Sequence record: MK250021.1 | Direction: 5' to 3' (one strand) | DNA length: 64,000 bases | Shown here: one piece after another, positions 1 through 64,000 of the stretch | Layout: each line of letters starts with the position of its first letter | Position numbering within the stretch: position 1 is the stretch's first letter | Notes under the pieces: model-generated | Database searches by the model: none | What the model saw: only the letters and a program-made list of their open reading frames with translations | Told to the model about the DNA's origin: nothing | Program-made: the position numbers and the translations under genes

Positions 1-11
1 TTACTCATAAC

Positions 12-380
12 TTATCTTACCCATTCATTAATATAACCATATTCATTACGTGCATTCTCTGGATAGCGGTTATCAACATCATGTTTCCAACTAAGAAATT
101 CTTCTTCTGTAAAATAACTGTTAGTATACCAGAAATTACAATCACTACCATCACTTGTCTGATGATGATACCTTATCAAATTTGTTCTAGTATTCCATGA
201 TAATGTATCATTATAATTGTATACAGTTTTACCTGTTTTTATATATGATAAAAGTTCTTCCCATGATTTAAAACCATGCTCTTTATAATGTTGTAGTTCT
301 TTCATCTTTTTTTCTTTAAGACGAAAGTTTTCCTCTTCATCAAACTTATTTTTTAACTCACTTAAAACATGATTATCCAT
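12..380 (-). CDS. hypothetical protein (122 aa)
   Basis: Open frame ATG to TAA, downstream of a TGTATCTTTG promoter motif; no recognisable motif. Confidence 0.7.
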   Translation of the reverse strand: MDNHVLSELKNKFDEEENFRLKEKKMKELQHYKEHGFKSWEELLSYIKTGKTVYNYNDTLSWNTRTNLIRYHHQTSDGSDCNFWYTNSYFTEEEFLSWKHDVDNRYPENARNEYGYINEWVR

Positions 381-382
381 AA

Positions 383-565
383 TTACTCAATTGTTTTAGA
401 TTCAACAACAAGACCATTGCCTATACTAGTTGCAACACGAGATGCATATTCAATATTATTGTAAACTCCATAATACCAATAACCATCTGGACATTCTCTT
501 ACAACAGTATAAGGATATTCAGTTTTATACTCGTTAAACTTATTTGGTAAATTATTTACAACCAT
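383..565 (-). CDS. hypothetical protein (60 aa)
   Basis: Short ORF, first gene after promoter motif at 611-622, 2 nt from the next gene. Confidence 0.65.
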   Translation of the reverse strand: MVVNNLPNKFNEYKTEYPYTVVRECPDGYWYYGVYNNIEYASRVATSIGNGLVVESKTIE

Positions 566-610
566 AATTTTTATATTTTAAATTATTATTTTTAATTGTT
601 ATTTTTATAA

Positions 611-622
611 TACAAAGATACA
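611..622 (-). promoter_or_regulatory. Bacteroidota sigma70-type -7 promoter element (TGTATCTTTGTA)
   Basis: Matches the TAnnTTTG consensus; the same motif recurs in at least 9 intergenic regions, each oriented towards the downstream gene. Confidence 0.7.
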
Positions 623-643
623 CATTTTGTTTTAAATAAAAAA

Positions 644-1585
644 TTAATCTGGTAAAACTTCAATATTTTTTAGCATTTTAAAGTCATTAATTTTATATTT
701 TAATGTAAACTTTATATTATTACCATTTCTAATAGAACCATTTCTATACATCCATAAGTAATTATAGCTTTTACAATAAATGCCTGCTCCATTATTATAT
801 TTTTCACAACACATCAAACGTGTATGTTCTCTCAATGCTGTATCAGACCAAATAAATTCTACTTTATTACCTAAATTATCTTTTAATATAAAACTATAAA
901 ACCCAAATACATTAAGTTTATTAACAATACCTTGATAATTATTTACTTGATACCTTACATATTCATCAGACATATCATATTTTTTATAAATATCTCTTAA
1001 TGAATTATTGTATATATTATTAAAGGTTTTCTGTTGTTCTATGTTAACTGTACATTTAATACAAATATTAAGATATACAAAATTTCCTTCGACTTTTGGT
1101 TCACCTACAGTTAATGAATAATTATACATTTTACATGCAGTTTCAGTAAGTTTTTCTAAGAAATGATTAAATGATATATCAGTATTTCCTCTATTCGTTG
1201 CTTTAATTTCTCTATTAGCAATTAATCTAGAACCATCAATAGAAACTGATGAACCATGATTTTCTACATAATTATTAAGTTTATCAAGTGATACGACAAC
1301 ACTTAACTTAATAGTATGAGAAGATTCATTATATGATATTTCTTTATATGATTTGATATTACCATTTGTAATCATAACAGTTTCATCCGAAAACAAATCA
1401 TTTGTATCAATAGATGAACGAGATGATATATATGTACCATATGCTTCTGTTAATGCAAATCTTAATGCGGACATTGTTGCTTCTGATTTATTCTTACCAG
1501 TTCCCTCTGATACAATAGTAACATCATTTCCAAAACAACTAATTGTTATAATAGAAAGAAATAAAAATATAATAAATCTTCTCAT
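644..1585 (-). CDS. secreted/envelope protein with LPP20-like N-terminal domain (313 aa)
   Basis: N-terminal signal peptide (MRRFIIFLFLSIITISCFG) followed by V-x-S-E-G-x-G...A...AL..AL pattern typical of LPP20-like domains. Confidence 0.6.
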   Translation of the reverse strand: MRRFIIFLFLSIITISCFGNDVTIVSEGTGKNKSEATMSALRFALTEAYGTYISSRSSIDTNDLFSDETVMITNGNIKSYKEISYNESSHTIKLSVVVSLDKLNNYVENHGSSVSIDGSRLIANREIKATNRGNTDISFNHFLEKLTETACKMYNYSLTVGEPKVEGNFVYLNICIKCTVNIEQQKTFNNIYNNSLRDIYKKYDMSDEYVRYQVNNYQGIVNKLNVFGFYSFILKDNLGNKVEFIWSDTALREHTRLMCCEKYNNGAGIYCKSYNYLWMYRNGSIRNGNNIKFTLKYKINDFKMLKNIEVLPD

Positions 1586-1592
1586 AATGAAT

Positions 1593-2138
1593 TTACTTTT
1601 TTAACTTAATATAATAAATGTAAACATTTGTATTTCGTTCAGTTATCTTCTTTAACATAGAAAGATTCCTAACTTCACCAATAGATGATTGAACTATTTC
1701 ATCTGTAAACGTATAACTATCTGAATTATGCGAATTTTCATTCATATTCGTTGATGTTGATGCACTTATATCAGAATTACCCAAATCATTATTTCCATCA
1801 GAATTTTCTGTATAGAGATTTGATTCTGAATCTTCTACATTATATACAGAATAAGAACGGTTCCTGGCACCTTTTAGAAATTCAACGACTGAACGAGTTG
1901 CCTTCATATTAGCAATTCTATCAATGTATTCAGGATTCCTATTATTTGCAATTTTAATAATGGAAACAAGAACATTACCGTTTGATGTCTTATAAACATT
2001 ACATCCTGTTACACCATTTTCTATATATTCTGATACGACCTTATTACGAAGTTTTACTTTATTCTTTTCACTAATTGCTTGTGAAAAACTATTTGTATAC
2101 ATAAAGATACAAATAAGGAAAGATAGAATATATTTCAT
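1593..2138 (-). CDS. secreted/envelope protein (181 aa)
   Basis: Signal peptide MKYILSFLICIFMYTNSFSQ; co-oriented and tightly spaced with neighbours. Confidence 0.65.
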   Translation of the reverse strand: MKYILSFLICIFMYTNSFSQAISEKNKVKLRNKVVSEYIENGVTGCNVYKTSNGNVLVSIIKIANNRNPEYIDRIANMKATRSVVEFLKGARNRSYSVYNVEDSESNLYTENSDGNNDLGNSDISASTSTNMNENSHNSDSYTFTDEIVQSSIGEVRNLSMLKKITERNTNVYIYYIKLKK

Positions 2139-2197
2139 AACCTATAATATAATTAATGTTAAACTATATTTTACTTAATTTTATTTAATGTTATCAG

Positions 2198-2872
2198 TTA
2201 ATCTTCTGATGAGACAGATTCATTATCATCAGATGCTTTTCTCTTTTTATCAGCTTGATAACTATCAAGTTCATCCCATGCTTCCATCATATCACGTTCA
2301 AATTCTTTTTCTTTCTTAAGAATCGTACGATCTTGCTTCTTCATTGTATCAATAATATTCTCCTTATCATACTTTACACAAACTTCAAATCGATACATAT
2401 TCTTATAACGATTATAATATTTTGCTACTTTAACAACAGAAATACCTTCAGTGATTCCCTTACATGCAGTTACGATTTGCTCACGAGATTTATTACTGAT
2501 AGTTGATCCTTCATCTGTTTCCAATTCATCATTATATTGATCAATGCCATAGCGAATATAAAGTTCCATCTTTTGACGAATACTTGCAGATGCCGCAGCC
2601 TTTGCCTTGTTAAGTGCAAACATTTGGTTCTTTGATTCACCAATACCATAAGCACGGATTTCGTCTGTACCAGTTTCCAATGCATATTCCATTACTGGTG
2701 ATATATCATCAAATGAATATCCATCATTTTTTGGACCATATTCATTAATATACTGTTGCAACTTTTGATTCTCTACACGGAGATTATGAATCTCTGTAGT
2801 ATCCTTTTTACTTGCATAACTTGTAACCGTAATCGCAAACATTGCGATAATCATAAAAATAAATTTCTTCAT
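2198..2872 (-). CDS. secreted LPP20-like protein (224 aa)
   Basis: Signal peptide MKKFIFMIIAMFAITVTSYA; IRAYGIGESKNQMFALNKAKAAA resembles the LPP20 core. Confidence 0.6.
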   Translation of the reverse strand: MKKFIFMIIAMFAITVTSYASKKDTTEIHNLRVENQKLQQYINEYGPKNDGYSFDDISPVMEYALETGTDEIRAYGIGESKNQMFALNKAKAAASASIRQKMELYIRYGIDQYNDELETDEGSTISNKSREQIVTACKGITEGISVVKVAKYYNRYKNMYRFEVCVKYDKENIIDTMKKQDRTILKKEKEFERDMMEAWDELDSYQADKKRKASDDNESVSSED

Positions 2873-2923
2873 AACGTATAAGTTTTTTAAAAAATTAATA
2901 ATACTTTATTTAATTTAAACTAA

Positions 2924-2935
2924 TACAAAGATACA
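2924..2935 (-). promoter_or_regulatory. Bacteroidota-type -7 promoter element
   Basis: TGTATCTTTGTA on the minus strand upstream of the 2872 start. Confidence 0.7.
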
Positions 2936-3005
2936 TAAAATAATTATAATAAAAAAATATAAACTACAAATATAAGTTAATAAATAAGAAAATATTTTAA
3001 TTAAT

Positions 3006-3291
3006 ATGGAAAGATTATATAAAGAATTAATTAAAGATATATCAATAAGTGTAAAGTAGGCAATAGAAGAATCAATAGGTACATTACAAACTGATAATGA
3101 TATAGATATAATATATATATATACGTAATAATATTAATAATTTAGATTTAAGTGAGTTTAATTATGATATATTAAATTATCTGATACCTGATAAAGAAAC
3201 ATTAATTAATACAGTATTATGTAAAATGTCGGTATCTGACGAAACAATTAATAATATAATGTTATAGATAAAAAATAAGTGTAAAAAATAA
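3006..3291 (+). pseudogene. frameshifted small gene with conserved leader peptide
   Basis: ATG 3006 encodes MERLYKELIKDISISVK(TAG)AIEES... and stops at TAA after the (AT)6A tract at 3111-3123; the +1 frame continues IRNNINNLDLSEFNY... to TAA 3291 with no start near its 5' end. Confidence 0.5.
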
Positions 3292-3346
3292 CTTTTTAAC
3301 ATTTTTAGATATATAATAAAAAGATTTTTTCGATTAAATAAGATTT

Positions 3347-5251
3347 ATGGTAAGCAAGAAGAGTTTAGAAAGTAAGTATCAAAGTATGTCGGAATTAGAT
3401 CATATCTTGAATAGATCAGGTATGTATATAGGTTCCGTAAAGAATGAGAATAAGCAAATGTTTTTATATTCATCAGATGATGCAAAGATGAAATTAGTTG
3501 ATGTTGAATATACACCAGCATTGTTAAAGATGTTGGATGAGATTATATCAAATTCATGTGATGAGTATAGAAGAATAGATAATATGGGATTGACAGAAAT
3601 GTCTGTTACCATTGATAAGCATGGACGAGTAATCGTAAGAGATAATGGTGGTATTCCTGTTGTTAAACATAAGGAAGCAGGAATTTATATTCCTGAATTT
3701 ATATTCTCACAACTAAGGACAAGTAGTAATTTTGATGATTCAGAAGATAGAGATGTAATAGGTACAAACGGTCTTGGTAGTAAAATTTGTAATATATTCT
3801 CTACGTTTTTTTCTATATATACAGCAGATAAGAAACATTCATATTATAGATCATGGAAGAATAACATGCGAGAAATGAATGATGATTTACAAGTTAAGAC
3901 CACGAAAGATCATTTTACAGAAAGTACATTTGACGTTGATTTTTCCAGATTTGAATGTGGTAATGAGTTCTCGGAAGATTTTATTAATATTATAGAAAAA
4001 CGTTGTATTGATGCAGCTGCCGCTAATATAGGTTTAACTGTTCATTTTAAATATACAAATGGTAATGATGTTGTTAGAGAATCTGAATGGCATTTTCGTG
4101 CATTTGATGAGTATATTGATTTATTTTCTGATTATGTAGATACAGAACAAATGTTGAAGTTTTCTGATTCTATCATGCAAGTTTGGGTATTTCCTGATAA
4201 TGGTATTAATGTTGGATTTGTGAATGGTGCTGAATGCTCAAGAGGAACACATATCAAAGCGGTTAGAAATGAAATTAATTCTGCTGTATCTGCATATCTT
4301 TTATCAAAAGAAAAAATTGATATTACGCCAAAGAATGTAGATGGAAAATATTCAATGTTCTGTACATTCCATGTTAATAATCCGTCTTATGATTCACAGA
4401 CAAAGGAATGTTTGACAACAGTAGTTGAAAGATTTTCAAATGATAATAAGTATACATTTAAGGTACCAGATTCATTTATTAAGTCTGTTTTGAAATCAGA
4501 GATTGTAGATATTGTAATAGATTGGTATAAACAAAAATGTGAAGTAGAGGATCAAAAAACATTAAGAAAACTTAATAGACAAGCTAAAGCGAAAATTCGT
4601 AATAATGATAAATTCATTGATGCAAATTCTAAAAGATCAGCTGATAGAGAGCTTTGGATATTCGAGGGTGATTCTGCACGCGCAGGATTTAGAGCAGCAA
4701 GAGACCCACAAACACAAGCAGCATATATGTTACGAGGAGTAATTCTTAATGTAATGGGACTTGCTCCAACAAAGATTATGGCAAATAAAGAGTTGTCTGA
4801 TTTATTTAATATCATCGGTTTACAATGGGGTGAACCTGTAGATGTGAAGAAATTGAATTTCAGTAAATTGGTTATAGCAACAGATGCTGATTTTGATGGT
4901 AGTAAAATCGCAGGTCTTCTTTTAACATTCTTTAATTTATGGCCAGAACTTTATGATGCAGGTTTAATTTGTAGATGTATTACACCTATTATTAAAGCTG
5001 TTAAAGGAAACGATGTTCAGAAATTTTATACGATGGATGAATTTAGGAAGAAAGAAAATTCATTGAAAGGATACAAGATAACATATTTAAAAGGTCTTGG
5101 CTCAAGTACGAATGAAGATTATAAGGATATGATGAGAAATTCTGTTCTTCATTTCTTTAAGAAAGATGAACTTTCTGATATGACTATTAAAACATGGTTT
5201 GGAAAGGGTATTGCAAAAGAGAGAAAATCATTACTTAAGAATGAAGTTTAA
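3347..5251 (+). CDS. type IIA DNA topoisomerase, ATPase+TOPRIM subunit (T4 gp39/gp60-like, GyrB-like)
   Basis: GHKL motifs (EIISNSCDE, DNGGIP, GTNGLGSK), TOPRIM EGDSA, IATDADFDG, YLKGLGS. Confidence 0.95.
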   Translation: MVSKKSLESKYQSMSELDHILNRSGMYIGSVKNENKQMFLYSSDDAKMKLVDVEYTPALLKMLDEIISNSCDEYRRIDNMGLTEMSVTIDKHGRVIVRDNGGIPVVKHKEAGIYIPEFIFSQLRTSSNFDDSEDRDVIGTNGLGSKICNIFSTFFSIYTADKKHSYYRSWKNNMREMNDDLQVKTTKDHFTESTFDVDFSRFECGNEFSEDFINIIEKRCIDAAAANIGLTVHFKYTNGNDVVRESEWHFRAFDEYIDLFSDYVDTEQMLKFSDSIMQVWVFPDNGINVGFVNGAECSRGTHIKAVRNEINSAVSAYLLSKEKIDITPKNVDGKYSMFCTFHVNNPSYDSQTKECLTTVVERFSNDNKYTFKVPDSFIKSVLKSEIVDIVIDWYKQKCEVEDQKTLRKLNRQAKAKIRNNDKFIDANSKRSADRELWIFEGDSARAGFRAARDPQTQAAYMLRGVILNVMGLAPTKIMANKELSDLFNIIGLQWGEPVDVKKLNFSKLVIATDADFDGSKIAGLLLTFFNLWPELYDAGLICRCITPIIKAVKGNDVQKFYTMDEFRKKENSLKGYKITYLKGLGSSTNEDYKDMMRNSVLHFFKKDELSDMTIKTWFGKGIAKERKSLLKNEV

Positions 5252-5257
5252 TTATAT

Positions 5258-5298
5258 AATTCCATATGTTAATAAATTTTAAACATATGGAATTTTTT
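5258..5298 (+). terminator. intrinsic terminator
   Basis: AATTCCATATGTT / AACATATGGAATT stem followed by T-tract just after the topoisomerase stop. Confidence 0.7.
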
Positions 5299-5314
5299 AT
5301 TATATAATAATGTG

Positions 5315-5325
5315 TGTATCTTTGT
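5315..5325 (+). promoter_or_regulatory. Bacteroidota-type -7 promoter element
   Basis: TGTATCTTTGT upstream of PRTase copy 1. Confidence 0.7.
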
Positions 5326-5357
5326 GATAATATATAAAATTAAATAAAAAATAAATT

Positions 5358-6302
5358 ATGAATAAAGAATTATTAAAAGAAAATATATCGGAATCCGTTA
5401 AAGATATATTAAAGAAATATAATATTAGTGATATTAATGAATCAAATATATTAATATCTATAAATAATTGTATAGATAATATATTTGAAGGAATAGATAT
5501 AGATCAAAGAAAACGACTTGTATCATTTAATCCAAATCATCAGAATTATGTAGATACAAATGATCCATGGAATCCAAAACCTATATATAATGAAGTAGAA
5601 GGTTATAAGGTAATTTCAATATTTAAACGTAAAGAAACTGAAGATAAACATGATGGAAATCCTGTTATATATGCACTTAAAGATATAAGAGGATGGAAAT
5701 TTAAAAATCCATCATATGACATATTTGCATTATTACGTAGATTTGTTTCAGTAACAAAAGAGCTTAAAGAAAATTTTGATGTTATTATTACCACACCATC
5801 TTCTAATAAATTAAATACCGAAGTTTTATATAGAATAAGGAGACTTATAAATCATGAAACATCATATGAGGATTTCTTTTATAAATATGGTGCTAATGAT
5901 GTGTATGAAAATTTTCTTGATACTAATTATCTAGAAACACATTATAATGAAGATGAGCAGGAACATATACATGATTTATTATATGAAGCAATTTCTAATA
6001 TGATGAAACCTAAAGAAAACAAAGGTAATGATGGTATTTTTTCTTATAAATTTATACCCCAACAAGAATTACGAAAATGTATTATAAAATCATTAGGCAT
6101 TAATAAATTGTATAAAGATGAAATAACATATGGTAAGTATTTAAATGGTAAGAAAATACTGGTTATAGATGATACAGTCACATCGGGTAAAACCATATCT
6201 GATTCGGCGACAGCAATAAAAGATATGTATGATCCAGAATCTATAACATTTTTAACTTTATTTTCACCATTAGAACGAAATAAAAATAATTTAGAAAAAT
6301 GA
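5358..6302 (+). CDS. phosphoribosyltransferase-fold protein, copy 1 (314 aa)
   Basis: Type I PRTase PRPP-binding loop [13 protein letters not shown]; TPSS motif; paralog of 9367..10293. Confidence 0.8.
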
Positions 6303-7177
6303 ATATTATAGATGGGAAATTAATATCAACTCAAATTAAAGAAGAAATAAAAAATGAAGTTGATAATATTATAAATAAAGGAGGACGACAACCACATCTT
6401 GTAGCAATAATAGTAGGTCATGATGGAGGATCTGAAACATATGTACGAAATAAAGTTAAAGCTTGTGAAGCATGTGGATTTAAAAGTACAGTATACCAAT
6501 ATGAAGATAATATATCAGAAGAAGATTTAATTAATAAAATTATATTATTAAATAATAATCCGAATGTAGATGGTTTTATAGTTCAACTTCCATTACCTAA
6601 ACATATTAATGAACAAAAAATAATTGAAACAATTGATTATAAAAAGGATGTAGATGGTTTTCATCCAATTAATGTAGGACGATTAAATATAGGTTTACCT
6701 TGTTATATATCAGCTACGCCAAAAGGTATTTTTGAATTATTGAAAAGATATAATATTGAAACAAAAGGAAAACATTGTGTTATTATTGGACGTAGTAATA
6801 TTGTTGGTAAACCTATGTCTACATTGATGGTTCAAAAACAATATGGAGATTCAACAGTAACAGTATGCCATTCACATACTGAGAATTTAAAGGAAATAAC
6901 AAAACATGCAGATATATTAATTGTAGCTCTTGGTAAACCTGAATTTGTAACTGCAGATATGATAAAAGAAAATGCAGTTGTTATTGATGTTGGTACAACA
7001 CGAATTCCTGATAATACAAAAAAGTCAGGATTTAGATTATGTGGAGATGTAAAATATAATGAAGTTGCACCGTTATGTAGTTATATTACACCTGTACCTG
7101 GAGGAGTCGGACCTATGACGATTGCAATGCTTATGCAAAATACATTATCTGCGTATAAACATGAAATATATGATTAA
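6299..7177 (+). CDS. folD: bifunctional methylenetetrahydrofolate dehydrogenase/cyclohydrolase
   Basis: [51 protein letters not shown] motifs. Confidence 0.95.
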
Positions 7178-7196
7178 TTATTAAAATGAATAAATT

Positions 7197-7751
7197 ATGA
7201 CTATTATATTTTCAAATATGTTAGATCCAGATTGTCAAGTTATTAGAAATGCATGGCAAGGATTAGATAATATACATCTTATAGAAATAACACCAGATAT
7301 AGATGGTTATGAAGATATAGTTAATAATGCAATTATATCAGAAGATGATACTATATTATTTTTGGGACATGGTACAGCAAAAGGTTTATTATTTCCAAAT
7401 TTTAATAAAGAAAAATATTTATTACATGAATTTAATATAAATTTAGTTCATGCAAAAAATATAATATGTTGTTGGTGTTATGCATCAGATTTTGTAATTA
7501 ATAATAACTTACATAATACATTCTCAACATCTATGTTTATTTCTAATACAAATGAAGCAAATGATAATGGTATAGATAATTATACACAAAAACAAATTAA
7601 TATAAATGGTGAGAGATTTTATAGTAATATAAATCAATTATTGAAATATAATATACCATTGAATGAATGGGTAATGCAATTGGGTGCAAAGATGGATATT
7701 GAAAATGAAATAGATACATTTAATAGACAAGGATTATTTTATAAAGAATAA
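7197..7751 (+). CDS. hypothetical protein, possible caspase/gingipain-like (clan CD) fold
   Basis: Hydrophobic strand + GHG (ILFLGHG) and downstream strand + Cys (IICCWCYAS). Confidence 0.4.
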   Translation: MTIIFSNMLDPDCQVIRNAWQGLDNIHLIEITPDIDGYEDIVNNAIISEDDTILFLGHGTAKGLLFPNFNKEKYLLHEFNINLVHAKNIICCWCYASDFVINNNLHNTFSTSMFISNTNEANDNGIDNYTQKQININGERFYSNINQLLKYNIPLNEWVMQLGAKMDIENEIDTFNRQGLFYKE

Positions 7752-7786
7752 AAAAGGAAGATACAATAATAAGTATCTTCCTTTTT
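7751..7786. terminator. bidirectional intrinsic terminator
   Basis: AAAAAGGAAGATAC / GTATCTTCCTTTTT between convergent genes. Confidence 0.75.
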
Positions 7787-7791
7787 ATATA

Positions 7792-9252
7792 TTAAATTAA
7801 TTTACCTTTTATAATATCTTCTTTGATAATATTAAACAATTTTTCTCCAAAAGCATTTAAATCTTTAACAACACATGTATAAACTGCATCATCTGAATCT
7901 CTATAAGCATATGCATTATCAGATATATATTTGTTCCTATATGTATCAGATGGTGAAAGTTTTGTTAAATTAATTAATACATCAGATTTATTCATATCTG
8001 AACTTCCAGACTGTAAATAACATTGTATAATAAATTTACGCACATCGGTATTATAATATAATGATTTAATAGCTCCACTCCAATCATTATAATTAACATT
8101 AATTAATTTATCAGGATTATTCTTTAATATTTGCTTAATATTTTCTTTTACCCATTCAAAATAATTAGAAGGATTACTATCCATATTATATTTAATTAAA
8201 GTTTCTTCACTATGTTCTGCATTTCCTGATTCATCTCCCGTTTGTTTATATTTAATATAAGGTTTAACGATATATAAAAATACTCCTTTTGAAAATAATT
8301 TTATTATATTAGGCTTATTTTCAAAATATCTACATGCAGTGAAATTATATTTAAATAAATTATTTCCATCAAATTTTTCATTGAAATCACGTCGTCTTGC
8401 ATCTGGTGCGAATGACGCAGCTTCATTATGAATAAAACAATCATATGAATTTTCCTTTATATCAATAGTTAAATATTGATAAAATGTATCCCAACCTCTT
8501 TTTCTAGTGCCTACATTTTCATAAATTTCAAATAATACATCATTTGTACTTTTAAATAATTTATTAAAATTAACAATATCATTTTGAAGTAAACTGATAA
8601 GTTTATCAAAGTTCTATCCAGATTTTCTAACTAAACTATTTACATATTTTTCAATATCTACTTCACATTTATCAAATGCTTTGTTATAACTACCAACAAA
8701 ACTGGTTTTTAAATCATTGCTATCATATAATGATACAGGTATATGTTGTATAAGTGAATCTAGTATTGTAATATATTTTTTATTAATAGGTGAACGTTTA
8801 GCACGTGGTTTTGAAACATTAGGAGTTGAAATTACAGGTTCAGTTACACGTGTTTTTCTAGAAACCGGTTGTTTTTGTACAGGTTCAGATGAAATACCCA
8901 TATTAATATTATATAGCTATTGAATTTCTTCTATAGTTCCACCCAAATCTAATATTCTGTGTCCAAATAATTTGAATACTTTAATTTTATCTATATCTCT
9001 TTCACTTTTTGGACATGGTTTTTTCATAATAATTAAAGCTGCAACATATCTGTTAAGTAAATCATCCTTAGTAAGTTTCTTCATAGGTTTTACCAACTCA
9101 CATTCAGTAGCTTTATTTCTTGAACAAACTGACGCAACACTTAACCATAATTTCCTATCTAATGTTCTATGGTCAATACGTTTTGCCATTTCATTTAATG
9201 ATTTCTTTAAACTATATGATATACCATTCATTAATTCTTTATATAATGACAT
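7792..9252 (-). CDS. hypothetical protein (486 aa, 2 in-frame TAG), shares N-terminal domain with 39800..41425
   Basis: Track ORFs 8917..9252, 8614..8901 and 7792..8184 are one frame joined only by TAG at 8917 and 8614; homology to 39800 continues across the TAG (EEIQ*LYN vs EEIQALYN). Confidence 0.85.
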
Positions 9253-9329
9253 TGTGTTTAATATTAAAACTTTTTATATTTATTTGTTTTAATAGTAAAG
9301 ACTTTATGTTTCCTAATTAATAAAATAAA

Positions 9330-9341
9330 TGTATCTTTGTA
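9330..9341 (+). promoter_or_regulatory. Bacteroidota-type -7 promoter element
   Basis: TGTATCTTTGTA upstream of PRTase copy 2. Confidence 0.7.
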
Positions 9342-9366
9342 TATAAATTAAAAATAATAGTTAGTT

Positions 9367-10293
9367 ATGACTAAAGATGAATTGAAAAATATTGTTTCCT
9401 CTGTTATGAGTGAAACTTTAAAAAAATATAATATTAATGAAATTGAAACAAATAATATGTTATTTTCATTAAATGAATATATGGATAATCATATGTTTGA
9501 AGGAATAGATGTAGATGATGAAAATCATATTGTTTCATTTAATCCTAATCATCAAGAATATGTAGATACAAATGATCATTGGAATCCAAAACCTATATAT
9601 AATGAAATAAATGGTTATAAGGTAATATCTATATTCAAACGAAAGGATACAGAAAATAATTTAGACGGTAATCCTTTAATTTATGCATTAAAAGGTCATA
9701 AATGGAAGTTTAAGAATCCATCATATGATATATTCGCGTTATTACGTAGATTCGTTGCAGTAACAAAAGAACTTAAAGAAACATATGATGTAATTATAAC
9801 AACACCATCATCTAATAAATTAAATACTGAAGTATTATATAAAGTTAGAAGGTTGATAAAACATGAAACTTCATATGAAGATTTCTTTATGAAGAATGAT
9901 GCTATTTATGTATATGAAGAATTATTGGATAATAATTGGATTGAAAAACATTATAATGAAAAAGATGCAAAACGAATAGATACTGAAATATATAGGGCTA
10001 TTTGTCGCATACAAAAATCAAAAGATAACGGAGGTAATGATGGTGTTTTTTCATATAAGTTTATACGAAATAAAGATGTAAGAAATGCAATAATTCAATC
10101 CATGAGTATAAATGATATGTATAAAGATGAAATAACATATGGTAAGTATTTAAATGGAAAGAAAATATTGGTTATAGATGATACAGTTACATCTGGTAAG
10201 ACTATATCTGATTCTGCTGAAGCAATTATTGAAACATATGCACCAGAATCTATAACATTCCTAACTTTATTTTCACCTTTAATGTCTGAATAA
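9367..10293 (+). CDS. phosphoribosyltransferase-fold protein, copy 2 (308 aa)
   Basis: [13 protein letters not shown]; long near-identical blocks shared with 5358..6302. Confidence 0.8.
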   Translation: MTKDELKNIVSSVMSETLKKYNINEIETNNMLFSLNEYMDNHMFEGIDVDDENHIVSFNPNHQEYVDTNDHWNPKPIYNEINGYKVISIFKRKDTENNLDGNPLIYALKGHKWKFKNPSYDIFALLRRFVAVTKELKETYDVIITTPSSNKLNTEVLYKVRRLIKHETSYEDFFMKNDAIYVYEELLDNNWIEKHYNEKDAKRIDTEIYRAICRIQKSKDNGGNDGVFSYKFIRNKDVRNAIIQSMSINDMYKDEITYGKYLNGKKILVIDDTVTSGKTISDSAEAIIETYAPESITFLTLFSPLMSE

Positions 10294-10295
10294 TT

Positions 10296-11168
10296 ATGAA
10301 GAAATTATTTAATTTAAATAATAATATTTGTGACCAAATATTAAATGAAGCACAAATACATTTTACAAAGAATTGTTCAAATAAATGTCCATTTTGTATA
10401 GATGCATTTAATAACGGTGTTGGAAATTCAAAACCTGATATTGATAAGATATTTTTATCAGTTTTAAATATAAAAGATAAAATTGATGAAATTGCAGTGT
10501 CTGGGGGCGAACCTATGCTTTATATAGAAGACTTACTTAAGTTGGTAAAGAATATAAAAAGATTTGCTAAATTACCGGTTACTGTAATTACATCAATGCC
10601 TATACCATGCTGGACAGAAAAGGAAACATTCTTTGAAATTATAAAAGTGATAGATCATTTAATCATATCACCACAACATTACGATCAAGAAGTTGGTGAC
10701 AAAATAAGACATAGTGTTTCACTTTATAATAGAGATAGATTATTTGAAGAAATTCCATATAAGAATAAAGTTTCATTAACACTAAATGCTATTAAAGGAT
10801 ATTTAGATTCAAAAGAAGATTTTATTGATAATATTAAACATTTTGAAAAATTAGGGTATTCTCATTTTAAGTTAGCAGAAATGTTTGAACATGATGAACT
10901 TTATGTTTCATTAGAGGATATATTTGGATTTAAATTACCTAAACCATTCGCTTATGGTTGTAGTAATAAACATTTTGATTTATCACCATATTTAGGATAT
11001 AAATCAAATTCAGATTTTACAATAAAAAGATGTTGTTTTTATAAAACACATAAACAACATGCATCAATAAATGATTTATTGAAAATACTAATAAGACCAT
11101 TATTTTCAAAGAAATATTTCTTTTGTATAATATATGAAAATGGTGAAATTGTTCAGAGATGGTCATAA
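10296..11168 (+). CDS. radical SAM enzyme (290 aa)
   Basis: CxxxCxxC (CSNKCPFC) and SGGEP motifs. Confidence 0.85.
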   Translation: MKKLFNLNNNICDQILNEAQIHFTKNCSNKCPFCIDAFNNGVGNSKPDIDKIFLSVLNIKDKIDEIAVSGGEPMLYIEDLLKLVKNIKRFAKLPVTVITSMPIPCWTEKETFFEIIKVIDHLIISPQHYDQEVGDKIRHSVSLYNRDRLFEEIPYKNKVSLTLNAIKGYLDSKEDFIDNIKHFEKLGYSHFKLAEMFEHDELYVSLEDIFGFKLPKPFAYGCSNKHFDLSPYLGYKSNSDFTIKRCCFYKTHKQHASINDLLKILIRPLFSKKYFFCIIYENGEIVQRWS

Positions 11169-11186
11169 AATTAAATAAAAATAAAA

Positions 11187-11687
11187 ATGGATTATAAAAA
11201 TATTATAGATACAATAACAAAATATGTAGGTGATTATATAGCATCCCATGCAAATAGAAATGAATTACTTACAAGTTATGATTCTGTTAATAAGATAGAT
11301 GAAGCTATAAAGAATATAGATAATACTCTTAATTCTATAGATGATTCTGAATTATCAGAAAAACTTAAAGATTATAAACAAAAGAAGGAGGAAGAAAAAC
11401 GAACTATAATGAATGACCTCATGTATAAAATATTACCAAAACAACCGGTAATTGATATGGATGATTATGTTAGAATACAAGATAATAAAGGAGAACATTT
11501 AATTCTTAAAAATGTTGATGATTCTTTTATAGATCCTTTATTTCCTTCAAAAATAACGGCAGTTAAACAAAAGGAAAAGAAGAAAACTGTTACAAAAACA
11601 GCAAGAGAATATTATGATGATTATTCATCAGGAGGATGTGGTAATACATATGGTTCTCCATATCATCATTGGAGTGGTGGATGTTAA
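11187..11687 (+). CDS. hypothetical protein with Gly/Cys-rich C-terminal tail (166 aa)
   Basis: Open frame; ends SSGGCGNTYGSPYHHWSGGC. Confidence 0.7.
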   Translation: MDYKNIIDTITKYVGDYIASHANRNELLTSYDSVNKIDEAIKNIDNTLNSIDDSELSEKLKDYKQKKEEEKRTIMNDLMYKILPKQPVIDMDDYVRIQDNKGEHLILKNVDDSFIDPLFPSKITAVKQKEKKKTVTKTAREYYDDYSSGGCGNTYGSPYHHWSGGC

Positions 11688-11719
11688 AAAATATAAAGTT
11701 TTAATATATAAAGATTATT

Positions 11720-12661
11720 ATGTCAAAAGAAGAAATAATTAATAGTTTTCCAGAACCATTATATGGTTATAATTTATCTAAAGATAAAGTTATAGAACTA
11801 ATAGAGTTATGTATGAATTCTAAATCAGCTAATATATTAAATAATATTTTAACTGATTTTATTAATAAAAATGTTTCACATATTGATTTTATAATTAGGG
11901 AAGATGATATAGATACCGGTATTTTAAGTAAAAAAGATATTGATAGTAATTTAAAATTCGATCAATTTATGGCATGGTATTATGGTTTTTCTGATTATAA
12001 TAAAATCATGTATGATAAGTATTCAGATTATTTAAAAGATAAACATGTTATTGCACCTAAATATTGTGTAAAAGATTGGTTTAATGATGTAATAAAGTAT
12101 TATAAAGAGCAACATCAACCAATTCATACGTTATATGATGCATGTAAAATTGCTGCTGATATGCTTTATAAAGATGTATTCAATGAAGAATATCAAAGTA
12201 TGAGGACGTCATATCATAATGATCAAACATTGATGTGTCAAGCATTAGGATCATATCTTAAACAGAAATATATGTATAAAGTAAGTGTTTCTCAAAAGAA
12301 ATTGTTCTATAAGGAAACAATGAGATGCCTTATGTTTCCACGATATTTTGGTTATAATAATGATTATCTTTCATATATATTTAAAAAAGGAAAGTATCCT
12401 CGTAAAACAAAGAAATTTCTTAATAATCCAAATAGTCATAATATTTCTGGCAAAAATAGATTTAATAAAATTAGAAGAAATAAAACACATATGAATATTA
12501 GGAAATTATATTCTGATTATGGTCCTCAAATGGATTTATATCATATATTTAAAAATTCAGGTATTCCTGAAGAAATAACAAATAAGATTTGTCCTTGGAA
12601 AGAATATGTATCTATAAACATCGATGATATGTCAGTTAATGTAAACGGAACATTTTATTAA
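11720..12661 (+). CDS. hypothetical protein (313 aa)
   Basis: Long open frame within the operon; no recognised motif. Confidence 0.75.
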   Translation: MSKEEIINSFPEPLYGYNLSKDKVIELIELCMNSKSANILNNILTDFINKNVSHIDFIIREDDIDTGILSKKDIDSNLKFDQFMAWYYGFSDYNKIMYDKYSDYLKDKHVIAPKYCVKDWFNDVIKYYKEQHQPIHTLYDACKIAADMLYKDVFNEEYQSMRTSYHNDQTLMCQALGSYLKQKYMYKVSVSQKKLFYKETMRCLMFPRYFGYNNDYLSYIFKKGKYPRKTKKFLNNPNSHNISGKNRFNKIRRNKTHMNIRKLYSDYGPQMDLYHIFKNSGIPEEITNKICPWKEYVSINIDDMSVNVNGTFY

Positions 12662-12670
12662 ATTAAAATT

Positions 12671-13843
12671 ATGGAAGAAAAACAATAGATAAATGATGAA
12701 TATATAATTTCTTTATTTTTCACATCAACTACAATGCCACATAGAATAAGATCATCATCCAATAAAATAATTGAAAATAATAATGATATAAAAAAATATT
12801 TGTTACATAGATTTAACGATTCTAATAATTGTAGTTATAAAGAAATACTTCATAGAATAAAATATAATATAGAAGAAAAACCTAAATGCCCAATTTGTGG
12901 AAAATATGTAAAATATTATGGTCTTTCAAATATGTTATATGGGAAAACATGTTCACGTAAATGTCAATACGAATATATGAAAACCGATGAATTTCAAAAT
13001 AAAATAGATCATTCATATATGAAAGATCCTAATATTATAAAAAGAATATAGGATAAACGAAAATTAAAAATGAATGAAATTAGAGAAAAGACAAAATAGA
13101 CTCTTTTTGTCAGATATGGTGATTCACATTATAATAATAGAAATAAATGTAAACAAACATTATTAGAAAAATATGGTGTTGATAATATAATGTAGTTAGA
13201 TTTTGTAAAAGATAAAATAAAGAAAACAAATTTGATTCGTTATGGTGTTGAATGGTCAGCACAAAATAAGCAAATAAATCAAAAAACAATAGATACACAA
13301 ATAAAAAAATATGGTGGTGTATTTAATCCAGAAAAAGTAAGAAAAACAAATATTGAAAAATATGGAGTGGAAAAACCATTTATGTCTGAAGAAATTCAAA
13401 ATAAAGTTGAAAATAAACGAGATATTATTCAAAAGAAAACTAATATAACAAAACGTTTAAGAGGTACATTTAATACATCAAAACCTGAAAATGAATCTAA
13501 AACTTTATTAGAAAATAAATTTGGCATTAATAATGTATTAACTCAATATAAAACCGAATTATATCCATTTTATTGTGACTTTTATGTCAAATCATTAAAT
13601 TTATATATAGAATGTAATTATCATTGGACACATGGTGGTCATGTATTTAATGAAAATGATTTAAATGATATAGAAAAACTTAATAAATGGAAAAATAAAA
13701 ATACAAAATTTTATAATACAGCAATAGATGTTTGGACTGTAAGAGATCCATTAAAAATAAAAACCGCATATGATAATAATTTAAATTATAAAACTTTTTA
13801 TTCTTTAGATGAATTAAAACAATATTTAGAAAATACATTATAA
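12671..13843 (+). CDS. putative free-standing homing endonuclease (Zn finger + KYGV repeats + Vsr/DUF559-like nuclease; 390 aa, 4 TAG)
   Basis: ATG 12671, TAG at codon 6 and three more join track ORFs 12734..13051 and 13232..13843; CPICGK...CSRKC, repeated (R/K)YG(V/D), C-terminal CDFYVKSLNLYIECNYHWTH. Confidence 0.75.
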
Positions 13844-13868
13844 ATATAAGAAACTATAATTTTAATAA

Positions 13869-15293
13869 ATGAAAGTAACAACAAAGAAAGTTAAAGGTTT
13901 AGACGCACATATTATTGAAGATAGTAATAAGAAAGTAGTAAGAACTATAACAGATTTTTTAAATACAGATTATAAGGATTATACAAAATATGTAATTGCT
14001 ACAAGAGCATTACCGAGTCTTCTTGATGGATTTAAAGTAGGAGCTAGAAAGATTATGCATGCTGCTTTCCATGGAGGTATGAAAAATGGGTCTGAGATCA
14101 AGAATTTGAATTTGGTTGGCGATGTTTATAATTTAACATTATATCAACATGGTGACGCGAGTTTGGTAAATACAATGTTTACAATGTCTGCAGAGTTCCG
14201 TGATAACCTGCATCCTATTACCATAACTGGTCAACATGGTTCGTTACGTGATGAAAAAGCTGTTTCAGCTCCACGTTATCTTTATTGTAAGTTATCTCCA
14301 TACGCAAAACTTTATAAAGTAGATGAAGATCTTCTTGAATATGTTTTTGATGAAGGTGCTTATCTTGAACCAGTAAATTATTGGCCTATTATTCCTACTG
14401 TTATTACTGCACGTGCAGAAGGTATGGCACCAGGTTATAAATTCAGTTCATTTTCTTATAACCCTATTGATATTATCGACGCATGTACAGAAGTATTGAA
14501 TACTGGAGATATTAAAGAAACTATTATTAGACCTTATGTTAGAGGTATTGAAGAAGATAGATTTACATTTGATAAAGATGCTGGTAAATGGTTGAATTCA
14601 GGTGTATATAAGGTAGATATTAAGAATGATATATTTCAGGTAACAGACCTTCCATATGATATGGGATTTGATAAGTTTGAGAAGAAACTTAATGATATGG
14701 TAGAAAAAGGGTATCTTAAGGATTGGAAGAATTATTCTCAGGATGATAAGTTGAATTATTGGTTGATATTTCCTAAGAAACAACTTGAACGTGAGATGAA
14801 ACCAGAACGTAAAGATAAACTTTTTAAGAAAATTGGATTATATACATATGTACCAGATGATTTACTTTATGTTCTTGATGAACATAAGAAAGTAAAGCAT
14901 TTTATCAATAAGGAAGAACTTATTAAATATTTTGTTAATATTCGTCTTAACAAATATAATGATAGGAAAGATAGATTAGTTTCTGTCATGGAAAAACGTT
15001 ATGAGGAAAACAATAATATTTGTAAATTTATAGAATTAGTTAACAGTGGTGAATTAGTTATCTCTAATAGAAAGAGAAAAGATGTAAAGGATGATTTGAA
15101 GAAATATAATTTACCTGAAACTGTATTACAAATTCAGATTTCTAAGTTAACTGATGAAGAGAAGAAAGAATTGATTAAGAAGAATAAGGAGATTGAAAAA
15201 GAACTTAAGTATATTAAGAAAACAACTATTAAGGACATGTATCTTAATGATTTAAGTGAATTGAGAAAATCTCTTGAAAATGATTTTAAATAA
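13869..15293 (+). CDS. type IIA DNA topoisomerase, DNA-cleavage subunit (T4 gp52-like, GyrA-like)
   Basis: RALPSLLDGFKVGARK, YQHGDASL, catalytic APRY. Confidence 0.95.
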   Translation: MKVTTKKVKGLDAHIIEDSNKKVVRTITDFLNTDYKDYTKYVIATRALPSLLDGFKVGARKIMHAAFHGGMKNGSEIKNLNLVGDVYNLTLYQHGDASLVNTMFTMSAEFRDNLHPITITGQHGSLRDEKAVSAPRYLYCKLSPYAKLYKVDEDLLEYVFDEGAYLEPVNYWPIIPTVITARAEGMAPGYKFSSFSYNPIDIIDACTEVLNTGDIKETIIRPYVRGIEEDRFTFDKDAGKWLNSGVYKVDIKNDIFQVTDLPYDMGFDKFEKKLNDMVEKGYLKDWKNYSQDDKLNYWLIFPKKQLEREMKPERKDKLFKKIGLYTYVPDDLLYVLDEHKKVKHFINKEELIKYFVNIRLNKYNDRKDRLVSVMEKRYEENNNICKFIELVNSGELVISNRKRKDVKDDLKKYNLPETVLQIQISKLTDEEKKELIKKNKEIEKELKYIKKTTIKDMYLNDLSELRKSLENDFK

Positions 15294-16057
15294 TGATAGA
15301 TAATCTTTTTGATGATGATATTTTAATTGGTGATGATTCATCTTCTGTATTTAATGATACAGGAGTTGAATCATTAACTAATTTAATAGGTAATAATATT
15401 ACGGAACTTAAGAAAAATTCATATCTTAATATGAGAGGAACTAATTATGATGTATGGAGAGCATATCTTAATGAGACAAAAGGAAGATACCATGATGGAT
15501 ATTGGAATAGTTTTTCATATAATGTAAATGATCCTTATAATGTTACATTAAAAATTAAATCATTAAATGGATTTAAATTTCATAATAGACAAACAAATTA
15601 TAGATTAGGTATTTTAGACATTAATTTATTTAGATGCATTCCATATATACAGAAGATAGAATTAGAACCAATATATGATGATAGAACAATATTTAATGAT
15701 ATTATCTTTATGAATATGTTAAATAACAATAAACATAAAGATAATAATATGATAGATAAATCATTTGTTGATAATTTACAATGGTTAGAAGAAATACGGA
15801 ATGAATATCAAATAAAGAATAATATATCACAGTATATAGTATTTCAAGGATGTGTATTTGATGTTGATGCAATTCAATATTTAAATGATAATATTCCAGA
15901 TAATTTTGATATTATCATAACTTCAGACTGTGATATATTTATGAATGATGAATATATAAATGTTTTTAGATTACCATTGATGTTTAATACTAATTTTGAT
16001 TGGAATACATGTAATAAAATATCATTATATAGAGAACCTATATTTAAAATTCATTAA
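15293..16057 (+). CDS. hypothetical protein with LFDDD-type leader (254 aa)
   Basis: Open frame overlapping the topoisomerase stop by 1 nt; starts MIDNLFDDDILIGDD. Confidence 0.7.
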   Translation: MIDNLFDDDILIGDDSSSVFNDTGVESLTNLIGNNITELKKNSYLNMRGTNYDVWRAYLNETKGRYHDGYWNSFSYNVNDPYNVTLKIKSLNGFKFHNRQTNYRLGILDINLFRCIPYIQKIELEPIYDDRTIFNDIIFMNMLNNNKHKDNNMIDKSFVDNLQWLEEIRNEYQIKNNISQYIVFQGCVFDVDAIQYLNDNIPDNFDIIITSDCDIFMNDEYINVFRLPLMFNTNFDWNTCNKISLYREPIFKIH

Positions 16058-16374
16058 AAAAGACCATTGTTTATAGAATTATTATCTTTTGTTAACTCAT
16101 AAGCATATTCAATTAATTCTGATGATGATTTACATTCAATAAGAATAACTTTAGACCTCATACTATCTAAATAACCTTTATTTATATTTTCATATACAGG
16201 ATATTTGTTATGTTCAAAGTCTTTATGAATAATAAGATATGGACAAAAACTAAAGTCGGATAAGTATGTTTCTGGATAACCTAATTTATGAAGTTTATCT
16301 AATAATTTTTTAATATCTTCTACAATATGTAAATCAATATAATATATTTTATAAAACATTTTAATAATTTTCAT
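16054..16374 (-). CDS. hypothetical protein (106 aa)
   Basis: Open frame ATG to TAA. Confidence 0.6.
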   Translation of the reverse strand: MKIIKMFYKIYYIDLHIVEDIKKLLDKLHKLGYPETYLSDFSFCPYLIIHKDFEHNKYPVYENINKGYLDSMRSKVILIECKSSSELIEYAYELTKDNNSINNGLF

Positions 16375-16409
16375 TTATAAATTATATAACAGAAATTAGT
16401 AAAAGATTT

Positions 16410-16703
16410 ATGGAAACCAAGAAAAGAATAGAATTATATAATAGATATTATAAAGGTGTTTATCTTGAGCAAATATCTGAACATGAATATCAGTTACATG
16501 GACCAGATGAAATATTTCATTATATGAGAGTCGGATTTAATAATGATATTAATTGTAAACCAGATTATACAAATATTAATTTTATAGATCCAGATGGAGG
16601 ACCATTTTTGAGTGTAGGAAATAAAATAGATGAAGATAAAATTATCACATCTATTATTAGTATGAAAATTGAAAATAAATGTGTATATATTCTAGAAATT
16701 TAA
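16410..16703 (+). CDS. hypothetical phage protein (97 aa)
   Basis: Open frame with FIDPDGGPFLSVG motif; followed by a terminator. Confidence 0.7.
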   Translation: METKKRIELYNRYYKGVYLEQISEHEYQLHGPDEIFHYMRVGFNNDINCKPDYTNINFIDPDGGPFLSVGNKIDEDKIITSIISMKIENKCVYILEI

Positions 16704-16731
16704 AAGGAAGATCAATGATGATCTTCCTTTT
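16702..16731. terminator. bidirectional intrinsic terminator
   Basis: AAAAGGAAGATCA / TGATCTTCCTTTT between convergent genes. Confidence 0.75.
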
Positions 16732-16742
16732 ATATATTGTTA

Positions 16743-17867
16743 TTAATCGAAAATATCATGATATTGTTCTAAAGCATAATCTGATAGTTTAACAGTTATA
16801 CACGAATTAGGGGTTGCATTTCTTAATATTATAGGATCTTTTGCCGTATTTTCATTATTTGCAAATCTTGTATCTATCATAGCATAAAAATCAAATGTTA
16901 TACCCTTTGATGTTAATTCATATTCAGCAGAATCATCTTCTTTTTCTAATTCATTTAATGGATATATATCTTTCTATAATAACCATAATAAGAATACAGG
17001 TATTTTATATTGCTTTGATACCTTTGATGCATTAATAGATTTATTCCAGTTAAAATACATAACTCCATAAGGCTCATTATTTTTATCTAAATCAAAATAT
17101 TTAATAAATTGCGTTATTCCTGTACCTACTGTTTTTTTATACCTATTTTTTAAAAATGATAATCGTTTTTCTCTATCTTTAGTATTCTTAATGATATTTT
17201 TCTAATCATCAGAATCCTTCTCATCATATATAACTTTACCTGTTAATTTAATGGTTGCAATATCTTTAAATGAATATCTACCTTCATTTGTATATCGATG
17301 TTCCATAAAAATTATGCCTTCATCTTCAGATAATAATATTTTATGACAATACATATCTTTTTTAAATATATCTTGAATAATTGACGGCATTTTAGGAAAT
17401 GTATGACATACCCAAATTGTATACTTTTCAATATCAGCATTATATGCATTAAACATTGGTTGCCCTGGTGAAGGAAAATTATAATTTGGACGAAGTAATT
17501 TCTGAGCTTTCATATAATCTATGCCATGTGTAAATGCATATGGACAATTTGATGCTGTATATTCAGTAAATCCTTTTGCTTTAAGTTGGTTCATTACTTT
17601 TTCTCCATATGCATCAATACCATATGATATTTTACTTTCATGTGTTAATATTTGATTTCCATCCTTATCTCTATCATATTTCCATGCACGAGGTTTATCA
17701 ACACCTAATAAATCTATGATAACTGGTTTTAAATCATTCGATGCTATTTTTGATGATATTTCCTAATCTATTAAGCCTGTATTTTCTTCATCTCCTAAAA
17801 TATCATCATCAAATAGATCGGACGATGATTCATATAATTTTAATAACTTATATATATTCTTTTTCAT
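16743..17867 (-). CDS. hypothetical protein with LFDDD leader (374 aa, 3 TAG)
   Basis: ATG 17867 (MKKNIYKLLKLYESSSDLFDDDILGDEE) reads through 3 TAG to TAA 16743; includes track ORF 17202..17594. Confidence 0.8.
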
Positions 17868-17909
17868 ATATTAATATTCTTATATTATGTATAATATTTA
17901 TTAAATAAA

Positions 17910-17947
17910 AAAGAACTGTAAATCTTTTTGATAATTTACAGTTCTTT
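17910..17947 (-). terminator. intrinsic terminator
   Basis: AAAGAACTGTAAAT / ATTTACAGTTCTTT immediately after the stop of the 1328-aa gene. Confidence 0.7.
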
Positions 17948-17965
17948 AATTTATGTATTATTATA

Positions 17966-20900
17966 TTAACTTGCTAATATAAGAAGTATTGGTGTAAGTG
18001 CTGCAGACTTCCATATAGCATAGAATGTTTTATTCGATGTAATTGCAGCTGAATTACCTGATGTTGAACCAGAAGTTGCAGAATCACTTGTTGCCCATCC
18101 TTGGAATGTATATCCAGATTTAGTAGGTGTATAAGTACTGAATGATACTGTACTACCGGATTCAACAGATTGAGTAGGATTAGTGGTTGAACTATTATAT
18201 GTACCACCATTAAGATTCCATGTAACTGTAAATACTTGTTTCCATGCAGCGTAATATTTTGTATCACCACTATTAATAGTAGCAGTTGATGTTGAACCTG
18301 ATGTTGCAGAACTTGTTTCTGCCCATCCTTTAAAGTTATATCCACTTCTCGTTGGAGTATAACTGCCTAAATTGATTGATTTTACATATGTAACATATGG
18401 AGTAGTTGTATATGTTGTACTACTTACTACTAATGAACCACCATTTGGATAAAGACTAACTTTATATGATGCAATAGTTAACTATGCGTATACAGTCGTT
18501 GCAGATGTTATTGCTGTTTCTGTTTTTGAAATTAAAGTACCACCAGATGATGCAGTATACCATGCTGCTGTATATCTTATTGTATCTGCGTCATTCTTAA
18601 TAGGACTTGCAAAAGATGCAGGTACAGATAATTCATTATATTTTGTATTTTTATTAACTGACGATTTTTTGTTTGCTTTTGTGCCATCTTCCCATATTGC
18701 AATAGATGTATTTGTATTTTGCCAGGTAATTGTAACAGAATCTTTAGACCATGTTGCATAATATGTTTTTGCTTCTGAAACTTTCTATGAACCTGTTAAT
18801 GTTCCAGATGTGTCAGTATCTCTTATATTCCATCCTGCAAATGTATAATCAGTTTTAACAGGTTTATAATCATCATATTTAAATGATGTTACGTAAATTT
18901 CCCATTTTGTTGATTTATCTGAACTAGATACTTGTCCGCCATTACAATCTAATATAACTTTATAATTTGTACTGAAATGTAAATAGAATGTAGTATCACC
19001 TGTTACTGTAGTGTCATTATCTTTAATAACTATATTACCAGTTTCAGTAGTATACCAACTTCCATTTGACTTATATTGCTCTGATTTGTCTGAATTATAT
19101 AAAGTAACCCTAACACCTGATGGGACCTTTATATCTTTATATACCGTATCATATTTTTCTGTTGTCGTTGTTGATGATGTATATGTTTGGTCATCTTTAG
19201 AATAGAAATTATATACAGGGTAACTCTTCCAATATATTGTATAACTTCTTGCCGAACTTGAATATATAGCATAGAAATTAAATGTATTATTAATTGTAGT
19301 TATAGGATATGGAAATGTCACTATACTACCAGTTGAAGTTAATGACCATCCACTAAATGAATAAGTAGATGCTTTATCTGCTGCTTTTGTTGGTTCTGAA
19401 TTATATGTTTCTGTTTTATCACCATAATTTACTGTTGTAGATTTCTATGTGGTGTTATCTGAGAATACACCACCATTTGAGTTCCAATATATATTTTTTT
19501 CTGTTATTGTAAAATTCGCAGTAAATTTATGAGAAGATGTTAAATTAAATGTATATGGCATGCTATGACCACCGTCTGCATCAACCCAAGCTACAAATGA
19601 ATATTTTGACTTTGTTGGACTTACTTTATAACCTGCATCGGTTGTAGATACAGTTACACTTCCTTTTGCATAATAATAATATATTTCTGTTGTTTTTGTA
19701 CCACTTCCAGATGATGCAGATAATGTACCTCCATTAGGATCCCATGTTACTTTGATATATGCGGTTGGTTGCGTCCATCGAGCATATAATGTAATGTCAC
19801 TTTGTAATGTAGATGAACTAGATACAGCGTTACCGTCTGTTTTGGTGGAATAATTATTAGCAAATGTATATTTATAATTACTTCCATCTATCCATGTTGG
19901 TGTTTCATCCGGAGTTAAATCTGTATATTTAGTACCTTCACTAAATTTTTTTGTTACAGTTGTATCTGTTATTGCGGAACCATTTCTATACCATTTTGCA
20001 TATGAATTATTGATGCTAAATGTTACTGTATATGTTGTTGTATTACCTGTTTGTGATAATGTCGCCGTTCCAGTAAGGCCATTATAACTACCAGTAAATG
20101 TATATTTTCTACTGTCTTTACTTGTACCTAAATTTGGGATAGTGACACTTGAATCTGATACAGTAATACTATTATCAGTAGTACTCGAACCAATTTTATA
20201 TGAGCCGGTAAAAGTAGTGCCGTTAGTAACAGTTGTATCCGTATCTTTTGTACTTGTAGCTCTAGATGTCCATGATACATTATATGTTTTCGTCAGTACT
20301 GCTTTTAATGTTGCCGAACCACCTTTATAATCATAAGTAGTAGGGTCTACAGATACCTTTAATTTAGATGATGATTCTATAGATGCTTGTGTTCCAGAAT
20401 TACCTTGCCTTGTAAGTGTTGCAGTAGATGTAGCAGTTAATATTGTACCGGAATTATTTTTAACATCATATTGTTTCCCATCGTATATATGTTTAAGTCC
20501 TTTAACTGCTACAGAAATTGTAGCGTAACTATTATTAGCTGATGCTGTAGTTGTACCTAAAGATTCAGCTGTTTTAGATGTTGGTGTAAATGTATACATT
20601 GAATTAGTTAAGTCGCTTAATGTCCAATTTACAGTTTCCTATGAAGTCTTACCTTCCATAGAAGTATAATGCCATATATATGTACCCTTCAATGTACAAT
20701 CCGTTGCAGTTATAGTCCCTCCTGATGCTGGAAAATGATAACCAGATGAACCTTTTGCATAACTAAATGTTGTAATATTTAAATCAGTATAATAGAAAGC
20801 TTTAGATGTATCAGGACCATCTAATTTCTGAGTTACTGTAGCTTCATTAGATTTTATATTATCATATGTTGTTTGAAATTTTATAGTTCTTGCAGATGAT

Positions 20901-21952
20901 GTTGCAGGTATTGTATATGATCCTCCTCTTATATTAGTTGTTCCAGATATACCAGATACCGTATAATTACTATTAGCACTTAATGTTTCTGGACCTTGAT
21001 TTGCATCAGTTCCACCACCGGATGTTGAACCAGAAGAATATTGATATACAGTTTTATGTAATGTATATTTTCTACTTAAACTAAATGTTACAGTTCCACC
21101 GGAGCTATATACTACAGTTGGACTTACAGAAAGAATAACGCTTTCTGTTGTTTTAGTTTCCCCTGTTTTAACTGATTTTACATTAGCGTCTTGTTTAACA
21201 GTAAATTCAGGGTGTGTTAGTGTAACACTATCTATTGTTGTTGATTTTTGGATAGTTCCGCCTGCGGCAATTGTTTTAACATTTGTTACACCTGATTCTG
21301 TTGTACCTTTTGTTGTTGCCGAAACGGTTGTAAACGTAACAGTTTCAGAAGCATCTTCTGTTTCACCGGAATTGAATGTTTTTCTGTATGTTAATTTACC
21401 AGAACTTACAGTTCCACCAGATGCAGGAATATTATCAACTGTGATAACGGCATTATCTAATTTAGTTACATACTTATCACGTTTTGTTTGAGTAATTGTT
21501 ATATTTGCTTGTTCATGTATATCGCCACGTAACCCAACTGCATATATTATAATAGTTCTATCTGATGAAGCATTATCTCTTTGTTCAAATGTAACACTAA
21601 AAGGATTATTATATGTATTTTGACCATACTAAGTTGGTGTATTATTTATTTTACAACCTGATGTCTCACCACTTTTAAAAGAGGCATTAGGATAGTTATA
21701 TACTCTTTCTTCTGTTCTTGTAGAAAAGCCTTCGCGTATTAAATATGTCTCTTTACGATATAAATTAAATGTTTGTGTTGTACCACCTTCCCATGATATA
21801 TTAGGTACAGTATTTGGGTCAGAACCGTATTCTATTTTAATTAAAGTTTCTGTTTTCTTTACATAGAATCTTTTACTGCTTTTCTAACCTTCCCATGATA
21901 CGTGACTATTTTTCTAAACATCTATTGCCTAATTACTATTTTTTATAATCAT
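17966..21952 (-). CDS. tail fibre/adhesin-like Ig-domain protein (1328 aa, at least 8 TAG): BACON-like N-half plus Listeria-Bacteroides (InlB B-repeat-like) repeats
   Basis: Single frame ATG 21952 to TAA 17966, interrupted only by TAG in the parts read; T/S-rich; PASGG and N-x-SSDRT...ITQ motifs; repeated (V/W)-x-x-NGG...PT(K/R)-x-(G/D)Y-x-F-x-GW...YA-x-W; one TAG falls at VYA*L where other repeats have a sense codon. Confidence 0.8.
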
Positions 21953-21970
21953 GATTAAATAATATTATTT

Positions 21971-23041
21971 TTAAAACTAATCCTTATATGCATTATATGT
22001 AGCAATTACATCTTTAAGATGAATATCAGGGAATAATTGTAATTTTTTCAATACCTATATATAATCCTATCTATTATAATATATATTTCTAGATATTCTA
22101 TAAGGATTCTTTCCAGTTATAACAGATATTAGAATATCGTCATTAAATGAAAGTTGCATATCTTTATAATCTCTATTCTTCGCACATATAAATAAAGCAG
22201 CAAGTCTCGCAACCATTTTATCAGGATTTGTTATCTTATCAAAACCACTATACTTACCGGTCATTAAGCATTTATCCATACGATCAATGTCTTTCTATGT
22301 AACTTTATATACTTTACCTGTACATGTTAATTCATCAGCAAGTCTCTTTGTGCTAAATATAGTTTCAACTTGTCCTTTTAATGCAATACTAATTTCATTA
22401 ATTTTCTTATTTACATTTGAAAACTATTCTTGATTAATCTTATCAATAACTTTATTAATAGACGCATTTTTATCTTTATCACCTGGTCGGCGTAAAGGCG
22501 TTGATGGATATTTAATTAATTTCCATATAACTTTATAATCTGTTCCAAAATTATTAAATACAACAGCCCATGATTTTAATACTTTTTCTTTATTTCTATA
22601 TGTAATAGTATAAGGTTCCTATTTAATTGTAAATTCAATTTTTTTACTCTATTCCGAACCTATATAACATATAAAATAATATACTTCCTGAAATTTTCCT
22701 GTTTCTGGATCAATAACTGAATTACGGTTAATTATAACCATTTTATTTTTATCAGATAATTTATCTTTATCCATCTTTGATGCCCAAAAGAAACCATTAT
22801 CCGTACATCTATCTATTTCATTCATAACAGCTACTACTGTATTGATTACCTAATTATTTAAATCGTATTTATTAATAAAATATTCATTTACCTCTTCTTG
22901 ATTATCACACTATCCTAACGATGTTATCTTTGTAGCATTTGAAATTAATTCAGATGTTTTATTTGATGCATCATCATTATATAAATCATCAAATTCATCA
23001 TCAAATAAACTTTCCAATAAAAGTTTGATATTCTTGTTCAT
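21971..23041 (-). CDS. hypothetical protein with LLE-SLFDD leader (356 aa, 9 TAG)
   Basis: ATG 23041 (MNKNIKLLLESLFDDEFDD) is open to TAA 21971 if TAG is sense; includes track ORF 22067..22279. Confidence 0.8.
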
Positions 23042-23117
23042 AAAACGTTAAAAAATACTTTTATTATTTATTTTTGATATATTTTCATTAATGTGTTTTC
23101 TTATTTCAAATAAATGT

Positions 23118-23129
23118 TGTATCTTTGTA
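23118..23129 (+). promoter_or_regulatory. Bacteroidota-type -7 promoter element
   Basis: TGTATCTTTGTA heading the operon that ends in the TonB-dependent receptor. Confidence 0.7.
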
Positions 23130-23154
23130 TTGAATTAAATTAAACAATTAAGTT

Positions 23155-23532
23155 ATGATATTAAATATTGATAATTATGAAATATTAAACTTTTATGGAT
23201 ATACGTCTGTTATTAAACAGGATGAACGTATCTATGAAGTTTCATCATTAGATAATTCACCCAATGAACATATGCGATATGAGAAGTTAAATATTTTTTA
23301 TAATAAAATAATAGATAAAATAAGAAATAAAATAGATAAGACAAATATTTTATATTATATATTAGACGATAATAAATGTGTATTTAAACTAAAACATGTT
23401 AAATCTGGAAACATTATCTATATCGGTAAATATGATTTTGAAATTTCCATAGGATTGGATTGTCATCAAAGATTTGGACATTCATATGATTTTATAACAA
23501 ATAAGGAAACATATAAAACAGAAGAATTATGA
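23155..23532 (+). CDS. hypothetical protein (125 aa)
   Basis: First gene after the promoter; ATGA overlap with the next gene. Confidence 0.7.
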   Translation: MILNIDNYEILNFYGYTSVIKQDERIYEVSSLDNSPNEHMRYEKLNIFYNKIIDKIRNKIDKTNILYYILDDNKCVFKLKHVKSGNIIYIGKYDFEISIGLDCHQRFGHSYDFITNKETYKTEEL

Positions 23533-23846
23533 TTATACATAATGCAAAGAATTGTAGAATTAAGGAAGAAGATAAACAAGTGTTAAAGAATGGAGGTATG
23601 TTCATTCTTATAACAATACTTATGATTGTTACTTATGCTTGTATTGTTATGCCTATTAGTATTATGCGAGAAAAGAAGTTTGTTGGTACTGATAATAAAA
23701 CTGAAGCACAATTTAAAATTATATTGAGAGACAAATATATTGATGAAGATTTTGTTCAGCAAATTAGCACGAGCGGATGGAATTCATATGAAGTATATGA
23801 TTCCAATATGAAGAAACATAGAATTATATGGAAAGAAGTGGAATAA
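23529..23846 (+). CDS. small membrane protein (105 aa)
   Basis: One hydrophobic helix (MFILITILMIVTYACIVMPISIM). Confidence 0.7.
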   Translation: MIIHNAKNCRIKEEDKQVLKNGGMFILITILMIVTYACIVMPISIMREKKFVGTDNKTEAQFKIILRDKYIDEDFVQQISTSGWNSYEVYDSNMKKHRIIWKEVE

Positions 23847-23932
23847 TGAATAGAAAAGAAACTTTATATACAACTATATCATTTATGTTAGGTATAATTA
23901 TGATATTAGTAGTAATTTATTTATTTTCTTGA
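23846..23932 (+). CDS. very small membrane peptide (28 aa)
   Basis: TAATG coupling with the upstream stop; MNRKETLYTTISFMLGIIMILVVIYLFS; below the track length cut-off. Confidence 0.45.
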   Translation: MNRKETLYTTISFMLGIIMILVVIYLFS

Positions 23933-23971
23933 TAATATAAAATAAGTTTAATTTTTAAATAAAATATCTAA

Positions 23972-26026
23972 ATGAATAAGATTATTTTTTCTATGCTCAT
24001 TATGGTAATGAGTATTGCTAACATGTATGCAGAAAATGTTTCTGATACAGTGAAGTTGAAAGAGGTAACTGTTACTTCTCTTTTCCGTAATAATGTGCAG
24101 ACAGGTAGTATGATTAATACATCTACACTTAAGTCTTTGAATCATGGTCAGGGAACAGATTATGTATTGCAAAGACTTCCTAATATTTATGCGTATAATG
24201 ATAATGGAACACAAATGGGATACTGTTATTTCCGTATGCGTGGCATGGGTCAGGAACGTATGAATGTTACATTGGATGGAATGCCTTGGAACGAAGCAGA
24301 AGATTTTGGATGTTATTTTAGTAATTCTCCAGATCTTATGTCTTCTATGCATACTATTAAGGTAGAGAAAGGTGCATCTGTAACTAATAATGGAACAGCT
24401 GCTTATGCAGGAAATGTTTCTCTTGAATCTGTAGATTTGAAGAAAGATACCGATTCTTATTTTGACCTTGGATATGGTTCATTTAATTCATCTCGAATTA
24501 CAGGTGTTTATAATATGGGACAGAAAGGACATTGGGGATTACATGTTCGTGGCACTGCACAGCAAACTGATGGTTATAAGGAGAATACTTACAATAATTC
24601 GAAGGCAATTACTATTAAGACCGGATATTTCTTTAATGAACGACATTCATTGGATTTCTTGACAATGACTGGTTATCATAGGAATGGACAGGGATTTCAG
24701 GGAATTACTGAAGATTTAATTCCGAAGCATCCGACACCATTTAAGCAGATGATTTCAGGTAATCGTCAACAGGAAACAGATGATTTCTTAACAACTTATA
24801 ATAGGTTTCAATATAAGGGAGTTCTTTCAGACAAAGTATTTCTAACATCATCTGTGTATTGGCAACATCAGACAGGTAATTACCGTATTGGTTGGGATGA
24901 TGAGACACGACCAACAGGAAGTGTATTGAATAACTATCATCTTAATTATAATTTGACCGGATTTAACACTATTGTAAAGTATTATCCTATTGATAATCTT
25001 TCTCTTACATCTGGTGTAAATGCTTATGTATATCATCGTAGACATCAGGGATATGATATTACAAATTCTGATAGTATTATCACGGCATGGAAAAATCCAG
25101 GACTTACACCATATTATGATAACTCAGGAACAAAACCAGATGTGAATGTATTTGCAAATGTAAAGTATGCACCAGTAAATAAGTTCACTATTGATGCTGC
25201 TGTTCAATATCGTTATACGTCATTGCATTATCGTGTAAATACACCAATGGATGAATATGATACAAAGTTTAATCATGATTGGAATTTTGTAAATTACAGT
25301 ATTGGACTTAATTATGATATTGATAAGTATTCAAAGGTATATGCACGTTATGCTGTAACAAACCGTGAACCATCCAGAACTGATTTATTCTGTGCAGAGT
25401 ATCGTTCAAATGAATCGGAGATGAATACAAAGAATGAGAGAGTTCATGATATTGAAGCAGGTTATGAGATCCGTAACAATAAGGTTAATTTCAATATTAA
25501 TGGTTTTTATATGAATTTCAGTAATGAACTTGTTGCAACCGGTGAACTTTCAAAGATGAATGGTCTTCCATTGCATAAGCAACATGATGCATACCGTCTT
25601 GGATTGGAACTTGCCCTTGATTATAATCCTATTAATACATTGCATTTCATTGCAAATGCGGCATGGTCAGAGAATAAATTAAAGAATATTGAGGGTAAGG
25701 AAATGAATCATACATTCTCACCTTCATCTACATTGTTTGCTGAAGCTAATTATACGGTTAATAAAATTAAGTTTGGTTTGAATACAAATTTCCGTTCATC
25801 AATGTATATGGATATTTATAATAAGAATAAACTTAAGGAGAATCTTACGTTAAATGCTTATGTAAATGCACGAGTATCAAAGATCGTAGAGTTGAACCTT
25901 GTATTGAATAACATTACAAATAGGCTTAACTTCTCTAATGGCTCTGTAGATATTCCAACCAATACTGCATATTATTTGGTTGATACACCATTTAATATGT
26001 TCGCTTCTGCAAAGTTTCATTTTTAA
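23972..26026 (+). CDS. TonB-dependent outer membrane receptor (684 aa)
   Basis: Signal peptide, LKEVTVTS, plug domain (RMRGMGQERMNVTLDGMPWNEAED...SPDLMSS...VEKG...AYAGNVSL), amphipathic beta strands, C-terminal Phe (AKFHF); no TAG. Confidence 0.9.
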   Translation: MNKIIFSMLIMVMSIANMYAENVSDTVKLKEVTVTSLFRNNVQTGSMINTSTLKSLNHGQGTDYVLQRLPNIYAYNDNGTQMGYCYFRMRGMGQERMNVTLDGMPWNEAEDFGCYFSNSPDLMSSMHTIKVEKGASVTNNGTAAYAGNVSLESVDLKKDTDSYFDLGYGSFNSSRITGVYNMGQKGHWGLHVRGTAQQTDGYKENTYNNSKAITIKTGYFFNERHSLDFLTMTGYHRNGQGFQGITEDLIPKHPTPFKQMISGNRQQETDDFLTTYNRFQYKGVLSDKVFLTSSVYWQHQTGNYRIGWDDETRPTGSVLNNYHLNYNLTGFNTIVKYYPIDNLSLTSGVNAYVYHRRHQGYDITNSDSIITAWKNPGLTPYYDNSGTKPDVNVFANVKYAPVNKFTIDAAVQYRYTSLHYRVNTPMDEYDTKFNHDWNFVNYSIGLNYDIDKYSKVYARYAVTNREPSRTDLFCAEYRSNESEMNTKNERVHDIEAGYEIRNNKVNFNINGFYMNFSNELVATGELSKMNGLPLHKQHDAYRLGLELALDYNPINTLHFIANAAWSENKLKNIEGKEMNHTFSPSSTLFAEANYTVNKIKFGLNTNFRSSMYMDIYNKNKLKENLTLNAYVNARVSKIVELNLVLNNITNRLNFSNGSVDIPTNTAYYLVDTPFNMFASAKFHF

Positions 26027-26069
26027 TAAATAAGGTGTCTTTTATACATATTTTTTTAATTAATTTAAT

Positions 26070-26101
26070 AAGGAGAATTAACACGGTAGTTAATTCTCCT
26101 T
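26070..26101. terminator. bidirectional intrinsic terminator
   Basis: AAGGAGAATTAAC / GTTAATTCTCCTT between convergent genes. Confidence 0.7.
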
Positions 26102-26108
26102 TATTTTT

Positions 26109-26474
26109 TTATTCATATGTAATATAATAATCTTTATTAGTTCTAACTTTTAATTTCTTTGCATTAGAAGATGAAATAAAAATAGTAATATCTTCATCTT
26201 TTAATTCATTAAAATCCTTATTAGAATTGATTGTAAGTTTACCATCATTCACATTATATGTAATGTTAGTAAATTTTGATTTAGTTCTGACAGAAACACA
26301 ATCAATAATATCATTGTAAATTCTAACTTTTGCAGGGACATTTACATAAACGACATTAATAGAATCTGTTAATAATGTTGGATTAACTAATGAATTTTCA
26401 TTAATGTTAATTTTACCAAAGCATACAGTGATGCTGAATATTCCTATAAGGAATAAAATAAATAATTTTTTCAT
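26109..26474 (-). CDS. secreted protein (121 aa), possibly GIN/DUF2807-like
   Basis: Signal peptide MKKLFILFLIGIFSITVCFG; beta-rich body; family call weak. Confidence 0.55.
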   Translation of the reverse strand: MKKLFILFLIGIFSITVCFGKININENSLVNPTLLTDSINVVYVNVPAKVRIYNDIIDCVSVRTKSKFTNITYNVNDGKLTINSNKDFNELKDEDITIFISSSNAKKLKVRTNKDYYITYE

Positions 26475-26613
26475 AACGTAATTTATTTAATTTTAAAATT
26501 TATTTTTAACTTTCTTTAACTATCATTTTATTTATCTGAATAATTCATATTTTTAATGTAAGAAAAAGTTTATTATAAATAATGAAATGAAAAATTGAAA
26601 ACTAATTTGATAA

Positions 26614-27870
26614 ATGAGTAAATTAAATGAATAGAATATAAATGAGTTTTTATGGACATGTGCAGGAGTTAATAAAGATGTATTAAGATTATACCCGAGT
26701 GAATATGCTAAATATGCTGGTAGTGGCGGAACTATTTTATTCACAGCATTAATGGCTATGATTTCTGGTGGATATGCGATGTTTTTTGTATTCAGTAATG
26801 TTATTGTTGCTTTTATATTCGCTATATTTTGGGGATTGCTTATATTTAACCTTGATAGATTTATTGTTAATTCCATGTATACAGATGGTAAAGATTCAAT
26901 AAGTTGGAGAAAATTAAAAGCAGCACTTCCTAGAATTATAATGGCAATATTTTTAGGTATAGTTATATCGACACCTCTCGAGATGAAGATATTTAATGAT
27001 AGAATTGAATCATAGTTATTGAAAGATAATATAGAGAGAATAAATTCAGCAAAGAATGAATCATCTGATTATAAAACAATTTCATTATTACAAACTGAAT
27101 AGAGTTAGTTATCAAAAGAAAGAAAACAACTGGTAGACGATTTACAAAAAGCATAGAAAGATTTAAAGGAAGAAGCAGAGGGAAATGCATTATCTGGTAT
27201 GGTTGGGCATGGATCTATATATAGAGACAAAGAGATTTATGTTAACCAATGTAAATAGTCATTATCTGAATGGGATAAACTTCATAAAGAAAGATTAACA
27301 ACTATATAGAAAAGAATAGATGACGTTAATCAACATATCAATAAGTTTGAAGATAAAGTTGATAATTTAAAAGAAGATGGATTTAGCGCACGTTATGAAG
27401 CGTTTTCAAATTTAAGAAAATAGAATTCATCTTTAGAAATTGTTTCATTAATGATAACAATGTTGTTTATAATAATAGAGATAACTCCTACATTTTTTAA
27501 ACTTATTATGATAGCAGGACCTTATGATGAACATATGAGAATTGAACAATATAAGATTTCTGCATATGTATAGAAAGAAAAGAATAATGTAGATACAGAT
27601 TTAAAAATAGATGAATATAATAATAAACAAAAATTAAAATCTATTATAAAAGATGACATAATTAATATTGAAGAAGATAATCAAAAACCTATTACATATT
27701 CATCTATTAAACCATTAACATTAGATGAAGAACCTGAAATCGTTCCTTATTAGGTGAAGTCAAATACAAAAATAGAAACAAAAACTATTACACCGAATAA
27801 AGAACTTGAATTTAAGAGGAATTCAAAGGGATAGTTATTACTAGATTTTTCATCAAGACATAAAGGTTAA
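26614..27870 (+). CDS. DUF4407-like multi-pass membrane/coiled-coil protein (418 aa, 11 TAG)
   Basis: FLWTCAG...EYAKYAGSGGTILFTALMAMISGGYA...WGLLIFNLDRFIV...LPRIIMAIFLGIVISTPLEMKIF, EAEG...GHG, IEITP..FK...GPYD; family motifs continue across the TAG codons. Confidence 0.85.
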
Positions 27871-27935
27871 AAATATTTAAAATGAACATTAAGTAATATA
27901 AACTTAATGTTCATTTTTTAATATAAAAAATATTA

Positions 27936-27947
27936 TGTATCTTTGTA
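27936..27947 (+). promoter_or_regulatory. Bacteroidota-type -7 promoter element
   Basis: TGTATCTTTGTA upstream of 27974. Confidence 0.7.
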
Positions 27948-27973
27948 ATATAATAATTTAAACATTAAATAAT

Positions 27974-28981
27974 ATGGAACAGAAACTTATTTTGAAAATG
28001 TGTAAGCCTGCAACGAAGCTTAATAAATATATCATTACTGTTAAAGGCACGTATAATAATATGTTACCTTATGAAACAAAAATGGTAACAGTAGATGCAG
28101 ATATGATGAATGATTTTGTATTGTTGTTCTTATCATATATGGGTAATAGAAATTGGAAGCATACATGGAAGGATTGTAAGTTTGGAGAAGATTTCAAACA
28201 TGGTCCATTGCAGACATATCTTGGAGCATTTACAGATGATTGTCATTATCCTTGTATTGATATTAATTGGAATGATGTTATTTCTGTAAAACTTTCATAT
28301 ATTGATGAAAATTCCACTTATTATGAGTGTACACTTCCTGATGTGGAAGAGTTGTATGAAACCGAGGAATATTTCTTGAAAGAACTTAAAGAAAAGTTTA
28401 ATGTATTCAATAAGAATGATAAGAGAGACGATTTGGATGATGGTACAGAACTAGTAGATTCATATGAGCTGGAACTTGTTCGTAACATTCTTCGTTCGAC
28501 TGGTAAGTGGGATGATAGAGATATTGATAATTTGTTCTTTATCAATAACGATATTGGGTTTACTTCAATATGTGCAAGAGATTCTTATTATGATGATTTA
28601 TTGAAGGTCATTAAACAGGAATATGCAAAGAGTGCAACCGGTGTTGAATATGGTGGATTTAAACCAGAAACTTTTGAAAAAGTTCATAATGCTATTATGA
28701 AGTCTGATCTTCCAGATGAAACAAAATCTTTTGCTATCGACATTTGTGGTAAGTACAATAAGAATAATATTTTATCTGAAAATCAGAAGAAAGAATTAAA
28801 AAAGATTATTGAGTCTTTTAATATTCTTAATGGTACTTATGGTTGTGTTGGACCTAATGGTTGGAGTGGTATTTACATTCAGCATGTTATTGATCCAGAA
28901 CAGATTGATTTTGATGATTTTGATGAGAATGAAGTCATTAAATATGAAGGTGAAACTTATATTATTCATGAAGGAGATTAA
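27974..28981 (+). CDS. hypothetical protein (335 aa)
   Basis: Long open frame, no TAG. Confidence 0.75.
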   Translation: MEQKLILKMCKPATKLNKYIITVKGTYNNMLPYETKMVTVDADMMNDFVLLFLSYMGNRNWKHTWKDCKFGEDFKHGPLQTYLGAFTDDCHYPCIDINWNDVISVKLSYIDENSTYYECTLPDVEELYETEEYFLKELKEKFNVFNKNDKRDDLDDGTELVDSYELELVRNILRSTGKWDDRDIDNLFFINNDIGFTSICARDSYYDDLLKVIKQEYAKSATGVEYGGFKPETFEKVHNAIMKSDLPDETKSFAIDICGKYNKNNILSENQKKELKKIIESFNILNGTYGCVGPNGWSGIYIQHVIDPEQIDFDDFDENEVIKYEGETYIIHEGD

Positions 28982-28984
28982 TAT

Positions 28985-29381
28985 ATGATTTTAACAGAAA
29001 TAATATCAATAAGGAATTCTTATAGGATTCTTTAGCGGAGTTCTTGGTGAAAAAGGAGATAGTGAAGAATATACATATAAGTTAGGACCTATAGATGATT
29101 TATCACCATTATTTAAATGGGGAAATCGTTTTATAATTCCATGTGTATTATTTGCTTCACCAATAGGTTTTCTTGGAATTCCTTTATTGTATTTAGGCTT
29201 ATGTATAATTTTCGCATGTTTTGGAATTGATATTTATATATTAAGTGATAATACATTGAATATTATAGGACCTTATATATTACTATATTTTATATCATTG
29301 ATGATAGGATATAGTATAGGATGTTTTGTGACTAAAAAAGTAATATCTAATTTAATAAAGAAATATAATCATGAAAAATAA
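28985..29381 (+). pseudogene. membrane protein with apparent +1 frameshift near 29012
   Basis: ATG 28985 gives MILTEIISI; removing one A at 29011-29012 joins GILIGFFSGVLGEK... to TAA 29381, a multi-TM protein of about 131 aa. Confidence 0.5.
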
Positions 29382-29883
29382 TAAGTTTTATATTATTTTA
29401 GGATATAATGCACTTGATGAATCATATTGTGGTTATGTAGAGAATTCATTCTCTATGGGATGTGATGATGAGAGAGTACAGTTGTATTCTGTAAGTAAAG
29501 GAGATTTTCCGTGGAAGAATCGAGATTTTCCGGAGAGAAAGAAAATAGCAAAGAAATATCTAAAAGAAAATGGTGGTAGAAAAGCTTCTTTTGCACATGA
29601 TTATATTCCTGATGCTTATATGAATCCAAATTCTCCAAACCAATGGATTTGGTTTTATTTGCGTGATATTGCAGACAATTTGAATAAGAAACATTATAAT
29701 AATTGTTATTGGCAAGTATTTCGTGTTAACAGTAAACATTGCCCTGTTAATATAGATATGAAAGAATATTATAAGATTCAACATAATAAGAAATATAGAA
29801 TGACATTAACGAAATATGAAATAAGAAATATTAAATTTACAGTACAAGATCCTTTATTATTAGACTTTATACGTAATATTTAA
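29371..29883 (+). CDS. hypothetical protein (170 aa)
   Basis: Open frame, last gene before the ncRNA island. Confidence 0.75.
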   Translation: MKNNKFYIILGYNALDESYCGYVENSFSMGCDDERVQLYSVSKGDFPWKNRDFPERKKIAKKYLKENGGRKASFAHDYIPDAYMNPNSPNQWIWFYLRDIADNLNKKHYNNCYWQVFRVNSKHCPVNIDMKEYYKIQHNKKYRMTLTKYEIRNIKFTVQDPLLLDFIRNI

Positions 29884-29895
29884 TATAAAAAATAT

Positions 29896-30174
29896 ACAGT
29901 ATATAATTTTGTTATCTAAGTACATGATAATAAAATAGTGCATATCTAGTAAGACTATATGTATTTCAGTAATGGTACTGAAAGTGTTAATCGTTACTCA
30001 CGAAACAATATAAGAGTTATATGTTATATAGTAAAGACTAATATTGCAAAAGGTTAATACGCATATATAACATATATACCATTTGAGATTATGGTGAATA
30101 ATTGCAATTAGAATGTAACCATAATAATATGGCGGACCAATATAACATTCTGGGTTCGATTCCCTATATACTGT
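29896..30174 (+). ncRNA. 279-nt multi-hairpin RNA with tRNA-like acceptor/T-arm closure
   Basis: ACAGTATATA (29896) pairs with TATATACTGT (30165); GGG-TTCGATT-CCC T-loop at 30152-30164; internal helices TTTCAGTA/TACTGAAA, ATATGTTATATA/TATATAACATAT, AGAATGT/ACATTCT. Confidence 0.7.
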
Positions 30175-30229
30175 CTAAATAAAAAATTAAAAAAAGATTC
30201 ATAATTATTTTTTTAATTAAAAAAGAATG

Positions 30230-30241
30230 TGTATCTTTGTA
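30230..30241 (+). promoter_or_regulatory. Bacteroidota-type -7 promoter element driving non-coding RNAs
   Basis: TGTATCTTTGTA with no ORF downstream for more than 1.1 kb. Confidence 0.7.
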
Positions 30242-30255
30242 TTGTAAGAAATAAA

Positions 30256-30377
30256 AATGGTGATACAACCTATAAGCCATAGGTAACATGAGTTCGGTAA
30301 CCTCATGGTTCGTAAGTCGTGATAACGAATAGTCTCGGTAATAGTTGAAAAACCTTCATCGGTTATGTATCATTATT
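30256..30377 (+). ncRNA. structured RNA (closing stem plus at least three internal hairpins)
   Basis: AATGGTGATACA / TGTATCATTATT 12-bp closure; CCTAT/ATAGG, CATGAG/CTCATG and TTCGT/ACGAA hairpins. Confidence 0.55.
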
Positions 30378-30583
30378 TAACATTCATATGAGAATTAACG
30401 AAATGTCTCATATGAGCATGAGGAGTATTCCAACGGAACCGGTGTGTTTGGATTTTTAGTTGTGCATTTTTTTAATCTGACTATATTGTTGAGAAACAAT
30501 GAAAAAGAAGATACGTCGTCAGTACAAGTCCATATAATAATTTCGAAATAAAAATGGAAACTGTTAAAAATCGTATCTATTTT

Positions 30584-30681
30584 GGTTATGTTACATAATG
30601 GTTAATGAGGTATCTAATTGATATTTTAATATCAATGGAAGAAAGGTATTGCGGTGACGGGTTCGAGTCCCTCCATAACCA
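30584..30681 (+). tRNA. non-canonical tRNA-like gene with a hairpin inserted in the anticodon loop
   Basis: Perfect 7-bp acceptor GGTTATG/CATAACC plus discriminator A; D-loop AATGGTTA; T-loop TTCGAGT with a bulged stem; the anticodon loop holds about 30 nt including an ATTGATA/TATCAAT hairpin; anticodon not assignable. Confidence 0.6.
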
Positions 30682-30901
30682 CTCCTTATAATAATGAAAA
30701 GGATGCAATTATCTAACATAGATATTATTATAGTATAAGAAATTATGATAATTCTTAAAATGATAATCAAGAGATTGAAGTAACTAATTAATGTATAGTT
30801 ACTAAGGCGAAAGTATAACTGCAATTATATTAGTAGTTGGCGTTTAAAAGATTGAAGAAAATTATTTGCAGATAATTTTTGGATTGATATTAAATGTAAA
30901 A

Positions 30902-30995
30902 ATTATAATAGTGTAGCGGGAATGCACGTTCGATGATAAATCGGAAAGGGATTAACGGTATGACGTTATTAAGGGTTCGACTCCCTCTTATAAAC
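30902..30995 (+). tRNA. degenerate tRNA-like gene with long variable arm
   Basis: A/T-only acceptor (6 of 7 pairs), D-arm GTGT/GCAC, anticodon arm TTCGA-TGATAAA-TCGGA lacking U33, variable hairpin AACG/CGTT, T-arm GGG-TTCGACT-CCC. Confidence 0.55.
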
Positions 30996-31001
30996 AAATT
31001 T

Positions 31002-31156
31002 AAATACATATATTCTCACGAAGAGCGAGTAAGAGAAGGTGAGCAAATTATGTCTAATGTTATAAGTGATCATAATAACAGCTAAAACATAACAGAATTA
31101 TCTTAACGTAGGAGCTGTAAAAGGATGAACGTATGGTAACATCATTATATGTATTT
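31002..31156 (+). ncRNA. structured RNA with 11-bp closing stem
   Basis: AAATACATATA / TATATGTATTT; internal TTCTC/GAGAA and ACAGCT/AGCTGT helices. Confidence 0.5.
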
Positions 31157-31282
31157 TTATTGAATTTTTAATTGTTTGAAAATAACTTAATATATGTACT
31201 ACATCAAACTAATGACATATAAAATCAAACCAAGATGATAAGACAGAATTAAGTTATTTTTAATTTGTTTTGTTTATTTTCT

Positions 31283-31315
31283 AAAAGTCTATAATGGTTT
31301 TCATTATAGACTTTT
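31283..31315 (+). terminator. intrinsic terminator ending the ncRNA island
   Basis: AAAAGTCTATAATG / CATTATAGACTTTT. Confidence 0.7.
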
Positions 31316-31332
31316 TTATTTAAAATAAAATG

Positions 31333-31342
31333 TGTATCTTTG
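31333..31342 (+). promoter_or_regulatory. Bacteroidota-type -7 promoter element
   Basis: TGTATCTTTG heading the nadR-pnuC operon. Confidence 0.65.
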
Positions 31343-31382
31343 AAATATAAATTATAAGTAAAATAAAGTTGAATTATTAATT

Positions 31383-31796
31383 ATGTATTATATAAATCAT
31401 GAATTAGTTAATGTAGTAGAGATTAATCCTTTTGAAATTGAATCTGGAAACTTTCCAGATGAGATGATAACTATAGATGAATTAATAGATAGAATAAAGA
31501 ATAAGAAACCTATTAAACAAGGTATTAAAATTCATTTTAATATGTATGACATCATTTATGATGTAAATTCACATATATTTATGCATGACACATTCATTCA
31601 TATTCCTACTAATACAAAGATATTTGTAGAATATGATGAGAATTGGGGATGGGAACGTACATTTCTTCTTATTCCTAATTATTCAGAAAAAATATGGATA
31701 GGAGATAATAATGAAGATTGTTGGTGGGATGCTACTCACAATGAAGGTTCTTATTCTTTTGAGATGAAATCTTTTATTGAAATAGAAATAGATTAA
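31383..31796 (+). CDS. hypothetical protein (137 aa)
   Basis: Open frame after the promoter. Confidence 0.7.
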   Translation: MYYINHELVNVVEINPFEIESGNFPDEMITIDELIDRIKNKKPIKQGIKIHFNMYDIIYDVNSHIFMHDTFIHIPTNTKIFVEYDENWGWERTFLLIPNYSEKIWIGDNNEDCWWDATHNEGSYSFEMKSFIEIEID

Positions 31797-31816
31797 TATA
31801 TTTAAATTTAATAAAA

Positions 31817-32974
31817 ATGAGTAAGAATATAGGAATTTGTTTTGGCGGATATTGTCCAATGCATCAAGGTCATCTTGATGTTATTATGCGAGCAAAGAAA
31901 GAATCAGATATTGTTTATGTTGTTGTATGTGGATATACAGATGAACCACGTGCGAATGAAATAGGTTTGAATATAAAGCAACGAGAACGACTTATTAGAG
32001 AATATTTTAAAGGCGATGAGATTATAAAAGTTGTTACTGTTAATGATACAGAATTAGGTATTGATGAAAGTATGTCTGAACATAATTGGAAAGTATGGAC
32101 TGATTATGTGAAGAAACTTATTGTTAACAAAGTTTTAGACCATAAAGATAATTGGCCTTTTACAGTAGACGATACTATTAACGCATTTGAGTTGAAACTT
32201 ACTTTTTATGTTGGCGAGAAGTTTTATGTTAAATCATTAGAGAAATTAAATTATAATGTTGTATTGGTAGGATATGACAGCAATTCACCTTCTAACAGAA
32301 GTAATGATATTTCTGCAACTCTTATACGTCAGAGACCACAACTTTACTGGAATAAGATTGTATCTACATTCAAACCAAAACTAACAAAGAAGATTCTTGT
32401 ATTAGGAACAGCATCAGAAGGCAAATCAACTCTTGTAAAAGATATTGGTAATTATTTTCAGGTTCCATATACTACTGAATTTGGTAGGGATTATATGGCG
32501 AAACATTGTATGTTAGATCCAGATATTACAGTAAACGATTTTGTTGAATTCCTTATAGGACAAAGACAATATTATTTTGATGCACTTAACAGTGATAAGA
32601 ATAAAGGTGTTATTATTTCTGATACTGATAATCTCGTTACTCTTATGTATGCGAAGGCATATACAATGGATAAGAACATGCAGATTACTGAAAAAGAATA
32701 TAATGATATATTGTTACCACTTGCAAAATCATTGCAGACTAATGTAGATTGGGATGTAATTTATCTTATCAAACCACATAATACATTTGTCGATGATGGA
32801 ACACGTTATATGGAGCAAAGTTCTATTGAAGAACGTATAAAAAATTATCATATTCTTGTTAAATTATTGGAGGACTTTGATTTACTTCATAAGGTTATAG
32901 AACTAGATGGTACATATCTTGAGCATTTTGATTATGTAAAGAATTATATAAATACACTCTATGAAAAGTATTAA
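31817..32974 (+). CDS. nadR: NadR-like NMN adenylyltransferase / nicotinamide riboside kinase (no HTH)
   Basis: Cytidylyltransferase-fold HxGH (PMHQGH), ISATLIR, P-loop GTASEGKST, EFGRDY, ISDTD. Confidence 0.9.
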   Translation: MSKNIGICFGGYCPMHQGHLDVIMRAKKESDIVYVVVCGYTDEPRANEIGLNIKQRERLIREYFKGDEIIKVVTVNDTELGIDESMSEHNWKVWTDYVKKLIVNKVLDHKDNWPFTVDDTINAFELKLTFYVGEKFYVKSLEKLNYNVVLVGYDSNSPSNRSNDISATLIRQRPQLYWNKIVSTFKPKLTKKILVLGTASEGKSTLVKDIGNYFQVPYTTEFGRDYMAKHCMLDPDITVNDFVEFLIGQRQYYFDALNSDKNKGVIISDTDNLVTLMYAKAYTMDKNMQITEKEYNDILLPLAKSLQTNVDWDVIYLIKPHNTFVDDGTRYMEQSSIEERIKNYHILVKLLEDFDLLHKVIELDGTYLEHFDYVKNYINTLYEKY

Positions 32975-33623
32975 TAATATTTTATATACAGAGTTTATAA
33001 AAGGAAGAAACATATTTGAACATATGTTTCTTCTTGTAGGTATAATATTACAATTTATTGTATATTATATTACAAACGATACAATGATTTCATTAATATC
33101 TGGAGTAACAGGTATTATATCTGTTGTATTATGTTCACAGAGAAAAATTTCATTTTATTTCTTTGGATTTATACAATTATTTACTTATATGTATTTAGCA
33201 TGGCAGCAGAAATTTTATGGTGAATTAGTAGAAAATATATTCTATATAATTACCATGATTATAGGTATTGTTACATGGTTAACGAATTATAATAAGGATG
33301 AACAAATAGTAGAATCTAAAAGACTTTCTAATATACAGTTAAGTATAATAAGTAGTATAATGATTTTATTGTGTATTTTATTTGGGTATTATATGAGTAA
33401 TTATACAGATAATACACAACCATATATGGATGCTTTTTCTACAATACCGGCATTTATAGCACAAACATTATTGATGATGAGATATAGGGAACAATGGATA
33501 TTTTGGATTATAATTGATATTGTATCTATATTCATGTGGGGAATTGTAGGGAATTGGATAATGGTTATACAATTCATATTTTGGACGTTAAATTGTTTAT
33601 ACGGTTATATAAAATGGAAATAA
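32961..33623 (+). CDS. pnuC: PnuC-family nicotinamide riboside/vitamin transporter
   Basis: Multi-TM 220 aa; LISGVTGIISVVL, YMDAFSTIP, RYREQWIFWIIIDIVSI motifs; overlaps nadR. Confidence 0.9.
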   Translation: MKSINNILYTEFIKGRNIFEHMFLLVGIILQFIVYYITNDTMISLISGVTGIISVVLCSQRKISFYFFGFIQLFTYMYLAWQQKFYGELVENIFYIITMIIGIVTWLTNYNKDEQIVESKRLSNIQLSIISSIMILLCILFGYYMSNYTDNTQPYMDAFSTIPAFIAQTLLMMRYREQWIFWIIIDIVSIFMWGIVGNWIMVIQFIFWTLNCLYGYIKWK

Positions 33624-33630
33624 TGTAAAC

Positions 33631-33852
33631 ATGGCAGGATTTGTTATTATTGTAATTGTTATTTGCATAACTGTTTATGCGATATATGATTCTAAGCATA
33701 CATCAGAAGTAGAGCAAACATTCTGGGGTAAAGATAAAAGTGATTCATCCAGATTAAAAAAAGTTAATGAAAGAATTACATCATTAATAAGTAGAGTGGA
33801 ATTACTTGAAAATAAAGTAAAGAGATTAGAAAATAATAATATAATAGAATAA
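33631..33852 (+). CDS. small membrane/coiled-coil protein (73 aa)
   Basis: N-terminal TM helix plus heptad tail. Confidence 0.65.
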   Translation: MAGFVIIVIVICITVYAIYDSKHTSEVEQTFWGKDKSDSSRLKKVNERITSLISRVELLENKVKRLENNNIIE

Positions 33853-33853
33853 A

Positions 33854-34306
33854 ATGGAGCGGACAAATTTTGAAGTATATGATTGGTTGAAAGAACATCA
33901 AAAAGAAAATAATTATTCAGACCAATTTATTGAAGCATATAAAGAATGTTATTTTTTAAATAGGTTATCTGGTAAATTTTTTCTTGGAACATACGCGGGT
34001 TATTCAGTAAAGCCTGATAATAGTGATAAATCTTATTTCGTAGAAGACGGAATTAGAGGACAAGTAAAAGGATATTTTACAGTTTTAAATGGGAAACTTA
34101 TTCAACTTGATCCTTTATCTGATATTCAAAATTATGATAAGTATACCAAATTAAAGGATAATCTACATAAATATATGTATACTAGACTTGAAAATATTGA
34201 GATGCTGAGAAAAATTTATTCAGATAGAACTGATGAAATAAAAACCCAAATAGATGATCATATTAATTCATTGAATACAATAATTTATCTATTATCTAAA
34301 TATTAA
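33854..34306 (+). CDS. hypothetical protein (150 aa)
   Basis: Open frame in operon. Confidence 0.7.
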   Translation: MERTNFEVYDWLKEHQKENNYSDQFIEAYKECYFLNRLSGKFFLGTYAGYSVKPDNSDKSYFVEDGIRGQVKGYFTVLNGKLIQLDPLSDIQNYDKYTKLKDNLHKYMYTRLENIEMLRKIYSDRTDEIKTQIDDHINSLNTIIYLLSKY

Positions 34307-34319
34307 TAATTAACAAAAT

Positions 34320-34490
34320 ATGATTATGAATTTTATAAGTTGGATCTGTATTATATATACAGCATTTACATTGGTTTGTTTTGTATGGCTAACATATGCT
34401 ATTAAGAAAGCTCCATTAGTAGATCCTCAAGAACCATTTTTAAAAGGTGATATAAAATCAGAAGATCTAGAAGAAGATAAGGAGGAATAA
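34320..34490 (+). CDS. small membrane protein (56 aa)
   Basis: MIMNFISWICIIYTAFTLVCFVWLTYAIKKAP...; fills the gap between genes; missed by the track. Confidence 0.6.
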   Translation: MIMNFISWICIIYTAFTLVCFVWLTYAIKKAPLVDPQEPFLKGDIKSEDLEEDKEE

Positions 34491-34493
34491 GTT

Positions 34494-35255
34494 ATGGCTT
34501 ACATAGATAAAACATATATATCTGATTATCAGCAGTTTATACAAGTTAGAGATTGGTGTAAAGATAAAAAAGTAGAATTAAAAAATGGATTAGTGTATAA
34601 TGCTATTGATTTCCTTATGTATCCTGATATAACAGAAGAAGAATTCAATAGTTGGAAAAATGAAATTATTCAACGACATATAAAAACATATAATGAATCA
34701 AAGGAAGACGCAGAAAAACATTTTGAAATTCCTCTTTGGAATACACCAACATATTTCGATATTTGGCTTATAAGAAATTGCCCTATTGATTTTATTCAAA
34801 ATAGGTTAAAAGAACAATATGGTGAAGAATATAATCAAATAAAGAATTATAGATCTGAACATGATACATATCAGAGAAATGGATTAGGGAAGAATTTTCA
34901 TTATAAGGTAATTGAAAAACCTAACTGGAAACCAAGATATAATTTTATTTATACTGATAGACATAGTAATAAGAAAGTATATAAAGAAAGTAGGAAATCT
35001 TGGTGGTTTGTTGAACTTCGAGATTTATCAGGTAATGATATAATGTGGGAAGCAAATCAGGAGTATAATTATTGGACTAATTGGATTGAAGCATTACCAT
35101 TTACATCTAATATGATGGATATTAGGAAAAAGAAAAATCTTAATATTCACTCTATTATTAGAATGATAAAACATTGGGATTTACCTGCTAATACACAAGT
35201 TAAAGTTGTAAATAGATACTTTAATTATGGGTGGATAATTAACATTAAGAAATAA
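34494..35255 (+). CDS. hypothetical protein (253 aa)
   Basis: Open frame with a GGAGG-type RBS upstream; followed by a hairpin. Confidence 0.75.
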   Translation: MAYIDKTYISDYQQFIQVRDWCKDKKVELKNGLVYNAIDFLMYPDITEEEFNSWKNEIIQRHIKTYNESKEDAEKHFEIPLWNTPTYFDIWLIRNCPIDFIQNRLKEQYGEEYNQIKNYRSEHDTYQRNGLGKNFHYKVIEKPNWKPRYNFIYTDRHSNKKVYKESRKSWWFVELRDLSGNDIMWEANQEYNYWTNWIEALPFTSNMMDIRKKKNLNIHSIIRMIKHWDLPANTQVKVVNRYFNYGWIINIKK

Positions 35256-35328
35256 TATTAATAGGATGATATAAACTAATATATCATCCTATTATTTTAA
35301 TAAATATTTAAATGTTAATTTTTATTAA

Positions 35329-36393
35329 ATGAATAAATTAATTAAGAAATTAATGGAGGGATTATTTGATGATTTTGATGATGAAATTTTATCAAATTCA
35401 GATAATTCAAATAATGTATCTCAATAGATAATTGAAACGGAAGATAAACCTAAAATTAAAGAATGGTTGTTAGATAATATTATTTGTAAATATGGAACAC
35501 CATTTAAATGTGATGAAGGTAATGATATTGAATATACATTTGAATCAGATGGATTACATTGTAATTTAAAATTTAATGTACAAGATGCAAAATTTATGAA
35601 TTCTATTCCAGATTATGTTAAAATTAATAAAATAACTTGTAATACTGTAGAATTTGCAGACTTTATTAATTTACCTAAAGAAATAGATGGGACATTAAAT
35701 ATAAAAGGATGTAAGGAAAAAGATTTAAATGTACAATTACCAGAGAAATTAGGTGTATTATCGCTTATTAATTGTAAAATACGTTCATTGAAAGGATTAA
35801 GTAATACATGTAAATCAATAGAGCATCTTTGTATAGAAAATTGTAATATGTTTACTTCATTTAATGGGATTCCAGATAATGTTGGATTTATATAGTTAAT
35901 TAAATGTAAGAAAATAGTAGATTTAGAAGGAATTCCAGATACAGTAGAGAGAATTGTATTAGTTTCATTACCTTCATTTGAAAGTTTAAAAGGATGTCCA
36001 AATAAATTAAGTAATGGATTGTATATATAGGAGTGTCCATATTTAACCACATTAGCTTATTGTCCATCATTAATAATGGACCAATGTGAAATACATGATT
36101 GTATGTTATATCAGTTAGATATGAAAAATACAAGAATTTGTGGTACATTTAAATTAAGTAATAATAATTTATCAGATTTAGAAAATGGACCAAAACAGAT
36201 AGACGGATCATATATAGTTTCGGAACCGTATTTAGCAAAATTTAAAGCTAATGAAACTATTATGACAAATGCGTATAATAATGCGGAATTTATATATCAA
36301 GTTAGGAAAAAATATTTTAAAGGAAATAAAAATGACATGCCATAGATGAACAATGGTGTAAAAATTGTATGTCAATATTTAGAAGATCTCTAA
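35329..36393 (+). CDS. leucine-rich-repeat-like protein with LME-GLFDD leader (354 aa, 4 TAG)
   Basis: Repeats SLKGLSN / SFNGIPD / DLEGIPD / SLKGCPN continue across TAG; joins track ORFs 35467..35895 and 36076..36345. Confidence 0.8.
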
Positions 36394-36461
36394 TTAAAAA
36401 TAAAAAGAGAATAACTAACACAATATAGTTATTCTCTTTTACTTTTATTATATATTATTAA

Positions 36462-37262
36462 TTACTTACCGTAATGGATATAATCAATAAGAGCATTTGT
36501 ATCAAGATTTGACTCAACTGTTTCTTGATCATTAACTTCCTTAAGAGCAGCGATTACAGCCTTAAGCAACTTACTACGACGAGCAAGCAAATCAGCACGT
36601 TGCTTTTGTGACCACTCACCAGTAAACTTCTGCAATGTATAATCACCGATTTCAACTGTCTTCTTACGTTGAACAACCGCCGCACGATAATTAGCTGGAA
36701 TATTAGCAGGATCAATATTAGGATCCTTCAAAATCTCTTCTGTTGTCTCTGTAGTACGGGAAACACCCTTTACAAGTTCATTCTCAAGAATCTCTCGACC
36801 ATTATATTCTGTATTATGTGTTGGTGTCCAAATCTCTGAATCTGAATAAACAGGGATTCTCTCATACATTGTTACCAACTCTTTAGAAGTAAGAATACTC
36901 TTAAGACGCATAAGGTCCAATGCAGTTAGTTCACCGAATGAATGACCATCAACTACAAGCTCTACCTTCTTTGCACCGAGAGAATTCGTAGCTTCAACTG
37001 AAAATACCTCATTAAGATAATTAGTAGCAATATCCTTAAACCAATTCAACTGTTCTGAAACTGTAGTCTGTACTGCTGTTACACCCTTCTTTGTAGGATC
37101 CTCTGGATAACCCTCACGAGGAACATAAGTCTTCTTCTCACCACGGAATGCGCCTTGTGAATTCTTAAAATAAGATGCATACTCATTAATTTCCTTTGCA
37201 TACACTGATGCAGAATGGTCGACCTTCGCAAGTACGACATTCATCTTTTCTACTTTTGCCAT
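36462..37262 (-). CDS. conserved-looking hypothetical protein (266 aa), probably highly expressed
   Basis: Higher-GC, capsid-like codon usage; FRGEKKTYVP...GxWS...R; no confident family call. Confidence 0.8.
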   Translation of the reverse strand: MAKVEKMNVVLAKVDHSASVYAKEINEYASYFKNSQGAFRGEKKTYVPREGYPEDPTKKGVTAVQTTVSEQLNWFKDIATNYLNEVFSVEATNSLGAKKVELVVDGHSFGELTALDLMRLKSILTSKELVTMYERIPVYSDSEIWTPTHNTEYNGREILENELVKGVSRTTETTEEILKDPNIDPANIPANYRAAVVQRKKTVEIGDYTLQKFTGEWSQKQRADLLARRSKLLKAVIAALKEVNDQETVESNLDTNALIDYIHYGK

Positions 37263-37405
37263 AATTTATTAAAATTAAATGTTAATGTTAAATCTAAATT
37301 TTTTAATTACTTAATGTATATGATAAGTATAAGAAAAAGTCTATTATAAATAGAATAAAATATAAAATATTAAAGTAAATAATGATTAATAACAAATAGA
37401 ATTTA

Positions 37406-38539
37406 ATGGATGATATATTAGATGCAATATCAAAAGGATTAAAAGAAAGTTTAAATATAGAAGAGCAAATCCATCCATATAATGGTGTTTTAACGGATAT
37501 AAGAGATTACGAATCTGTATTTCATTCTCCAAATTTTGAATTATATAAATTAAATGAAAAATATCATGAAGTATGTATATCTCAATAGATATTAAATAAT
37601 ATTATAAAAATAATTAAAGATAATAAAAATAATTTAGGAAAAGACATATATACAAATTATTGCTTTAAAATATATAAAGTTAATAATCATAAAACATATA
37701 AAATATATAAATCAATTAATATTAATAAAGATCACCCTATATATGTAAATTTATATTCTAATAAAAGTAATGTATATGGTAAAACAGAAAATAGACTTAT
37801 ATCTAATGATATAAATTTAGATAATGATCATATAAGAATATATATAAATGTTTATTATATTAATATGGAAAAATTTATATATTCTGTATTAAAACATGAA
37901 TTAACACATGTTGTTGAAATGTATTCTGCTAAAAAGTTTAATAATATTAATAATTTAAAAAATACTATAGGAATTGATAAGGATAATGATATAATGTTAG
38001 ATATAAATCCATTAGCAAAAAATATGTTAAATAGGATGGTTTACTTATTTTCTAATACTGAACATAATGCACACATAAATGGTTTAGCTGAATTTATCAA
38101 TAAATTATCACCAACAGAAATAAAAAAATATACAAAATATATACAACATGAAGATGATGATGAAAATATTAAAGTAATTAATAATATAAATAATCCTATA
38201 TATAATTTTATGAGAAATTATGATGATTTAGATATATTAACAAATTATCAGGAATTTGAAGATTATATGTTTGATTTAAAAAGTTATTTAGAAAACAATG
38301 ATTTATTACCAATTTTTTATTTAGGTTATTTATTATAGAAACATCATTTAATATATAACAAAACTTAGATAAATTGGGATTTTATTAAAAATTATATGGA
38401 TAAAAAATATAAAAATTATAGTAAATATCATAATATTGCTGTATAGATAGTAAGTTTCTATGATTATAAAATAAAACAATATAGAGAAGACATATATAAA
38501 ATAATATATAAGAAATTTAAAGAAAAGAAAATTATTTAA
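37406..38539 (+). CDS. putative Zn metalloprotease (HExxH; 377 aa, 4 TAG)
   Basis: VLKHELTHVVE followed by FSNTEHNAH (gluzincin-like third ligand); frame continuous through TAG. Confidence 0.7.
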
Positions 38540-38541
38540 TC

Positions 38542-39066
38542 ATGATAACAGTAAATAAATCAATAGATATAAATAAGGAATCATATCCTAAATGTCCATA
38601 TACAAATGGCTTTTGTGAACCGAATATATTATACAATGATTACTCTATTATTAAAAAAGATAAATGTTTAACATGTGAACATTGGAGAACTAATTACGAT
38701 TATATTCTTAATAAATCTTTAGAGTCTGCAAAGAAAAATAAGAAATCAAATTATAATCTTATTGTTAATGAGGTAAACAGAGACGGTGGAAAATATATAA
38801 AGTTTGATAGCGATGACATAGGGTTTCTTATATGTGCGACGTCTACAATAGAAGATTATTATTATGTTTACATGGATAAAGATAAAAATATAAAGATGTC
38901 TTCATGCGTAGGTGGATATGAAGTTATAAAGTCTTCAGAAATACCACAGAATCTCTCTGTATTGAGTTATATTCGTCAACATGATAAATTATATATAAAA
39001 GAAATTATAACGCGATACATAAAGAATTTGAAGTATGATAAGGTAATTACGAAAATATTTTACTAA
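38542..39066 (+). CDS. hypothetical protein (174 aa)
   Basis: Open frame; N-terminal Cys cluster. Confidence 0.7.
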   Translation: MITVNKSIDINKESYPKCPYTNGFCEPNILYNDYSIIKKDKCLTCEHWRTNYDYILNKSLESAKKNKKSNYNLIVNEVNRDGGKYIKFDSDDIGFLICATSTIEDYYYVYMDKDKNIKMSSCVGGYEVIKSSEIPQNLSVLSYIRQHDKLYIKEIITRYIKNLKYDKVITKIFY

Positions 39067-39116
39067 AAACAAATTAACCATTATTTTATATAACATATAA
39101 ACATTTAATATAGTTT

Positions 39117-39464
39117 ATGTCTAATATAGAAAAAGGAAGAAAAGAAATTATAGATAGATATTCTCCAGATATTACAAACAGTATGACTCATGTTTTGGAA
39201 AATATCTATAATGCTGGATGGCATGCAGGCAGGAAAGCAGAACGAGAGAAATGGAGTAAATGCGAATATCTCATGATTGCTCCTGAAAAAATGGAGAAGA
39301 TTAAACAAATATGTGAAAATCCACCATGTAAAAATTGTAAATGTAAAACAATGGATAGACTAACAGGATGTTTAGCAAATCCTCAAACATGTGAAGAATA
39401 TCAAGAATATTCTTTAGTTTGTGAATTAATTAAATATTTTAAAACATGTGCATATAAATCATAA
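39117..39464 (+). CDS. hypothetical Cys-rich protein (115 aa)
   Basis: Open frame; CKNCKC...C...C. Confidence 0.7.
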   Translation: MSNIEKGRKEIIDRYSPDITNSMTHVLENIYNAGWHAGRKAEREKWSKCEYLMIAPEKMEKIKQICENPPCKNCKCKTMDRLTGCLANPQTCEEYQEYSLVCELIKYFKTCAYKS

Positions 39465-39532
39465 GACTTTATTTTGGAATTTCATTATAATATGTAAAAT
39501 AATAAACTAATAAATTTTACATAATAATTAAT

Positions 39533-39700
39533 ATGAAACAGATTAAAACTAATCAATTCAATTCCGATAAAGTACAGGTAAAGATGCCTTGGACTGTTTA
39601 TGATAACTATAATATAAAGAAAGATCCAAAGGTAACAATAGGTGTTCCTATTAATGAAAATTTGAAACTAATAGATACTGATAAAACAATTTGGTATTAA
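39533..39700 (+). CDS. small hypothetical protein (55 aa)
   Basis: ATG to TAA followed by a terminator hairpin; below the track cut-off. Confidence 0.5.
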   Translation: MKQIKTNQFNSDKVQVKMPWTVYDNYNIKKDPKVTIGVPINENLKLIDTDKTIWY

Positions 39701-39799
39701 TAGATATAAAAAAGTCTGAATTATATATGATTATAATTCAGACTTTTTATTTTATTTATATATGTAAAATAAATAATATAATAATTTATTATATTAAAA

Positions 39800-41425
39800 A
39801 TGAATCAAAAATTATATAGAAGTTTAATTGAAAGTATAGGTATTGCTATTAAGAAATCAATAAATGAAATGGCAAGACTTTCTGTATAGAGAACCATAGA
39901 TAAGAAACTTTGGTTAAGCGTAGCATCTACATGTTCTAGAAATAAATCAACAGAAGCAGAGAATATTAAACCAGGTAAAGGAGATAAAGATAATCTTCTC
40001 AATAGATATGTTGCAGCTCTTATTATAATGAGAAAACCATGTCCATAGTCTGAAGATGATATTGATGATATTAAAACATTTAAATTGGTAGGACATAAGT
40101 ATTTAGAATTAGGTGGTACTATTGAAGAAATTCAAGCTTTATATAATAAAAATACAGGAAAACCTTCTACTAATAATACATCTACAAAAAAGCAAGTTGA
40201 AGCAAAAGATAATACGGAAAACAATAAAGGTTTTGATAATGCAGTAGAATAGAAAACATCTGGAGGCGGATTATTCGACGATGATGATATATTTGGAGAC
40301 GATGAAGTTAATAGAGCATTAACATCTGACTTACAAAAAAAGATTTTAGATCTACCAAAAGAAACATCATTAGAAAATGTATTAATGTAGAGTATAGGTA
40401 TTACAAAACCACGTGGATGGAAATATATCAAACATACAAATGAAGAATATGATAAATTTGTATTTAATATGAGTGGTACAAGCATAACACCAGAATACAC
40501 ATGGAATTATCCTAAATATTTGAAAGATTTCATAAACCTTATAAACAGTAAAGGATGGAAATTATATAAGGTTGAAGCACCGTCTTTATTCGGTTATTAT
40601 AGATTTGAAAATATGACACCTGCATAGGTAAAACAATAGATACAATACGCATGTGAATCAAGATATAAACTTGGTAGAGACTTAACAGAAACTATAGATA
40701 ACCGCTTTAAAGAATATGAAGATTTTATAAATAAACGTAGAAAGGACATATAGACATTCGATAATGATTTTGTAAAACAAATGTTTGAATCTGATGAGAA
40801 TGTATATAGAGTGTTTTTATCGCCTGATGAAGGACTTATGCTGACATGTACAAGACCTATACCAGTAAATGTATCATATGGTAATTCAAATATTTCAAAA
40901 AATTATTATACTAATTATACAGAATGGATATGGACTGTAACATTTACAGGAAATGTAAATGATTATGATGAAAAAGATAAAACAGATATAAAAAAATTAA
41001 AGGAAGATAATAAGAAATATAATAAGCGCAAAAAAATATTTAGAACATTATTAGATAAACGATGTGGCTTGTCAGGATTTAAGTGGACAGTGTTTAATGA
41101 TGGTAATGGTTATCCTATAATGGTTAAGATATGTAGTAAAGGATCATGTAAGATTACATATGATAACTTTACAAAAAAATATTATAATCCTTATACAAGT
41201 AAATCTAGTTATTATTATATACCTACAGATGATAAGACATTTCCTAATTCATTTAAGGAGGCTGTTTAGAATAAAGAACATTGGGGTGTATCATTGGTGA
41301 AATTAGTATGTTGTAATAATGACGGGAAATATGGTCATTCCCTATATGGTGGAAGTGATGATGAAGCATATATGATTATAATGCCTACATATTATGGTAA
41401 AGCCATGATTGATTCTCTATTATAA
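39800..41425 (+). CDS. chimeric hypothetical protein (541 aa, 8 TAG)
   Basis: N-terminal ~110 aa homologous to 7792..9252; middle LFDDDDIFGDD...KPRGWKY...SKGW similar to 16743..17867; includes track ORF 40781..41269. Confidence 0.85.
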
Positions 41426-41474
41426 TGAATACAAATAAATATATATGAATTAAAATATAATTTTTAATAATAAA

Positions 41475-41891
41475 ATGAAAGTTAGTGAAAAGAAGAAATT
41501 ATATGAGTCTATCATGATGAATGTATCAAAGATAGTTAAGAAAAAATTAAATGAATATGGCGATGGTATCGAGCAGGATGTTGATCCAGATGATGATATT
41601 ACTGTATATGTTCCTTTGATTGGTTGTGAATGCACTGTTATTCCTTGTTATGATGAGGAAACAGGTGGAACATTCTACGAGGTTCATGATGATAATGATG
41701 AATATGTATGTGAGATTCATGATGATGTGGATACATCAGATGAAGACGCATTGGTAGATGCTATTGAGGACAATTACCAATGGGAATCAAAATCAGGTGA
41801 TTATGAAAATGTTGATCCATTAGGTCCTGATGATTCTGATGTAGATGATGAGTTCGATACTTATGAAGAAGACGAAGATTATGATGTTTAA
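41475..41891 (+). CDS. small acidic protein with LYESIM...LNE leader (138 aa)
   Basis: Basic leader followed by a D/E-rich body. Confidence 0.75.
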   Translation: MKVSEKKKLYESIMMNVSKIVKKKLNEYGDGIEQDVDPDDDITVYVPLIGCECTVIPCYDEETGGTFYEVHDDNDEYVCEIHDDVDTSDEDALVDAIEDNYQWESKSGDYENVDPLGPDDSDVDDEFDTYEEDEDYDV

Positions 41892-41894
41892 TAA

Positions 41895-42248
41895 ATGAAA
41901 AGAATTATTAATATAAGACCATTATCAGAAAATACAATAAGGAAATCTTTTGGTACTTCATTAGAAGATAAACTGAGAGAATTAAGAGATGAAGTAAAGG
42001 ATAGTAGATTACTTGAAGATACTTTAGTATTTCAGATAGGTAGGGAAGTATATACAGATAATGGTACAAGATATAAATTATTGGGAGGTCATCTATCATA
42101 CCAGGAAATGGGATTAACATAGATGGACCAACAGTTATATAGTAATATTGTTTCAGGTAAAACTGATGTTGATACAGTGCTATATAACTGGAAGAATAAA
42201 AAGGTTAAAAAATTGAACTTTTCTTCAAGAAAAACATAGAAAAAGTAA
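41895..42248 (+). CDS. hypothetical protein (117 aa, 2 TAG)
   Basis: Track ORF 41895..42122 ends in TAG; the frame continues to TAA 42248. Confidence 0.65.
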
Positions 42249-42251
42249 AAT

Positions 42252-42294
42252 AAAATGGTGAATATTTAATTTTATGTTAAATATTCACCATTTT
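42252..42294. terminator. bidirectional intrinsic terminator
   Basis: AAAATGGTGAATATTTAA / TTAAATATTCACCATTTT between convergent genes. Confidence 0.75.
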
Positions 42295-42296
42295 TA

Positions 42297-42738
42297 TTAA
42301 TATGTAGATAATTCTTGTGTAAATGTACTTAATGCATCATCTATAGATGAAAACTCTCCAAATGATACTTCTGTATCAGGATCAGAAAATACTTCAAATT
42401 CGAAATCTATTTTATCAACAGGGCCAACGGCTAATGTATATGTTCCATTATTATTCTATTGAATAGTTAAATGACTATTTTCTCCTCCACAAAAATCATC
42501 GAATTTCTATTGTAAATTATAATTATTTGCAAATATTCTCAATAATGATTCTGGTTCTCTATGTGTACCTTTTGAACCTCTCATAATTCTAACTTCAGAT
42601 GAATTAAAATATGATAAAATTATTTTCTTTAAATTATTTAATAGGTATATTAGAGTTTTCATTAAGCGTTCTTTTTACAGTTTTTGAAACAGATTTCATT
42701 ATAGATTCATAAAGTGATTTCTTTTGATTTTTATTCAT
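42297..42738 (-). pseudogene. leader-bearing gene with +1 frame offset (or a 34-aa leader ORF overlapping a 121-aa ORF)
   Basis: ATG 42738 gives MNKNQKKSLYESIMKSVSKTVKRTLNENSNIPIK then TAA; the +1 frame (own ATG at 42662) runs to TAA 42297 through 2 TAG. Confidence 0.5.
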
Positions 42739-42821
42739 AGTAATTATTTATATTTTAATTTTCATTTATATATTTATACTGAAAATATAATTATAAAAAT
42801 CCTATGTCTTTATTTACATAA

Positions 42822-43259
42822 TCAAAATAGTGCTTCACATTTATTCTCTTTTATCGGGCACCAATTCTCAAAATCCCATTTGAAAAAATCAGTACATATA
42901 ATATTATGATTTATAATATCTGTTATTTTATCTGTAATTTCAAAATTATATTTTTTTATTAGTTTTATTAATCTTTCTTTTAATTCTTCTGTATTATCAT
43001 CCATTAATTCTGTTGCATAACATGTATTTATTGCATTTTCTACATCTGAAATATTATTACAATTTTTTAATCTTTGTTCAACGACATATAAAAATATATT
43101 ACCTATACCTGCGCAAGGGTCTAAAAAAGTTTTAGAGAAATCTGTAAATACTTCTGGTGTTTCTTCACATAATTTTTCAACTATATGTATTGGCGTAAAA
43201 TCTTCTTGTGTTATATGATGTCGTTCTTTTCGTTTTTGATTTATATCTTGCTATAACAT
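42822..43259 (-). CDS. stand-alone SAM-binding half of a DNA amino-methyltransferase (145 aa, TAG at codon 3)
   Basis: QEDFTPIHIV (motif X), TFLDPCAGIGN (motif I), YATEL (motif II), IICTDFF (motif III); no NPPY. Confidence 0.8.
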
Positions 43260-43282
43260 TATAAATATTATTAATTTCTAAT

Positions 43283-43290
43283 TATTTATA
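43283..43290 (-). promoter_or_regulatory. T4-like late promoter motif TATAAATA
   Basis: Exact T4 late consensus 24 nt upstream of the ATG at 43259; the AT-rich background weakens significance. Confidence 0.4.
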
Positions 43291-43315
43291 TTAGAGAATA
43301 TTCATATTGTTTATT

Positions 43316-43387
43316 TGTAAGGGTTATGGTGATATGATGAAGGATCATATTTATAGAGAAGGAATTACAAAAACAAATAATAATACT
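43316..43387 (+). repeat. outer inverted repeat, left arm (72 bp)
   Basis: Perfect reverse complement of 44330..44401. Confidence 0.9.
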
Positions 43388-43544
43388 CACTACTGTTTTT
43401 TTGCAGATATATGTGCAATAACAGGTCATGGCAATGAAAAAGCAATGTTATCTAATACTGCATATAAAGTATGTAAATATGGCGAATATTTAAATAGATA
43501 TACTGAAACACTTTGTCGATTAAGTAATACAGATACTTATAAAG

Positions 43545-43620
43545 TATATGGTACTAAAGATGAATTAGAAAATTGGAAATATTTTGTTTTTAATAATAAA
43601 TTACCATTATTTCTTAATAT
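43545..43620 (+). repeat. inner inverted repeat, left arm (76 bp)
   Basis: Perfect reverse complement of 44016..44091. Confidence 0.9.
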
Positions 43621-43825
43621 CGTGTTGACAATAAATCAGCATAATAATTCAAAAGACTATGTACCATGGTTTACTAATAAAAAATACACAGATAGTGAAA
43701 TATATAAAATATTAAATATTAATAATATTGAGCAATTATTAATTAACAAAATAATAATTAAGTTTGAAAGAAATAATACATGGTTTAAAAGATATATAAT
43801 AGGTATGTGATCTATTATATATCTT

Positions 43826-45172
43826 TTATTTTCCGCATATATATCGTTTAAACCAATTTGAATTTCTTTCGAATTTTTTAATTATATTATCCATAAATAA
43901 GATTTCATCATTATTAATATTTAATATTTTATATATTTCACTATCTGTGTATTGTTTATTTACAATCCATGGCATATATTGTTTAACAACATTATTTTGA
44001 TTAATAATTAAACATATATTAAGAAATAATGGTAATTTATTATTAAAAACAAAATATTTCCAATTTTCTAATTCATCTTTAGTACCATATAAACAATCAG
44101 CTATTTTATTAGTTTGATGTTTACCTTTATCATATTTAAAGGGTTTAATGTTATTTATATTATTCATATAATAATGAAAACAAGGTGATGTATATGAAGT
44201 AATAAATGAACCATATTTATGATTACAAAAATTTGATTCAGCTTCAAATTTTCCACCAACTTGTGAAGATTCAATACCACATAAGCTTCCACCTGTTCCT
44301 CCAAGTATTTCTGGATATTTACAGTAATAAGTATTATTATTTGTTTTTGTAATTCCTTCTCTATAAATATGATCCTTCATCATATCACCATAACCCTTAC
44401 ACTTATTTAAAATACTTTGTATAATATCATAATTACCGATAAGATTACAATCATTTATATTATCAACAATTTGTTTATCACCACAATTAATAAATTCAAT
44501 ATTATTAAATTCTTGTGAATTATCTATAAAAGTTATTGAACATGGAACATATTGTGAAATATTAAATGATTTATTATAATTTTCAATTATAATTTTTTTA
44601 ACATGGTTTTTAATACGATTTTTTAAGGGAATATACCATTTTTTATTATTTGGTATATCTTTTCTTAAATTAATAAGCCATGTAGATGGCTCAATAATTG
44701 TCATTTTCCCATTATTATTTAATATATCTAATCCCTTATTAAAAAATTCTAAATGTAAATTTGTATTTCTATTTGGTCCAACATAAGGTGGATTCTGAAT
44801 AATATAATCAAATTTAGGCATATTTTTTATATTTAATTTTATATAATTAAATATATTTTCTGCATCATATATATTTGTATATTTTAAATAATATATATTT
44901 TTACATATTTTACTATATTCTTTATATGTTTTTAGCACAAATATATTAAACATTTTATTAATTAAATTATCAATATAATTATAATCAATATCATTAAATG
45001 TTAAAAATACAATTTTACCATTATTATCATATAAATATTTTTTTAATGTAATAGTTTGTTCAATAAATTCAACAGAATCTATTGTTCCAAATAAATTATT
45101 AATTTTATGTAAAATACATAAACATGTTTTTACATTATTAAAATTTGATAATTCAGAAAATATTTTAATCAT
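43826..45172 (-). CDS. DNA adenine methyltransferase catalytic + target-recognition subunit (Eco57I-like; 448 aa)
   Basis: FDYIIQNPPY (motif IV), LHLEF, GKMTIIEPSTW; no clear motif I. Confidence 0.85.
   Translation of the reverse strand: MIKIFSELSNFNNVKTCLCILHKINNLFGTIDSVEFIEQTITLKKYLYDNNGKIVFLTFNDIDYNYIDNLINKMFNIFVLKTYKEYSKICKNIYYLKYTNIYDAENIFNYIKLNIKNMPKFDYIIQNPPYVGPNRNTNLHLEFFNKGLDILNNNGKMTIIEPSTWLINLRKDIPNNKKWYIPLKNRIKNHVKKIIIENYNKSFNISQYVPCSITFIDNSQEFNNIEFINCGDKQIVDNINDCNLIGNYDIIQSILNKCKGYGDMMKDHIYREGITKTNNNTYYCKYPEILGGTGGSLCGIESSQVGGKFEAESNFCNHKYGSFITSYTSPCFHYYMNNINNIKPFKYDKGKHQTNKIADCLYGTKDELENWKYFVFNNKLPLFLNICLIINQNNVVKQYMPWIVNKQYTDSEIYKILNINNDEILFMDNIIKKFERNSNWFKRYICGK
44016..44091 (-). 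repeat. inner inverted repeat, right arm (76 bp)
   Basis: Matches 43545..43620. Confidence 0.9.
44330..44401 (-). repeat. outer inverted repeat, right arm (72 bp)
   Basis: Matches 43316..43387. Confidence 0.9.
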
Positions 45173-45183
45173 AGTTATATTAT

Positions 45184-45918
45184 TTATACTTTATATTTTA
45201 TAATATTATCTATTGTTTGTTTAAATTCTTCCCAGAAATCATAATCATTTATATAATCATTTATAGTATTTCCATCGATAATTATGAGGTTTTCATATAA
45301 AGAATTATTTTCAAATGCTCTTTTATATTCATTATAATAAGCGGATGTAAATAATATTAATGTTTTGTCTTTTGTATTTTCTGGTGTAATAGGTTTAATA
45401 AATCCATTTTTTGTACCTTGTGCTAATAATTTATCCATTATATCTGCATGAATATCAAATTTTTTGGATGTTCTAAATTTTACTTGTATTACTCCATTTT
45501 TATTTTCTCCTAAACCTCTTCTATTTAATAAACATACAGCATCTACTCCATAATCTTTATAACTTTCTGGTGGTAAACATATATATTTAAATATATATGT
45601 TTCTACAGTATCTTTATCTTTTACGTGAATACTTATACTTTTAAAATAATTTAAAAATATAATACAGAATAATTCAAAAATATATCCTTTAAATTGTTCT
45701 TGCTCATCAATTATATTATTTTTTATTAATATATTATTTGTATATTCTGTAAAATCATCTATTGTATTAAATGATGTTATATCAGATAAATATTTTATAT
45801 TTAATATTATATTTAATATTTTTCGAGGTATACTTGTACTTTTATTTCTATACGTACTTTTATCTCTCCATCTTTTCAAAAAATTATCAAATGCATATAA
45901 TTCTTTAATATTAATCAT
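45184..45918 (-). CDS. PD-(D/E)XK restriction endonuclease-like subunit (Mrr-like; 244 aa)
   Basis: GYIFELFC...DYGVDAV...GVIQVKFR. Confidence 0.75.
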   Translation of the reverse strand: MINIKELYAFDNFLKRWRDKSTYRNKSTSIPRKILNIILNIKYLSDITSFNTIDDFTEYTNNILIKNNIIDEQEQFKGYIFELFCIIFLNYFKSISIHVKDKDTVETYIFKYICLPPESYKDYGVDAVCLLNRRGLGENKNGVIQVKFRTSKKFDIHADIMDKLLAQGTKNGFIKPITPENTKDKTLILFTSAYYNEYKRAFENNSLYENLIIIDGNTINDYINDYDFWEEFKQTIDNIIKYKV

Positions 45919-47576
45919 ATATCTATATTATTCTGTTTAAGAACTTCTTTAATTACATTAAGTCTATCTGTTTCATTAAATAAATTTAATGTATTTATAT
46001 TTGTTGATAAAGTAGCAAAATTACACATTTTATATATACTATTTAAATTTATATATCCACCATTTATTTTTAATTCTTTAACAACAGGAATAATTCTATT
46101 TTTAAGTTCTTCTTGCAAATTTAGTTTTAATTCATCTATACGTTGTTTAATTTCTATGATTGGCGATTTTTCCTTATAATCTGTTGTATTATAATTATCA
46201 TATCGTTTTAATGGATTTTTTGGATGTGAAATATTATCAGATATATTATCATATAAAATATTATCTATACCATAATATTCAACAATTGTACTTGATATAT
46301 TTTTATTATATTCATCATTACCATTAGATACTATATATACATTAGCGAATTTTTTAATTCTATCATTATATGATTTCCCTCTTTCTCCTGAGTTTGTTCT
46401 CAAGCAACGACCAATTATTTGTATAATTCTATTTTTTGAATCGCTATCACCATTTGTATTATTGACTATAATGCAATCAGATATTGATTTAATATCAATC
46501 CCTTGAATAAGTTTTCGACAATGAAATATTATACAATTATCATTATATGAATCTACTTTATTACAAAAATCATTAATTTCGTAATCATCATCAGATGTAT
46601 TTTTAAAACATTTATAATATTTTGAACATTTATTGTATAATTCTGTTGCTTGCTGTCTACTAAAACATGTAACTAATAATTTATTATTTTTTGTATTTTT
46701 TGATTTAATAGCATCATTCATACAGGCAATTATAATTTTATCAGTAATAATACCATTTGAAGTGATATTAAATTTTACATATGGTTTTATTATAATATTA
46801 TCTTTAATTGCATTATCTGCAGATATATTTACAATACGTTCATCTTCTGGAACGTTTATTTTACCTGATAATTTATTTTTATTTATAATATTATTAAATA
46901 GTTTTACAAAAATACTTGGTGTTGCAGAAAAACCATATAATTTATAACTATTTTTTACTAATTTATCAAAATTTATATTATTTGAAAATAAATTTGTAGT
47001 ATTATCTATTACAGTATGACATTCATCAATATATGTAATTAAATCTACTTTCTTTTTATTAATTTTTACATTATCAATAAATTTATATAATGATTTATTA
47101 CATGATGAAACTAAAGCAATATCATAATCGCTATTTTCAAAATTATCTAATACAGTCTTAGACGATTTTGAATTATTATATAATTGATAAATTTCTATAT
47201 TATTATTAATATTATCATTTACAGGTTTTTCATATATTCTTGTTTCATCTGATGAATTTAATATTAATAATAATTTATAATTATTTAATACATTATTACA
47301 TTTTCCTAATACATTTAAAAAATCAGTAAATGTTTGGACATTTAAATTTAATATGTGTGAACATATACAAATAATAAGTTTCTTGGATGCCTTTTTATTT
47401 TGTATATTGTATATACAATCATCAAATATATATCCAGATTTCCCATATCCAGTAGGCATAACAACTGTACCAAAATTCCTACCAGTAGATGCAATAATAT
47501 CAATTTTTCTTAATCCATTATTAAATGAATCTATATACCATTGCATTTTATTGTCTATATTATTTGTTGTATTCAT
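45915..47576 (-). CDS. SF2 DExH helicase/translocase (Type III/ISP Res-like; 553 aa)
   Basis: MPTGYGKS, IDECH, FSATP, KLIQGID, QIIGRCLR. Confidence 0.85.
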   Translation of the reverse strand: MNTTNNIDNKMQWYIDSFNNGLRKIDIIASTGRNFGTVVMPTGYGKSGYIFDDCIYNIQNKKASKKLIICICSHILNLNVQTFTDFLNVLGKCNNVLNNYKLLLILNSSDETRIYEKPVNDNINNNIEIYQLYNNSKSSKTVLDNFENSDYDIALVSSCNKSLYKFIDNVKINKKKVDLITYIDECHTVIDNTTNLFSNNINFDKLVKNSYKLYGFSATPSIFVKLFNNIINKNKLSGKINVPEDERIVNISADNAIKDNIIIKPYVKFNITSNGIITDKIIIACMNDAIKSKNTKNNKLLVTCFSRQQATELYNKCSKYYKCFKNTSDDDYEINDFCNKVDSYNDNCIIFHCRKLIQGIDIKSISDCIIVNNTNGDSDSKNRIIQIIGRCLRTNSGERGKSYNDRIKKFANVYIVSNGNDEYNKNISSTIVEYYGIDNILYDNISDNISHPKNPLKRYDNYNTTDYKEKSPIIEIKQRIDELKLNLQEELKNRIIPVVKELKINGGYINLNSIYKMCNFATLSTNINTLNLFNETDRLNVIKEVLKQNNIDI

Positions 47577-47619
47577 AATCCTTTATATTTAATTGTTTAT
47601 TATTCATTTATTAATAATG

Positions 47620-47629
47620 CAAAGATACA
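47620..47629 (-). promoter_or_regulatory. Bacteroidota-type -7 promoter element
   Basis: TGTATCTTTG upstream of the helicase. Confidence 0.65.
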
Positions 47630-47685
47630 TATTATTTTCTAAAATAAAAAATGATAGATTAGAAAATCTATCATTTTAATATTAT

Positions 47686-48153
47686 TTAAGAAAGAAATAC
47701 TTTATAAATATCTTTCGCTAATTTATTTCTATCTTCTTCATTATTAATAAAGTTAGTCATGATATAATCTATCAATCCTTCATAACTATGAAAATTAACA
47801 CTTCTAATTCTCATAATTTCTTTTACTTGCTCTTCATTCAGATATTCATCCATAATCCAATCAAACAATGCTGGTATATCATCAGGTTTCATAAAATTAA
47901 TAATGATATTAAAATAACTCGCATCTAACTCAATAGCTCGGTTACAAAATGAACTGTACTTACCGTAATTTCCATTTTTGAAATCTTCTTCACTCAACGG
48001 GCCTTCTCCGGTAAGTCTTCTGGAAACTACATATCGCCTAATTGCCTTGTTCATATCCTTTATAGACTTACTCATTCTCAAACCATCATCATTCTTATCG
48101 ATGAGTTTCTGAACTCTATCAAAATCTTTTTTCTCTACATTAGTGTAAATCAT
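47686..48153 (-). CDS. hypothetical protein (155 aa)
   Basis: Open frame; weak resemblance (RYV....L...P.SE.D) to the shared domain of 9252/39800. Confidence 0.7.
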   Translation of the reverse strand: MIYTNVEKKDFDRVQKLIDKNDDGLRMSKSIKDMNKAIRRYVVSRRLTGEGPLSEEDFKNGNYGKYSSFCNRAIELDASYFNIIINFMKPDDIPALFDWIMDEYLNEEQVKEIMRIRSVNFHSYEGLIDYIMTNFINNEEDRNKLAKDIYKVFLS

Positions 48154-48319
48154 AAACTAATCAATATTTAATAAATTAAACAAAAAAGAATTAGCGTATA
48201 AACATTCCTATTATTTATTAATGAAAAAAACGTTATATCACTAATTATACATTATCTTATATTATGTAATAATTAAAAAGTTCAATATATAAATAAAGAA
48301 AATATTATTATTTTTAATA

Positions 48320-49255
48320 ATGATAAAAAAGAAATATCCTAATTTACATGGTGCATGTATAGACAATTTTCATAAATTATATTCTGCTGATTTATATGAA
48401 TAGTATGGTATATTAAATTATAATGATTAGTCATTTCGTTTAAAAATTGAAACAATAGCAACCGGAATATATGATATGATAAAGACTGAAAAACAACCGT
48501 ATTATAAAGAATTTTATGTAAAAAACGTATTTAATTTTATATGGAAATTAAATATTGTAGTTGATTCCACATTTAATTTTACATCGGTATTTACACCTGA
48601 AGTTGAATTTAAATATAATTATTAGAATCATATAGTTGAACACGCAGTGATATTTATAAATCCGTTAAAATTTACTAATATAGATTCTATTGTACCAGCA
48701 ATATATCATGAGATAAAACATATATTTGATCACACAATTAAAATTACAAATGATATACAATAGAAAGAAGTATTATTTAGAGATTATTTAATACAAACAT
48801 ATGAATTATAGGATGAACCAGAAATAAGTTTTACAACATATAATAAAAATCTTATACAAAATAATGAAACGCCAATTATGTATTATTTAAGTTCATTTAT
48901 AGATTATGTTGCATATTCAGAATATACGGCATATTTAGAAAATATAGATGATAGTTATAAACATGATTTAAACAATATAAGAAGAATAAAATTTTTAAAA
49001 AGTAAGTATACATATACACAAATTAAAAAATTTATATATTTAAATATACAATCTGGTAATTTTTTATTAATATATTATAATATTGAAAAATATATTAATG
49101 ATATATTAATGATGAATAATTTAAATATAATAAATCAGAAATATAAATAGAATTTTAATGATATATACGGTGTTAATACTATACAACAAGTATTGAAGAT
49201 TTATTTAAAAAGAATACAAAAAGTAAAAATACGTGCAAAAAAAACTATTTTATAA
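48320..49255 (+). pseudogene. HExxH Zn metalloprotease-like gene interrupted by two TGA codons
   Basis: IYHEIKHIF and YSEYTAYLE lie in one TAG-containing frame, but TGA occurs at 48803 and 48815; architecture resembles 37406..38539. Confidence 0.55.
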
Positions 49256-49320
49256 TAGATATAATAATTCAAAATTTGAGCGTATGATAAATGAAAAAGG
49301 TTGAATATTAAGAGTAATAT

Positions 49321-51264
49321 TCAACCTTTAATATTTTGTATAATCTTATCCCGTTCTTCTTTCGTTATTATAACAACATATTCTTTATTGGAACCAAAAT
49401 GAGATCTGTTTGTCAACGTTTCTTTTATATATGGCACATATTTTGTAATCAAATCATCTGTCACAAACAAATATTTCTGACAATCATAATTCTTAAGACA
49501 AATATCTATCCATCTGTCACATCCTCTGTTAACAGACTCTACTCCAGGCCAATTTTCAATATTTCCATATGGCGAACATGTCAACAAACATTGGTATTTA
49601 CCAGTATTCTTACAACAATCTGCAATTCCTAAATCACATGTAACATTAACTAATAAATCAGAATCAATTATAGGTTTCAAAAACTTATATATCTCCTTAC
49701 TTTCCTTAACACTTGATTCACATAAATCTCTACCTATATATGATTTATTACATGCCAATGTTCCTATCATTCTTCCACTATATCCCGAGAACGGATCAAA
49801 TATTGTATCAAATTCATTAAGATATTTCTTTATAAGATATTTTGCTAAATCCGGTTTGAAATATGTAACAGTCTGAAACATCCTAGATGCATTCAATCCA
49901 ATTCCATATATAAAATCAGGAACATAACATAAATCAATATATTTCCTATGTTCTTCTGATTTATACCAATCAGCAAATTTCAATCTATTACATAATAACT
50001 TCCTGAATAATTCCTTATCATTTTTAATCATATTCCATCCATCAAAAGGTGAAACACTATTTTCAATATGTGCATATATAATAGACTTATGAAACATCTT
50101 AATAATCTTGGATGGTGTCTTCAAATTCCTATCCTTTGATTTTATATATTCAAATTCCTTGATACAATCTAATTCTGTAACAGGATGAACAGTAGAAGGT
50201 GGGAAATATATATTCTGAATTTTTTCAAACTCTCTATCTAAATACTTATCGACAATCTCATTAACATGTGCGGATGTAGCATTAGCGCTCTTACACATAT
50301 TTTCTTCTGTCTCTTCTTCACCGTTAATCAATACAGGTTTGTATTTAGGCTTACTTAATAAATCAGATATAGGTGTATTCTTATCAACTATTTTTTCTTT
50401 TTTCTTTTCTGATTTAATATCTAAACTATTTGTCTCAGTCTTAATAGGAAATACATCATTGATACTTGATGTTTTTTTCGTTTCCTTATCCTTATTATGA
50501 ATTGATTTCTTTAATTTCTCCTGCTTTTCTTTTTCTATATCAATCTTATCTTGTTTCTCAATAATCTCATTTATATTATCATCAACAGTATACTTAATCA
50601 ATAGTGTCGGAATATATTTAAATCTTGGAGCCTTACTGGAACAACTTGTTGAACAATATTTAGTATACAACTTTGTATTCTTACCAACCCAAATAACAGG
50701 TTTTCCACATACGGGACATGTAGGTTTTTCTTCTACGCCTTTCCTTATTCGTTGAACAGTTTCCAATATAGATGCAGAATCTTTATATCTATTATTAAGA
50801 TAATCCAATATGTACTTATTAGTAATCAATGGAACATATTTATCATATATGATATGATTCTTAATAATATAATCATTCATTTCATCTAATTCAGTAATTG
50901 AATTCTGCCAATCTACGAATTTTGAATCCCTGTGTTTAGCAATCTCAAAACTATCCTTGTATTTTTCACGAGTCATAGAAGCATGCATCGCTTTACATAT
51001 ATAAGATCCACATGTAGTTTTGTATCCGTTTCCTATACGTCCACTCCATTCTGCTTTCTTACTGCAATACTTACATGTTACTATCTCATGCAAATCATGA
51101 ATAACATAATAAAGTCTCTCTAATATATCTTCATCATTCTTTAAAAAATCTGTAAACTCATATACTTCTTTATTAATATCTTCATGATTTCTAACTATAT
51201 ATATTAATTGTCTTAAACTTATTTCATTATTATTATATTGCTTTATATAATCATTTAATTGCAT
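49321..51264 (-). CDS. Zn-finger/DNA methyltransferase fusion (647 aa)
   Basis: Two CxxC...CxxxC modules, then IFDPFSGYSGR (motif I), YIGRD, LLTCSPY (SPPY-like motif IV). Confidence 0.75.
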   Translation of the reverse strand: MQLNDYIKQYNNNEISLRQLIYIVRNHEDINKEVYEFTDFLKNDEDILERLYYVIHDLHEIVTCKYCSKKAEWSGRIGNGYKTTCGSYICKAMHASMTREKYKDSFEIAKHRDSKFVDWQNSITELDEMNDYIIKNHIIYDKYVPLITNKYILDYLNNRYKDSASILETVQRIRKGVEEKPTCPVCGKPVIWVGKNTKLYTKYCSTSCSSKAPRFKYIPTLLIKYTVDDNINEIIEKQDKIDIEKEKQEKLKKSIHNKDKETKKTSSINDVFPIKTETNSLDIKSEKKKEKIVDKNTPISDLLSKPKYKPVLINGEEETEENMCKSANATSAHVNEIVDKYLDREFEKIQNIYFPPSTVHPVTELDCIKEFEYIKSKDRNLKTPSKIIKMFHKSIIYAHIENSVSPFDGWNMIKNDKELFRKLLCNRLKFADWYKSEEHRKYIDLCYVPDFIYGIGLNASRMFQTVTYFKPDLAKYLIKKYLNEFDTIFDPFSGYSGRMIGTLACNKSYIGRDLCESSVKESKEIYKFLKPIIDSDLLVNVTCDLGIADCCKNTGKYQCLLTCSPYGNIENWPGVESVNRGCDRWIDICLKNYDCQKYLFVTDDLITKYVPYIKETLTNRSHFGSNKEYVVIITKEERDKIIQNIKG

Positions 51265-51393
51265 AACTATACTTGCTGTTTAATTTCTTACCTTATATTT
51301 ATAGTTAAAAAATACCTATTTGTTTTTAAAAAATAAACATAAACTTCGAGTATTCTTTTATATATAAATAATGTGAAATATACTTAAAAATTT

Positions 51394-53049
51394 ATGAACA
51401 CTATTCAAGAAATATTTACCAATGATATAATAAAAGGATTAAAAGAAACTTATATAATAGATAATGAAATAAAATCAAAATCATTAATTAAAAAATCTGT
51501 ATTTAATAAATTTCCTGAATTTTATAATGTATATAAACAACATTTTTCTGAAGATGAATTCAGAGAAATACTTTATTGTATATTAAAAGATATTCCTACT
51601 ATACCTAAATGTAAAAATCCTAATTGTAACAATAACACGAAATTACGGAATTTCAAAATAGGATTTCAACAATGTTGTTGTAAAGAATGTACAGCAGAAT
51701 ATCAACATTTGTCTAATGAGCATGCTGATAAATGTAAACAAGGTGCATTGAAACATTATGTCAATATACATAAAGTAGATTCATATACAGAAAATATGAA
51801 CTGTGATTATTCAAAACCAAATTATTATATATTCAATAATTATTGTATTCATGGTAATATACCGGTTTATAAAACTACGGCAAATAAAATACATGAATAT
51901 AATAACGGAACATTCTGTATTCAATGTAACAAAAACATAATAGATACATATATACCTACAGAAAAAGAAATAAATGAATTCCAAAAGATATTTCCTGAGT
52001 TTTATAAGAAATATTCACATAATATGAAATATAAATGGTGGTTAACTTATTTTCCTAAATATTATAAAATTCTAATAACTTATTTTGAAAAATATGTAGA
52101 ACCAGTTAATGATAATATAGTTATGAAAGAAGTATATTATCAATTTCTTCATGATTTAAAAGGAAGACCACATTGTTGTATATGTGATACTAAAGTTTCA
52201 TTTTCACCAACAGCAAATGAATATAGAAAATTCTGTGATAAACACTTATATGGATTTAATAAATCATCTCAAGAAATAGAATTAGGAAAATTTATTGATT
52301 CATTAAATTTAAATGTAATTAAAAATACACAAGATATTATTAAAGGTGAATTGGATTTTTATTTTCCTAATAATAATGTTGCTATAGAATATAATGGCTG
52401 TTGGTGGCATTCCGATAAATTTAAAACAAAAAATTACCATTATAATAAATGGAAACAATGTAAAGATAAAGGAATTCAATTAATATTCATATGGGAAGAT
52501 GATCTCTTATATAAAAGAGATATAGTATATTCACTTATTAAATCAAAATTAGGAATATATAATATCAGAATATATGCAAGGAAAACAATAATTAAAGAAG
52601 TTCCTTATAATATAGCAAAAGAATTTATAAATAAAAATCACCTTCAAGGATATTCGATAGATAAAATACGATTAGGACTTTATTATAATGATGAATTAAT
52701 TTCAATAATGACATTTGGTAAATCCAGATTCAAATCTGATAATGATGATATAGAGATAATAAGATTTTGTAATAAACTTAATTATCAAATAATTGGAGGC
52801 GCCAGTAAATTATTTTCACATTTTAAAAAACATTATGATTATAAAAATATTATCAGTTATGCAGAATGTGATATATCAAACGGTAAACTTTATGAGAATC
52901 TTGGAATGACTTATATAAGCAGAAGTGATAATTGGAAATGGATGTATAAAGGAATAAGATATAATAGATTAAATAAAATTAAAGATTCTGAACATAAACA
53001 AGATTTAGTTAAATGTTATAGTGCAGGAATTTTAAAATATAAATTATAA
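51394..53049 (+). CDS. Hef-like putative homing endonuclease (Zn fingers + Vsr-like nuclease + C-terminal domain; 551 aa)
   Basis: ELDFYFPNNNVAIEYNGCWWHS...IFIWEDD; IYARK...NHLQG...GGASKL...ISYA. Confidence 0.75.
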   Translation: MNTIQEIFTNDIIKGLKETYIIDNEIKSKSLIKKSVFNKFPEFYNVYKQHFSEDEFREILYCILKDIPTIPKCKNPNCNNNTKLRNFKIGFQQCCCKECTAEYQHLSNEHADKCKQGALKHYVNIHKVDSYTENMNCDYSKPNYYIFNNYCIHGNIPVYKTTANKIHEYNNGTFCIQCNKNIIDTYIPTEKEINEFQKIFPEFYKKYSHNMKYKWWLTYFPKYYKILITYFEKYVEPVNDNIVMKEVYYQFLHDLKGRPHCCICDTKVSFSPTANEYRKFCDKHLYGFNKSSQEIELGKFIDSLNLNVIKNTQDIIKGELDFYFPNNNVAIEYNGCWWHSDKFKTKNYHYNKWKQCKDKGIQLIFIWEDDLLYKRDIVYSLIKSKLGIYNIRIYARKTIIKEVPYNIAKEFINKNHLQGYSIDKIRLGLYYNDELISIMTFGKSRFKSDNDDIEIIRFCNKLNYQIIGGASKLFSHFKKHYDYKNIISYAECDISNGKLYENLGMTYISRSDNWKWMYKGIRYNRLNKIKDSEHKQDLVKCYSAGILKYKL

Positions 53050-53051
53050 TT

Positions 53052-54749
53052 ATGGAATTAAATTTAGATGAATATAGAAAAGATTTCAATATAAAAAGAT
53101 TTAATAATTTATTACGATACCATGAAGATTTATTAGATACATTAAAAAAGAAAACATCATTTTTAGATGAACATAATCCGGAGAAATCTGAACGTGTATA
53201 TTGTTGGTATAATAATATAACAGAAATTCAAAAATGTCCTCATTGTGGTAAATCTAGAAAATTCCATAAATTTCCTGTTGGTTATTTTCCTACATGTGGT
53301 ACAAAGGAATGTAGAGCAAAATCAGTTGCATATGGAAATAAATATCACCATGACTTTAAAGAAATTCAGAAAAAGATGAGAGAAACATATGCGAAAAATC
53401 ATAATGGAATTACACATAATATGCAAGATCCTGAATTTAAGAAAAAATTCTTTGAAGATTTTAAGAAGAAACATAATGGTGCATCATGTGGTGTTCAAAC
53501 AGAATTAGCAAATAAGAATAGAGAAAAATCAACATTAGAAAAATATGGTGTTAAATGTGCATTAGAATCAAAGGAAGTTCGTAATAAAATATATGAAAAA
53601 TATGGGAATAATGCACATAAAGTAATTACTGATAAATCAGCAAAAGCTAGAAAAATAAATTCATTAAATGATATTATTAAAAAAATATCAGAAATGAATT
53701 ATACATATATTTCTAATAATAATGATACATTTCAAATTAAATGTAATAAATGTGGTCATATAAATGAAATTAATAGACAAGCAATAAATTATTATTACAG
53801 AAATATAAAGCATATATATTGCAATAAATGTGAATATAAAGAATTAATGTTTAGGAGTAATTTTGAAAAAGATGTTGTAAATGAAATTGGTAAATTAATA
53901 AAAGATACAAAATATTCTATATTAACTAATAAACATATTTATAATGGTAAGGAACATTATGAAGTAGATATATTAATTCCTGAATTAAATTTAGCAATAG
54001 ATTGTAATGGTTTATATTGGCATTCTGAATTACAAAAATCAGATAATTATTATCATTATAAAAAGAAAGAATTTATAGAAAAATTAGGTTATTCTTTAAT
54101 TTNNNNNNNNNNNNNNNNNNNNNATGATATTAATAAGAAAGAAATTATATTAAGTCGTTTATCTAGTAAATTAAAATTAAATAAACATGTATATGCAAGA
54201 AAATGTATAATTAAAGAATTAACTCCTAAATTATATAGAGATTTTTGTAATGAAAATCATTTACATGGATCTGTTAATGCATCTATAAAAGTTGGATTAT
54301 ATTATAATAATGAATTAGTTGAAGTAATAGGATTAGGTAAATCTCGAAACTTAATAGGACATAATAAAGACACTGTTTCATATGAGCTATTACGTTTATG
54401 TACAAAAAAATATATTAATGTTATTGGTGGTTTTTCTAAATTAATGAAATATATTATTACTAATTTTAATATATCATCTATATATAGTTATGCTGATTTA
54501 TCATGGATTGATTTAAAAGGATCATCATATATTAATAGTGGATTTATTATAGATAAAATAATAGATAATGAATATTGGTGGGTAGTTAATAATATAAGAG
54601 AAAATCGTTTGAATTATACTAAAAATAAATTAGTATCATTAGGATATGATAAGAATTTAACAGAAATAGAAATTATGCATTCATTAAAACATTATAGAGT
54701 ATTCGGCCCTGGTAATTTAAAATTTATATATAAAAAGAAAAGTCTCTAA
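53052..54749 (+). CDS. Hef-like putative homing endonuclease, tandem paralog (565 aa; spans the N gap)
   Basis: EVDILIPELNLAIDCNGLYWHS; VYARK...NHLHG...GGFSKL...YSYAD; KYGV-like repeat. Confidence 0.75.
   Translation: MELNLDEYRKDFNIKRFNNLLRYHEDLLDTLKKKTSFLDEHNPEKSERVYCWYNNITEIQKCPHCGKSRKFHKFPVGYFPTCGTKECRAKSVAYGNKYHHDFKEIQKKMRETYAKNHNGITHNMQDPEFKKKFFEDFKKKHNGASCGVQTELANKNREKSTLEKYGVKCALESKEVRNKIYEKYGNNAHKVITDKSAKARKINSLNDIIKKISEMNYTYISNNNDTFQIKCNKCGHINEINRQAINYYYRNIKHIYCNKCEYKELMFRSNFEKDVVNEIGKLIKDTKYSILTNKHIYNGKEHYEVDILIPELNLAIDCNGLYWHSELQKSDNYYHYKKKEFIEKLGYSLIXXXXXXXXDINKKEIILSRLSSKLKLNKHVYARKCIIKELTPKLYRDFCNENHLHGSVNASIKVGLYYNNELVEVIGLGKSRNLIGHNKDTVSYELLRLCTKKYINVIGGFSKLMKYIITNFNISSIYSYADLSWIDLKGSSYINSGFIIDKIIDNEYWWVVNNIRENRLNYTKNKLVSLGYDKNLTEIEIMHSLKHYRVFGPGNLKFIYKKKSL
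54103..54123. other. assembly gap (21 N)
   Basis: Run of N inside 53052..54749; the paralog suggests a WEDD-type motif falls here. Confidence 0.95.
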
Positions 54750-54770
54750 GAAATTAATCTTAGAGACTTT
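54739..54770. terminator. bidirectional intrinsic terminator
   Basis: AAAGTCTCTAAGA / TCTTAGAGACTTT between the endonuclease and capsid genes. Confidence 0.7.
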
Positions 54771-54795
54771 ATTATATAATTGTTTGATAAAATTA

Positions 54796-56799
54796 TCAAA
54801 GACCTGCAACATCTACACAGAATGTAAGATATTGTGTTTCTGGATAGAAACCAGCGTCTACAAGAGCATATCTTGATTTTATCATAAGCTTAGGACTCAT
54901 TGTACCTTCTGCAATAATCTGAACTGATTCAGCCATTACATATGGACAGAAGTGAACACCTGGTTCATCCTTGCCACCCTTACGACCAACAAGTACACGG
55001 TTATCAGAACCACCCATAAGAGGGTCAACATAGATTGTCAAACCGAACATACCACCGATTGGATAAAGTGAACCGCCATTCTGAGAAATAGTGTTAGCAA
55101 CAGGTGAGAATGTATAGTTAGCGTTACTCTGAAGGAGTGTAGCGATTGTGATGTTAGTTACAGCGAATGTAGCTGCACCATAACGACCTCTCTGAAGAAT
55201 CCAGTTAGAAGCAGCCAAGAAGTTAACAGCAAGTCTCTTAAGAAGAGTATCACGGTTTTCGAAAGCTGCGCCAGAAGGAATATACATTGGCTTGTATGGA
55301 AGAGCAACATTTACATAGCTCTTATAAGCAACACCAGTTGCATCATTCATATCTGACTGAGGAATTGCAAGAGCAGGAGTCATACGAACACCAGAAGTTG
55401 CAGTATAAGAAGGATCGAAGCTAAGATTCAAGTTAGCTGCAGGACCTTCAACCTCAACAAGTTTGTAATGGTTCTTCCAACCAAGAGCGAACAAACGAGA
55501 TGTGATGTGACGGTTAATAGTTGCAGAAAGCTCGTTGATACCAGCATTCTCTACCATCTTGATAACATCGATACCCCATTGTTTCTGAAGGTCTGTTACC
55601 TGTTCCTGTGTTACAGCGCAACCCACCATAATTGTACCAACCTGTACGTTCTTTGTGAACAACTGAAGTGAAAGTTGACGAGCCATTGTTTGCTCACCAG
55701 TACCACGACTCATTGGTTCATAAAGTGTTGTACCATCCTGATATGTACCATACCAAGCGTCACGATCACGCTCACCAGCACCTGTGAAACCTTGAATTTG
55801 ATCCTCAAGCATTGAGATAAGACGAGGAGCGTGAAGTGTAAGAACTACATTTACTTCCTCAGAAGAACCAACTGGAGTATAAACTGCAGTAAAATCAAGT
55901 GAACCACCATTGAAATATGCACCAAGTGACTGTGTACCAGAAACCACCTTGAACATAGGATCACCATCGATACGAGACCAACCAATGAACTCAACTACAA
56001 GTTCGTTAGAAGCACCTACATGTGGATGAGAAGAATCGAAATCTACAAAATCAGATGCAGATACAAGTGTTGTACCAGCAGGCATTGCAGAAGCACCCTT
56101 CAACATACGCTTAATCTGTGCAGGAGACAACTTAACAGCAGTAGAAGAATCTGTTGTAGAACCATCAGCAACAGTAGCCTCACCAGGAGCAATAGAAGCC
56201 TTGAATGAATGAGGAAGACCATACATCTCGAAAGGAGCGTTAGTCTGAGAGTTAGCCTGAGGATTCTGTGTACGAGCTGAATAAGCAGGAGTAGCACCAT
56301 AAGGTTGCTTTGAACCTGAATATACATAATCCATATAAGGAAGAACACCGGTAGGACCATCAAGTGGAGTTGTGTTTACAAGTTCGAAACCGATAGTCTT
56401 AGCAGCGACCTTAAGAGCAAGAGGTAACAAAGTAGGATACTTGTCACCAGAACCAAGGTTCTTGTTATCAGCGTAGTCAGCGCCAGTCAAAGCAGGTTTG
56501 CCAGCAGGAACTGGATCACCAACACCGAGTGTATTATAAAGGTTGTTATATGGTTGATATGTACCACCGAACTGTGAATATGCGTTAGATGGCATTACGA
56601 ATGCATCCTCATTCAACTTTGCTGTATTATGTGCAAGCTGAGACATCCAAGCAAGTTTATCAGCATCTTCAACACCTGTGATTTTCTTAATAGTAGGTGC
56701 CCATGATTCATAGATAGCTTTGTCGCTATTCTTAGCAGTTGCACGATTTACATATGATTCGTAAGCCTATGCAACAGACTTATTACTTTTTACTTTCAT
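54796..56799 (-). CDS. major capsid protein, T4 gp23-like (667 aa; single TAG at codon 11)
   Basis: LLPLALKVAAKTIGFELVNTTPLDGPTG, AGINELSATINRHI, YCPY-like HFCPY, SRYAL; upstream frame is open to ATG 56799 (MKVKSNKSVA*AYESY...ESWAPTIKK), matching the gp23-like propeptide. Confidence 0.92.
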
Positions 56800-57233
56800 A
56801 TTAAAATTTTGTTTATTAATTTTTTGTTAAATTTTATATTGAATTTCTTAAAATATTTATCTAAGTTATTTTTATTAATATTTACGTTTTAATTTGATAA
56901 TTTAATAACTTATAATATTTATTCAATATAATAATGGATATAAAATAAAAATATCCGTATTAAAGTTTAACTCAGATTACTTTTTACAAATTATTTATAT
57001 AATTAAATCACTATATTAAAATTTTGATTTATATATAATTACACTTTTTGTTTTCTAAGTATACTTTATTAAAATCTGTTCTTTAAATATAACCATTTTA
57101 ATTTGGTATGGTTAATTCAGTAGAATTGATTATTATAATTAATTTATTAAGTATTCTGTTATTTAAATTATTTATCTAATTATTTATCTATATTAAATTT
57201 AGTTAAAATTAAATTTAGTATATTTTAATTAGA

Positions 57234-57506
57234 TTATTTATTATTTTGTGTTTGCTGTTTTTCTTCTTGTTTCAACATATTATATGCTTTCATAAATTCT
57301 ATAGTATCATTAGAAAGCTTTGTATTTAACTTTTGATGTATATCTTTTACTTCTACACGTATATCATCTATAGAATCACGCATAGCAGGTTTAGTTATAC
57401 AAATATCCCAAATAATAGATCCCAATACAAATATAATAATTAGGATAGAACCTATACAACTAAATGAATTATAACATTTTTGAGTTGTCTAATTAGCATT
57501 TATCAT
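57234..57506 (-). CDS. small membrane/coiled-coil protein (90 aa; TAG at codon 6)
   Basis: TM helix CIGSILIIIFVLGSIIW is complete only when read from ATG 57506. Confidence 0.7.
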
Positions 57507-57564
57507 TTTTCATTAAAGTTATTATTTTTAATATATTTTCTCCCACTGTAATAACTTCTTTTAA

Positions 57565-58089
57565 TTATTTATCTTCTATTTTTAAAGTATCTTCTATTGC
57601 TTTATATTTTGTTAACTTATTGCATTTATCTAATGCTTTTTTATATTTTTCAGTAAAGAACTTATATGTATAATCATTTCGTTCTTTCATTGAATATAAA
57701 TCTTGAAGAATAGGATCATTTGGGTGATTCTATGAAATAAATCTATACATTAAATCAATTTCAAGCTATGTTGTATTATAAGCATGATGTAATACTTCTT
57801 CTTCAATATTTATTACATCTAAAATATAATATATATCATCTGCATAATCATCTTTTGTTACTGCAGTATTTACTATTTCATTTAAATCTTTAACTTCTGT
57901 ATGTAATTCTTGGATTTCATTATTATATATTTTTGAATAACTAAAATATATAACACCCAATAAAATAACAATACCCAATAAATTTCTTAATACTTTAGGA
58001 ATTTTAAATAAGGAATCAATGAATTCTTTTATTGCTTCTTGATCCCCTACTTTCTTAAAAAAATAGGATAAAATCTAAAATATATACAT
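57565..58089 (-). CDS. membrane/coiled-coil protein (174 aa; 3 TAG, first at codon 5)
   Basis: TM helix LLGIVILLGVIYFSY; frame open ATG 58089 to TAA 57565 via TAG. Confidence 0.7.
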
Positions 58090-58217
58090 TTGTATTTTTA
58101 AGTAATTAATATTATTTTAATATTTATTTCGATAGATATGTATAAAAAGAAAAGGGATATAAACGTTCAACTTCTACGTTTATATCCCTTAATATATATT
58201 AGCGCTTTTAAAATAGG

Positions 58218-59603
58218 TTATTTATTTATCGCAACTGAATACTCATCAATAAGAGCATCCAAAAACTTTTGTCCATTAAATCCAACCTTAAGAAACTTAA
58301 GTAACATTGGTGAATATCCAGACATATAAATATTTCCATAATTATCTGTTTCTGGTACTGTAGTATTTCTTGAATTAAAATTCCACCAAACAATATGAGT
58401 ATTCATATTATTCTTTTTAAAAATATCCATCATCTCATCTTTTGTTTGATTACTACCACAATCCATTTCCATATCAGATAATACAATAATCCATTCTGGT
58501 GCATTCTCTTTATCAAGATTCTTCAATGCTTCACATACAGCAGCAAAATCTGTATTTGAACAATCACCTGTATACATAGATTGAATCTCTCTCATATATT
58601 GTGAAGTTTCCGTAATCTTCTGTGTTTTTGTAACAGAAGTTCTCCAATAATATTCTTGATATGTATTTTCAATACCAAGTTTCAATAACTGCGGATGACT
58701 TGAAAAACTCAATACAGTATCAGGTGCATAAGATGAACATTTAGCAAGATAATGACCTACTGCATAAGCCTTACCCATACTATCATTAGAATCATGCATA
58801 GATCCTGATGTATCTACTACTGGAATCCAACTTCCTGAAATCTTTTCAATTTTACTAAAGAAAAGATCTGGATCAATCTTCTCACGATTCTTGTAAATAT
58901 CATATACATTAGTAGTAGAAATCTTCAATTCTGCTTTACCAGAGCGTACATCTTCCTGATATTTAGCAAATCTTTCCTTTGTATCGTCACCTGTTGCAAA
59001 ACGGTTAAAATACTTAATCATCGCAAGTGAAGGCACTTGTTCAAACTTAATAGCTTCTGTATTATGTCTTGAAAGTTTCTGCTCTGTTGTATCAGATTTA
59101 ATGAAATGTCCATATGTCTGTTTATTCATTCTAAACTGCTTTGCAATCTTACGAGCAAGCATAAGGTTCTTAGATGAATATCGTGGCATCCACTTCTTAC
59201 AAAGTTCATTACCATTACGAATTTCCTTATACAAATATTCACACATATTTGCAAAGGCGTCATCTGGCATAGTCTCCCAACCAATAAACAAGTCATCATA
59301 TCGGCCAGCTTTAACAACCATATCTGGTGTTACATCAGTCATCAACATAAGTCTGCGTCCAAGTTCACGTCTACCCAAACCAAATCTAGGATCTCGCATC
59401 ATCATAGCAAACAGTTTCTCTCTATCTGATTTTCCAATCATAGGAATCTCATCAAGATGCTTACTATAATACTCAGACATAAACAAAATATCCAACATAG
59501 GATTCATTGTTGTACTATATGCCTTGTCACCATTCTCTGTAGTCTTTAATGCAAAAATCTCTTCAAGTTTCATAAAATTATTCATTTTAATTTTGTTATT
59601 CAA
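58218..59603 (-). CDS. DUF2828-type TROVE/Ro-like + vWA protein (start may be 59582 or 59573)
   Basis: TTENGDKAY, RDPRFGLGRR, GRYDDL, KKWMPR, VPSLAM, MIDAS motif DTSGSM, TDF, SDMEMD, VWWN. Confidence 0.8.
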   Translation of the reverse strand: MNNKIKMNNFMKLEEIFALKTTENGDKAYSTTMNPMLDILFMSEYYSKHLDEIPMIGKSDREKLFAMMMRDPRFGLGRRELGRRLMLMTDVTPDMVVKAGRYDDLFIGWETMPDDAFANMCEYLYKEIRNGNELCKKWMPRYSSKNLMLARKIAKQFRMNKQTYGHFIKSDTTEQKLSRHNTEAIKFEQVPSLAMIKYFNRFATGDDTKERFAKYQEDVRSGKAELKISTTNVYDIYKNREKIDPDLFFSKIEKISGSWIPVVDTSGSMHDSNDSMGKAYAVGHYLAKCSSYAPDTVLSFSSHPQLLKLGIENTYQEYYWRTSVTKTQKITETSQYMREIQSMYTGDCSNTDFAAVCEALKNLDKENAPEWIIVLSDMEMDCGSNQTKDEMMDIFKKNNMNTHIVWWNFNSRNTTVPETDNYGNIYMSGYSPMLLKFLKVGFNGQKFLDALIDEYSVAINK

Positions 59604-59800
59604 AAGTCATTAATTTAATTAATTATCCAAAAATTATTAAAATAAAAAGTTGCGGTATTAACTTTCATATTAATAACAAAAAATTCAAGAGTCTTGTTGT
59701 TACCTATCAATCATAAAATATAGTCTAATAAAATAGTTTGCTGTATTGACTCTCATTATTATGTATATAATGATAAATTAAAAATGTCTATTATCTATCA

Positions 59801-60346
59801 TTATTTTTTCTTTATTAAATGTCCATGTGATATACACCACATCATTAAATCATATATGAGCGTTATAAGTTCATCTCCTTCTAGTACAGGATCTTTAAAC
59901 TCATATTTCTTTAATTTTATATGTTTATATATACCTTTTGTCTCTAATGGTTTATACATTACTTTATACATATAATCAATATCATTGTTTGTATCTTTTC
60001 TTTTAATTATATGTAATTTTAATGCATGATAATTTTTTGTTGTTTCTACATTAACAGCATTATATTCATTATCACAATATATAGTAGATGGTAATAATTC
60101 TATTAGTTGGTCTAATGTAAAACTTTTATAAGACATCTTTGCACTTAACCTATAATTACCATTACTGAATCTTAATTCATTATAAGAACTTGTATTTGCA
60201 TTATCTAATATTATATCAAATTCATATGGTGAATTTGTTCCACATGTATATTGGTAATAAAGGTGAACATGCTTATATTTCGGCATATACCCACCATATA
60301 TTTCATTTAATTTTACTTGTTCATCTGCTAATAACCAATTTCTCAT
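59801..60346 (-). CDS. hypothetical protein (181 aa)
   Basis: Open frame. Confidence 0.7.
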   Translation of the reverse strand: MRNWLLADEQVKLNEIYGGYMPKYKHVHLYYQYTCGTNSPYEFDIILDNANTSSYNELRFSNGNYRLSAKMSYKSFTLDQLIELLPSTIYCDNEYNAVNVETTKNYHALKLHIIKRKDTNNDIDYMYKVMYKPLETKGIYKHIKLKKYEFKDPVLEGDELITLIYDLMMWCISHGHLIKKK

Positions 60347-60445
60347 ATCTTAAAAATTATTAAAATAAAAAGAGTAGATAAATGATTTATTATCAAATAC
60401 CTACTCTTTATATTATTTAGAATATAATTAAAAGTCTAGTTTAAA

Positions 60446-63400
60446 TTAAACTAAAATTCTTATTGCATGCTTTGGTAACTATGTTAATTTACCACCTACT
60501 GTACAATCAACTAATCCTGTATCATCTGTTGTATCAACATATGATTTTGGATTAACTTTTATTTTACGTAATGGTTCATCATTTTCAGAAGCAATAACAG
60601 CATTTATCCAATCTTCAACAGGAATGTCTATATTGTCTTTATGCCATGTTTCTTCATTACCATCAACATAAACTCTTACATCATCTACGCCTTCTAGAAT
60701 ATCTTTAAGATTTGCCTTGAATCTTTTACCATTTAATGTATTAGTTAAAACTTGTGAGTCTACAACTATATTGCATTCAACAGTTTTACCATTCAAATCA
60801 TTCATCTTTTCTGCTTTAGGATTTTCTGGTGTTTTATTCAAGTTATTCTTATCGAATTCAAATTGATCTGGCGTATTGTCAATGTCTTTGAATTGAGACG
60901 GATCTGGTTTAATCTCATTTGAAGTTACATCAATAGTTTTACCATTTTTTGTAATCTTCAACTTTTGTTTATCACCAGTTTCTTCTTCAACTGCATATAC
61001 AGTCCATGGTTCATTCTTATAAAGAATCTTATCATTTACCTCATATTCAATAATTGCGCCTTCCTCTAAGAAAGGATTTTTCTTTTGTTTTTCAGTTACA
61101 AGATTAACATTAGGAAGTTTTGGTTTCACTGCTTCATTTTCATCCTGTTGTGGATCTAATGCTCCAACTAAACCGTCTTTCTTTTGTTTATCTTCGATTT
61201 CCTATTTAAAATCGTTATCTTCTTGCGTACCATATTTAGCATCATTTGCAGCTTTTGAATTATCAAGATCATTATCAGCGTCAACCTTTGTTGAACGTTT
61301 AATCTTACAATTCTCATTTATATACTTATTATTAGCGTCATATGATTTCCCTGTTAATGCGCTGAATATAGAAGAAACAACAAACATACAATCATCAGTA
61401 TCAGTTATATTATAAGATGTAAGTTGTTCACCCTTATCTGAATAATCAACTTTTAAAGACTCTATTGTTTGTCCAGGAACTTCATCTTTGAAATCTTCTA
61501 ATATTTGATAAAATTCTTTTGCATCCCTGTAATAAATATCTGCACCAATTTGATATATTGCATATGATTCAGAATCACCATCATACTCTTCTGATATTAC
61601 GAAATACTTTACAGTATCTGAATCTTCACCATAAGAATCAATATCTGTAACAATTATATTATGTTCATCATTAATTGCTTTTTCTGCAGACTTTATTGCT
61701 TTATCATGCATTTTACCTAATGTATCAAAATCTGTTTCTTCATTATAATCTTCTATTGGATCATTACCTTTAGAATCGGATGTAGAAATCTCGTTTGTGG
61801 TACTTCCATCAATTATCTCTTCTGTGAGAGGAGCACCTTTCTAATCCTTTGATTTAGAAGCCTTGATGGTAGCTTCATTTAAGAAAAAACTTTTACCTGC
61901 TTTATTTTTGAATACAGGTGTAATCTTGATAGATTTATGTTCTTTTAAAGGTTTCTTATCAGTTTTTACTACTTTCTTTTCTGGTATCTCTGTACCATCA
62001 GCGGAAGGTGCTGGTAATTCAATCTCAGTATTACCTGATTTATATGTTGGAATAATTACATCTTCATCGTCTGAATCTTCATCGTCTGAATCTTCATCGT
62101 CTGAATCAGCATCATCTACTTCCTTCATATTAAAACCAAAAGTATCATCGTCATCAGAATCATCTTCATTTGATTCTTCATCATCTTCCATTTTACTTAA
62201 AGGATAATCCCACTCCCAATCATCATCGTCATCATCAGAATCAAGTTTCTGTGAAAATACATCACGGTCTTCATCATTACCGTCTCTTAAATATGCATCT
62301 TCCCAATCTTCATCATTGTCATCATCTGAACCACGTAAAGCGGCAATTGTTGGACCAACTTCCTCATTTGCAGGTTCAGCAGTATCACAAATAGATGTAT
62401 AATCAGGATGTCCCTTAATTGCGTCGATAACAGCGGCATAAAGTTCATTAGTCATAGGTTCGTTATCAAGAATAGGATTATTGTTATCATCAAGATAGAA
62501 TTCTATAGTCTTGTTCTCTACATACTTCTTACCTGTGCCATCAATCATAGGAACGATTACGATAACAGAACCTGATTTTTCTTTCTTACCTTCCTTAACA
62601 TTCTCATCAAACATTACATCTGCAATCTTATAAGAGAATTTAGGTTGGTATGCATCTTCTTTTTCTTCTTCCTCTGTTTTAGGTGTATTCTCTGGATTTT
62701 CTTCAACATCCGTATTTGTTCCAAGAGGATCTTCTGTATCGCCACCAAATACATCTGTAGCTTCGTCACCTGGTTCAGCAACTTCATCATCAGACGTTTC
62801 ATCATCTGTACCCATATCAACAGTTGTCATACCTGTATTTTCAGGTTCATCCTCATCAGAAGTGTCACCAATAGTATCATCTTCAGAATTCATTTCATCA
62901 TTATCTTCATCAGAAATTGTATCATCTTCTGTTTCTTCTGGTTCGAAAATATCGTCATCGTCCTCTGAATCAATTGAAGAATTATTATCGTCATCGAAAC
63001 TTACTTCCTTAAATGCTTCTTCATCATCTTGATCATTATCATCATCAGAAGTAAACATATCTTCATCTGAATCTTCATCATCTGAATCCTCAAAATCTGG
63101 TTCATCTTCTGTTTCATCATTATCAGCATCTATTGCATCTGCGGCAGCATCATCAAAACCAGTACCATCTTCCTCTGAATCTTCATCATCAGAATCACTA
63201 CCTAAGAACTTAGCGAATTCATCATCAGATACTCTATCATCAGATTCATCAGACTCCTCATCACTAAAGTTATCAGTTGCTTCAGAATCTCCATTTTCTC
63301 CACTTAACGGTTGTGAAAGTTCATCTTTATTCGCGTCAACTTCATCATCAGACATTGGTTCATTTGGTTTTTCCTTAGTTACAGAACCATCATTTGTATC

Positions 63401-64000
63401 ATCATCTGTATCTTCTGTATCCGCTTCTGAATCAGTATCTTCATCATCTGAATGATCTTCGCCTGTTGCATCATCTGCTTGTTTTTGCCATTCTTTATAT
63501 TCAGCTTTAATATCATCAAGTTTCTCTTCTGCGTCAGAAATAGCTTTCTCAAGTTTCTCTTTATTTTCATCAGAAGCAGACTCAAGAGCCTTATTAAGTT
63601 TATCAATCATATCTTCATATTTCTCGATAGAATCTTCATATTGATTCTTTGTCTCATTAAGTTTAAGAATGATCTTATCTTGAGATGGAAGCAAATCACT
63701 AAACAATGAAGATACATTAATACCCATATGTTCATTCAACTTATTCTTGCAGAAAATAGGATTTACATTTCTATAGAATGTATGTTGTCCAATAGCATCG
63801 TTATGAGTTGCAATGAAAATATTTTGGTCAAGTCTAAACAAATCCGCATTAATATTATTATTCTCATTAAGAGTTACATGCTTTGCCCAATCAATCTTTG
63901 CGATATTATTAAAGTTCTCCAAAAGGCATGAACACATAATATAGAAGTTTGTATCGTAATCATCATACTTCATGCACATTTCTCTAAGATTACGAAGTGA
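60446..64000 (-). CDS. very large acidic protein, 5' end outside the window (>1184 aa; 3 TAG); candidate head scaffold/core protein
   Basis: Track ORFs 61841..63979, 61202..61711 and 60479..61129 are one frame joined by TAG; open beyond 64000; long D/E-rich region; several LNE/INE sites; near the capsid gene. Confidence 0.8.
62061..62105. repeat. 3 x 15-bp perfect tandem repeat encoding three DSDDE-type units
   Basis: TCTTCATCGTCTGAA x3. Confidence 0.9.

What the first reader, a model, noticed from the sequence alone, without database searches (positions are those of the whole stretch)
3006..42738. Two families of shared N-terminal leaders on unrelated proteins: candidate capsid-targeting signals
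Seen, class 1 (amphipathic helix ending (L/I)NE or IEE): MERLYKELIKDISISVKQAIEE (3006), MSLYKELMNGISYSLKKSLNE (9252), MNQKLYRSLIESIGIAIKKSINE (39800), MKVSEKKKLYESIMMNVSKIVKKKLNE (41475), MNKNQKKSLYESIMKSVSKTVKRTLNE (42738); more weakly 37406 and both PRTases. Class 2 (L(L/M/Y)E then LFDD(D/E)): 17867, 23041, 35329, 15293. The bodies behind the leaders are unrelated (LRR, protease, acidic, unknown). Established: T4 internal proteins use an N-terminal capsid-targeting sequence removed by gp21 at (I/L)xE. Inference: a general address system that loads a diverse protein payload into the head for injection.
Basis: partly seen in the sequence, partly recalled or inferred. Interest (0 to 1): 0.68.

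Follow-up and report, generated by a model that had tools for sequence, protein, structure and literature searches.

The report
Shared N-terminal leaders in Lak megaphage
About two dozen otherwise unrelated late genes of this 550-kb gut megaphage begin with one of two conserved short leader peptides that end at a T4-type prohead-protease cleavage motif, so they are most likely address tags that load a varied protein cargo (including a sigma factor and a lysozyme) into the capsid, although nobody has yet shown packaging or cleavage.

Summary
The window is bases 1-64000 of Prevotella phage Lak-B2 (MK250021.1, 549,839 bp), which reads TAG as Gln. All named leaders exist. A class-1 profile finds 14 full copies in the genome at 35-54 bits (reversed-sequence control at most 11.8). 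Thirteen start at the first Met of the frame. A class-2 profile finds 13 N-terminal copies. Leaders are kept in Lak-A1 and Lak-C1 and in at least 367 metagenomic protein clusters. Conservation stops exactly after (L/I)-N-E. Selection acts on the peptide, since serine codons switch between TCN and AGY.

The genome encodes a T4 gp21-family (S77) prohead protease and a gp23-family capsid protein with LNE at residue 64 (T4: LTE-65). Leader genes share an upstream ATAAATA motif with the capsid and protease genes. Cargo includes a sigma-70 factor, a lysozyme-domain protein, LRR/DUF285 proteins and very acidic small proteins. Class 2 (LxE-SLFDD) mirrors T4 Alt (ITE-6|LFDED).

Corrections to the finding:
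- 3006 and 42738 are 40- and 34-aa truncated ORFs.
- 7792-9252 and 39800-41425 are paralogs.
- The PRTase leaders are not supported.
- No protease body was found.

Verdict: a real, undescribed and greatly expanded variant of the T4 capsid-targeting/propeptide system. Function is inferred, not shown.

The parts
3006..3071 (+). Class-1 leader MERLYKELIKDISISVKQAIEE (Q18 = TAG) on a truncated 40-aa ORF (3006-3128)
   Evidence: 38.3 bits. Longer homologues of 52-64 aa exist in metagenomes (P0006, P0009, P0011).
9190..9252 (-). Class-1 leader MSLYKELMNGISYSLKKSLNE of the 486-aa ORF 7792-9252
   Evidence: 34.8 bits. N-E-M-A is invariant across family alignment A5.
39800..39868 (+). Class-1 leader MNQKLYRSLIESIGIAIKKSINE of the 541-aa ORF 39800-41425 (8 TAG codons)
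   Evidence: 36.1 bits. The AlphaFold model shows one helix over residues 3-26, a low-confidence hinge at 24-29, then a separate helical domain.
40271..40306 (+). Internal copy of the class-2 acidic motif LFDDDDIFGDDE (aa 158-169) in a disordered linker of the 39800 protein. It precedes a domain shared with 16743-17867.
   Evidence: residues 122-176 have pLDDT below 50.
41475..41555 (+). Class-1 leader MKVSEKKKLYESIMMNVSKIVKKKLNE of a 138-aa very acidic protein (41475-41891). The body has pI 4.1 and net charge -42.
   Evidence: (41.3 bits). The orthologue in Lak-A1 and Lak-C1 keeps the leader.
42658..42738 (-). Class-1 leader MNKNQKKSLYESIMKSVSKTVKRTLNE on a 34-aa ORF (42634-42738). It is cut off by a frameshift from its former body, 42297-42662(-).
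   Evidence: 53.7 bits; single frame in Lak-B9 and Lak-B5, but with a stop at codon 5.
37382..37465 (+). Borderline, diverged class-1-like N-terminus MINNKQNLMDDILDAISKGLKESLNIEE of the 385-aa ORF 37382-38539
   Evidence: 10.3 bits, E = 0.016 against 483 N-termini. An ATAAATA motif lies 29 nt upstream.
35329..35403 (+). Class-2 leader MNKLIKKLMEGLFDDFDDEILSNSD of an LRR-containing 354-aa ORF (35329-36393)
   Evidence: LRR_4, below cut-off; 33.7 bits.
22967..23041 (-). Class-2 leader MNKNIKLLLESLFDDEFDDLYNDDA of the 356-aa ORF 21971-23041 (9 TAG codons)
   Evidence: 32.0 bits.
17775..17867 (-). Class-2 leader MKKNIYKLLKLYESSSDLFDDDILGDEENTG of the 374-aa ORF 16743-17867
   Evidence: 15.6 bits. 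The body is related to the C-terminal domain of the 39800 protein.
15293..15346 (+). Weakest class-2 member, MIDNLFDDDILIGDDSSS, of the 254-aa ORF 15293-16057. It has no LxE, no upstream motif and no TAG, and it abuts the topoisomerase gene.
   Evidence: (13.9 bits).
54796..56799 (-). Major capsid protein of the T4 gp23 family. The putative maturation site K-L-N-E is at aa 61-64 (bases 56608-56616 encode L-N-E).
   Evidence: phrog_138; Pfam Gp23, 112.9 bits; N-terminus 99% conserved in Lak-A1 and Lak-C1; T4 gp23 LTE-65.
41435..41441 (+). Example of the ATAAATA upstream motif (late-promoter-like). Other copies in the window: 2980-2986(+), 9277-9283(-), 39769-39775(+), 42771-42777(-), 37346-37352(+), 17895-17901(-), 23065-23071(-), 35300-35306(+), and 56854-56860(-) before the capsid gene.

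Best explanation
The two leader classes are most likely capsid-targeting propeptides of a T4-type head-assembly system. This explanation has five steps, all inferred by analogy with T4.
1. Late in infection, leader-bearing proteins are made together with the capsid protein, a scaffold-like protein and the gp21-family (S77) prohead protease.
2. The basic amphipathic class-1 helix (M-x(0-6)-K-K-x-L-Y-E-S-I-M-K-x-V-S-K-x-V-K-K-x-L-N-E), or the short class-2 tag (M-N-K-x-I-K-K-L-x-E followed by S-L-F-D-D-acidic), binds the assembling prohead core, so the attached protein is enclosed.
3. The protease then cuts after the Glu of (L/I)-x-E. It would use the same site type to remove about 64 residues from the capsid protein and to trim itself.
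4. The mature cargo stays in the head and is expelled with the DNA at the next infection.
5. A shared promoter-plus-leader unit lets new genes be recruited as cargo.

Shown: the leaders exist, they are N-terminal, they are under peptide-level selection, they end at (L/I)NE, and they co-occur with S77/gp23-type head genes and a common upstream motif.

Inferred: binding to the prohead, cleavage, retention in the head and injection.
For: Position and significance
- Class 1 gives 14 hits at 35-54 bits against a reverse control of 11.8. Thirteen start at the first Met.
- Class 2 gives 13 N-terminal hits.

Sharp boundary
- In 90 metagenomic leaders, column information is 2-4.5 bits from -26 to the Glu. 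It falls to 0.2-0.8 bits from +1 onward. 86 of 90 have [LI]NE.

Peptide-level selection
- Conserved Ser columns mix TCN and AGY codons. 134 of 374 identical residues use different codons.
- Lak-C1 orthologues keep leaders at 46-80% identity while bodies are 43-78% identical.

Matching head machinery
- Peptidase_S77 scores 55-56 bits. It aligns to T4 gp21 (PDB 5JBL), with Lak GELDHP opposite GELNAP in the 5JBL chain (wild-type T4 gp21 reads GELNHP) and Lak VSSR opposite T4 VASR.
- The capsid protein is in Pfam Gp23. It has LNE-64, against T4 LTE-65.
- The protease itself has LTLNE-21 near its N-terminus, against T4 gp21 LIE-9 (PMC9026906).
- [LI]NE is 2.6-fold enriched in the first 40 residues genome-wide (p = 7e-9). 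The controls [LI]ND, [LI]NK and [LI]NQ are not enriched.

Co-regulation
- ATAAATA lies upstream of 23 of 28 leader genes against 123 of 554 other ORFs (p = 1e-10). It also precedes the capsid and protease genes.
- Among other genes the motif marks TAG-using genes (odds ratio 6.9, p = 3e-15). Devoto et al. link TAG use to structural genes (PMC6784885).

Plausible cargo
- Sigma-70 factor, with a second, divergent one, P0114.
- A protein with a Phage_lysozyme domain.
- DUF285/LRR proteins.
- Very acidic small proteins.

T4 precedent
- T4 has 6-20-residue capsid-targeting sequences cut at (L/I)xE. A 10-residue one is sufficient for packaging (PMC9026906, PMC5694885).
- T4 Alt is MELITE|LFDED. The class-2 regex hits the T4 six-frame translation once, at exactly that site.

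Structure
- The leader is modelled as a lone helix followed by a low-confidence hinge at the proposed cut.

Distribution
- At least 367 protein clusters carry it.
- Hits in viral contigs are almost all on contigs of 158-673 kb.
- Among 50,697 phage records, only the 15 Lak records have it.
Against: - There is no direct evidence. Lak phages are uncultivated, and I found no virion proteome and no RNA run.
- The Lak leader profiles find nothing significant in T4, so there is no demonstrable homology to the T4 capsid-targeting sequences. The Alt resemblance was noticed after the fact and covers only about 8 residues.
- The leaders are longer (21-27 aa) than most T4 capsid-targeting sequences.
- A sigma factor and a lysozyme also have obvious intracellular late roles (late transcription, lysis) that need no packaging.
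- Class 2 keeps strong conservation after the proposed cut (SLFDD...), which a pure propeptide model does not explain.
- One leader-like helix sits at the C-terminus of a protein (genome 204250-205602).
- The binding partner in the prohead is unknown.
- The scaffold assignment of 503479-504732 rests only on its position and on weak coiled-coil-type hits.
Confidence: 0.62

Rival explanations
1. The leader is a shared protein-interaction or localisation helix with a role outside the capsid, and it is not removed. Examples would be docking many late proteins onto one partner (chaperone, membrane, host RNA polymerase, replication or assembly factory) or acting as a common degradation or regulatory tag.
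For: - The helix is amphipathic and basic: hydrophobic moment 0.39-0.55 against 0.22 for shuffles, and charge up to +6.
- Sigma factor and lysozyme have cytoplasmic or periplasmic jobs.
- A C-terminal copy exists without a following cleavage motif.
- Class 2 keeps conservation beyond the putative cut.
Against: - This does not explain why conservation stops exactly after an invariant Glu in an (L/I)-N-E motif that matches the S77 protease specificity.
- It does not explain why the same tripeptide sits at residue 64 of the capsid protein and residue 21 of the protease.
- There is no hydrophobic core, lipobox or signal-peptidase site of the kind secretion signals have (seen directly).
- I know of no precedent for one degron shared by about 25 phage proteins.
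Confidence: 0.2
2. The leaders are simply the best-conserved N-terminal piece of one or two paralogous gene families that diverged fast elsewhere. They have no addressing function.
For: Some carriers are true paralogs: 7792/39800/108590/205651 share a domain of about 110 aa, and 16743/39800 share a C-terminal domain. Lak genomes hold many paralogs.
Against: - Bodies include clearly unrelated folds: sigma-70 regions 1.2-4, Phage_lysozyme, DUF285/LRR and WYL_2.
- Most of 58 longer metagenomic carriers have no family in common.
- Similarity ends at one residue rather than decaying gradually.
- Tandem leaders and class-1-plus-class-2 hybrids show modular shuffling.
Confidence: 0.08
3. The conserved unit acts at the nucleic-acid level. 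It would be a promoter plus 5' coding cassette selected for late transcription or efficient translation start, and the peptide would be incidental.
For: The leaders travel with a conserved upstream ATAAATA motif at a fixed distance of 19-35 nt. The first codons are A-rich.
Against: - Amino acids are conserved through synonymous change, including TCN-to-AGY serine switches and CTN/TTR leucine switches.
- Ungapped upstream DNA identity is only 43%, against 72% in the leader.
- The leader keeps its pattern in orthologues that differ in 20-54% of leader residues.
Confidence: 0.05
4. The leaders are a chance or compositional artefact of an AT-rich (26% G+C) genome rich in Lys, Asn and Ile.
For: MNK/MKK starts are common in such genomes. 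The weak candidates (the PRTases) are of this kind.
Against: Profile scores are 3-5 times the best reversed-sequence score. A search of 1.84 billion proteins returns 367 clusters with E of 1e-3 or better, almost all matching from residue 1.
Confidence: 0.01

Closest known systems
T4 capsid targeting sequences (CTS) of internal proteins IPI-III and Alt, removed by prohead protease gp21
   Same: - Short N-terminal tags on unrelated proteins, ending in (L/I)-x-E.
- The genome has a gp21-family (S77) protease and a gp23-family capsid protein with a propeptide of about 64-65 residues.
- Late-gene context, with an ATAAATA motif. The T4 late promoter consensus TATAAATA is from my own knowledge.
- Class 2 (LxE|SLFDD) mirrors T4 Alt (ITE-6|LFDED).
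   Different: - No profile-detectable homology to T4 tags.
- Class 1 is 21-27 aa, a basic amphipathic helix with a fixed N at P2.
- About 26 carriers per genome, against about 6 in T4.
- Cargo includes a sigma factor and many very acidic proteins, whereas the T4 IPs are basic.
- Nothing has been shown experimentally.
Propeptides of phiKZ/SPN3US giant-phage inner-head (ejection) proteins (PMC5694885)
   Same: - Giant phages with a gp21-related prohead protease that processes many internal head proteins.
- Diverged paralogs keep identical N-termini (SPN3US gp53 and gp54, 15 residues).
- Propeptides are thought to target proteins to the prohead.
   Different: - Their cleavage motif is (S/A/G)-x-E, not (L/I)-N-E.
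- Most of their propeptides exceed 100 residues.
- Their carriers are mostly paralog families. Here one short tag sits on unrelated folds.
P1 DarB N-terminal capsid-targeting signal (PMC9024508)
   Same: An N-terminal signal of about 30 residues is sufficient to send a reporter into the capsid, and the cargo is injected to counter host defence.
   Different: It is a single protein, not a multigene tag family. There is no S77-type cleavage motif, and P1 belongs to a different phage lineage.
Encapsulin cargo-loading peptides
   Same: A short portable peptide addresses diverse enzymes to the inside of an HK97-fold shell.
   Different: The peptides are usually C-terminal, are not removed by a protease, there is no DNA and no injection, and the sequences are unrelated.

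Membership tests
T4-type capsid-targeting propeptide (gp21 substrate) | The tag sits at the extreme N-terminus of the precursor | tested here: met
   13 of 14 class-1 hits and all 13 class-2 hits start at or near the first Met. Most of the 150 listed metagenomic hits (130 of 150) match from residue 1.
T4-type capsid-targeting propeptide (gp21 substrate) | The tag ends in the gp21 cleavage motif (L/I)-x-E | tested here: met
   86 of 90 aligned leaders have [LI]NE, and conservation ends after the Glu. Class 2 has L-x-E directly before SLFDD in 10 of 13 copies.
T4-type capsid-targeting propeptide (gp21 substrate) | The phage encodes a gp21-family (Peptidase_S77) prohead protease | tested here: met
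   Genome 498386-500131(-): PF03420 at 55 bits (cut-off 27), phrog_207 at 8e-30, and an alignment to PDB 5JBL.
T4-type capsid-targeting propeptide (gp21 substrate) | A gp23-family capsid protein carries an N-terminal propeptide bounded by the same motif | tested here: met
   Pfam Gp23 at 112.9 bits. LNE is at residue 64, against T4 LTE-65. Cleavage itself is not shown.
T4-type capsid-targeting propeptide (gp21 substrate) | Sequence homology to the T4 tags (MKTYQEFIAE and similar) | tested here: not met
   The Lak class-1 and class-2 profiles score no better in T4 than on reversed T4. Only the short Alt-like E|LFD(D/E)(D/E) context is shared.
T4-type capsid-targeting propeptide (gp21 substrate) | The tag is sufficient to load a protein into the prohead and is cut off in mature virions, and the cargo is ejected | not testable with these tools
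   This needs virion proteomics or reconstitution. No RNA or proteome data were found.
phiKZ-like giant-phage head propeptides | Cleavage motif (S/A/G)-x-E and long propeptides (mostly over 100 aa) | tested here: not met
   P3 is L or I in 87 of 90 leaders, and the leader is 21-27 aa. The motif definition comes from PMC5694885.
Sec, lipoprotein or Tat signal peptides | A hydrophobic h-region of about 10 or more residues followed by a signal-peptidase site or lipobox | tested here: not met
   Leaders alternate polar and charged residues with hydrophobic ones and contain no hydrophobic run, no Cys lipobox and no twin-Arg (sequences). Judged by inspection only.

The most novel reading that the evidence does not exclude
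Lak-type megaphages (250-670 kb) would use a portable promoter-plus-leader cassette as a general address system. It would load two dozen or more fast-turning-over proteins into the head for co-injection with the DNA. Among them would be the phage's own sigma-70-family factor, which would be the first case of a phage delivering a sigma factor to reprogram host RNA polymerase at the moment of entry. The 27-residue tag could also be used to load foreign proteins into huge-phage capsids.
Probability: 0.35. Interest if true: 0.82.

Novelty: new variant of a known kind. Interest (0 to 1): 0.7.

Why it matters
Lak megaphages are common in human and animal guts, but they are uncultivated and about 80-90% of their genes have no known function. 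A recognisable address tag would, from sequence alone, mark a whole class of about 26 genes per genome and hundreds of metagenomic families as candidate virion-internal, injected proteins. That is the phage's first-strike toolkit against Prevotella. It also predicts exact mature N-termini that metaproteomics can test.

It would extend the T4 capsid-targeting principle to the largest known phages. It suggests that a sigma factor and a lysozyme travel inside the capsid. It also offers a portable tag for protein delivery.

Tried and rejected
- Table 11 reading. It was rejected because every in-frame stop in the named ORFs is TAG.
- PRTase N-termini as leaders. Rejected at 2.0 and -1.1 bits.
- A "protease" body behind a leader. 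No such hit.
- Homology of the Lak leaders to T4. The profile search of the T4 genome found nothing.
- Solved-structure search with the capsid protein. No phmmer hit.
- AlphaFold model of the 39800 protein. Mean pLDDT was only 61 and Foldseek found no significant fold match, so the body's function stays unknown.
- Literature. No paper mentions the LYESIM motif or leaders in Lak phages.
- Sequencing runs. Only DNA contigs of one study hold the stretch and no RNA does.
- Rfam scan of the window. No hit.
  - An alignment holding proteins from the GenBank-record loci. I then sent only the five window rows.
  - Two protein-atlas queries.
  - The search for related loci with the short leader.
- Complex prediction. 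Not used. The protease and the scaffold candidate lie outside the window and contain TAG codons, and I do not claim a specific binding pair.
- Masked N run 54103-54123. It was left masked in my working copy of the genome.

Full report
**What the window is**

A megablast of 8 kb of the window gives 100% identity to Prevotella phage Lak-B2 (MK250021.1, 549,839 bp, baboon faeces). It gives near-identity to the other Lak-B genomes and about 85% identity to Lak-A and Lak-C in the parts that align. The window equals bases 1-64000 of that record. G+C is about 26%. Reading TAG as Gln joins fragments into long ORFs. This is the published code of Lak phages (PMC6784885). I fetched the whole Lak-B2 record for a census and kept the operators' masked run 54103-54123 as N in my working copy.

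**Check of the observation**

A profile of the five window class-1 leaders, refined on the genome's own hits, was scanned over every stop-to-stop frame of the genome. It finds 14 full-length copies at 34.8-53.7 bits. The best score on reversed sequences is 11.8 bits. Thirteen copies start at the first Met of the open frame. Class 2 gives 13 copies at 13.9-38.4 bits against a reverse control of 9.3, and all lie in the first 45 residues. One protein (278260) has class 1 followed directly by class 2.

Several sub-claims need correcting.
- The 3006 ORF is only 40 aa.
- The 42738 ORF is only 34 aa. In Lak-B9 and Lak-B5 that leader is in frame with the body that forms ORF 42297-42662 in the window, but those copies have a stop at codon 5. 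The gene is therefore decaying in both lineages.
- 7792-9252 and 39800-41425 are paralogs, 66% identical over 120 aa. Two more copies lie elsewhere in the genome. 16743-17867 shares a C-terminal domain with 39800-41425.
- The PRTase N-termini do not score (2.0 and -1.1 bits), and 37382 is borderline at 10.3 bits.
- No leader-bearing protein hits a protease family.

**Anatomy of the leaders**

The class-1 consensus is M-x(0-6)-K-K-x-L-Y-E-S-I-M-K-x-V-S-K-x-V-K-K-x-(L/I)-N-E. It is basic in its long form (+4 to +6) and amphipathic, with a hydrophobic moment of 0.39-0.55 against 0.22 for shuffles. In an AlphaFold model of the 39800 protein the leader is one helix over residues 3-26. A low-confidence hinge at residues 24-29 follows, just past the I-N-E. 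A separate helical domain comes after the hinge.

The class-2 consensus is M-N-K-x-I-K-K-L-x-E-S-L-F-D-D-(D/E)-x-D-D, followed by an acidic, Asn-rich linker.

Selection acts on the peptide. Conserved serine columns mix TCN and AGY codons and leucine columns mix CTN and TTR. 134 of 374 identical residues use different codons. Upstream DNA is only 43% identical, against 72% in the leader.

**Distribution**

The class-1 profile finds 12 places in Lak-A1 and 13 in Lak-C1. Orthologues keep their leaders at 46-80% identity while their bodies are 43-78% identical. Among 50,697 phage records only the 15 Lak records carry the leader.

A profile of the five window leaders was searched against 1.84 billion representative proteins. 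It returns 367 clusters with E of 1e-3 or better, almost all matching from residue 1, and the bodies share nothing. When 90 of these are aligned on the L-Y anchor, column information is 2-4.5 bits from position -26 up to the Glu. It is 0.2-0.8 bits from the next residue on. 86 of the 90 have [LI]NE. Tandem leaders (P0010, P0127) and class-1-plus-class-2 hybrids (P0128) occur.

A strict DNA pattern for LYESIMKx[VI]xK hits 24 places in IMG/VR. Twenty-two are on contigs of 158-673 kb and all are at ORF N-termini. Contigs of other TAG-recoded, AT-rich phages with T4-like replication genes carry several leaders each.

**What the bodies are**

Most bodies have no family. Those that do are listed below.
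- A sigma-70-family factor (genome 199451-200464; Sigma70_r2 E = 1.3e-11, phrog_351 E = 2e-42). A second, divergent leader-bearing sigma factor, P0114, occurs in another phage.
- A 404-aa protein with a C-terminal Phage_lysozyme domain (203010-204224).
- DUF285/BspA-type LRR and LRR_4 proteins behind class 2.
- A conserved "RTIDKKLW" family with four paralogs.
- Several small proteins whose mature parts are extremely acidic, with pI 4.1 and net charge down to -42.

**Link to head assembly**

The genome encodes a Peptidase_S77 prohead protease (498386-500131). It scores 55 bits against a cut-off of 27, hits phrog_207 at 8e-30, and aligns to T4 gp21 (PDB 5JBL). In that alignment Lak GELDHP lies opposite GELNAP of the 5JBL chain, and wild-type T4 gp21 reads GELNHP at this place. 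Lak VSSR lies opposite T4 VASR.

The window's 54796-56799(-) is a Gp23-family major capsid protein at 112.9 bits. Its N-terminus reads ...NTAKLNE(64)|DAF. T4 gp23 reads ...SFLTE(65)|AEI and loses 65 residues (PMC9026906). The protease itself has LTLNE(21)|SLDS, which compares with T4 gp21 LIE-9 (PMC9026906).

Next to the protease lie a class-2 DUF285 protein and an acidic, coiled-coil-like 417-aa protein with a weak class-1-like N-terminus. The latter is a scaffold candidate, on position and weak hits only. Genome-wide, [LI]NE is 2.6-fold enriched in the first 40 residues (57 observed against 21.9 expected, p = 7e-9). [LI]ND, [LI]NK, [LI]NQ and [LI]EE are not enriched.

**Co-regulation**

ATAAATA lies within 70 nt upstream of 23 of 28 leader genes, usually 19-35 nt before the ATG. 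Among other ORFs the figure is 123 of 554 (Fisher p = 1e-10). The motif also precedes the capsid and protease genes. Among non-leader genes it marks the TAG-using class: 73 of 97 against 111 of 361 (odds ratio 6.9, p = 3e-15). Devoto et al. associate TAG use with structural genes. The motif equals the core of the T4 late promoter TATAAATA, which I cite from my own knowledge. A sigma factor made from such a promoter alongside head proteins fits packaging for the next infection better than a role early in the same infection. This last point is inference.

**Comparison with the known**

In T4, the internal proteins and Alt carry 6-20-residue N-terminal capsid-targeting sequences. These bind the prohead core and are removed by gp21 at (L/I)xE. 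Ten residues (MKTYQEFIAE) suffice to package foreign proteins (PMC9026906, PMC5694885, PMC8442874). Alt is cut at ITE-6 and its sequence is MELITE|LFDED.

The Lak class-2 pattern [LI].E.?LF[DE][DE] occurs 11 times in the Lak-B2 six-frame translation, against 0.26 expected, and 10 of the 11 are N-terminal. It occurs exactly once in the T4 six-frame translation, at the Alt cleavage site, against 0.14 expected anywhere in T4. This was noticed after the fact, and the Lak profiles otherwise find nothing in T4. I therefore claim a like mechanism, not homology.

The phiKZ/SPN3US propeptides differ in motif ((S/A/G)xE) and in length. P1 DarB has a 30-residue capsid signal but is a single case.

**Verdict**

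There are about 26 genes per genome, and the leaders are a hallmark of Lak-type megaphages. The best explanation is an expanded, sequence-distinct variant of the T4 capsid-targeting/propeptide system (confidence about 0.6). The main rival is an uncleaved interaction or localisation helix with another role (about 0.2). No searchable paper describes the leaders. Cleavage, packaging and injection remain to be shown, and the predicted mature N-termini make this directly testable by proteomics.

Noticed in passing
window 1-64000 (e.g. TAG-free blocks 3347-7751, 9367-12661, 43334-47576; TAG-rich 16743-23041, 26614-27870, 39800-41425): TAG is read as Gln in a mosaic pattern. Blocks of genes without any TAG alternate with TAG-rich genes. 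The TAG-rich class correlates with an upstream ATAAATA motif (odds ratio 6.9 genome-wide).
   Followed up: partly
window 23972-26026 (+): A phage-encoded TonB-dependent-receptor-like ORF (Plug plus beta-barrel domains) with a signal-peptide-like N-terminus and no TAG codons. It is an unusual host-like outer-membrane gene for a phage.
   Followed up: no
window 42297-42738 (-) and loci L072, L073: The same leader gene is disabled differently in sister genomes. Lak-B2 has a frameshift after the leader. Lak-B9 and Lak-B5 have a stop at codon 5 with the frame intact. This suggests ongoing loss or turnover of cargo genes.
   Followed up: yes
Lak-B2 genome 204250-205602 (+), outside the window; also L061, L062, L104, L112: A 450-aa protein ends with a class-1-like helix (KKKKALYESIMSKVAKTIKRKLQLI) at its C-terminus. 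This is conserved in Lak-A1, Lak-C1 and IMG/VR contigs. It may be a C-terminal version of the tag, as T4 Alt also has a C-terminal propeptide.
   Followed up: partly
window 3347-5251 (+) and 13869-15293 (+): The two T4-like topoisomerase II subunit genes are separated by about 8.6 kb. That stretch holds two 69%-identical PRTase-like paralogs (5358-6302, 9367-10293), a leader gene on the other strand and a homing-endonuclease-like ORF (12671-13843).
   Followed up: no
window 12671-13843, 49321-51264, 51394-53049, 53052-54749: Four related homing/HNH-endonuclease-like ORFs. Three of them are clustered just beside the major capsid gene.
   Followed up: no
window 43334-43810 (+) and 43826-45172 (-): A 158-aa ORF is 53% identical to the C-terminal third of the adjacent, oppositely oriented 448-aa ORF. 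This is an inverted partial duplication.
   Followed up: no
window 30584-30682 and 30902-30995 (+): ARAGORN calls two over-long tRNAs (Ile-GAT at 99 nt, Tyr-ATA at 94 nt), but no Rfam family, tRNA included, reaches its threshold anywhere in the window. They may be intron-bearing, degenerate or false calls.
   Followed up: partly
locus L078 (metagenome contig, 14 kb): Another TAG-recoded phage carries six class-1 leaders in 14 kb. After the LNE comes a different conserved acidic module (DIQNFNPVDY...IID), analogous to the SLFDD module of Lak class 2.
   Followed up: partly
window 37382-38539 (+) versus L034 (Lak-A1) and L035 (Lak-C1): At the same position beside the DUF7873 gene, Lak-A1 has a homologous body with a different N-terminus. 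Lak-C1 has an unrelated 324-aa gene with a clear class-1-like leader. This points to cargo-gene replacement at a fixed locus.
   Followed up: partly

What the first reader, a model, noticed from the sequence alone, without database searches (positions are those of the whole stretch)
23972..33623. Phage-encoded TonB-dependent receptor + PnuC + NadR: a possible complete uptake-to-NAD+ route
Seen: an intact, TAG-free 684-aa TBDR and a nadR-pnuC pair, each behind a host-type early promoter, about 6 kb apart. Established: in Bacteroidota, TBDR + Pnu transporter + kinase clusters import B vitamins, and this plug sequence resembles the thiamine-type receptors. NadR converts nicotinamide riboside to NMN to NAD+, and phages are known to rebuild NAD+ (NARP pathways) against NAD-depleting defences such as Thoeris, DSR and SIR2 systems. 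Inference: the phage installs an outer-membrane importer, an inner-membrane permease and a converting enzyme to refill NAD+ from gut metabolites. Alternatively, the TBDR acts in superinfection exclusion or thiamine scavenging.
Basis: partly seen in the sequence, partly recalled or inferred. Interest (0 to 1): 0.72.

Follow-up and report, generated by a model that had tools for sequence, protein, structure and literature searches.

The report
Megaphage outer-membrane gate for NAD+ salvage
This giant gut phage (Lak-B2, which infects Prevotella) carries an outer-membrane receptor, an inner-membrane carrier and an enzyme that probably import nicotinamide riboside and turn it into NAD+, adding an outer-membrane step to a known two-gene phage NAD+ rescue system.

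Summary
The window is the first 64 kb of Prevotella phage Lak-B2 (MK250021.1). All three genes are real, intact and free of in-frame TAG:
- a 684-aa TonB-dependent receptor (TBDR), 23972-26026
- an HTH-less bifunctional NadR, 31817-32974
- PnuC, 32961-33623

**Co-occurrence.** In IMG/VR, 18 of 18 viral contigs with a full-length homologue of this TBDR carry NadR and PnuC downstream on the same strand. The same holds for 8 of 9 metagenomic megaphage contexts and 3 of 3 GenBank huge phages. Most of these are tight operons.

**Phylogeny.** On a tree rooted with TPP-riboswitch (thiamine-type) receptors, the phage TBDRs sit as sister to chromosomal TBDR-PnuC-NadR operon receptors of Prevotella, Dysgonomonas and Chitinophaga. 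They lie well away from the thiamine type.

**Selection.** All three genes are under purifying selection (dN/dS 0.14-0.20).

**What is already known.** The NadR-PnuC pair matches the two-gene NARP3 anti-defence system published in 2026. An October 2026 preprint lists the Lak TBDR but does not tie it to NAD+.

**Verdict.** This is a new three-tier variant of a known kind. The ligand, TonB dependence and any anti-defence benefit remain untested.

The parts
23118..23129 (+). Promoter motif TGTATCTTTGTA, preceded by a T-rich stretch. It is the likely start of the transcription unit that ends with the TBDR.
   Evidence: Nine of the 12 TATCTTTG sites in the window share the extended context, and most of these lie 25-45 nt before a start codon. 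The equivalent site is conserved in Lak-A1.
23155..23846 (+). Two ORFs of unknown function (125 aa at 23155-23532; 105 aa at 23529-23846), lying between the promoter and the TBDR.
   Evidence: No PHROG or NCBIfam hit.
23846..23932 (+). A 28-codon hydrophobic mini-ORF whose ATG overlaps the previous stop codon. It is not known whether it is translated.
   Evidence: Read directly from the sequence.
23972..26026 (+). TonB-dependent receptor, 684 aa. It has a signal peptide, TonB box, plug and 22-strand barrel, and is the proposed outer-membrane gate for NR or a related NAD+ precursor.
26070..26101 (+). Intrinsic-terminator-like hairpin (13 pairs) followed by a T run. It closes the TBDR transcription unit.
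26109..31315 (.). The 5.2-kb stretch that splits the module in Lak A/B/C. It holds ORFs of unknown function (one, 26614-27870, needs TAG=Q), two further copies of the promoter motif (27936, 30230), two tRNA-like genes with inserts (30584-30682 and 30902-30995), and a terminator-like hairpin (31283-31315). This stretch is absent from most related phages, where the TBDR is followed directly by nadR.
31333..31344 (+). Promoter motif TGTATCTTTGAA, the start of the nadR-pnuC transcription unit.
   Evidence: In Lak-A1 the motif sits 40 nt upstream of nadR.
31383..31796 (+). ORF of 137 aa, function unknown, lying between the promoter and nadR in Lak-B2.
   Evidence: No family hit.
31817..32974 (+). 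[quoted passage not shown]
   Evidence: In one search the best solved match is 6GYE (L. lactis NadR) at 8.8e-47, and it also hits the NARP3 enzyme Bas30_86 (9X6F) at 3.6e-15. The HxGH, ISxTxxR, Walker A and DTD motifs are all aligned.
32961..33623 (+). PnuC nicotinamide-riboside carrier (220 aa). It overlaps nadR by 14 nt.
   Evidence: 4QTN, N. mucosa PnuC, 9.3e-25.

Best explanation
The three genes form a phage-borne, three-compartment route from an external pyridine nucleoside to NAD+.

Shown:
- The genes are intact and under purifying selection.
- The TBDR belongs to a receptor clade that is almost always encoded next to PnuC and NadR, in both bacteria and huge phages.
- The genes carry no recoded TAG codons, and each unit lies behind a host-like promoter motif.

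Inferred:
1. Early in infection the host RNA polymerase transcribes both units and unmodified host ribosomes translate them.
2. The TBDR precursor is exported by Sec, inserted by BAM and energised by the host TonB-ExbBD. No phage TonB was found.
3. The TBDR captures nicotinamide riboside (possibly NMN or another NAD+-derived pyridine compound) at low concentration in the gut lumen and moves it into the periplasm.
4. PnuC carries it across the inner membrane.
5. The kinase domain of NadR traps it as NMN, and the adenylyltransferase domain makes NAD+.
6. The NAD+ feeds the phage's own NAD+-dependent functions, such as its LigA-like ligase. It could also refill the pool if host NADase defences deplete it, as shown experimentally for the two-gene NARP3 system in coliphages.
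For: Gene identity.

Co-occurrence:
- In IMG/VR, 18 of 18 loci with a full-length TBDR have NadR and PnuC downstream on the same strand. Twelve of these are only 38-41% identical to Lak-B2.
- Among the metagenomic contexts, L002, L104 and the P0106 context are tight TBDR-NadR-PnuC operons with touching or overlapping genes, and L005 is separated only by a 73-aa ORF.
- LR756501, LR745206 and LR756502 have TBDR-PnuC-NadR.

NAD+ islands around the TBDR in relatives:
- LR756501 has NadE immediately upstream of the TBDR.
- L103 has PncA-PncB-Nudix-NadE...PnuC...TBDR-Thg1-NadR.
- The P0011 context has PARG, Nudix and NadE.

Bacterial counterpart: 17 Bacteroidota loci have TBDR-PnuC-NadR (13 of them with a PnuC ORF called), including a Prevotella MAG, and 22 more loci have a divergently placed Pnu gene, mostly with a short NadR-like kinase.

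Phylogeny (careful IQ-TREE, rooted on riboswitch-linked thiamine receptors): the gut-megaphage clade (100/99) together with three orphan Bacteroidales receptors is sister (99/96) to the TBDR-PnuC-NadR operon clade. Against receptors from the same genomes, P0001 scores about 295 bits against the NR-operon type and about 200 bits against the thiamine type.

Function retained: dN/dS between Lak-B2 and Lak-A1 is 0.14 (TBDR), 0.17 (nadR) and 0.20 (pnuC). The TonB box and the plug motif are conserved.

Mosaic origin: Lak NadR and PnuC are far closer to L. lactis NadR (163 bits) and N. mucosa PnuC (91 bits) than to the Bacteroidota operon versions (57 and 54 bits at most). The same three functions were therefore joined from different sources.

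Precedent: NARP3 (PnuC + HTH-less NadR) restores NAD+ against Sir2-HerA (PMC13464706). A Lak TBDR is transcribed in a gut metatranscriptome (bioRxiv 10.64898/2026.10.24.761521). Lak-B2 encodes a LigA-like NAD+-dependent ligase.
Against: - No member of this TBDR clade, bacterial or viral, has a measured ligand, so the whole case rests on gene neighbourhood.
- The closest bacterial relatives (Barnesiella and Bacteroidaceae MAGs, 34-36% identity) are orphan genes with no NadR in the genome.
- In Lak A/B/C themselves the TBDR and nadR-pnuC are 5.8 kb apart, in separate transcription units.
- One megaphage contig (L006) shows no NadR or PnuC within 8 kb.
- The plug, where a ligand would bind, is the poorly modelled part of the structure, with several segments below pLDDT 50.
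- NR is small enough to pass through porins in other bacteria, so the need for a TBDT is argued only by analogy with thiamine and OMthi.
- No RNA data exist for this genome.
- Nothing here shows that Prevotella hosts use NAD+-depleting defences against Lak phages.
Confidence: 0.66

Rival explanations
1. The pathway is the same but the cargo differs. The TBDR would import NMN, NAD+ or nicotinamide/niacin rather than NR, with conversion to NR in the periplasm or use by another route.
For: Neighbourhood evidence cannot separate related pyridine compounds. Relatives also carry PncA, PncB and NadE next to the TBDR. In Haemophilus, NAD and NMN cross the outer membrane and are trimmed to NR before reaching PnuC (established knowledge).
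Against: No periplasmic nucleotidase or phosphatase is seen in the Lak module. The HAD-like protein in LR756501 has no signal peptide. Lak A/B/C lack NadE and PncA, so only the NR/NMN route can be completed. The constant partners are PnuC and NadR.
Confidence: 0.15
2. The TBDR has no transport role. It would act instead on the cell surface, as a decoy, a superinfection-exclusion factor or a replacement for a host receptor, and its position near nadR-pnuC would be historical.
For: TBDRs are common phage receptors. The preprint groups the Lak TBDR with phage OmpA and OmpX as envelope-remodelling proteins. In Lak the gene lies in a different transcription unit from nadR-pnuC.
Against: Linkage to NadR and PnuC has persisted through divergence to 38-41% identity and across a change of gene order. 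The TonB box and plug motif are conserved and dN/dS is 0.14, which a decoy would not need. Chromosomal homologues sit in NR salvage operons.
Confidence: 0.1
3. The TBDR is a thiamine (vitamin B1) receptor of the OMthi type, as the reader's note on the plug suggested.
For: The plug shares a family motif with riboswitch-linked thiamine receptors. The two receptor types are detectably homologous (26-27% identity, about 200 bits). Both work with Pnu-family carriers.
Against: There is no TPP riboswitch anywhere in 22000-36000. The tree separates the thiamine type with 100/100 support. The acidic NExED motif of the NR type reads NNPES in the thiamine type. The partner carrier scores 129 bits on the PnuC model and only 15 bits against the PnuT genes next to the riboswitch receptors. 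The partner enzyme is NadR, not a thiamine kinase.
Confidence: 0.04

Closest known systems
NARP3 (Bas30_87 PnuC + Bas30_86 NadR), a phage NAD+ reconstitution pathway (Sci Adv 2026, PMC13464706)
   Same: Both have an adjacent PnuC-type NR carrier and an HTH-less NMNAT-RNK NadR. Lak NadR hits the Bas30_86 structure 9X6F at 3.6e-15. The proposed chemistry is the same: NR to NMN to NAD+.
   Different: NARP3 is described as a two-gene system, mostly in phages of Enterobacteriaceae, and the paper never mentions an outer-membrane step. Here, and in dozens of Bacteroidota-associated huge phages, a dedicated TonB-dependent receptor is added. The Lak enzyme is closer to L. lactis NadR (163 bits) than to Bas30_86 (59 bits). 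No anti-defence assay exists for the Lak module.
OMthi (BT2390)-PnuT thiamine uptake system of Bacteroides thetaiotaomicron (Costliow & Degnan 2017, as reviewed in PMC6977713)
   Same: The architecture is the same: a TonB-dependent receptor, a Pnu-family facilitator and a cytoplasmic kinase that traps the vitamin. The receptors are homologous and share the plug motif.
   Different: Thiamine loci have a TPP riboswitch, a longer receptor (740-823 aa) and PnuT. The Lak receptor falls in the sister family linked to PnuC and NadR.
Chromosomal TBDR-PnuC-NadR operons of Bacteroidota (Prevotella sp. MAG, Dysgonomonas, Chitinophaga). No experimental description was found in the searched literature.
   Same: They have the same three functions. 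Their receptors are the sister clade of the phage receptors (30-32% identity over the full length).
   Different: The gene order is TBDR-PnuC-NadR in bacteria and TBDR-NadR-PnuC in gut megaphages. The phage NadR and PnuC are not derived from these operons. In Lak A/B/C the module is split by 5.8 kb.
Haemophilus influenzae V-factor uptake (porin OmpP2, NadN, e(P4), PnuC, NadR). This comparison rests on established knowledge and was not tested here.
   Same: Both are multi-compartment routes from an external pyridine compound to NAD+ that end in PnuC and NadR.
   Different: The outer-membrane step in Haemophilus is a porin plus periplasmic trimming enzymes. Here it is a TonB-dependent transporter, and no trimming enzyme is seen.
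TBDRs reported earlier in huge phages: Mar_Mega_1 and LR745206 annotated as 'SusC' (PMC9723777), and the Lak HP2985 22-strand receptor (bioRxiv 10.64898/2026.10.24.761521)
   Same: These are the same kind of gene. LR745206's receptor is a homologue (29.7% identity). The preprint notes NMN-transport genes near 22-strand outer-membrane proteins and detects transcription.
   Different: Those reports read the gene as a carbohydrate-uptake or general envelope-remodelling protein. Neither links it to NadR/PnuC as one pathway, to NARP3, or to a specific receptor family.

Membership tests
TonB-dependent transporter superfamily | Cleavable N-terminal signal peptide and a C-terminal aromatic residue (beta-signal) | tested here: met
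   The N-terminus is hydrophobic, ends ...MYA|E and has no Cys. The last residue is Phe.
TonB-dependent transporter superfamily | Plug domain (PF07715) inside a 22-strand beta-barrel (PF00593) | tested here: met
   Both Pfam domains are present on homologues of 97-41% identity. The AF2 model has pTM 0.74 and a barrel of about 22 strands. Foldseek matches to Fiu, PqqU, FyuA, YncD and FecA have TM 0.7-0.8. The plug itself is modelled with low confidence.
TonB-dependent transporter superfamily | TonB box near the mature N-terminus | tested here: met
   KLKEVTVTS aligns with L-x-E-V-x-V in every family member. Actual coupling to TonB cannot be tested here. No TonB C-terminal domain was found in Lak-B2.
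TonB-dependent transporter superfamily | Energy-dependent ligand transport | not testable with these tools
   This needs uptake assays.
NR-operon-linked TBDR clade (uncharacterised) | Falls inside the clade of receptors encoded next to PnuC and NadR, and outside the riboswitch-linked thiamine receptors | tested here: met
   The non-thiamine clade has 100/100 support. The phage clade plus orphan receptors is sister to the operon receptors at 99/96.
NR-operon-linked TBDR clade (uncharacterised) | PnuC and NadR in the immediate neighbourhood | tested here: met
   They lie 5.8 kb downstream on the same strand in Lak A/B/C. They are immediately adjacent in most relatives.
NR-operon-linked TBDR clade (uncharacterised) | Ligand is nicotinamide riboside | not testable with these tools
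   No member of the clade has a measured ligand.
OMthi-type thiamine receptor | TPP riboswitch upstream | tested here: not met
   There is no RF00059 match in 22000-36000 at E <= 0.01. The same model finds riboswitches ahead of thiamine-type receptors in the control genomes.
OMthi-type thiamine receptor | Groups with riboswitch-linked receptors | tested here: not met
NARP3 (phage PnuC + NadR) | PnuC-type NR carrier | tested here: met
   TIGR01528 scores 129.5 bits against a cut-off of 42.45. The match to 4QTN is 9.3e-25.
NARP3 (phage PnuC + NadR) | HTH-less NadR with both NMNAT and RNK domains and their catalytic motifs | tested here: met
   The protein aligns to positions 63-404 of the 411-position full NadR model. 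HxGH (PMHQGH), SATLIR, Walker A (GTASEGKST), DTD and DDGxR all align with L. lactis NadR.
NARP3 (phage PnuC + NadR) | The two genes form one operon | tested here: met
   The genes overlap by 14 nt on the same strand.
NARP3 (phage PnuC + NadR) | Restores NAD+ and rescues the phage from NADase defence | not testable with these tools
   This is an experimental property. It has been shown only for Bas30 (PMC13464706).

The most novel reading that the evidence does not exclude
Huge phages of Bacteroidota carry a three-tier NAD+-precursor import pathway: a dedicated TonB-dependent outer-membrane receptor, PnuC and NadR. The pathway was assembled at least twice. In gut megaphages it is a mosaic of a Bacteroidota receptor with a NadR-PnuC pair that is not derived from the Bacteroidota operons (its nearest solved relatives are Lactococcus NadR and Neisseria PnuC). 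In environmental huge phages it resembles the whole bacterial operon. The pathway has been kept throughout the Lak-like radiation. If so, the phage genes also point to a previously uncharacterised family of NR-specific TonB-dependent transporters in Bacteroidota. They would also mean that, in bacteria with a tight outer membrane, NARP3-type counter-defence needs its own outer-membrane gate.
Probability: 0.55. Interest if true: 0.75.

Novelty: new variant of a known kind. Interest (0 to 1): 0.62.

Why it matters
NAD+ depletion is a major bacterial anti-phage strategy, and phage NAD+ reconstitution pathways (NARP1-3) have so far been described only as cytoplasmic or inner-membrane systems.

If the receptor is the outer-membrane step, three things follow:
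- It would be the first case of a phage supplying all the transport layers needed to draw an NAD+ precursor from the environment.
- It would assign a ligand to an uncharacterised TBDT family that is widespread in Bacteroidota and some Gemmatimonadota.
- It would tie the fitness of abundant gut megaphages to NR availability in the gut lumen.

It also gives a clean experimental prediction: the PnuC-NadR pair should need the receptor only at low external NR.

Tried and rejected
- **TBDR against known families and structures.** A sequence search against PDB chains found nothing at E <= 1. NCBIfam and PHROGs have no specific family for it; the only hits are weak plug matches. Fold matches (Fiu, PqqU, FyuA, YncD, FecA) confirm the fold but say nothing about the ligand.
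- **Riboswitches.** Rfam found none in the window region or around the bacterial homologues.
- **Promoter statistics.** The generic Bacteroidota -7 pattern TAnnTTTG is not enriched in the window (98 found, 116 expected). Only the longer phage-specific motif is informative. The sigma-70 scan is uninformative in this AT-rich DNA.
- **Whole genome.** No whole genome is held for the window, so Lak-B2 was searched through its GenBank record. It has no TonB C-terminal domain, NadE or PncA. First-pass sensitivity is limited, so these absences are soft.
- **Periplasmic NMN-to-NR step.** The HAD-like gene between the TBDR and PnuC in LR756501 looked like a candidate, but it has no signal peptide, so the idea was dropped.
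- **Expression.** No RNA run holds this TBDR.
- **Intervening and flanking ORFs** (23155-23846, 26109-31796, 33631-36393) gave no informative family hits.
- **Independence of the contexts.** The IMG/VR loci and the metagenome contigs may overlap as phage lineages, so the co-occurrence counts are not all independent.

Full report
**What the window is.** Bases 23000-34000 match Prevotella phage Lak-B2 (MK250021.1, 549,839 bp, baboon faeces, Kenya) at 100% identity and at the same coordinates. They match eight other Lak-B genomes at 99% and Lak-A and Lak-C at about 80%. The DNA is 26% G+C. Many genes stay open only if TAG is read as a sense codon, as reported for Lak phages.

**The observation.** The coordinates hold.
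- 23972-26026 (+) is an uninterrupted 684-aa ORF. It has a Sec-type signal peptide, a TonB-box-like stretch, a plug and a C-terminal Phe.
- Homologues of 41-97% identity carry Pfam Plug and TonB_dep_Rec domains.
- An AlphaFold2 model (pLDDT 71.8, pTM 0.74) shows a plug inside a barrel of about 22 strands. It matches solved TonB-dependent transporters at Foldseek E 1e-32 to 1e-28 and TM 0.7-0.8. The plug is the weakly modelled part.
- 31817-32974 (+) is NadR without the HTH domain (TIGR01526 3e-56; phrog_3462 4e-59). 32961-33623 (+) is PnuC (TIGR01528 129.5 bits against a cut-off of 42.45; phrog_1880). It overlaps nadR by 14 nt.
- The NadR catalytic motifs of both domains align with L. lactis NadR (6GYE, 8.8e-47). 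The protein also hits Bas30_86, the NARP3 enzyme (9X6F, 3.6e-15). PnuC matches the N. mucosa PnuC structure (4QTN, 9.3e-25).
- None of the three genes has an in-frame TAG or TGA. GC3 (0.19-0.24) is like other phage genes, so they are long-resident genes rather than recent imports.

**Promoters and transcription units.** The generic Bacteroidota -7 pattern TAnnTTTG is not enriched. A longer motif, a T-rich stretch followed by tgTGTATCTTTGTA, is enriched. Nine of the 12 TATCTTTG sites share the extended context, and most of these lie 25-45 nt before a start codon.
- One copy (23118) heads a unit of two unknown ORFs, a 28-codon mini-ORF and the TBDR. A terminator-like hairpin at 26070-26101 closes that unit.
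- Another copy (31333) heads a 137-aa ORF, nadR and pnuC. In Lak-A1 the motif sits 40 nt before nadR itself.
- That these genes are early is an inference from the promoter type and the absence of recoded codons.

- In IMG/VR, 20 viral loci encode a homologue. Eighteen hold a full-length receptor, and all 18 have NadR and PnuC downstream on the same strand. Twelve of them are only 38-41% identical to Lak-B2, and most are tightly packed.
- Eight of nine metagenomic contexts on phage-like contigs of 34-473 kb agree. Several have touching or overlapping genes (L002, L104, the P0106 context). These contigs carry gyrase, IF3, T4-type RNA ligase or portal genes.
- The exception, L006, shows neither gene within 8 kb.
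- The three largest GenBank phages with a homologue (LR756501, LR745206, LR756502) have TBDR-PnuC-NadR.
- The 5.8-kb gap in Lak A/B/C is thus a lineage-specific insertion into an otherwise compact module.
- In relatives the module sits in wider NAD+ islands. LR756501 has NadE directly upstream of the receptor. LR756502 has a Nudix gene there. L002 has a PncA-like gene nearby. L103 has PncA-PncB-Nudix-NadE...PnuC...TBDR-Thg1-NadR. The P0011 context has PARG, Nudix and NadE.
- Lak A/B/C themselves lack NadE and PncA, so the NR route is the only one they can complete.

- Among 80 loci from species-representative genomes, 17 Bacteroidota loci have TBDR-PnuC-NadR on one strand (a PnuC ORF was called in 13 of them). 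They come from Chitinophagaceae, a Prevotella MAG and Dysgonomonas, and the receptor is 30-32% identical to Lak's.
- Another 22 loci (Gemmatimonadota, Schleiferiaceae, other Bacteroidia) have a divergently placed Pnu gene, mostly with a short NadR-like kinase.
- As a control, the TPP riboswitch model was run on the same Prevotella, Dysgonomonas and Chitinophaga genomes. Each has a riboswitch followed by a 740-823-aa receptor, and in two of them by a Pnu gene. This is the OMthi-PnuT layout.
- Lak's receptor scores about 295 bits over its full length against the NR-operon receptors. It scores about 200 bits over 600 residues against the thiamine receptors of the same genomes.
- In a careful IQ-TREE analysis rooted on the thiamine receptors, all other sequences form one clade (100/100). 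Within it, 17 gut-megaphage receptors form a clade (100/99). Together with three orphan Bacteroidales receptors, they are sister (99/96) to the TBDR-PnuC-NadR operon receptors. The environmental huge phages branch separately.
- The plug motif RxRGxxQxRxNxTLDGxP(W/L)NExED is shared by the family. In thiamine receptors it reads ...NNPES....

**Mosaic origin.** Lak NadR scores 163 bits against L. lactis NadR but only 35-57 bits against the Bacteroidota operon NadRs. Lak PnuC scores 91 bits against N. mucosa PnuC, 20-54 bits against the operon PnuCs and 15 bits against PnuT. Gene order also differs: TBDR-NadR-PnuC in gut megaphages, TBDR-PnuC-NadR in bacteria and environmental phages. The gut-megaphage module therefore looks assembled from a Bacteroidota receptor and a NadR-PnuC pair of another lineage. 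That the same three functions were brought together independently argues for a functional link.

**Selection.** Between Lak-B2 and Lak-A1, dN/dS is 0.14 (TBDR), 0.17 (nadR) and 0.20 (pnuC).

**Mechanism.**
- Shown: gene identities, conservation, linkage, clade membership, promoter motif and freedom from recoded codons.
- Inferred: early expression by host machinery; Sec/BAM insertion; energisation by host TonB, since no phage TonB was found; capture of NR or a close relative at the cell surface; PnuC-mediated diffusion; trapping and conversion by NadR.
- The purpose is open. The NAD+ could supply the phage's own NAD+-dependent enzymes, such as the LigA-like gene at 257,473-259,443 of the genome, over a long infection. 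It could also refill a pool drained by NADase defences, as shown for NARP3 against Sir2-HerA (PMC13464706). These two purposes are not exclusive.

**What is already known.**
- NARP3 (August 2026) is exactly the PnuC + HTH-less NadR pair, but it is described as a two-gene system of enterobacterial phages, with no mention of the outer membrane.
- A Microbiome 2024 paper lists pnuC and nadR in gut jumbo phages, with no TonB receptor.
- A 2021 paper annotated a 'SusC' receptor in Mar_Mega_1 and LR745206 as a carbohydrate importer.
- An October 2026 preprint reports that Lak phages encode a transcribed 22-strand TonB-dependent receptor together with OmpA and OmpX. It remarks in passing that NMN-transport genes occur near such proteins.
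- No paper found describes the bacterial TBDR-PnuC-NadR operon or an NR-specific TBDT. The searched library is limited, so this absence is weak evidence.

**Caveats.**
- No ligand is known for any member of the clade.
- The nearest bacterial relatives (34-36% identity, Barnesiella and Bacteroidaceae MAGs) are orphan genes between housekeeping genes, in genomes with a Pnu gene elsewhere but no NadR. The direction of transfer is not resolved.
- The co-occurrence counts include related lineages.
- There are no expression data for this genome.

**Verdict.** Novelty is moderate, because the core pair is a published system and the receptor has been listed before. The link between them, the receptor family's likely ligand and the mosaic assembly are new.

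Noticed in passing
window 611-622(-), 2924-2935(-), 5315-5326, 9330-9341, 23118-23129, 27936-27947, 30230-30241, 31333-31344, 47618-47629(-): A phage promoter-like motif recurs here: a T-rich stretch followed by (a)tgTGTATCTTTGTA, mostly 25-45 nt before a start codon. Its core fits the Bacteroidota -7 element TAnnTTTG. It is conserved at equivalent sites in Lak-A1.
   Followed up: partly
window 30230-31330: This is a 1.1-kb stretch with no convincing ORF, bounded by a promoter motif and a terminator-like hairpin. ARAGORN calls two over-long tRNAs here (Ile-GAT, 99 nt; Tyr-ATA, 94 nt). Rfam's tRNA model matches them end to end but below threshold (22-23 bits), which suggests tRNAs with inserts or introns. 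The first 300 nt fold no better than shuffled sequence (z -1.6).
   Followed up: partly
window 7792-9252(-), 12671-13843, 16743-23041(-), 26614-27870, 35329-36393, 37382-38539, 39800-41425, 48320-49255: These genes are open only with TAG read as sense (1-11 in-frame TAG each). They are interleaved with genes that have none, such as gyrase, the TBDR, nadR and pnuC. This is the early/late split expected of a recoded phage.
   Followed up: partly
window 3347-5251 and 13869-15293: Gyrase B-like and gyrase/topoisomerase IV A-like genes lie upstream of the module. The same order (gyrB, topoisomerase A, ..., TBDR, NadR, PnuC) is seen in the distant megaphage contigs L001 and L005, so the region is syntenic across the lineage.
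   Followed up: partly
L103:485-14073; P0011 context; L087:11043-16466: Related huge phages carry whole NAD+ islands around the receptor. Their contents include PncA, PncB, Nudix, NadE, PARG and, in L103, a Thg1-like gene between the TBDR and NadR.
   Followed up: partly
L007-L011 (for example L009:7989-9983): Orphan chromosomal TBDRs in Barnesiella and Bacteroidaceae MAGs from ruminant and other guts are the sister group of the gut-megaphage receptors. They lie between a radical-SAM activase and tgt, near dnaA. Their genomes show no NadR. This could reflect phage-to-bacterium transfer, or these could be the donor lineage.
   Followed up: partly
L012 (JAFRDD010000051.1, labelled Clostridia bacterium MAG): This contig carries TBDR, NadR and PnuC at 41-50% identity to Lak-B2, and its receptor nests inside the megaphage clade. 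It is probably a megaphage contig binned into a Firmicutes MAG by mistake.
   Followed up: no
L122:10001-11935 (IMGVR_UViG_3300022654_000841): Only the first 293 residues of the receptor are matched here. PnuC follows about 400 nt later and no NadR was found, so this may be a decayed or rearranged copy of the module.
   Followed up: no
MK250021.1 257473-259443 (-), locus L093 (outside the window): Lak-B2 has a LigA-like NAD+-dependent DNA ligase gene (TIGR00575 5.6e-50, 712-aa open frame). It would consume NAD+ on the phage's own account.
   Followed up: no
window 17966-21952 (-): This is a 1328-aa ORF that needs 8 TAG=Q codons. Its C-terminus has Listeria/Bacteroides-type repeats (TIGR02543), so it may be a surface-binding or fibre protein.
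   Followed up: no
window 35329-36393 (+): A 354-aa ORF (4 TAG=Q codons) has weak matches over about 70 residues to EspK/GogB-type effector families and to two PHROGs of unknown function (E 1e-4 to 1e-6). This is probably a shared repeat region and too weak to name.
   Followed up: no

What the first reader, a model, noticed from the sequence alone, without database searches (positions are those of the whole stretch)
29884..31315. 1.4 kb island of structured non-coding RNAs, three with tRNA T-loops
Seen: the longest stretch without a plausible gene in a densely coded window. It has its own promoter motif (30230) and terminator (31283). It contains at least five units with terminal closing stems (29896-30174, 30256-30377, 30584-30681, 30902-30995, 31002-31156), plus further hairpins (TCATATGAGA/TCTCATATGA near 30385-30420; AGATACG/CGTATCT about 30510-30578; AGTAACTA/TAGTTACT about 30779-30803). 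None is a canonical tRNA and none encodes CCA. Inference: a polycistronic array of tRNA mimics or decoys, possibly cut into units by RNase P/Z, acting against anticodon nucleases or other tRNA-sensing defences, or tuning translation.
Basis: partly seen in the sequence, partly recalled or inferred. Interest (0 to 1): 0.75.

Follow-up and report, generated by a model that had tools for sequence, protein, structure and literature searches.

The report
tRNA-punctuated noncoding RNA operon in megaphage
This 1.4 kb gene-free stretch of the Prevotella megaphage Lak-B2 is a real, conserved and transcribed cluster of structured RNAs, three of them tRNA-shaped but unfit for normal decoding; their job is unknown, and they most likely use the host's tRNA-processing enzymes to be cut into stable pieces.

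Summary
The window is bases 1-64000 of Prevotella phage Lak-B2 (MK250021.1), a 550 kb megaphage that reads TAG as Gln. 29884-31382 is by far the longest ORF-free stretch under that code. All three GGTTCGANTCC T-loops in the window lie there (0.01 expected by chance).

A promoter block that recurs at least 40 times per genome sits at 30190-30239, and an intrinsic terminator at 31283-31315. Between them lie five modules:
- RNA-A, about 335 nt.
- A tRNA-shaped RNA whose anticodon loop is replaced by a 27-105 nt insert (30584-30681).
- A structured leader.
- A long-variable-arm tRNA-Tyr-like gene with G33, an A1·A72 mismatch, C73 and an anticodon that is GTA or ATA depending on lineage (30902-30995).
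- RNA-B, about 155 nt.

A 278 nt RNA closed by an acceptor stem and T-arm lies upstream (29897-30174).

The locus is kept in four or more Lak lineages with many compensatory base-pair changes. No Rfam family reaches threshold. Metatranscriptome assemblies from four studies cover the equivalent A-type locus.

Best reading: a stable-RNA operon cut at its tRNA-like modules by RNase P and RNase Z. The processing is inferred, not shown. The decoy idea stays open for the Tyr-like unit only. Devoto et al. 2019 noted highly expressed intergenic regions in Lak phages but did not describe this locus.

The parts
29897..30174 (+). Unit 1: a 278 nt RNA closed by a tRNA-like 7 bp acceptor stem (CAGTATA/TATACTG) next to a T-arm (T-loop motif at 30153-30163). 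It starts 14 nt after the stop codon of the 170-aa gene and lies upstream of the island promoter.
   Evidence: The acceptor stem covaries: CAGTATA/TATACTG in B, CGGTATG/CGTACTG in A1, CGGTACG/CGTACTG in L016. An inner hairpin shows three compensatory versions. The 3' ~120-200 nt is 72-76% identical to the A lineage. No tmRNA, tRNA or intron call from ARAGORN or Rfam.
30190..30239 (+). Lak promoter block ending in the -7 box TATCTTTG (30232-30239). The transcription start is inferred at about 30244-30249.
   Evidence: The block is invariant between the B and A lineages. The core motif occurs 5 times in the window against 0.22 expected. There are 40 or more copies in each of two Lak genomes, and one in a distant relative. 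RNA-library contigs break at this repeat.
30245..30583 (+). RNA-A: a promoter-proximal structured RNA of about 335 nt. It ends in the hairpin AGATACG...CGTATCT, directly before unit 2. It is an accessory module, deleted in one natural variant.
   Evidence: 57 consensus pairs, 19 of them with compensatory changes, against 0-2 in slid controls. Using the fold of B2 alone, double changes keep the pair 20 times and break it 6 times; slid controls give 1-4 kept and 6-10 broken. It has the highest k-mer depth in 3 of 4 RNA runs. It is deleted in L028. No Rfam match.
30584..30681 (+). Unit 2: a tRNA-shaped RNA. It has a 7 bp acceptor stem, a D-loop with GG, a 5 bp anticodon-like stem, a TGCGG variable loop, a T-arm and A73. 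In place of an anticodon loop it carries a lineage-specific insert of 27-30 nt (B-like) or 104-105 nt (A-like).
   Evidence: Acceptor GGTTATG/CATAACC (B) against GTCTGTA/TACAGAC (A): four of seven pairs are compensatory, and 7/7 are paired in all 12 sequences. The anticodon-like stem has four paired versions. The inner hairpin covaries among B-like lineages. The covariance model built from it finds ordinary tRNAs next.
30682..30901 (+). Spacer. The 5' half is variable and partly deleted in L057, L056 and L062. The 3' half (about 30813-30897) is a conserved structured leader directly before unit 3.
   Evidence: 26 consensus pairs, 8 with compensatory changes. The 3' half is retained in every lineage, including the L062 deletion variant.
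30902..30995 (+). Unit 3: a tRNA-Tyr-like gene with a long variable arm. The anticodon is ATA at 30936-30938 in B2 and L056, and GTA in L057, L062, L028 and the A/C clade. Non-canonical features: G33, an A1·A72 mismatch, C73, and a T-stem with only 3 G-C pairs that are firm in every lineage.
   Evidence: The cloverleaf has 23 pairs, 100% paired in 9 distinct sequences; 5 pairs, in the anticodon stem and the variable arm, show compensatory changes. Rfam tRNA scores 23.1-23.9 bits (threshold 29). It is absent from the published Lak tRNA tables.
31002..31156 (+). RNA-B: a 155 nt structured RNA closed by the stem AAATACATATA/TATATGTATTT. Its single-stranded blocks are invariant, for example ACGTAGGAGC and AACGTATGGTAA.
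   Evidence: 30 consensus pairs, 8 compensatory against 0-1 in slid controls. The closing stem keeps pairing through a matched one-base insertion on each side. It is single-copy per genome by covariance model. No Rfam match.
31283..31315 (+). Intrinsic terminator of the RNA operon. The next copy of the promoter motif follows at 31329-31342 and drives the 137-aa ORF.
   Evidence: a 15 bp stem plus a T-run. The A lineage has a hairpin of different sequence plus a T-run at the same position. In run X25, RNA-library coverage ends here.

Best explanation
The island is a dedicated stable-RNA locus of Lak megaphages. A standard Lak promoter at 30190-30239 drives a non-coding transcript of about 1.07 kb that ends at the terminator 31283-31315. 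The transcript is modular: RNA-A, tRNA-shaped unit 2, structured leader, tRNA-Tyr-like unit 3, RNA-B.

The tRNA-shaped modules keep the upper half of a tRNA: the acceptor stem stacked on the T-arm, and the D/T-loop elbow. That is the part read by RNase P, RNase Z and the CCA-adding enzyme. I therefore infer that host tRNA-maturation enzymes cut the precursor at the module borders. This would release RNA-A, RNA-B and the tRNA-like RNAs as separate stable species.

Unit 1 would be cut in the same way from the 3' end of the upstream mRNA.

Shown here: the anatomy, the conservation, the structure and the presence in RNA libraries. Inferred: the processing sites, CCA addition, and any downstream role. 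Units 1 and 2 cannot decode. Unit 3 is at best a crippled tRNA-Tyr.
For: Identity and conservation:
- The window is Lak-B2.
- The locus is syntenic in the B lineage, L057 (88% identical), L056 (84%), L062, L028 and the A/C clade (64% overall, 74-76% in the conserved blocks).

Structure:
- Compensatory changes against slid controls: RNA-A 19 vs 0-2, RNA-B 8 vs 0-1, unit 3 5 vs 0-1.
- A test using only the fold of B2: 20 pairs kept and 6 broken, against 1-4 and 6-10 in controls.
- The unit 2 acceptor, anticodon-like and T stems are paired in every lineage with different sequences, bar single mismatches in two sequences.

Transcription signals:
- Promoter and terminator.

Not coding, not a known RNA:
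- No ORF under the phage's code.
- No Rfam family reaches threshold.

RNA evidence:
- Contigs from four metatranscriptome studies cover the A-type locus.
- In X25, depth is 16-109 from promoter to terminator, 0 in the three bins (3176-3766) directly upstream, and 0-4 over NadR.
- Depth drops 2-14 fold near the RNA-A/unit 2 junction in three runs.

Modularity:
- Natural variants lack RNA-A (L028) or part of the spacer (L062) but keep the other modules.

Precedent:
- T4 carries the stable RNAs C and D, still of unknown function (PMC9697503). That they sit beside T4's tRNA genes is from my own knowledge.
Against: - No raw RNA reads were available. No 5' or 3' ends, no strand and no discrete species are shown (one search used contigs only).
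- DNA carry-over in the RNA libraries cannot be excluded.
- The T-stems of units 1 and 3 have only 3 firm base pairs in the B lineage, which may weaken RNase P/Z recognition.
- Covariation rests on one deep split (B vs A) plus three intermediate lineages, so the independent events are few.
- The consensus structures were derived from the same alignments used to count covariation.
- The mechanism says nothing about what the released RNAs do.
Confidence: 0.55

Rival explanations
1. Counter-defence tRNA mimics. The tRNA-shaped RNAs, above all the tRNA-Tyr-like unit 3, would replace, out-compete or soak up host factors that attack or sense tRNAs, such as tRNA-Tyr-directed nucleases.
For: - Phage tRNAs with altered anticodon loops escape host anticodon nucleases (PMC10264068).
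- T5 tRNA-Tyr counters the tRNA-Tyr-degrading retron Eco7 (PMC11555353).
- A viral tRNA neutralises PARIS (PMC11464382). All three papers were found.
- Unit 3 keeps a Tyr-type anticodon loop and a long variable arm under structural selection. It also carries G33, and position 34 switches between G and A across lineages.
- A canonical tRNA-Tyr exists elsewhere in the genome, so unit 3 is an extra copy.
Against: - Units 1 and 2 have no conserved anticodon loop, so they are not substrates for anticodon-loop nucleases.
- RNA-A and RNA-B are not tRNA-like.
- G33, C73 and A1·A72 argue against unit 3 being a working replacement tRNA.
- No defence system of the host is known.
- Nothing here tests binding or cleavage.
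Confidence: 0.2
2. One large ornate RNA. The whole ~1 kb transcript would act as a single folded particle, like the GOLLD or ROOL RNAs of phages, which often lie next to tRNA genes.
For: - The modules are co-transcribed from one promoter to one terminator.
- The structure is dense and conserved throughout.
- It is a phage locus that includes tRNA-like elements.
Against: - No match to GOLLD, ROOL or any large-RNA family even at E up to 10.
- Modules are lost independently in natural variants.
- No long-range pairs between modules appear in the consensus folds.
- Depth steps occur between modules.
Confidence: 0.08
3. Relatives of the Lak 'tRNA introns'. Units 1 and 2 would be free-standing copies of the tRNA-like elements that interrupt Lak tRNA genes: a possibly mobile class, or its domesticated remains.
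For: - The architecture is the same: an acceptor stem plus T-arm closing a variable insert, as in the published introns and the B2 intron at 130888-131029.
- Other oversized tRNA-shaped RNAs occur in the genome: 236 nt at 128535-128770, 110 nt at 292542-292651, and the 'Undet' tRNAs of 96 and 127 nt.
Against: - There is no sequence similarity between the intron and the island: alignment score 25 against 23.6 ± 3.0 for shuffles.
- The island lacks the hairpin plus AAATTAAA linker that precedes the intronic elements.
- The position is stable and syntenic in all lineages.
- No paralogues were found by BLAST or covariance model.
Confidence: 0.07
4. A decaying tRNA cluster. The units would be pseudogenes and the rest neutral spacer, transcribed by accident.
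For: - tRNA scores are below threshold.
- Degenerate features are present: G33, weak T-stems, no anticodon.
- Devoto et al. list several 'pseudo' tRNAs in Lak genomes.
Against: - Base pairs are kept by compensatory changes across lineages that are only 64% identical.
- Single-stranded blocks are invariant.
- A dedicated promoter and terminator are kept in all lineages.
- Depth in RNA libraries is high.
Confidence: 0.04

Closest known systems
Phage T4 stable RNAs C and D, encoded beside its tRNA genes
   Same: A phage locus in which tRNA genes and other small stable RNAs sit together. They are thought to be matured by host tRNA-processing enzymes. The function of the non-tRNA species is still unknown (PMC9697503; the gene arrangement and processing are from my own knowledge).
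   Different: There is no sequence or Rfam relation. Here the tRNA-shaped members are themselves non-decoding. The companion RNAs are larger (about 335 and 155 nt). The host is a Bacteroidetes species and the promoter is Lak-specific.
Lak 'enigmatic' tRNA introns and oversized 'Pseudo/Undet' tRNAs (Devoto et al. 2019, PMC6784885)
   Same: Same phages. Same building principle: an acceptor stem plus T-arm enclosing an insert of variable length. That paper also notes non-coding regions of up to ~1.5 kb that are highly expressed.
   Different: The island units are not in the published tRNA or intron tables. They are free-standing rather than inside a tRNA anticodon loop. They share no sequence with the B2 intron.
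tRNA-like processing signals (MALAT1-mascRNA; tRNA punctuation of mitochondrial transcripts)
   Same: A tRNA-shaped module inside a longer transcript is cut by RNase P and RNase Z. This defines the ends of the neighbouring RNA. (From my own knowledge.)
   Different: Those systems are eukaryotic or organellar. Here the processing is only inferred.
tmRNA
   Same: Unit 1 has tmRNA-like topology and size: a 5' acceptor strand, about 250 nt of internal RNA, a T-arm and a 3' acceptor strand. A distant relative of these phages encodes a true tmRNA among a small cluster of tRNA genes about 3 kb upstream of its NadR gene.
   Different: G3-C70 instead of the G3·U70 alanine determinant. No conserved tag reading frame. 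No call by ARAGORN or the Rfam tmRNA models.
Counter-defence phage tRNAs (T5 tRNA-Tyr against retron Eco7; the tRNA-Lys variant against PARIS; anticodon-loop variants)
   Same: An extra phage-encoded tRNA-Tyr-like gene with an unusual anticodon loop (papers).
   Different: The known examples are functional decoders. Unit 3 has G33, C73 and an A1·A72 mismatch, and it has not been tested.

Membership tests
tRNA (Rfam RF00005), for units 2 and 3 | Score at or above the family's gathering threshold of 29 bits | tested here: not met
   22.5 bits for unit 2 and 23.1 bits for unit 3 in B2; 23.9 bits for unit 3 in the A type. ARAGORN does call both.
tRNA (cloverleaf), for unit 3 | Four-arm cloverleaf kept by covariation | tested here: met
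   23 pairs, 100% paired in 9 distinct sequences. 5 pairs have compensatory changes, in the anticodon stem and the variable arm.
Decoding tRNA, for unit 3 | Seven-base anticodon loop with U33 | tested here: not met
   The loop reads T-G-[G/A]-T-A-A-A in all lineages, so position 33 is G. The canonical Lak tRNA-Tyr has C32 and U33.
Bacterial tRNA-Tyr, for unit 3 | GUA anticodon, long variable arm, a paired 1-72 position and discriminator A73 | tested here: inconclusive
   The long variable arm is present and covaries. The anticodon is GTA in most lineages but ATA in B2 and L056. Positions 1-72 form an A·A mismatch and the discriminator is C. The list of identity elements is from my own knowledge.
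Decoding tRNA, for unit 2 | A conserved anticodon loop | tested here: not met
   The anticodon-like stem encloses 27-30 nt in B-like lineages and 104-105 nt in A-like lineages, with no shared loop sequence.
tmRNA, for unit 1 | G3·U70 pair, a tag reading frame, and a match to tmRNA models | tested here: not met
   G3-C70 is found in both lineages. The internal sequence is not conserved as a frame. No ARAGORN or Rfam tmRNA hit, even at E up to 10.
Group I intron inside a tRNA, for units 1 and 2 | A match to the group I intron model; exons that rebuild an anticodon loop | tested here: not met
   No Rfam hit. The candidate exon junctions give different 'anticodons' in the B and A lineages (read from the sequences).
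Lak tRNA-intron elements (Devoto 2019, Table S6) | A hairpin, an AAATTAAA linker and a tRNA-like minihelix, inserted after position 37 of a tRNA | tested here: not met
   Only the minihelix principle is shared. There is no linker, no host tRNA, and no sequence similarity.
GOLLD / ROOL / RNase P RNA / SRP RNA / 6S RNA, for RNA-A and RNA-B | A match to the Rfam covariance model | tested here: not met
   Nothing at gathering score over the whole window. Nothing from these families at E up to 10 in B2 or in the A type.
RNase P / RNase Z substrate | Cleavage at the 5' end and after the discriminator of the tRNA-shaped module | not testable with these tools
   Only assembled contigs of RNA runs were available. 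Acceptor plus T-arm stacks of 10-12 bp are present.

The most novel reading that the evidence does not exclude
Lak megaphages carry a family of 'tRNA-scaffolded' RNAs. These keep the acceptor/T-arm upper half of a tRNA as an entry ticket to host tRNA processing, CCA addition and stability. The anticodon or variable region has been replaced by cargo domains of 30 to more than 200 nt. Members would be island units 1 and 2, the 236 nt RNA at 128535-128770, the 'Undet' tRNAs and the intronic elements. Together with RNA-A and RNA-B they would act on the host translation or tRNA-surveillance machinery during infection. Unit 3 would be a nuclease-resistant or nuclease-blocking tRNA-Tyr mimic.
Probability: 0.25. 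Interest if true: 0.85.

Novelty: new variant of a known kind. Interest (0 to 1): 0.6.

Why it matters
Lak phages are among the largest known phages and are common in Prevotella-rich guts. Their describers flagged highly expressed non-coding regions and odd tRNAs as unexplained.

This locus gives those remarks a concrete anatomy:
- two RNA families with no Rfam match (RNA-A and RNA-B);
- an unannotated tRNA-Tyr-like gene whose position 34 switches between G and A;
- tRNA-shaped RNAs in which the anticodon loop is replaced by cargo.

If the processing model holds, it shows how a phage can borrow host tRNA maturation to make stable RNAs. It also gives defined targets for asking what megaphage non-coding RNAs do. 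If unit 3 proves to be a decoy or an escape tRNA, it would extend the tRNA arms race to Bacteroidetes megaphages.

Tried and rejected
- Rfam at gathering score over the whole window, and at E up to 10 over the island in both B2 and the A type. Only sub-threshold tRNA hits plus chance miRNA and snoRNA hits.
- ARAGORN with intron and tmRNA options. At default stringency only the two calls. At lowered stringency, scattered and mutually inconsistent calls that I did not use.
- Hidden coding under TAG=Gln. No ORF longer than 77 aa, and indels between lineages are not in threes.
- An exact 17-mer of RNA-B in IMG/VR gave three GC-rich chance hits inside genes.
- Distant relatives with 49-63% NadR identity (L020, L032-L049, L058-L061). 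The island is absent next to NadR, and there is no BLAST or covariance-model hit.
- Paralogues in whole Lak genomes. Only the promoter block repeats. RNA-B is single-copy. The unit 2 model finds only ordinary tRNAs next.
- Sequence relation to the Lak tRNA intron: none. The relation of unit 2's insert to the 236 nt RNA is weak, about 2 SD.
- A resemblance of RNA-B and RNA-A motifs to the RNase P conserved regions CR-I and CR-V was considered by eye and dropped, because there is no model support.
- No RNA run holds the B-type sequence. RNA evidence therefore comes from the A-type locus only.
- My first promoter pattern was one base too long and found nothing. It was corrected.
Full report
**Identity of the window.** The region 29300-32000 is 100% identical, at the same coordinates, to Prevotella phage Lak-B2 (MK250021.1, 549,839 bp). 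It is 99.2-99.6% identical to the other baboon Lak-B genomes and about 74-75% identical, over 58% of its length, to Lak-A1, A2 and C1. Lak phages read TAG as glutamine (Devoto et al. 2019, PMC6784885). Under that code, ORFs of 80 aa or more cover 90% of the window. The stretch 29884-31382 (1499 nt) is by far the longest uncovered one; the next is 474 nt. No ORF longer than 77 aa lies in the island.

**Checking the observation.** The sequence contains exactly three GGTTCGANTCC T-loop motifs, at 30153, 30660 and 30974. All are on the + strand and all are in the island, against 0.01 expected. In the whole 550 kb genome there are 16 such motifs and none in the reversed-pattern control.
- The motif AATGTGTATCTTTG at 30226-30239 ends in TATCTTTG, which fits the Bacteroidetes -7 consensus TAnnTTTG (consensus from my own knowledge).
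- It occurs five times in the window against 0.22 expected. The other four copies lie upstream of predicted ORF starts on the same strand, as read against the ORF list.
- The ~55 nt block around it recurs more than 40 times in each of two complete Lak genomes, and once in a distant relative.
- The only terminator-like site in 29300-31900 is 31283-31315, with a 15 bp stem and a T-run.
- ARAGORN calls 30584-30682 and 30902-30995 as over-long tRNAs. Rfam's tRNA model gives them 22.5 and 23.1 bits, below its threshold of 29. No other family appears, even at E up to 10.

**Related sequences.** I collected the syntenic locus from these sources:
- Lak-B1, A1, A2 and C1;
- IMG/VR contigs;
- metagenome contigs found through the downstream NadR-like gene;
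- Logan and ENA contigs found through NadR homologues.

The downstream genes are a NadR-type NMN adenylyltransferase and a PnuC transporter.

The island occurs in these lineages:
- the B lineage (99-100% identical among themselves);
- L057 (88% identical to B2);
- L056 (84%);
- L062 and L028, which are mosaics;
- the A/C clade (95-99% within the clade, 64% to B overall, 74-76% in the conserved blocks).

In relatives whose NadR is only 62-63% identical, a DUF4406 gene abuts NadR and the island is absent. More distant relatives show no similarity.

**Anatomy between promoter and terminator** (alignment).

- **RNA-A (about 30245-30583).** The consensus fold has 57 pairs, 19 of them with compensatory double changes. 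Sliding the 3' partners by 1-3 columns gives 0-2. To avoid circularity I folded B2 alone and asked how other lineages treat those pairs. Double changes keep the pair 20 times and break it 6 times, against 1-4 kept and 6-10 broken in slid controls. RNA-A ends in the hairpin AGATACG...CGTATCT. In L028 a 282 nt deletion removes all of RNA-A except this hairpin.
- **Unit 2 (30584-30681).** It has every hallmark of the tRNA upper half and elbow. These are a 7 bp acceptor stem starting G1-C72, a D-loop AATGG(T)NAATGA, a five-base variable loop TGCGG, a T-arm with TTCGANT, and A73.
  - The acceptor is GGTTATG/CATAACC in B-like lineages and GTCTGTA/TACAGAC in A-like lineages, fully paired in all 12 sequences.
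  - The anticodon-like stem exists in four paired versions.
  - That stem encloses 27-30 nt in B-like lineages and 104-105 nt in A-like lineages, with no common loop.
  - The inner hairpin covaries among B-like lineages.
  - No way of removing an 'intron' gives the same anticodon in both clades. Unit 2 is tRNA-shaped but cannot decode.
- **Spacer (30682-30901).** Its 5' half is variable and partly deleted in L057, L056 and L062. Its 3' half (about 30813-30897) is a conserved structured leader with 8 compensatory pairs.
- **Unit 3 (30902-30995).** This is a cloverleaf with a long variable arm. All 23 pairs are formed in 9 distinct sequences, and 5 pairs in the anticodon stem and variable arm are compensatory.
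  - ARAGORN calls it tRNA-Tyr(GTA) in the A clade and L057, and tRNA-Tyr(ATA) in B2 and L056. L062 and L028 also carry GTA in the alignment.
  - The loop reads T-G-[G/A]-T-A-A-A, so position 33 is G, not the near-universal U.
  - Positions 1 and 72 are A·A, the discriminator is C, and the T-stem has only three G-C pairs that are firm in every lineage.
  - The genome's canonical tRNA-Tyr (127924-128007) has C32, U33, GUA, G1-C72 and A73.
  - Unit 3 is missing from the published tRNA tables of all Lak genomes.
  - TAT outnumbers TAC 16 to 1 in the window's long ORFs. An A34 would therefore match the dominant codon, if the RNA decodes at all.
- **RNA-B (31002-31156).** The consensus fold has 30 pairs, 8 of them compensatory, against 0-1 in controls. 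The closing stem stays paired through a matched one-base insertion on each strand. Several single-stranded blocks are invariant. A covariance model finds exactly one copy per Lak genome and nothing convincing elsewhere.

**Unit 1 (29897-30174).** It lies upstream of the promoter and starts 14 nt after the stop codon of the 170-aa gene. It is a 278 nt RNA (about 253 nt in the A clade) closed by a 7 bp acceptor stem next to a T-arm. The acceptor covaries: CAGTATA/TATACTG, CGGTATG/CGTACTG and CGGTACG/CGTACTG. An inner hairpin exists in three compensatory versions. Its size and topology recall tmRNA. However, it has G3-C70, no conserved reading frame, and no ARAGORN or Rfam tmRNA hit.

**Expression.** No RNA run holds the B-type sequence. 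Many runs hold the A-type sequence. I laid Logan contigs from four metatranscriptome runs, each from a different study, on L016:1600-7500. In L016, RNA-A is 3878-4187, unit 2 is 4188-4359, unit 3 is 4581-4673, RNA-B is 4674-4842, and NadR starts at 5001.
- All four runs cover the locus.
- In X25, depth is 16-109 from the promoter to the terminator. It is 0 in the three bins just upstream (3176-3766) and 0-4 over NadR.
- In X18, the bins holding the promoter repeat and RNA-A reach 811 and 570, against 12-60 in most other bins. The bin holding unit 1 reaches 158.
- Depth falls 2-14 fold near the RNA-A/unit 2 junction in three runs.
- These are contig depths. They show presence, not ends, strand or true levels, and DNA carry-over is possible.
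- One RNA-run contig carries the same 282 nt RNA-A deletion as the DNA contig L028. That makes it a genomic variant, not splicing.
[quoted passage not shown] They did not analyse them.

**Wider pattern in the genome.** T-loop motifs outside annotated tRNAs led to more oversized acceptor/T-arm-closed RNAs. One is a 236 nt RNA at 128535-128770, between tRNA-Asp and tRNA-Gln. Another is a 110 nt RNA at 292542-292651. The published 'Undet' tRNAs of 96 and 127 nt belong here too. The published Lak tRNA introns are built the same way: a hairpin, an AAATTAAA linker, then an acceptor plus T-arm minihelix around a variable insert. The B2 intron shows no sequence similarity to the island. The link is one of architecture, not demonstrated homology.

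**Interpretation.** What is shown: a conserved, structured, promoter-to-terminator non-coding locus that appears in RNA libraries. It is built from separable modules, three of which keep the tRNA upper half but not a working anticodon.

What I infer is processing. The upper half is what RNase P, RNase Z and the CCA-adding enzyme recognise. The modules therefore most likely act as processing and stability handles that break the precursor into RNA-A, RNA-B and the tRNA-like RNAs. Unit 1 would likewise be trimmed off the upstream mRNA. The closest functional parallel is phage T4's stable RNAs C and D, encoded beside its tRNAs and still of unknown function.

It remains possible for unit 3, given the recent examples of phage tRNAs that defeat tRNA-targeting defences. 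Other readings are less likely for the reasons given under the rival explanations: one large ornate RNA, relatives of the intron elements, decaying pseudogenes, or hidden coding.

**Novelty.** The general phenomenon was mentioned in 2019. This locus, its modules, the unannotated tRNA-Tyr-like gene and the two Rfam-less RNAs were not described in the papers I could search. I rate it a new variant of a known kind, namely phage stable-RNA and tRNA clusters with tRNA-like processing modules. Interest is moderate to high, and function is still open.

Noticed in passing
window 30190-30239, 31329-31342, 27932-27945, 613-626 (-), 47620-47633 (-): A ~55 nt promoter block (GATTCATAATTATTTTTTTAATT...AATRTGTATCTTTG) recurs at least 40 times in each Lak genome, and once in a distant 183 kb relative. 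It is probably one temporal class of Lak promoters. Contigs in RNA assemblies break at it.
   Followed up: partly
L064:3536-3771 (MK250021.1:128535-128770) and L067:643-752 (MK250021.1:292542-292651): Two more unannotated oversized tRNA-shaped RNAs in Lak-B2. The first is 236 nt, with a perfect 7 bp acceptor (GGTTATA/TATAACC) and a 5 bp T-stem, between tRNA-Asp and tRNA-Gln. The second is 110 nt with a G+C-rich T-arm. The 236 nt RNA contains a TAATTGA...ATTGGAAGTAA stretch that weakly resembles the insert of unit 2.
   Followed up: partly
L028:3138-3210; also RNA run X20 laid on L016:3876-4159: A natural variant lacks 282 nt, which is almost all of RNA-A. The promoter runs straight into the last hairpin and unit 2. 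It is seen both in a DNA metagenome contig and in a metatranscriptome contig.
   Followed up: partly
window 30936 (position 34 of unit 3); MK250021.1:125470-125544: Lak genomes carry tRNAs with A at position 34 for split codon boxes: Ile AAT and Asn ATT in the published table, and Tyr ATA here. At the same time T-ending codons dominate (TAT:TAC 16:1, AAT:AAC 10:1). A34 in such boxes is very unusual.
   Followed up: partly
L020:1386-1774 (same as L035:386-774): A distant relative (GC 37%, NadR 51% identical) encodes a tmRNA with the tag GERTYALAA. It sits among tRNA-Leu, Thr and Arg, about 3 kb upstream of its NadR gene.
   Followed up: no
window 31383-31796; L001:2263-2480: Gene content around the island differs between clades. 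The 137-aa ORF after the terminator is found in the B lineage but not in the A clade or in L056, L057 and L062. The A clade instead has a ~72-aa ORF between unit 1 and the promoter.
   Followed up: no
window 31817-33623: A NadR-type NMN adenylyltransferase / ribosylnicotinamide kinase followed by a PnuC transporter. This is an NAD-salvage pair carried by the phage and conserved down to about 50% identity in many large gut and rumen phage contigs.
   Followed up: partly
L064:3999-4074 (MK250021.1:128998-129073); L068:1728-1812 (MK250021.1:425627-425711): ARAGORN calls a tRNA-Phe(GAA) and a tRNA-Cys(GCA) in Lak-B2. Neither is in the published B2 tRNA table.
   Followed up: no
window 20600-23154, 41892-43306, 56647-58217: Large apparent gene-free gaps under the standard code close when TAG is read as Gln. 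Coverage rises from 74% to 90%, which fits the published recoding.
   Followed up: yes

What the first reader, a model, noticed from the sequence alone, without database searches (positions are those of the whole stretch)
29896..30174. 279-nt RNA whose ends form a tRNA-like minihelix
Seen: a 10-bp terminal stem directly followed by a 3-bp GGG/CCC stem with a TTCGATT loop, about 13 bp in total and close to the 12-13 bp acceptor+T helix of tRNA. In place of D and anticodon arms there are ~230 nt with at least six helices, including perfect 8-, 12- and 7-bp stems. It lacks the tmRNA GGGG 5' end, G3:U70 and ACCA. Inference: a novel tRNA-mimic ncRNA, analogous to tmRNA or bacterial YrlA in using a T-arm to engage tRNA-processing enzymes.
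Basis: partly seen in the sequence, partly recalled or inferred. Interest (0 to 1): 0.68.

Follow-up and report, generated by a model that had tools for sequence, protein, structure and literature searches.

The report
tRNA-like structured RNA of Lak megaphages
A giant gut phage (Lak, infecting Prevotella) carries a conserved RNA gene of about 250-280 bases whose two ends fold like the top half of a transfer RNA around a large structured insert; it fits no described RNA family, and what it does is still unknown.

Summary
The window is Prevotella phage Lak-B (100% match). The described features are present: a 10-bp terminal stem (29896-29905 / 30165-30174) abutting GGG-UUCGAUU-CCC, plus 7-, 8- and 13-bp internal helices. 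I found 13 distinct variants, always directly after the same 164-170-aa ORF and once per genome in the two genomes scanned. The acceptor-like stem, T arm and internal helices keep pairing through compensatory changes (13 double-changed pairs; 0/500 shuffles). Within each sequence type the RNA is more conserved than the neighbouring ORF.

It is not the phage tmRNA. Lak encodes a canonical tmRNA and SmpB elsewhere. This RNA has no G3:U70 and no conserved tag frame. No Rfam family matches at E<=10, and ARAGORN finds no tRNA or tmRNA here. The TROVE partner idea has no support.

Best reading: a tRNA-derived ncRNA at the end of a three-gene transcript. Its minihelix probably recruits RNase P, tRNA 3'-end enzymes and the phage CCA-adding enzyme. 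The insert's function is unknown, and I found no RNA data. It is a new variant of a known kind, in a cluster with other unexplained structured RNAs.

The parts
29896..29905 (+). 5' strand of the terminal stem. 29897-29903 (CAGUAUA) corresponds to acceptor positions 1-7. 29896 is position -1. 29904-29905 extend the stem in the B type.
   Evidence: Exact complement of 30165-30174, with pair probabilities of 0.72-1.0. Pairs 2:71, 6:67 and 7:66 change between types while staying paired. The -1:73 pair is A-U in the B type and U-A in the A and intermediate types.
29906..29936 (+). Hairpin P2' (11 bp), specific to the B type.
   Evidence: Minimum-energy fold. It lies in the 5' ~90 nt that do not align with the A type.
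29938..29964 (+). Hairpin P3' (7 + 4 bp), specific to the B type.
   Evidence: Minimum-energy fold. Variant L050 has small insertions or deletions here that would break any reading frame.
29965..29982 (+). Hairpin P4' (7 bp, loop AUGG).
   Evidence: It occupies the same position as the 5-bp P4 of the A and intermediate types, which has two compensatory pairs.
29985..30007 (+). Hairpin P5 (UGUU/AACA plus UCGU/ACGA), preceded by the conserved UUAAUC. The homologous 3' part of the RNA begins here.
   Evidence: G-C changes to C-G within the B type (variant L050), and U-A changes to C-G within the A and intermediate types. The flanking columns are invariant.
30018..30076 (+). Central domain P6'/P7: a 13-bp helix closing a branched tip.
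   Evidence: A compensatory G-C to A-U change occurs in L050 and another in L054. The tip helix P7 has two double changes in the A and intermediate types.
30079..30132 (+). Domain P8 (CCAU/AUGG) enclosing P9 (8 bp, AUUAUGGU/ACCAUAAU).
   Evidence: P9 pairs 6, 7 and 8 and P8 pairs 1 and 2 covary across the B, intermediate and A types.
30138..30146 (+). CAAUAUAAC stretch just before the T arm, conserved except for its last base (U in variant L054). It is either single-stranded or the 3' strand of an alternative long-range helix with GUUAUAU.
   Evidence: Conserved in 12 sequences, the last base varying once. RNAalifold proposes the long-range pairing, but there is no covariation to support it.
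30152..30164 (+). T-arm-like hairpin GGG-UUCGAUU-CCC.
   Evidence: The orthologs have a 4-5-bp stem (UGUGG/CCACA), and pair 51:63 changes from G-C to U-A. The pair probability is low in the B-type ensemble.
30165..30175 (+). 3' strand of the terminal stem. 30167-30173 are acceptor positions 66-72, 30174 is position 73, and 30175 is the C that follows position 73 in the Lak tRNA genes checked.
29371..29883 (+). Upstream ORF (170 aa, PHROG 15953, function unknown). It ends 8-13 nt before the RNA in every variant.
27937..27945 (+). Nearest upstream copy of the promoter-type box GUAUCUUUG. It is the likely start of the transcript that ends with the RNA.
   Evidence: The box occurs 9 times against 0.83 expected. 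No terminator is predicted between it and the RNA. Its role as a promoter is inferred.
30231..30239 (+). Next copy of the same box, marking the start of the following RNA cluster.
   Evidence: The order RNA, box, second RNA, two tRNA-like genes, box is kept in five of six loci checked (the sixth, L045, lacks the last box).

Best explanation
This is a conserved non-coding RNA gene of Lak megaphages. It is built on a tRNA chassis: an acceptor-like stem stacked on a T arm, and in the A and intermediate types also a D-like hairpin. A structured insert of about 170-230 nt sits inside that chassis.

Proposed mechanism (inferred, not observed):
1. The RNA is transcribed as the tail of the three-gene unit that starts at the promoter box at 27937. 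In the A type it lies between two ORFs.
2. The 12-13-bp minihelix is read by RNase P, which cuts at or next to C29897.
3. The tRNA 3'-end machinery trims at or after position 73.
4. The phage-encoded CCA-adding enzyme completes the 3' end.
5. These steps release a stable RNA of about 250-280 nt and at the same time separate it from the mRNA.
6. The conserved insert (P5 to P9 plus the CAAUAUAAC stretch) is the working part. Its partner is unknown.

The RNA does not decode codons and it is not the phage's tmRNA.
For: Conservation and structure:
- 13 distinct variants from baboon, human and other gut samples all lie directly after the same ORF.
- The covariance model finds one copy each in the two whole genomes scanned (A1 and B4) and none in an unrelated 636-kb phage.
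- Ten helices are 99% paired. 13 pairs have changes on both sides, against 0 of 500 shuffles and 0-2 in the slid controls.
- Acceptor pairs 6:67 and 7:66, T-stem pair 51:63, and helices P5, P8 and P9 covary between types.
- Within a type, the RNA is more conserved than the adjacent ORF: 93.9% against 87.4%, 84.9% against 80.5%, and 78.5% against 74.7%.
- G-U pairs in P1, P2, P5 and P8 fix the strand as +.

tRNA-like features:
- The stack length is kept while its make-up changes: 7+5 in the A type and 9+3 in the B type.
- Position 73 is followed by C, as in the Lak tRNA genes checked, and a PolyA_pol/CCA-adding enzyme gene is present.

Genomic context:
- The promoter-type box and the single predicted terminator place the RNA at the end of a transcription unit, next to a cluster of tRNA-like genes.
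- The authors who described these phages report highly expressed intergenic regions (PMC6784885).
Against: - No RNA reads could be obtained, so transcription, the RNA's ends and CCA addition are all unobserved.
- In the window's own type, the T stem has only 3 bp and is out-competed in the energy model. One variant carries a mismatch there.
- The B type lacks the D-like GG loop.
- All variants come from one phage lineage with few deep branches. The shuffle control therefore overstates significance, and single-column covariation is uninformative.
- Nothing identifies the function of the insert.
Confidence: 0.55

Rival explanations
1. It is a cis-acting tRNA-like punctuation or stability element only. 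It would be a decayed tRNA gene that has picked up inserted sequence, and whose sole role is to give RNase P and 3'-end enzymes a site that ends or protects the upstream mRNA. Plant mitochondrial t-elements and the mascRNA module work this way. The insert would have no function of its own.
For: The RNA sits 8-13 nt after the ORF in every variant. In the A type it lies between two ORFs with no promoter or terminator of its own. The 5' 90 nt were replaced in the B lineage without loss of the element.
Against: The insert is the best conserved part. P5, P8 and P9 covary, and stretches such as UUAAUC, UGAGAUUAU and CAAUAUAAC are almost unchanged between types that share only 61% of residues in the neighbouring protein. 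A processing signal needs only the minihelix.
Confidence: 0.2
2. It is a relative of the tRNA-like modules that sit inside Lak tRNA 'introns'. It would be part of a mobile or splicing-related system, for example a trans-acting RNA that helps remove those inserts.
For: The four published Lak tRNA introns each contain a 7-8-bp stem directly abutting a 5-6-bp T arm, about 13 bp in all. Their presence or absence varies between genomes (Table S6 of PMC6784885). Lak has no RtcB, and the introns hit nothing in Rfam according to the authors' table. The neighbouring tRNA-like gene shares the T arm of this RNA within each clade and carries inserts of different length.
Against: This RNA is fixed at one locus and was found once in each of the two genomes scanned. 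No sequence similarity to the intron modules beyond the T loop was shown. No catalytic motif is known or detected.
Confidence: 0.08
3. It is a Y-RNA-like partner of the DUF2828 protein at 58218-59603, as in the reader's pull-down idea. The tRNA-like module would act as in bacterial YrlA.
For: The protein belongs to a phage family labelled RNA-binding (PHROG 850, E = 3e-44) and has a second domain, DUF7788; related protein clusters also carry VWA_2. Bacterial Ro60 partners do mimic tRNA (my own knowledge of that family).
Against: No TROVE match was found in two whole Lak genomes or in the protein itself at E<=10. No match to a solved structure was found. The gene is 28 kb away, two genes from the capsid gene. 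No Rfam family, Y-RNA families included if the library holds them, reaches E<=10 here. The free ends of this RNA lie in the acceptor-like stem, unlike YrlA.
Confidence: 0.06
4. It is a second, divergent tmRNA-like rescue RNA.
For: Its layout is a tRNA-like domain plus a long insert. The phage encodes SmpB. A-type and intermediate-type sequences show a short frame ending at a conserved UAA.
Against: A canonical tmRNA with G3:U70 and a tag ending in MAA is encoded elsewhere in both genomes. This RNA has G3-C70. ARAGORN finds no tmRNA here, and the Rfam tmRNA model does not match the element at E<=10. The frame is absent in the B type and broken by small insertions or deletions in L050. Changes in P4 are compensatory for RNA pairing but not conservative for the peptide. 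The similarity to the tmRNA tag region is at chance level, reached by 232 of 2000 shuffles.
Confidence: 0.04
5. It is a chance fold in A+T-rich intergenic DNA.
For: The A1 ortholog alone has z = -1.5. A+T-rich DNA makes many hairpins.
Against: Conservation exceeds that of the flanking ORF, compensatory changes occur in seven of ten helices, the position is fixed, and the T-loop motif is clustered.
Confidence: 0.01

Closest known systems
tmRNA (SsrA)
   Same: A 7-bp acceptor stem stacked on a T arm closes a long structured insert. The size is a few hundred nt. The phage also encodes SmpB.
   Different: No G3:U70, no conserved tag frame, no helix 2 directly after the acceptor strand, and no match to the tmRNA model at E<=10. 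The phage has a canonical tmRNA elsewhere.
Class II tRNA (long variable arm)
   Same: The A and intermediate types have an acceptor stem, a 4-bp D-like stem with a GG loop, a hairpin at the anticodon-arm position, a short hairpin where a variable arm would be, and a T arm. Position 73 is followed by C, as in the Lak tRNA genes checked.
   Different: The 'anticodon' hairpin has 7 bp and a variable 7-8-nt loop without U33 or R37. About 170 nt lie between it and the T arm. Neither Rfam nor ARAGORN calls a tRNA, except in one of five full-length variants in intron mode and in artificial deletions, and then with inconsistent anticodons.
Phage T4 RNAC and RNAD (stable RNA species of the tRNA region)
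   Same: They are phage-encoded small stable RNAs transcribed from the tRNA gene region, and their role is still unknown (PMC3014915; PMC9697503).
   Different: There is no sequence relation, and the T4 RNAs are smaller. That their ends are tRNA-like is my recollection and was not checked here.
tRNA-like modules inside Lak tRNA 'enigmatic introns' (Devoto et al. 2019)
   Same: They occur in the same phages and have the same minihelix design: a stem abutting a T arm with a GUUCGAWUC-type loop, about 13 bp in total.
   Different: The intron modules are 55-90 nt, lie inside tRNA anticodon loops and are variably present. This RNA is 253-278 nt, free-standing and fixed at one locus.
YrlA / bacterial Y RNA
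   Same: It has a tRNA-mimicking module with a T arm.
   Different: The ends of YrlA form the Ro-binding stem, and it is encoded next to the Ro60 gene. Here the ends form the acceptor-like stem, no TROVE protein was detected and there is no adjacency.
GOLLD and ROOL large phage-associated RNAs
   Same: They are large, ornate RNAs of unknown function found in phages, often beside tRNA genes (my own knowledge).
   Different: No Rfam family, GOLLD and ROOL included if the library holds them, matches here at E<=10. They are much larger, and their ends do not form a tRNA minihelix.

Membership tests
tmRNA | G3:U70 alanine identity pair in the acceptor stem | tested here: not met
   Pair 3:70 is G-C in all 13 variants. 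A G-U pair lies at 2:71 in the A and intermediate types only.
tmRNA | Conserved resume codon and tag reading frame ending in a stop | tested here: not met
   The short frame seen in the A and intermediate types is absent in the B type and broken in L050. Substitutions there follow RNA pairing rather than peptide conservation.
tmRNA | Match to the Rfam RF00023 model or an ARAGORN tmRNA call | tested here: not met
   No match in the element at E<=10 and no ARAGORN call. The same model finds the true Lak tmRNA at 54 and 47.3 bits elsewhere.
tRNA | Cloverleaf recognised by covariance or heuristic models | tested here: not met
   RF00005 does not match the element at E<=10 in the B or A type. ARAGORN finds nothing in default mode; in intron mode it calls one of five full-length variants (L045), and it also makes calls on some artificial deletions.
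tRNA | 7-nt anticodon loop with U33 and a purine at 37 | tested here: not met
   The loops of the hairpin at that position read UAUGACU, UAUAAUU, UAAGUGUU and UAAGAAUU. The B type has a different hairpin.
tRNA | Acceptor/T coaxial helix of 12 bp with a canonical T loop | tested here: met
   7+5 bp in the A type, 7+4 plus one mismatch in the intermediate type, and 9+3 in the B type. The loop is UUCGAUU, UUCGAAU or UUCGAUC.
YrlA / Y RNA | Match to any Rfam Y-RNA-like family, and free ends in a Ro-binding stem | tested here: not met
   No Rfam family reaches E<=10. The ends form the acceptor-like stem.
YrlA / Y RNA | A Ro60 (TROVE) gene nearby | tested here: not met
   PF05731 finds nothing in two whole Lak genomes. 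The DUF2828 gene is 28 kb away.
Group I intron in a tRNA gene | Match to the group I model, and a tRNA restored on removal of the insert | tested here: not met
   No Rfam match. In-silico removal gives no consistent tRNA.
Lak intron-borne tRNA-like modules | Stem abutting a T arm (about 13 bp in total), preceded by a small hairpin and an A-rich linker, and inserted at tRNA position 37/38 | tested here: inconclusive
   The minihelix is shared and an A-rich leader is present. This RNA is not inside a tRNA, and no 5' hairpin was seen. The intron sequences were read from the paper only and were not modelled.
Substrate of RNase P, RNase Z and the CCA-adding enzyme | Cleavage at +1 and at position 73, and non-templated CCA | not testable with these tools
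   No RNA run holds the locus.

The most novel reading that the evidence does not exclude
The 1.5-kb gene-free stretch 29884-31380 may encode a Lak-specific set of expanded tRNA-chassis RNAs. These are this 278-nt RNA, a 99-172-nt paralog-like tRNA mimic and a 330-nt heavily covarying RNA. The set may work together with the minihelix-bearing tRNA 'introns' as a new RNA-based system. For example, it could be a trans-acting RNA or RNP that recognises or removes those inserts, or a tRNA-shaped scaffold charged or tailed by phage enzymes for a purpose other than decoding.
Probability: 0.1. Interest if true: 0.85.

Novelty: new variant of a known kind. Interest (0 to 1): 0.6.

Why it matters
Lak megaphages are among the largest phages of the human and animal gut. 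They recode TAG and carry some 30 tRNAs, a tmRNA, SmpB and a CCA-adding enzyme. Their authors noted 'highly expressed intergenic regions' and 'enigmatic' tRNA introns without explaining them.

This finding puts a defined RNA gene, well supported by covariation, into one such region. It shows that tRNA mimicry in these phages goes beyond the annotated tRNAs. The result is a concrete, testable RNA with known boundaries, helices and likely processing enzymes. It also offers a possible link to the unexplained introns. Finally, it adds to the short list of large structured phage RNAs of unknown function that sit beside tRNA genes.

Tried and rejected
- **Rfam:** nothing at the gathering threshold over the whole window, and nothing meaningful at E<=10 over 29700-31300 or over the A1 ortholog.
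- **ARAGORN:** no tRNA or tmRNA in the element in default mode. In intron mode it calls one of five full-length variants (L045, as a tRNA-Tyr with a 170-nt intron), and it also calls some artificial cores with the central domain removed; anticodons are inconsistent.
- **tmRNA idea:** rejected once the canonical Lak tmRNA and SmpB were found. The apparent similarity of the A-type hairpin region to the tmRNA tag region is at chance level, reached by 232 of 2000 shuffles. Whole-length local alignments are not above shuffles for 6 of 8 pairs.
- **TROVE link:** not supported.
- **Wider homologs:**
  - Two DNA patterns and two protein-anchored scans of IMG/VR returned only Lak A and B clades plus chance hits.
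  - The one metagenome scan added a single new A-type variant.
  - The genome-collection pattern scan gave three bacterial loci that the covariance model rejects.
  - The 636-kb phage LR756504 shares only the promoter-like box.
- **RNA evidence:** the run search found one DNA-type holder and no RNA run.
- **Covariation scan of all column pairs:** uninformative, because there are few independent lineages.
- **Covariance-model alignment of the B type:** it misplaces the 5' strand because of the 50-nt difference. B-type pairs were therefore read from the MAFFT alignment and directly from the sequences.

Full report
**Identity of the window.** The stretch 29800-30300 is 100% identical to six complete Prevotella phage Lak-B genomes and 98.6% identical to three more. 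Only its 3' part aligns to Lak-A and Lak-C. Lak phages are about 540-550-kb megaphages of gut Prevotella. They read TAG as an amino acid and carry about 30-35 tRNA genes, some with 'enigmatic introns'. Their authors also report highly expressed intergenic regions (PMC6784885).

**The observation.**
- ACAGUAUAUA (29896-29905) pairs perfectly with UAUAUACUGU (30165-30174).
- GGG-UUCGAUU-CCC (30152-30164) lies directly against the 3' strand.
- The loop is a textbook T loop.
- The minimum-energy fold (-66.4 kcal/mol, z = -3.6, 1 of 200 shuffles as stable) contains the 7-bp and 8-bp stems, a 13-bp stem and further hairpins.
- A given 10-mer in this window has an exact reverse complement 60-320 nt upstream in only 0.36% of positions.
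- The motif GGGTTCGAnTCCC occurs three times in 64 kb, all between 30152 and 30985.

Two caveats apply. In the energy model of the B-type sequence, the 3-bp T stem is out-competed by CGGACC/GGUUCG, with a pair probability of 0.05. The Lak-A1 ortholog alone scores only z = -1.5. Energy alone would not carry the case.

**Comparative evidence.** I anchored on the upstream ORF and on conserved DNA words and collected 13 distinct versions.
- Five are B type (277-278 nt).
- Five are A type (253 nt).
- Two are intermediate (253 and 255 nt).
- One further B-type sequence has a T-stem mismatch.

In every case the RNA starts 8-13 nt after the stop codon of the same 164-170-aa ORF (PHROG 15953, unknown function). 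A covariance model built from the A and intermediate types finds one copy in each whole Lak-A1 and Lak-B4 genome (292 and 64 bits). It finds no paralog apart from a weak match to the neighbouring tRNA-like gene, and nothing in an unrelated 636-kb phage.

**Structure of the A and intermediate types.** RNAalifold gives ten helices:
- a 7-bp acceptor-like stem;
- a 4-bp D-like stem whose loop ends in GG;
- a 7-bp hairpin at the anticodon-arm position;
- two short hairpins;
- a central domain;
- a P8/P9 domain;
- a 4-5-bp T stem.

Of the cells, 99.1% are paired and 13 pairs have changes on both sides. No shuffle out of 500 reaches these values, and slid controls give 0-2 such pairs.

**Covariation between types**:
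- Acceptor pair 6:67 is U-A, C-G or U-G.
- Pair 7:66 is A-U or G-C.
- T-stem pair 51:63 is G-C or U-A.
- Three pairs of P9 and two of P8 covary.
- P5 changes from G-C to C-G inside the B type.

The many G-U pairs fix the transcribed strand as +. Within a type, the RNA is more conserved than the protein-coding neighbour: 93.9% against 87.4%, 84.9% against 80.5%, and 78.5% against 74.7%.

All sequences come from one phage lineage, so the shuffle statistic is generous. A scan of all column pairs was uninformative. The evidence lies in whole helices staying paired.

**What differs in the window's B type.** The first ~90 nt do not align with the A type. Three other hairpins stand there, the GG loop is gone, and the T stem is reduced to three G-C pairs. 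The terminal stem is two pairs longer, so the continuous stack stays at 12 bp: 9+3 instead of 7+5. The -1:73 position also pairs in both types (A-U against U-A), giving 13 bp.

One intermediate variant has a B-like ORF (83% nt identity) but an A-like RNA (64% to B). The B-type 5' part therefore looks like a later replacement. That the stack length survives while its make-up changes is the best internal argument that the minihelix itself is under selection.

**What it is not.**
- *Not a known Rfam family:* there are no matches at the gathering threshold or at E<=10.
- *Not a decoding tRNA:* neither the tRNA model nor ARAGORN in default mode calls it, and the loop at the anticodon position varies without U33 or R37. 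In intron mode ARAGORN calls one of five full-length variants. Deleting the central domain in silico yields a class-II-like tRNA call in only two of five variants. The anticodons are inconsistent throughout.
- *Not the tmRNA:* Lak-A1 and Lak-B4 each encode SmpB (184-186 bits) and a canonical tmRNA above the Rfam threshold. That tmRNA has a GGGG start, G3:U70 and a tag ending in MAA. The present RNA has G3-C70. A short frame seen in the A and intermediate types is missing in the B type. Its substitutions are compensatory for RNA pairing, and its resemblance to the tmRNA tag region is at chance level.
- *Not linked to a TROVE protein:* the protein at 58218-59603 is DUF2828 + DUF7788 (PHROG 850, 'RNA-binding protein'). 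The TROVE model finds nothing in two whole genomes, and the gene lies 28 kb away, two genes from the capsid gene. I could not fold it.

**Context and likely mechanism.** The box GUAUCUUUG fits the Bacteroidetes -7 promoter consensus TAnnTTTG (my own knowledge). It occurs 9 times in the window against 0.83 expected. Copies lie at 27937 (before three ORFs and then the RNA), at 30231 and at 31334. The only predicted + strand terminator in the region is at 31283-31315.

The RNA therefore most likely forms the tail of the 27937 transcript. In Lak-A it even lies between two ORFs, with 8 and 19 nt to spare. None of the eight Lak tRNA or tRNA-like genes I inspected has position 73 followed by CCA: seven carry a single C there and one (Val) reads ACC. 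This RNA carries the single C, and the phage encodes a PolyA_pol-family CCA-adding enzyme. The missing ACCA is thus the local rule, not an argument against tRNA-like maturation.

From established knowledge, bacterial RNase P, RNase Z and CCA-adding enzymes recognise the acceptor/T minihelix. I therefore infer that these enzymes cut the RNA out of its transcript and finish its ends. The conserved insert would then be the functional part. None of these steps is observed, because no RNA run holding the locus could be found.

**Relation to other Lak oddities.** The published intron sequences each contain a 7-8-bp stem abutting a 5-6-bp T arm, about 13 bp in all. Each is preceded by a small hairpin and an A-rich linker (Table S6).

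The gene that ARAGORN calls tRNA-Ile (30584-30682) has no D stem and has a 9-bp hairpin in place of an anticodon arm. It is 172 nt in Lak-A. Within each clade it shares its T arm with the present RNA.

Between the two lies a 330-nt RNA with its own promoter box. It has 25 compensatory pairs among five variants and no Rfam match.

Lak has no RtcB. Together these findings suggest a lineage-specific set of expanded tRNA-chassis RNAs. Whether they act together is open.

**Verdict.** This is a real, conserved RNA with a tRNA-like minihelix, and I found no description of it. The analogies to tmRNA and YrlA hold for layout only, and membership in either family fails the tests. The proposed protein partner has no support. 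I rate it a new variant of a known kind (tRNA-mimicking structured RNA), of moderate to high interest. The RNA's boundaries and helices are well supported; its function is unknown.

Noticed in passing
window 30245-30583 (+): A second conserved structured RNA of about 330 nt with its own promoter-type box at 30231-30239. RNAalifold on five Lak variants gives 79 pairs, 25 of them with compensatory changes. There is no Rfam match at E<=10.
   Followed up: partly
window 30584-30682 (+): The gene that ARAGORN calls tRNA-Ile(GAU) is not a cloverleaf. It has no D stem and has a 9-bp hairpin where the anticodon arm should be. Its Lak-A ortholog is 172 nt. Within each clade it shares its T arm with the 278-nt RNA, and the covariance model of that RNA hits it weakly (24.6 bits). 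It may be a paralog.
   Followed up: partly
window 30902-30995 (+): A class-II tRNA-Tyr-like gene whose anticodon loop reads UGAUAAA in Lak-B (anticodon AUA with G at position 33). ARAGORN reads the anticodon as GUA in Lak-A. It scores below the Rfam tRNA threshold (23.1 bits against 29).
   Followed up: no
window 613, 2926, 5316, 9331, 23119, 27937, 30231, 31334, 47620: The box GUAUCUUUG occurs 9 times against 0.83 expected, often just upstream of genes. It fits the Bacteroidetes -7 consensus TAnnTTTG, so it is likely a phage promoter element. A related box is the only thing shared with the 636-kb phage LR756504.
   Followed up: partly
MK250015 223026-223421 (-) and 507073-507504 (-); MK250023 416686-417095 (+) and 118615-119046 (+): Lak phages encode a canonical tmRNA (tag reading about DDEIDFRMAA) and SmpB. 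ARAGORN misses this tmRNA, but Rfam finds it at 54 and 47.3 bits.
   Followed up: yes
Lak tRNA genes (L070; window 30584-30995): None of the eight Lak tRNA or tRNA-like genes inspected has position 73 followed by CCA: seven have a single C there and one (Val) reads ACC. The phage encodes a PolyA_pol-family CCA-adding enzyme and no RtcB.
   Followed up: partly
Lak tRNA introns (Table S6 of PMC6784885): Each published 'enigmatic intron' contains its own acceptor-like stem abutting a T arm, about 13 bp in total. Each is preceded by a small hairpin with an A-rich loop and an AAAUUAAA-like linker. They look like nested tRNA-like modules.
   Followed up: partly
L052 and L054 against the window: The upstream ORF of L052 is B-like (83% nt identity) but its RNA is A-like (64% to the B type). 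This points to recombination, or to replacement of the RNA's 5' 90 nt in the B lineage.
   Followed up: partly
window 58218-59603 (-): A DUF2828 + DUF7788 protein (PHROG 850, 'RNA-binding protein') lies two genes from the Gp23-like major capsid gene (54796-56799). There is no TROVE signal by sequence, and its fold was not tested.
   Followed up: partly
window 31817-32974 (+): A NadR-like protein (cytidylyltransferase-like domain plus AAA_28). In related loci it is followed by a PnuC-type NMN transporter. This is an NAD salvage module next to the RNA cluster.
   Followed up: no
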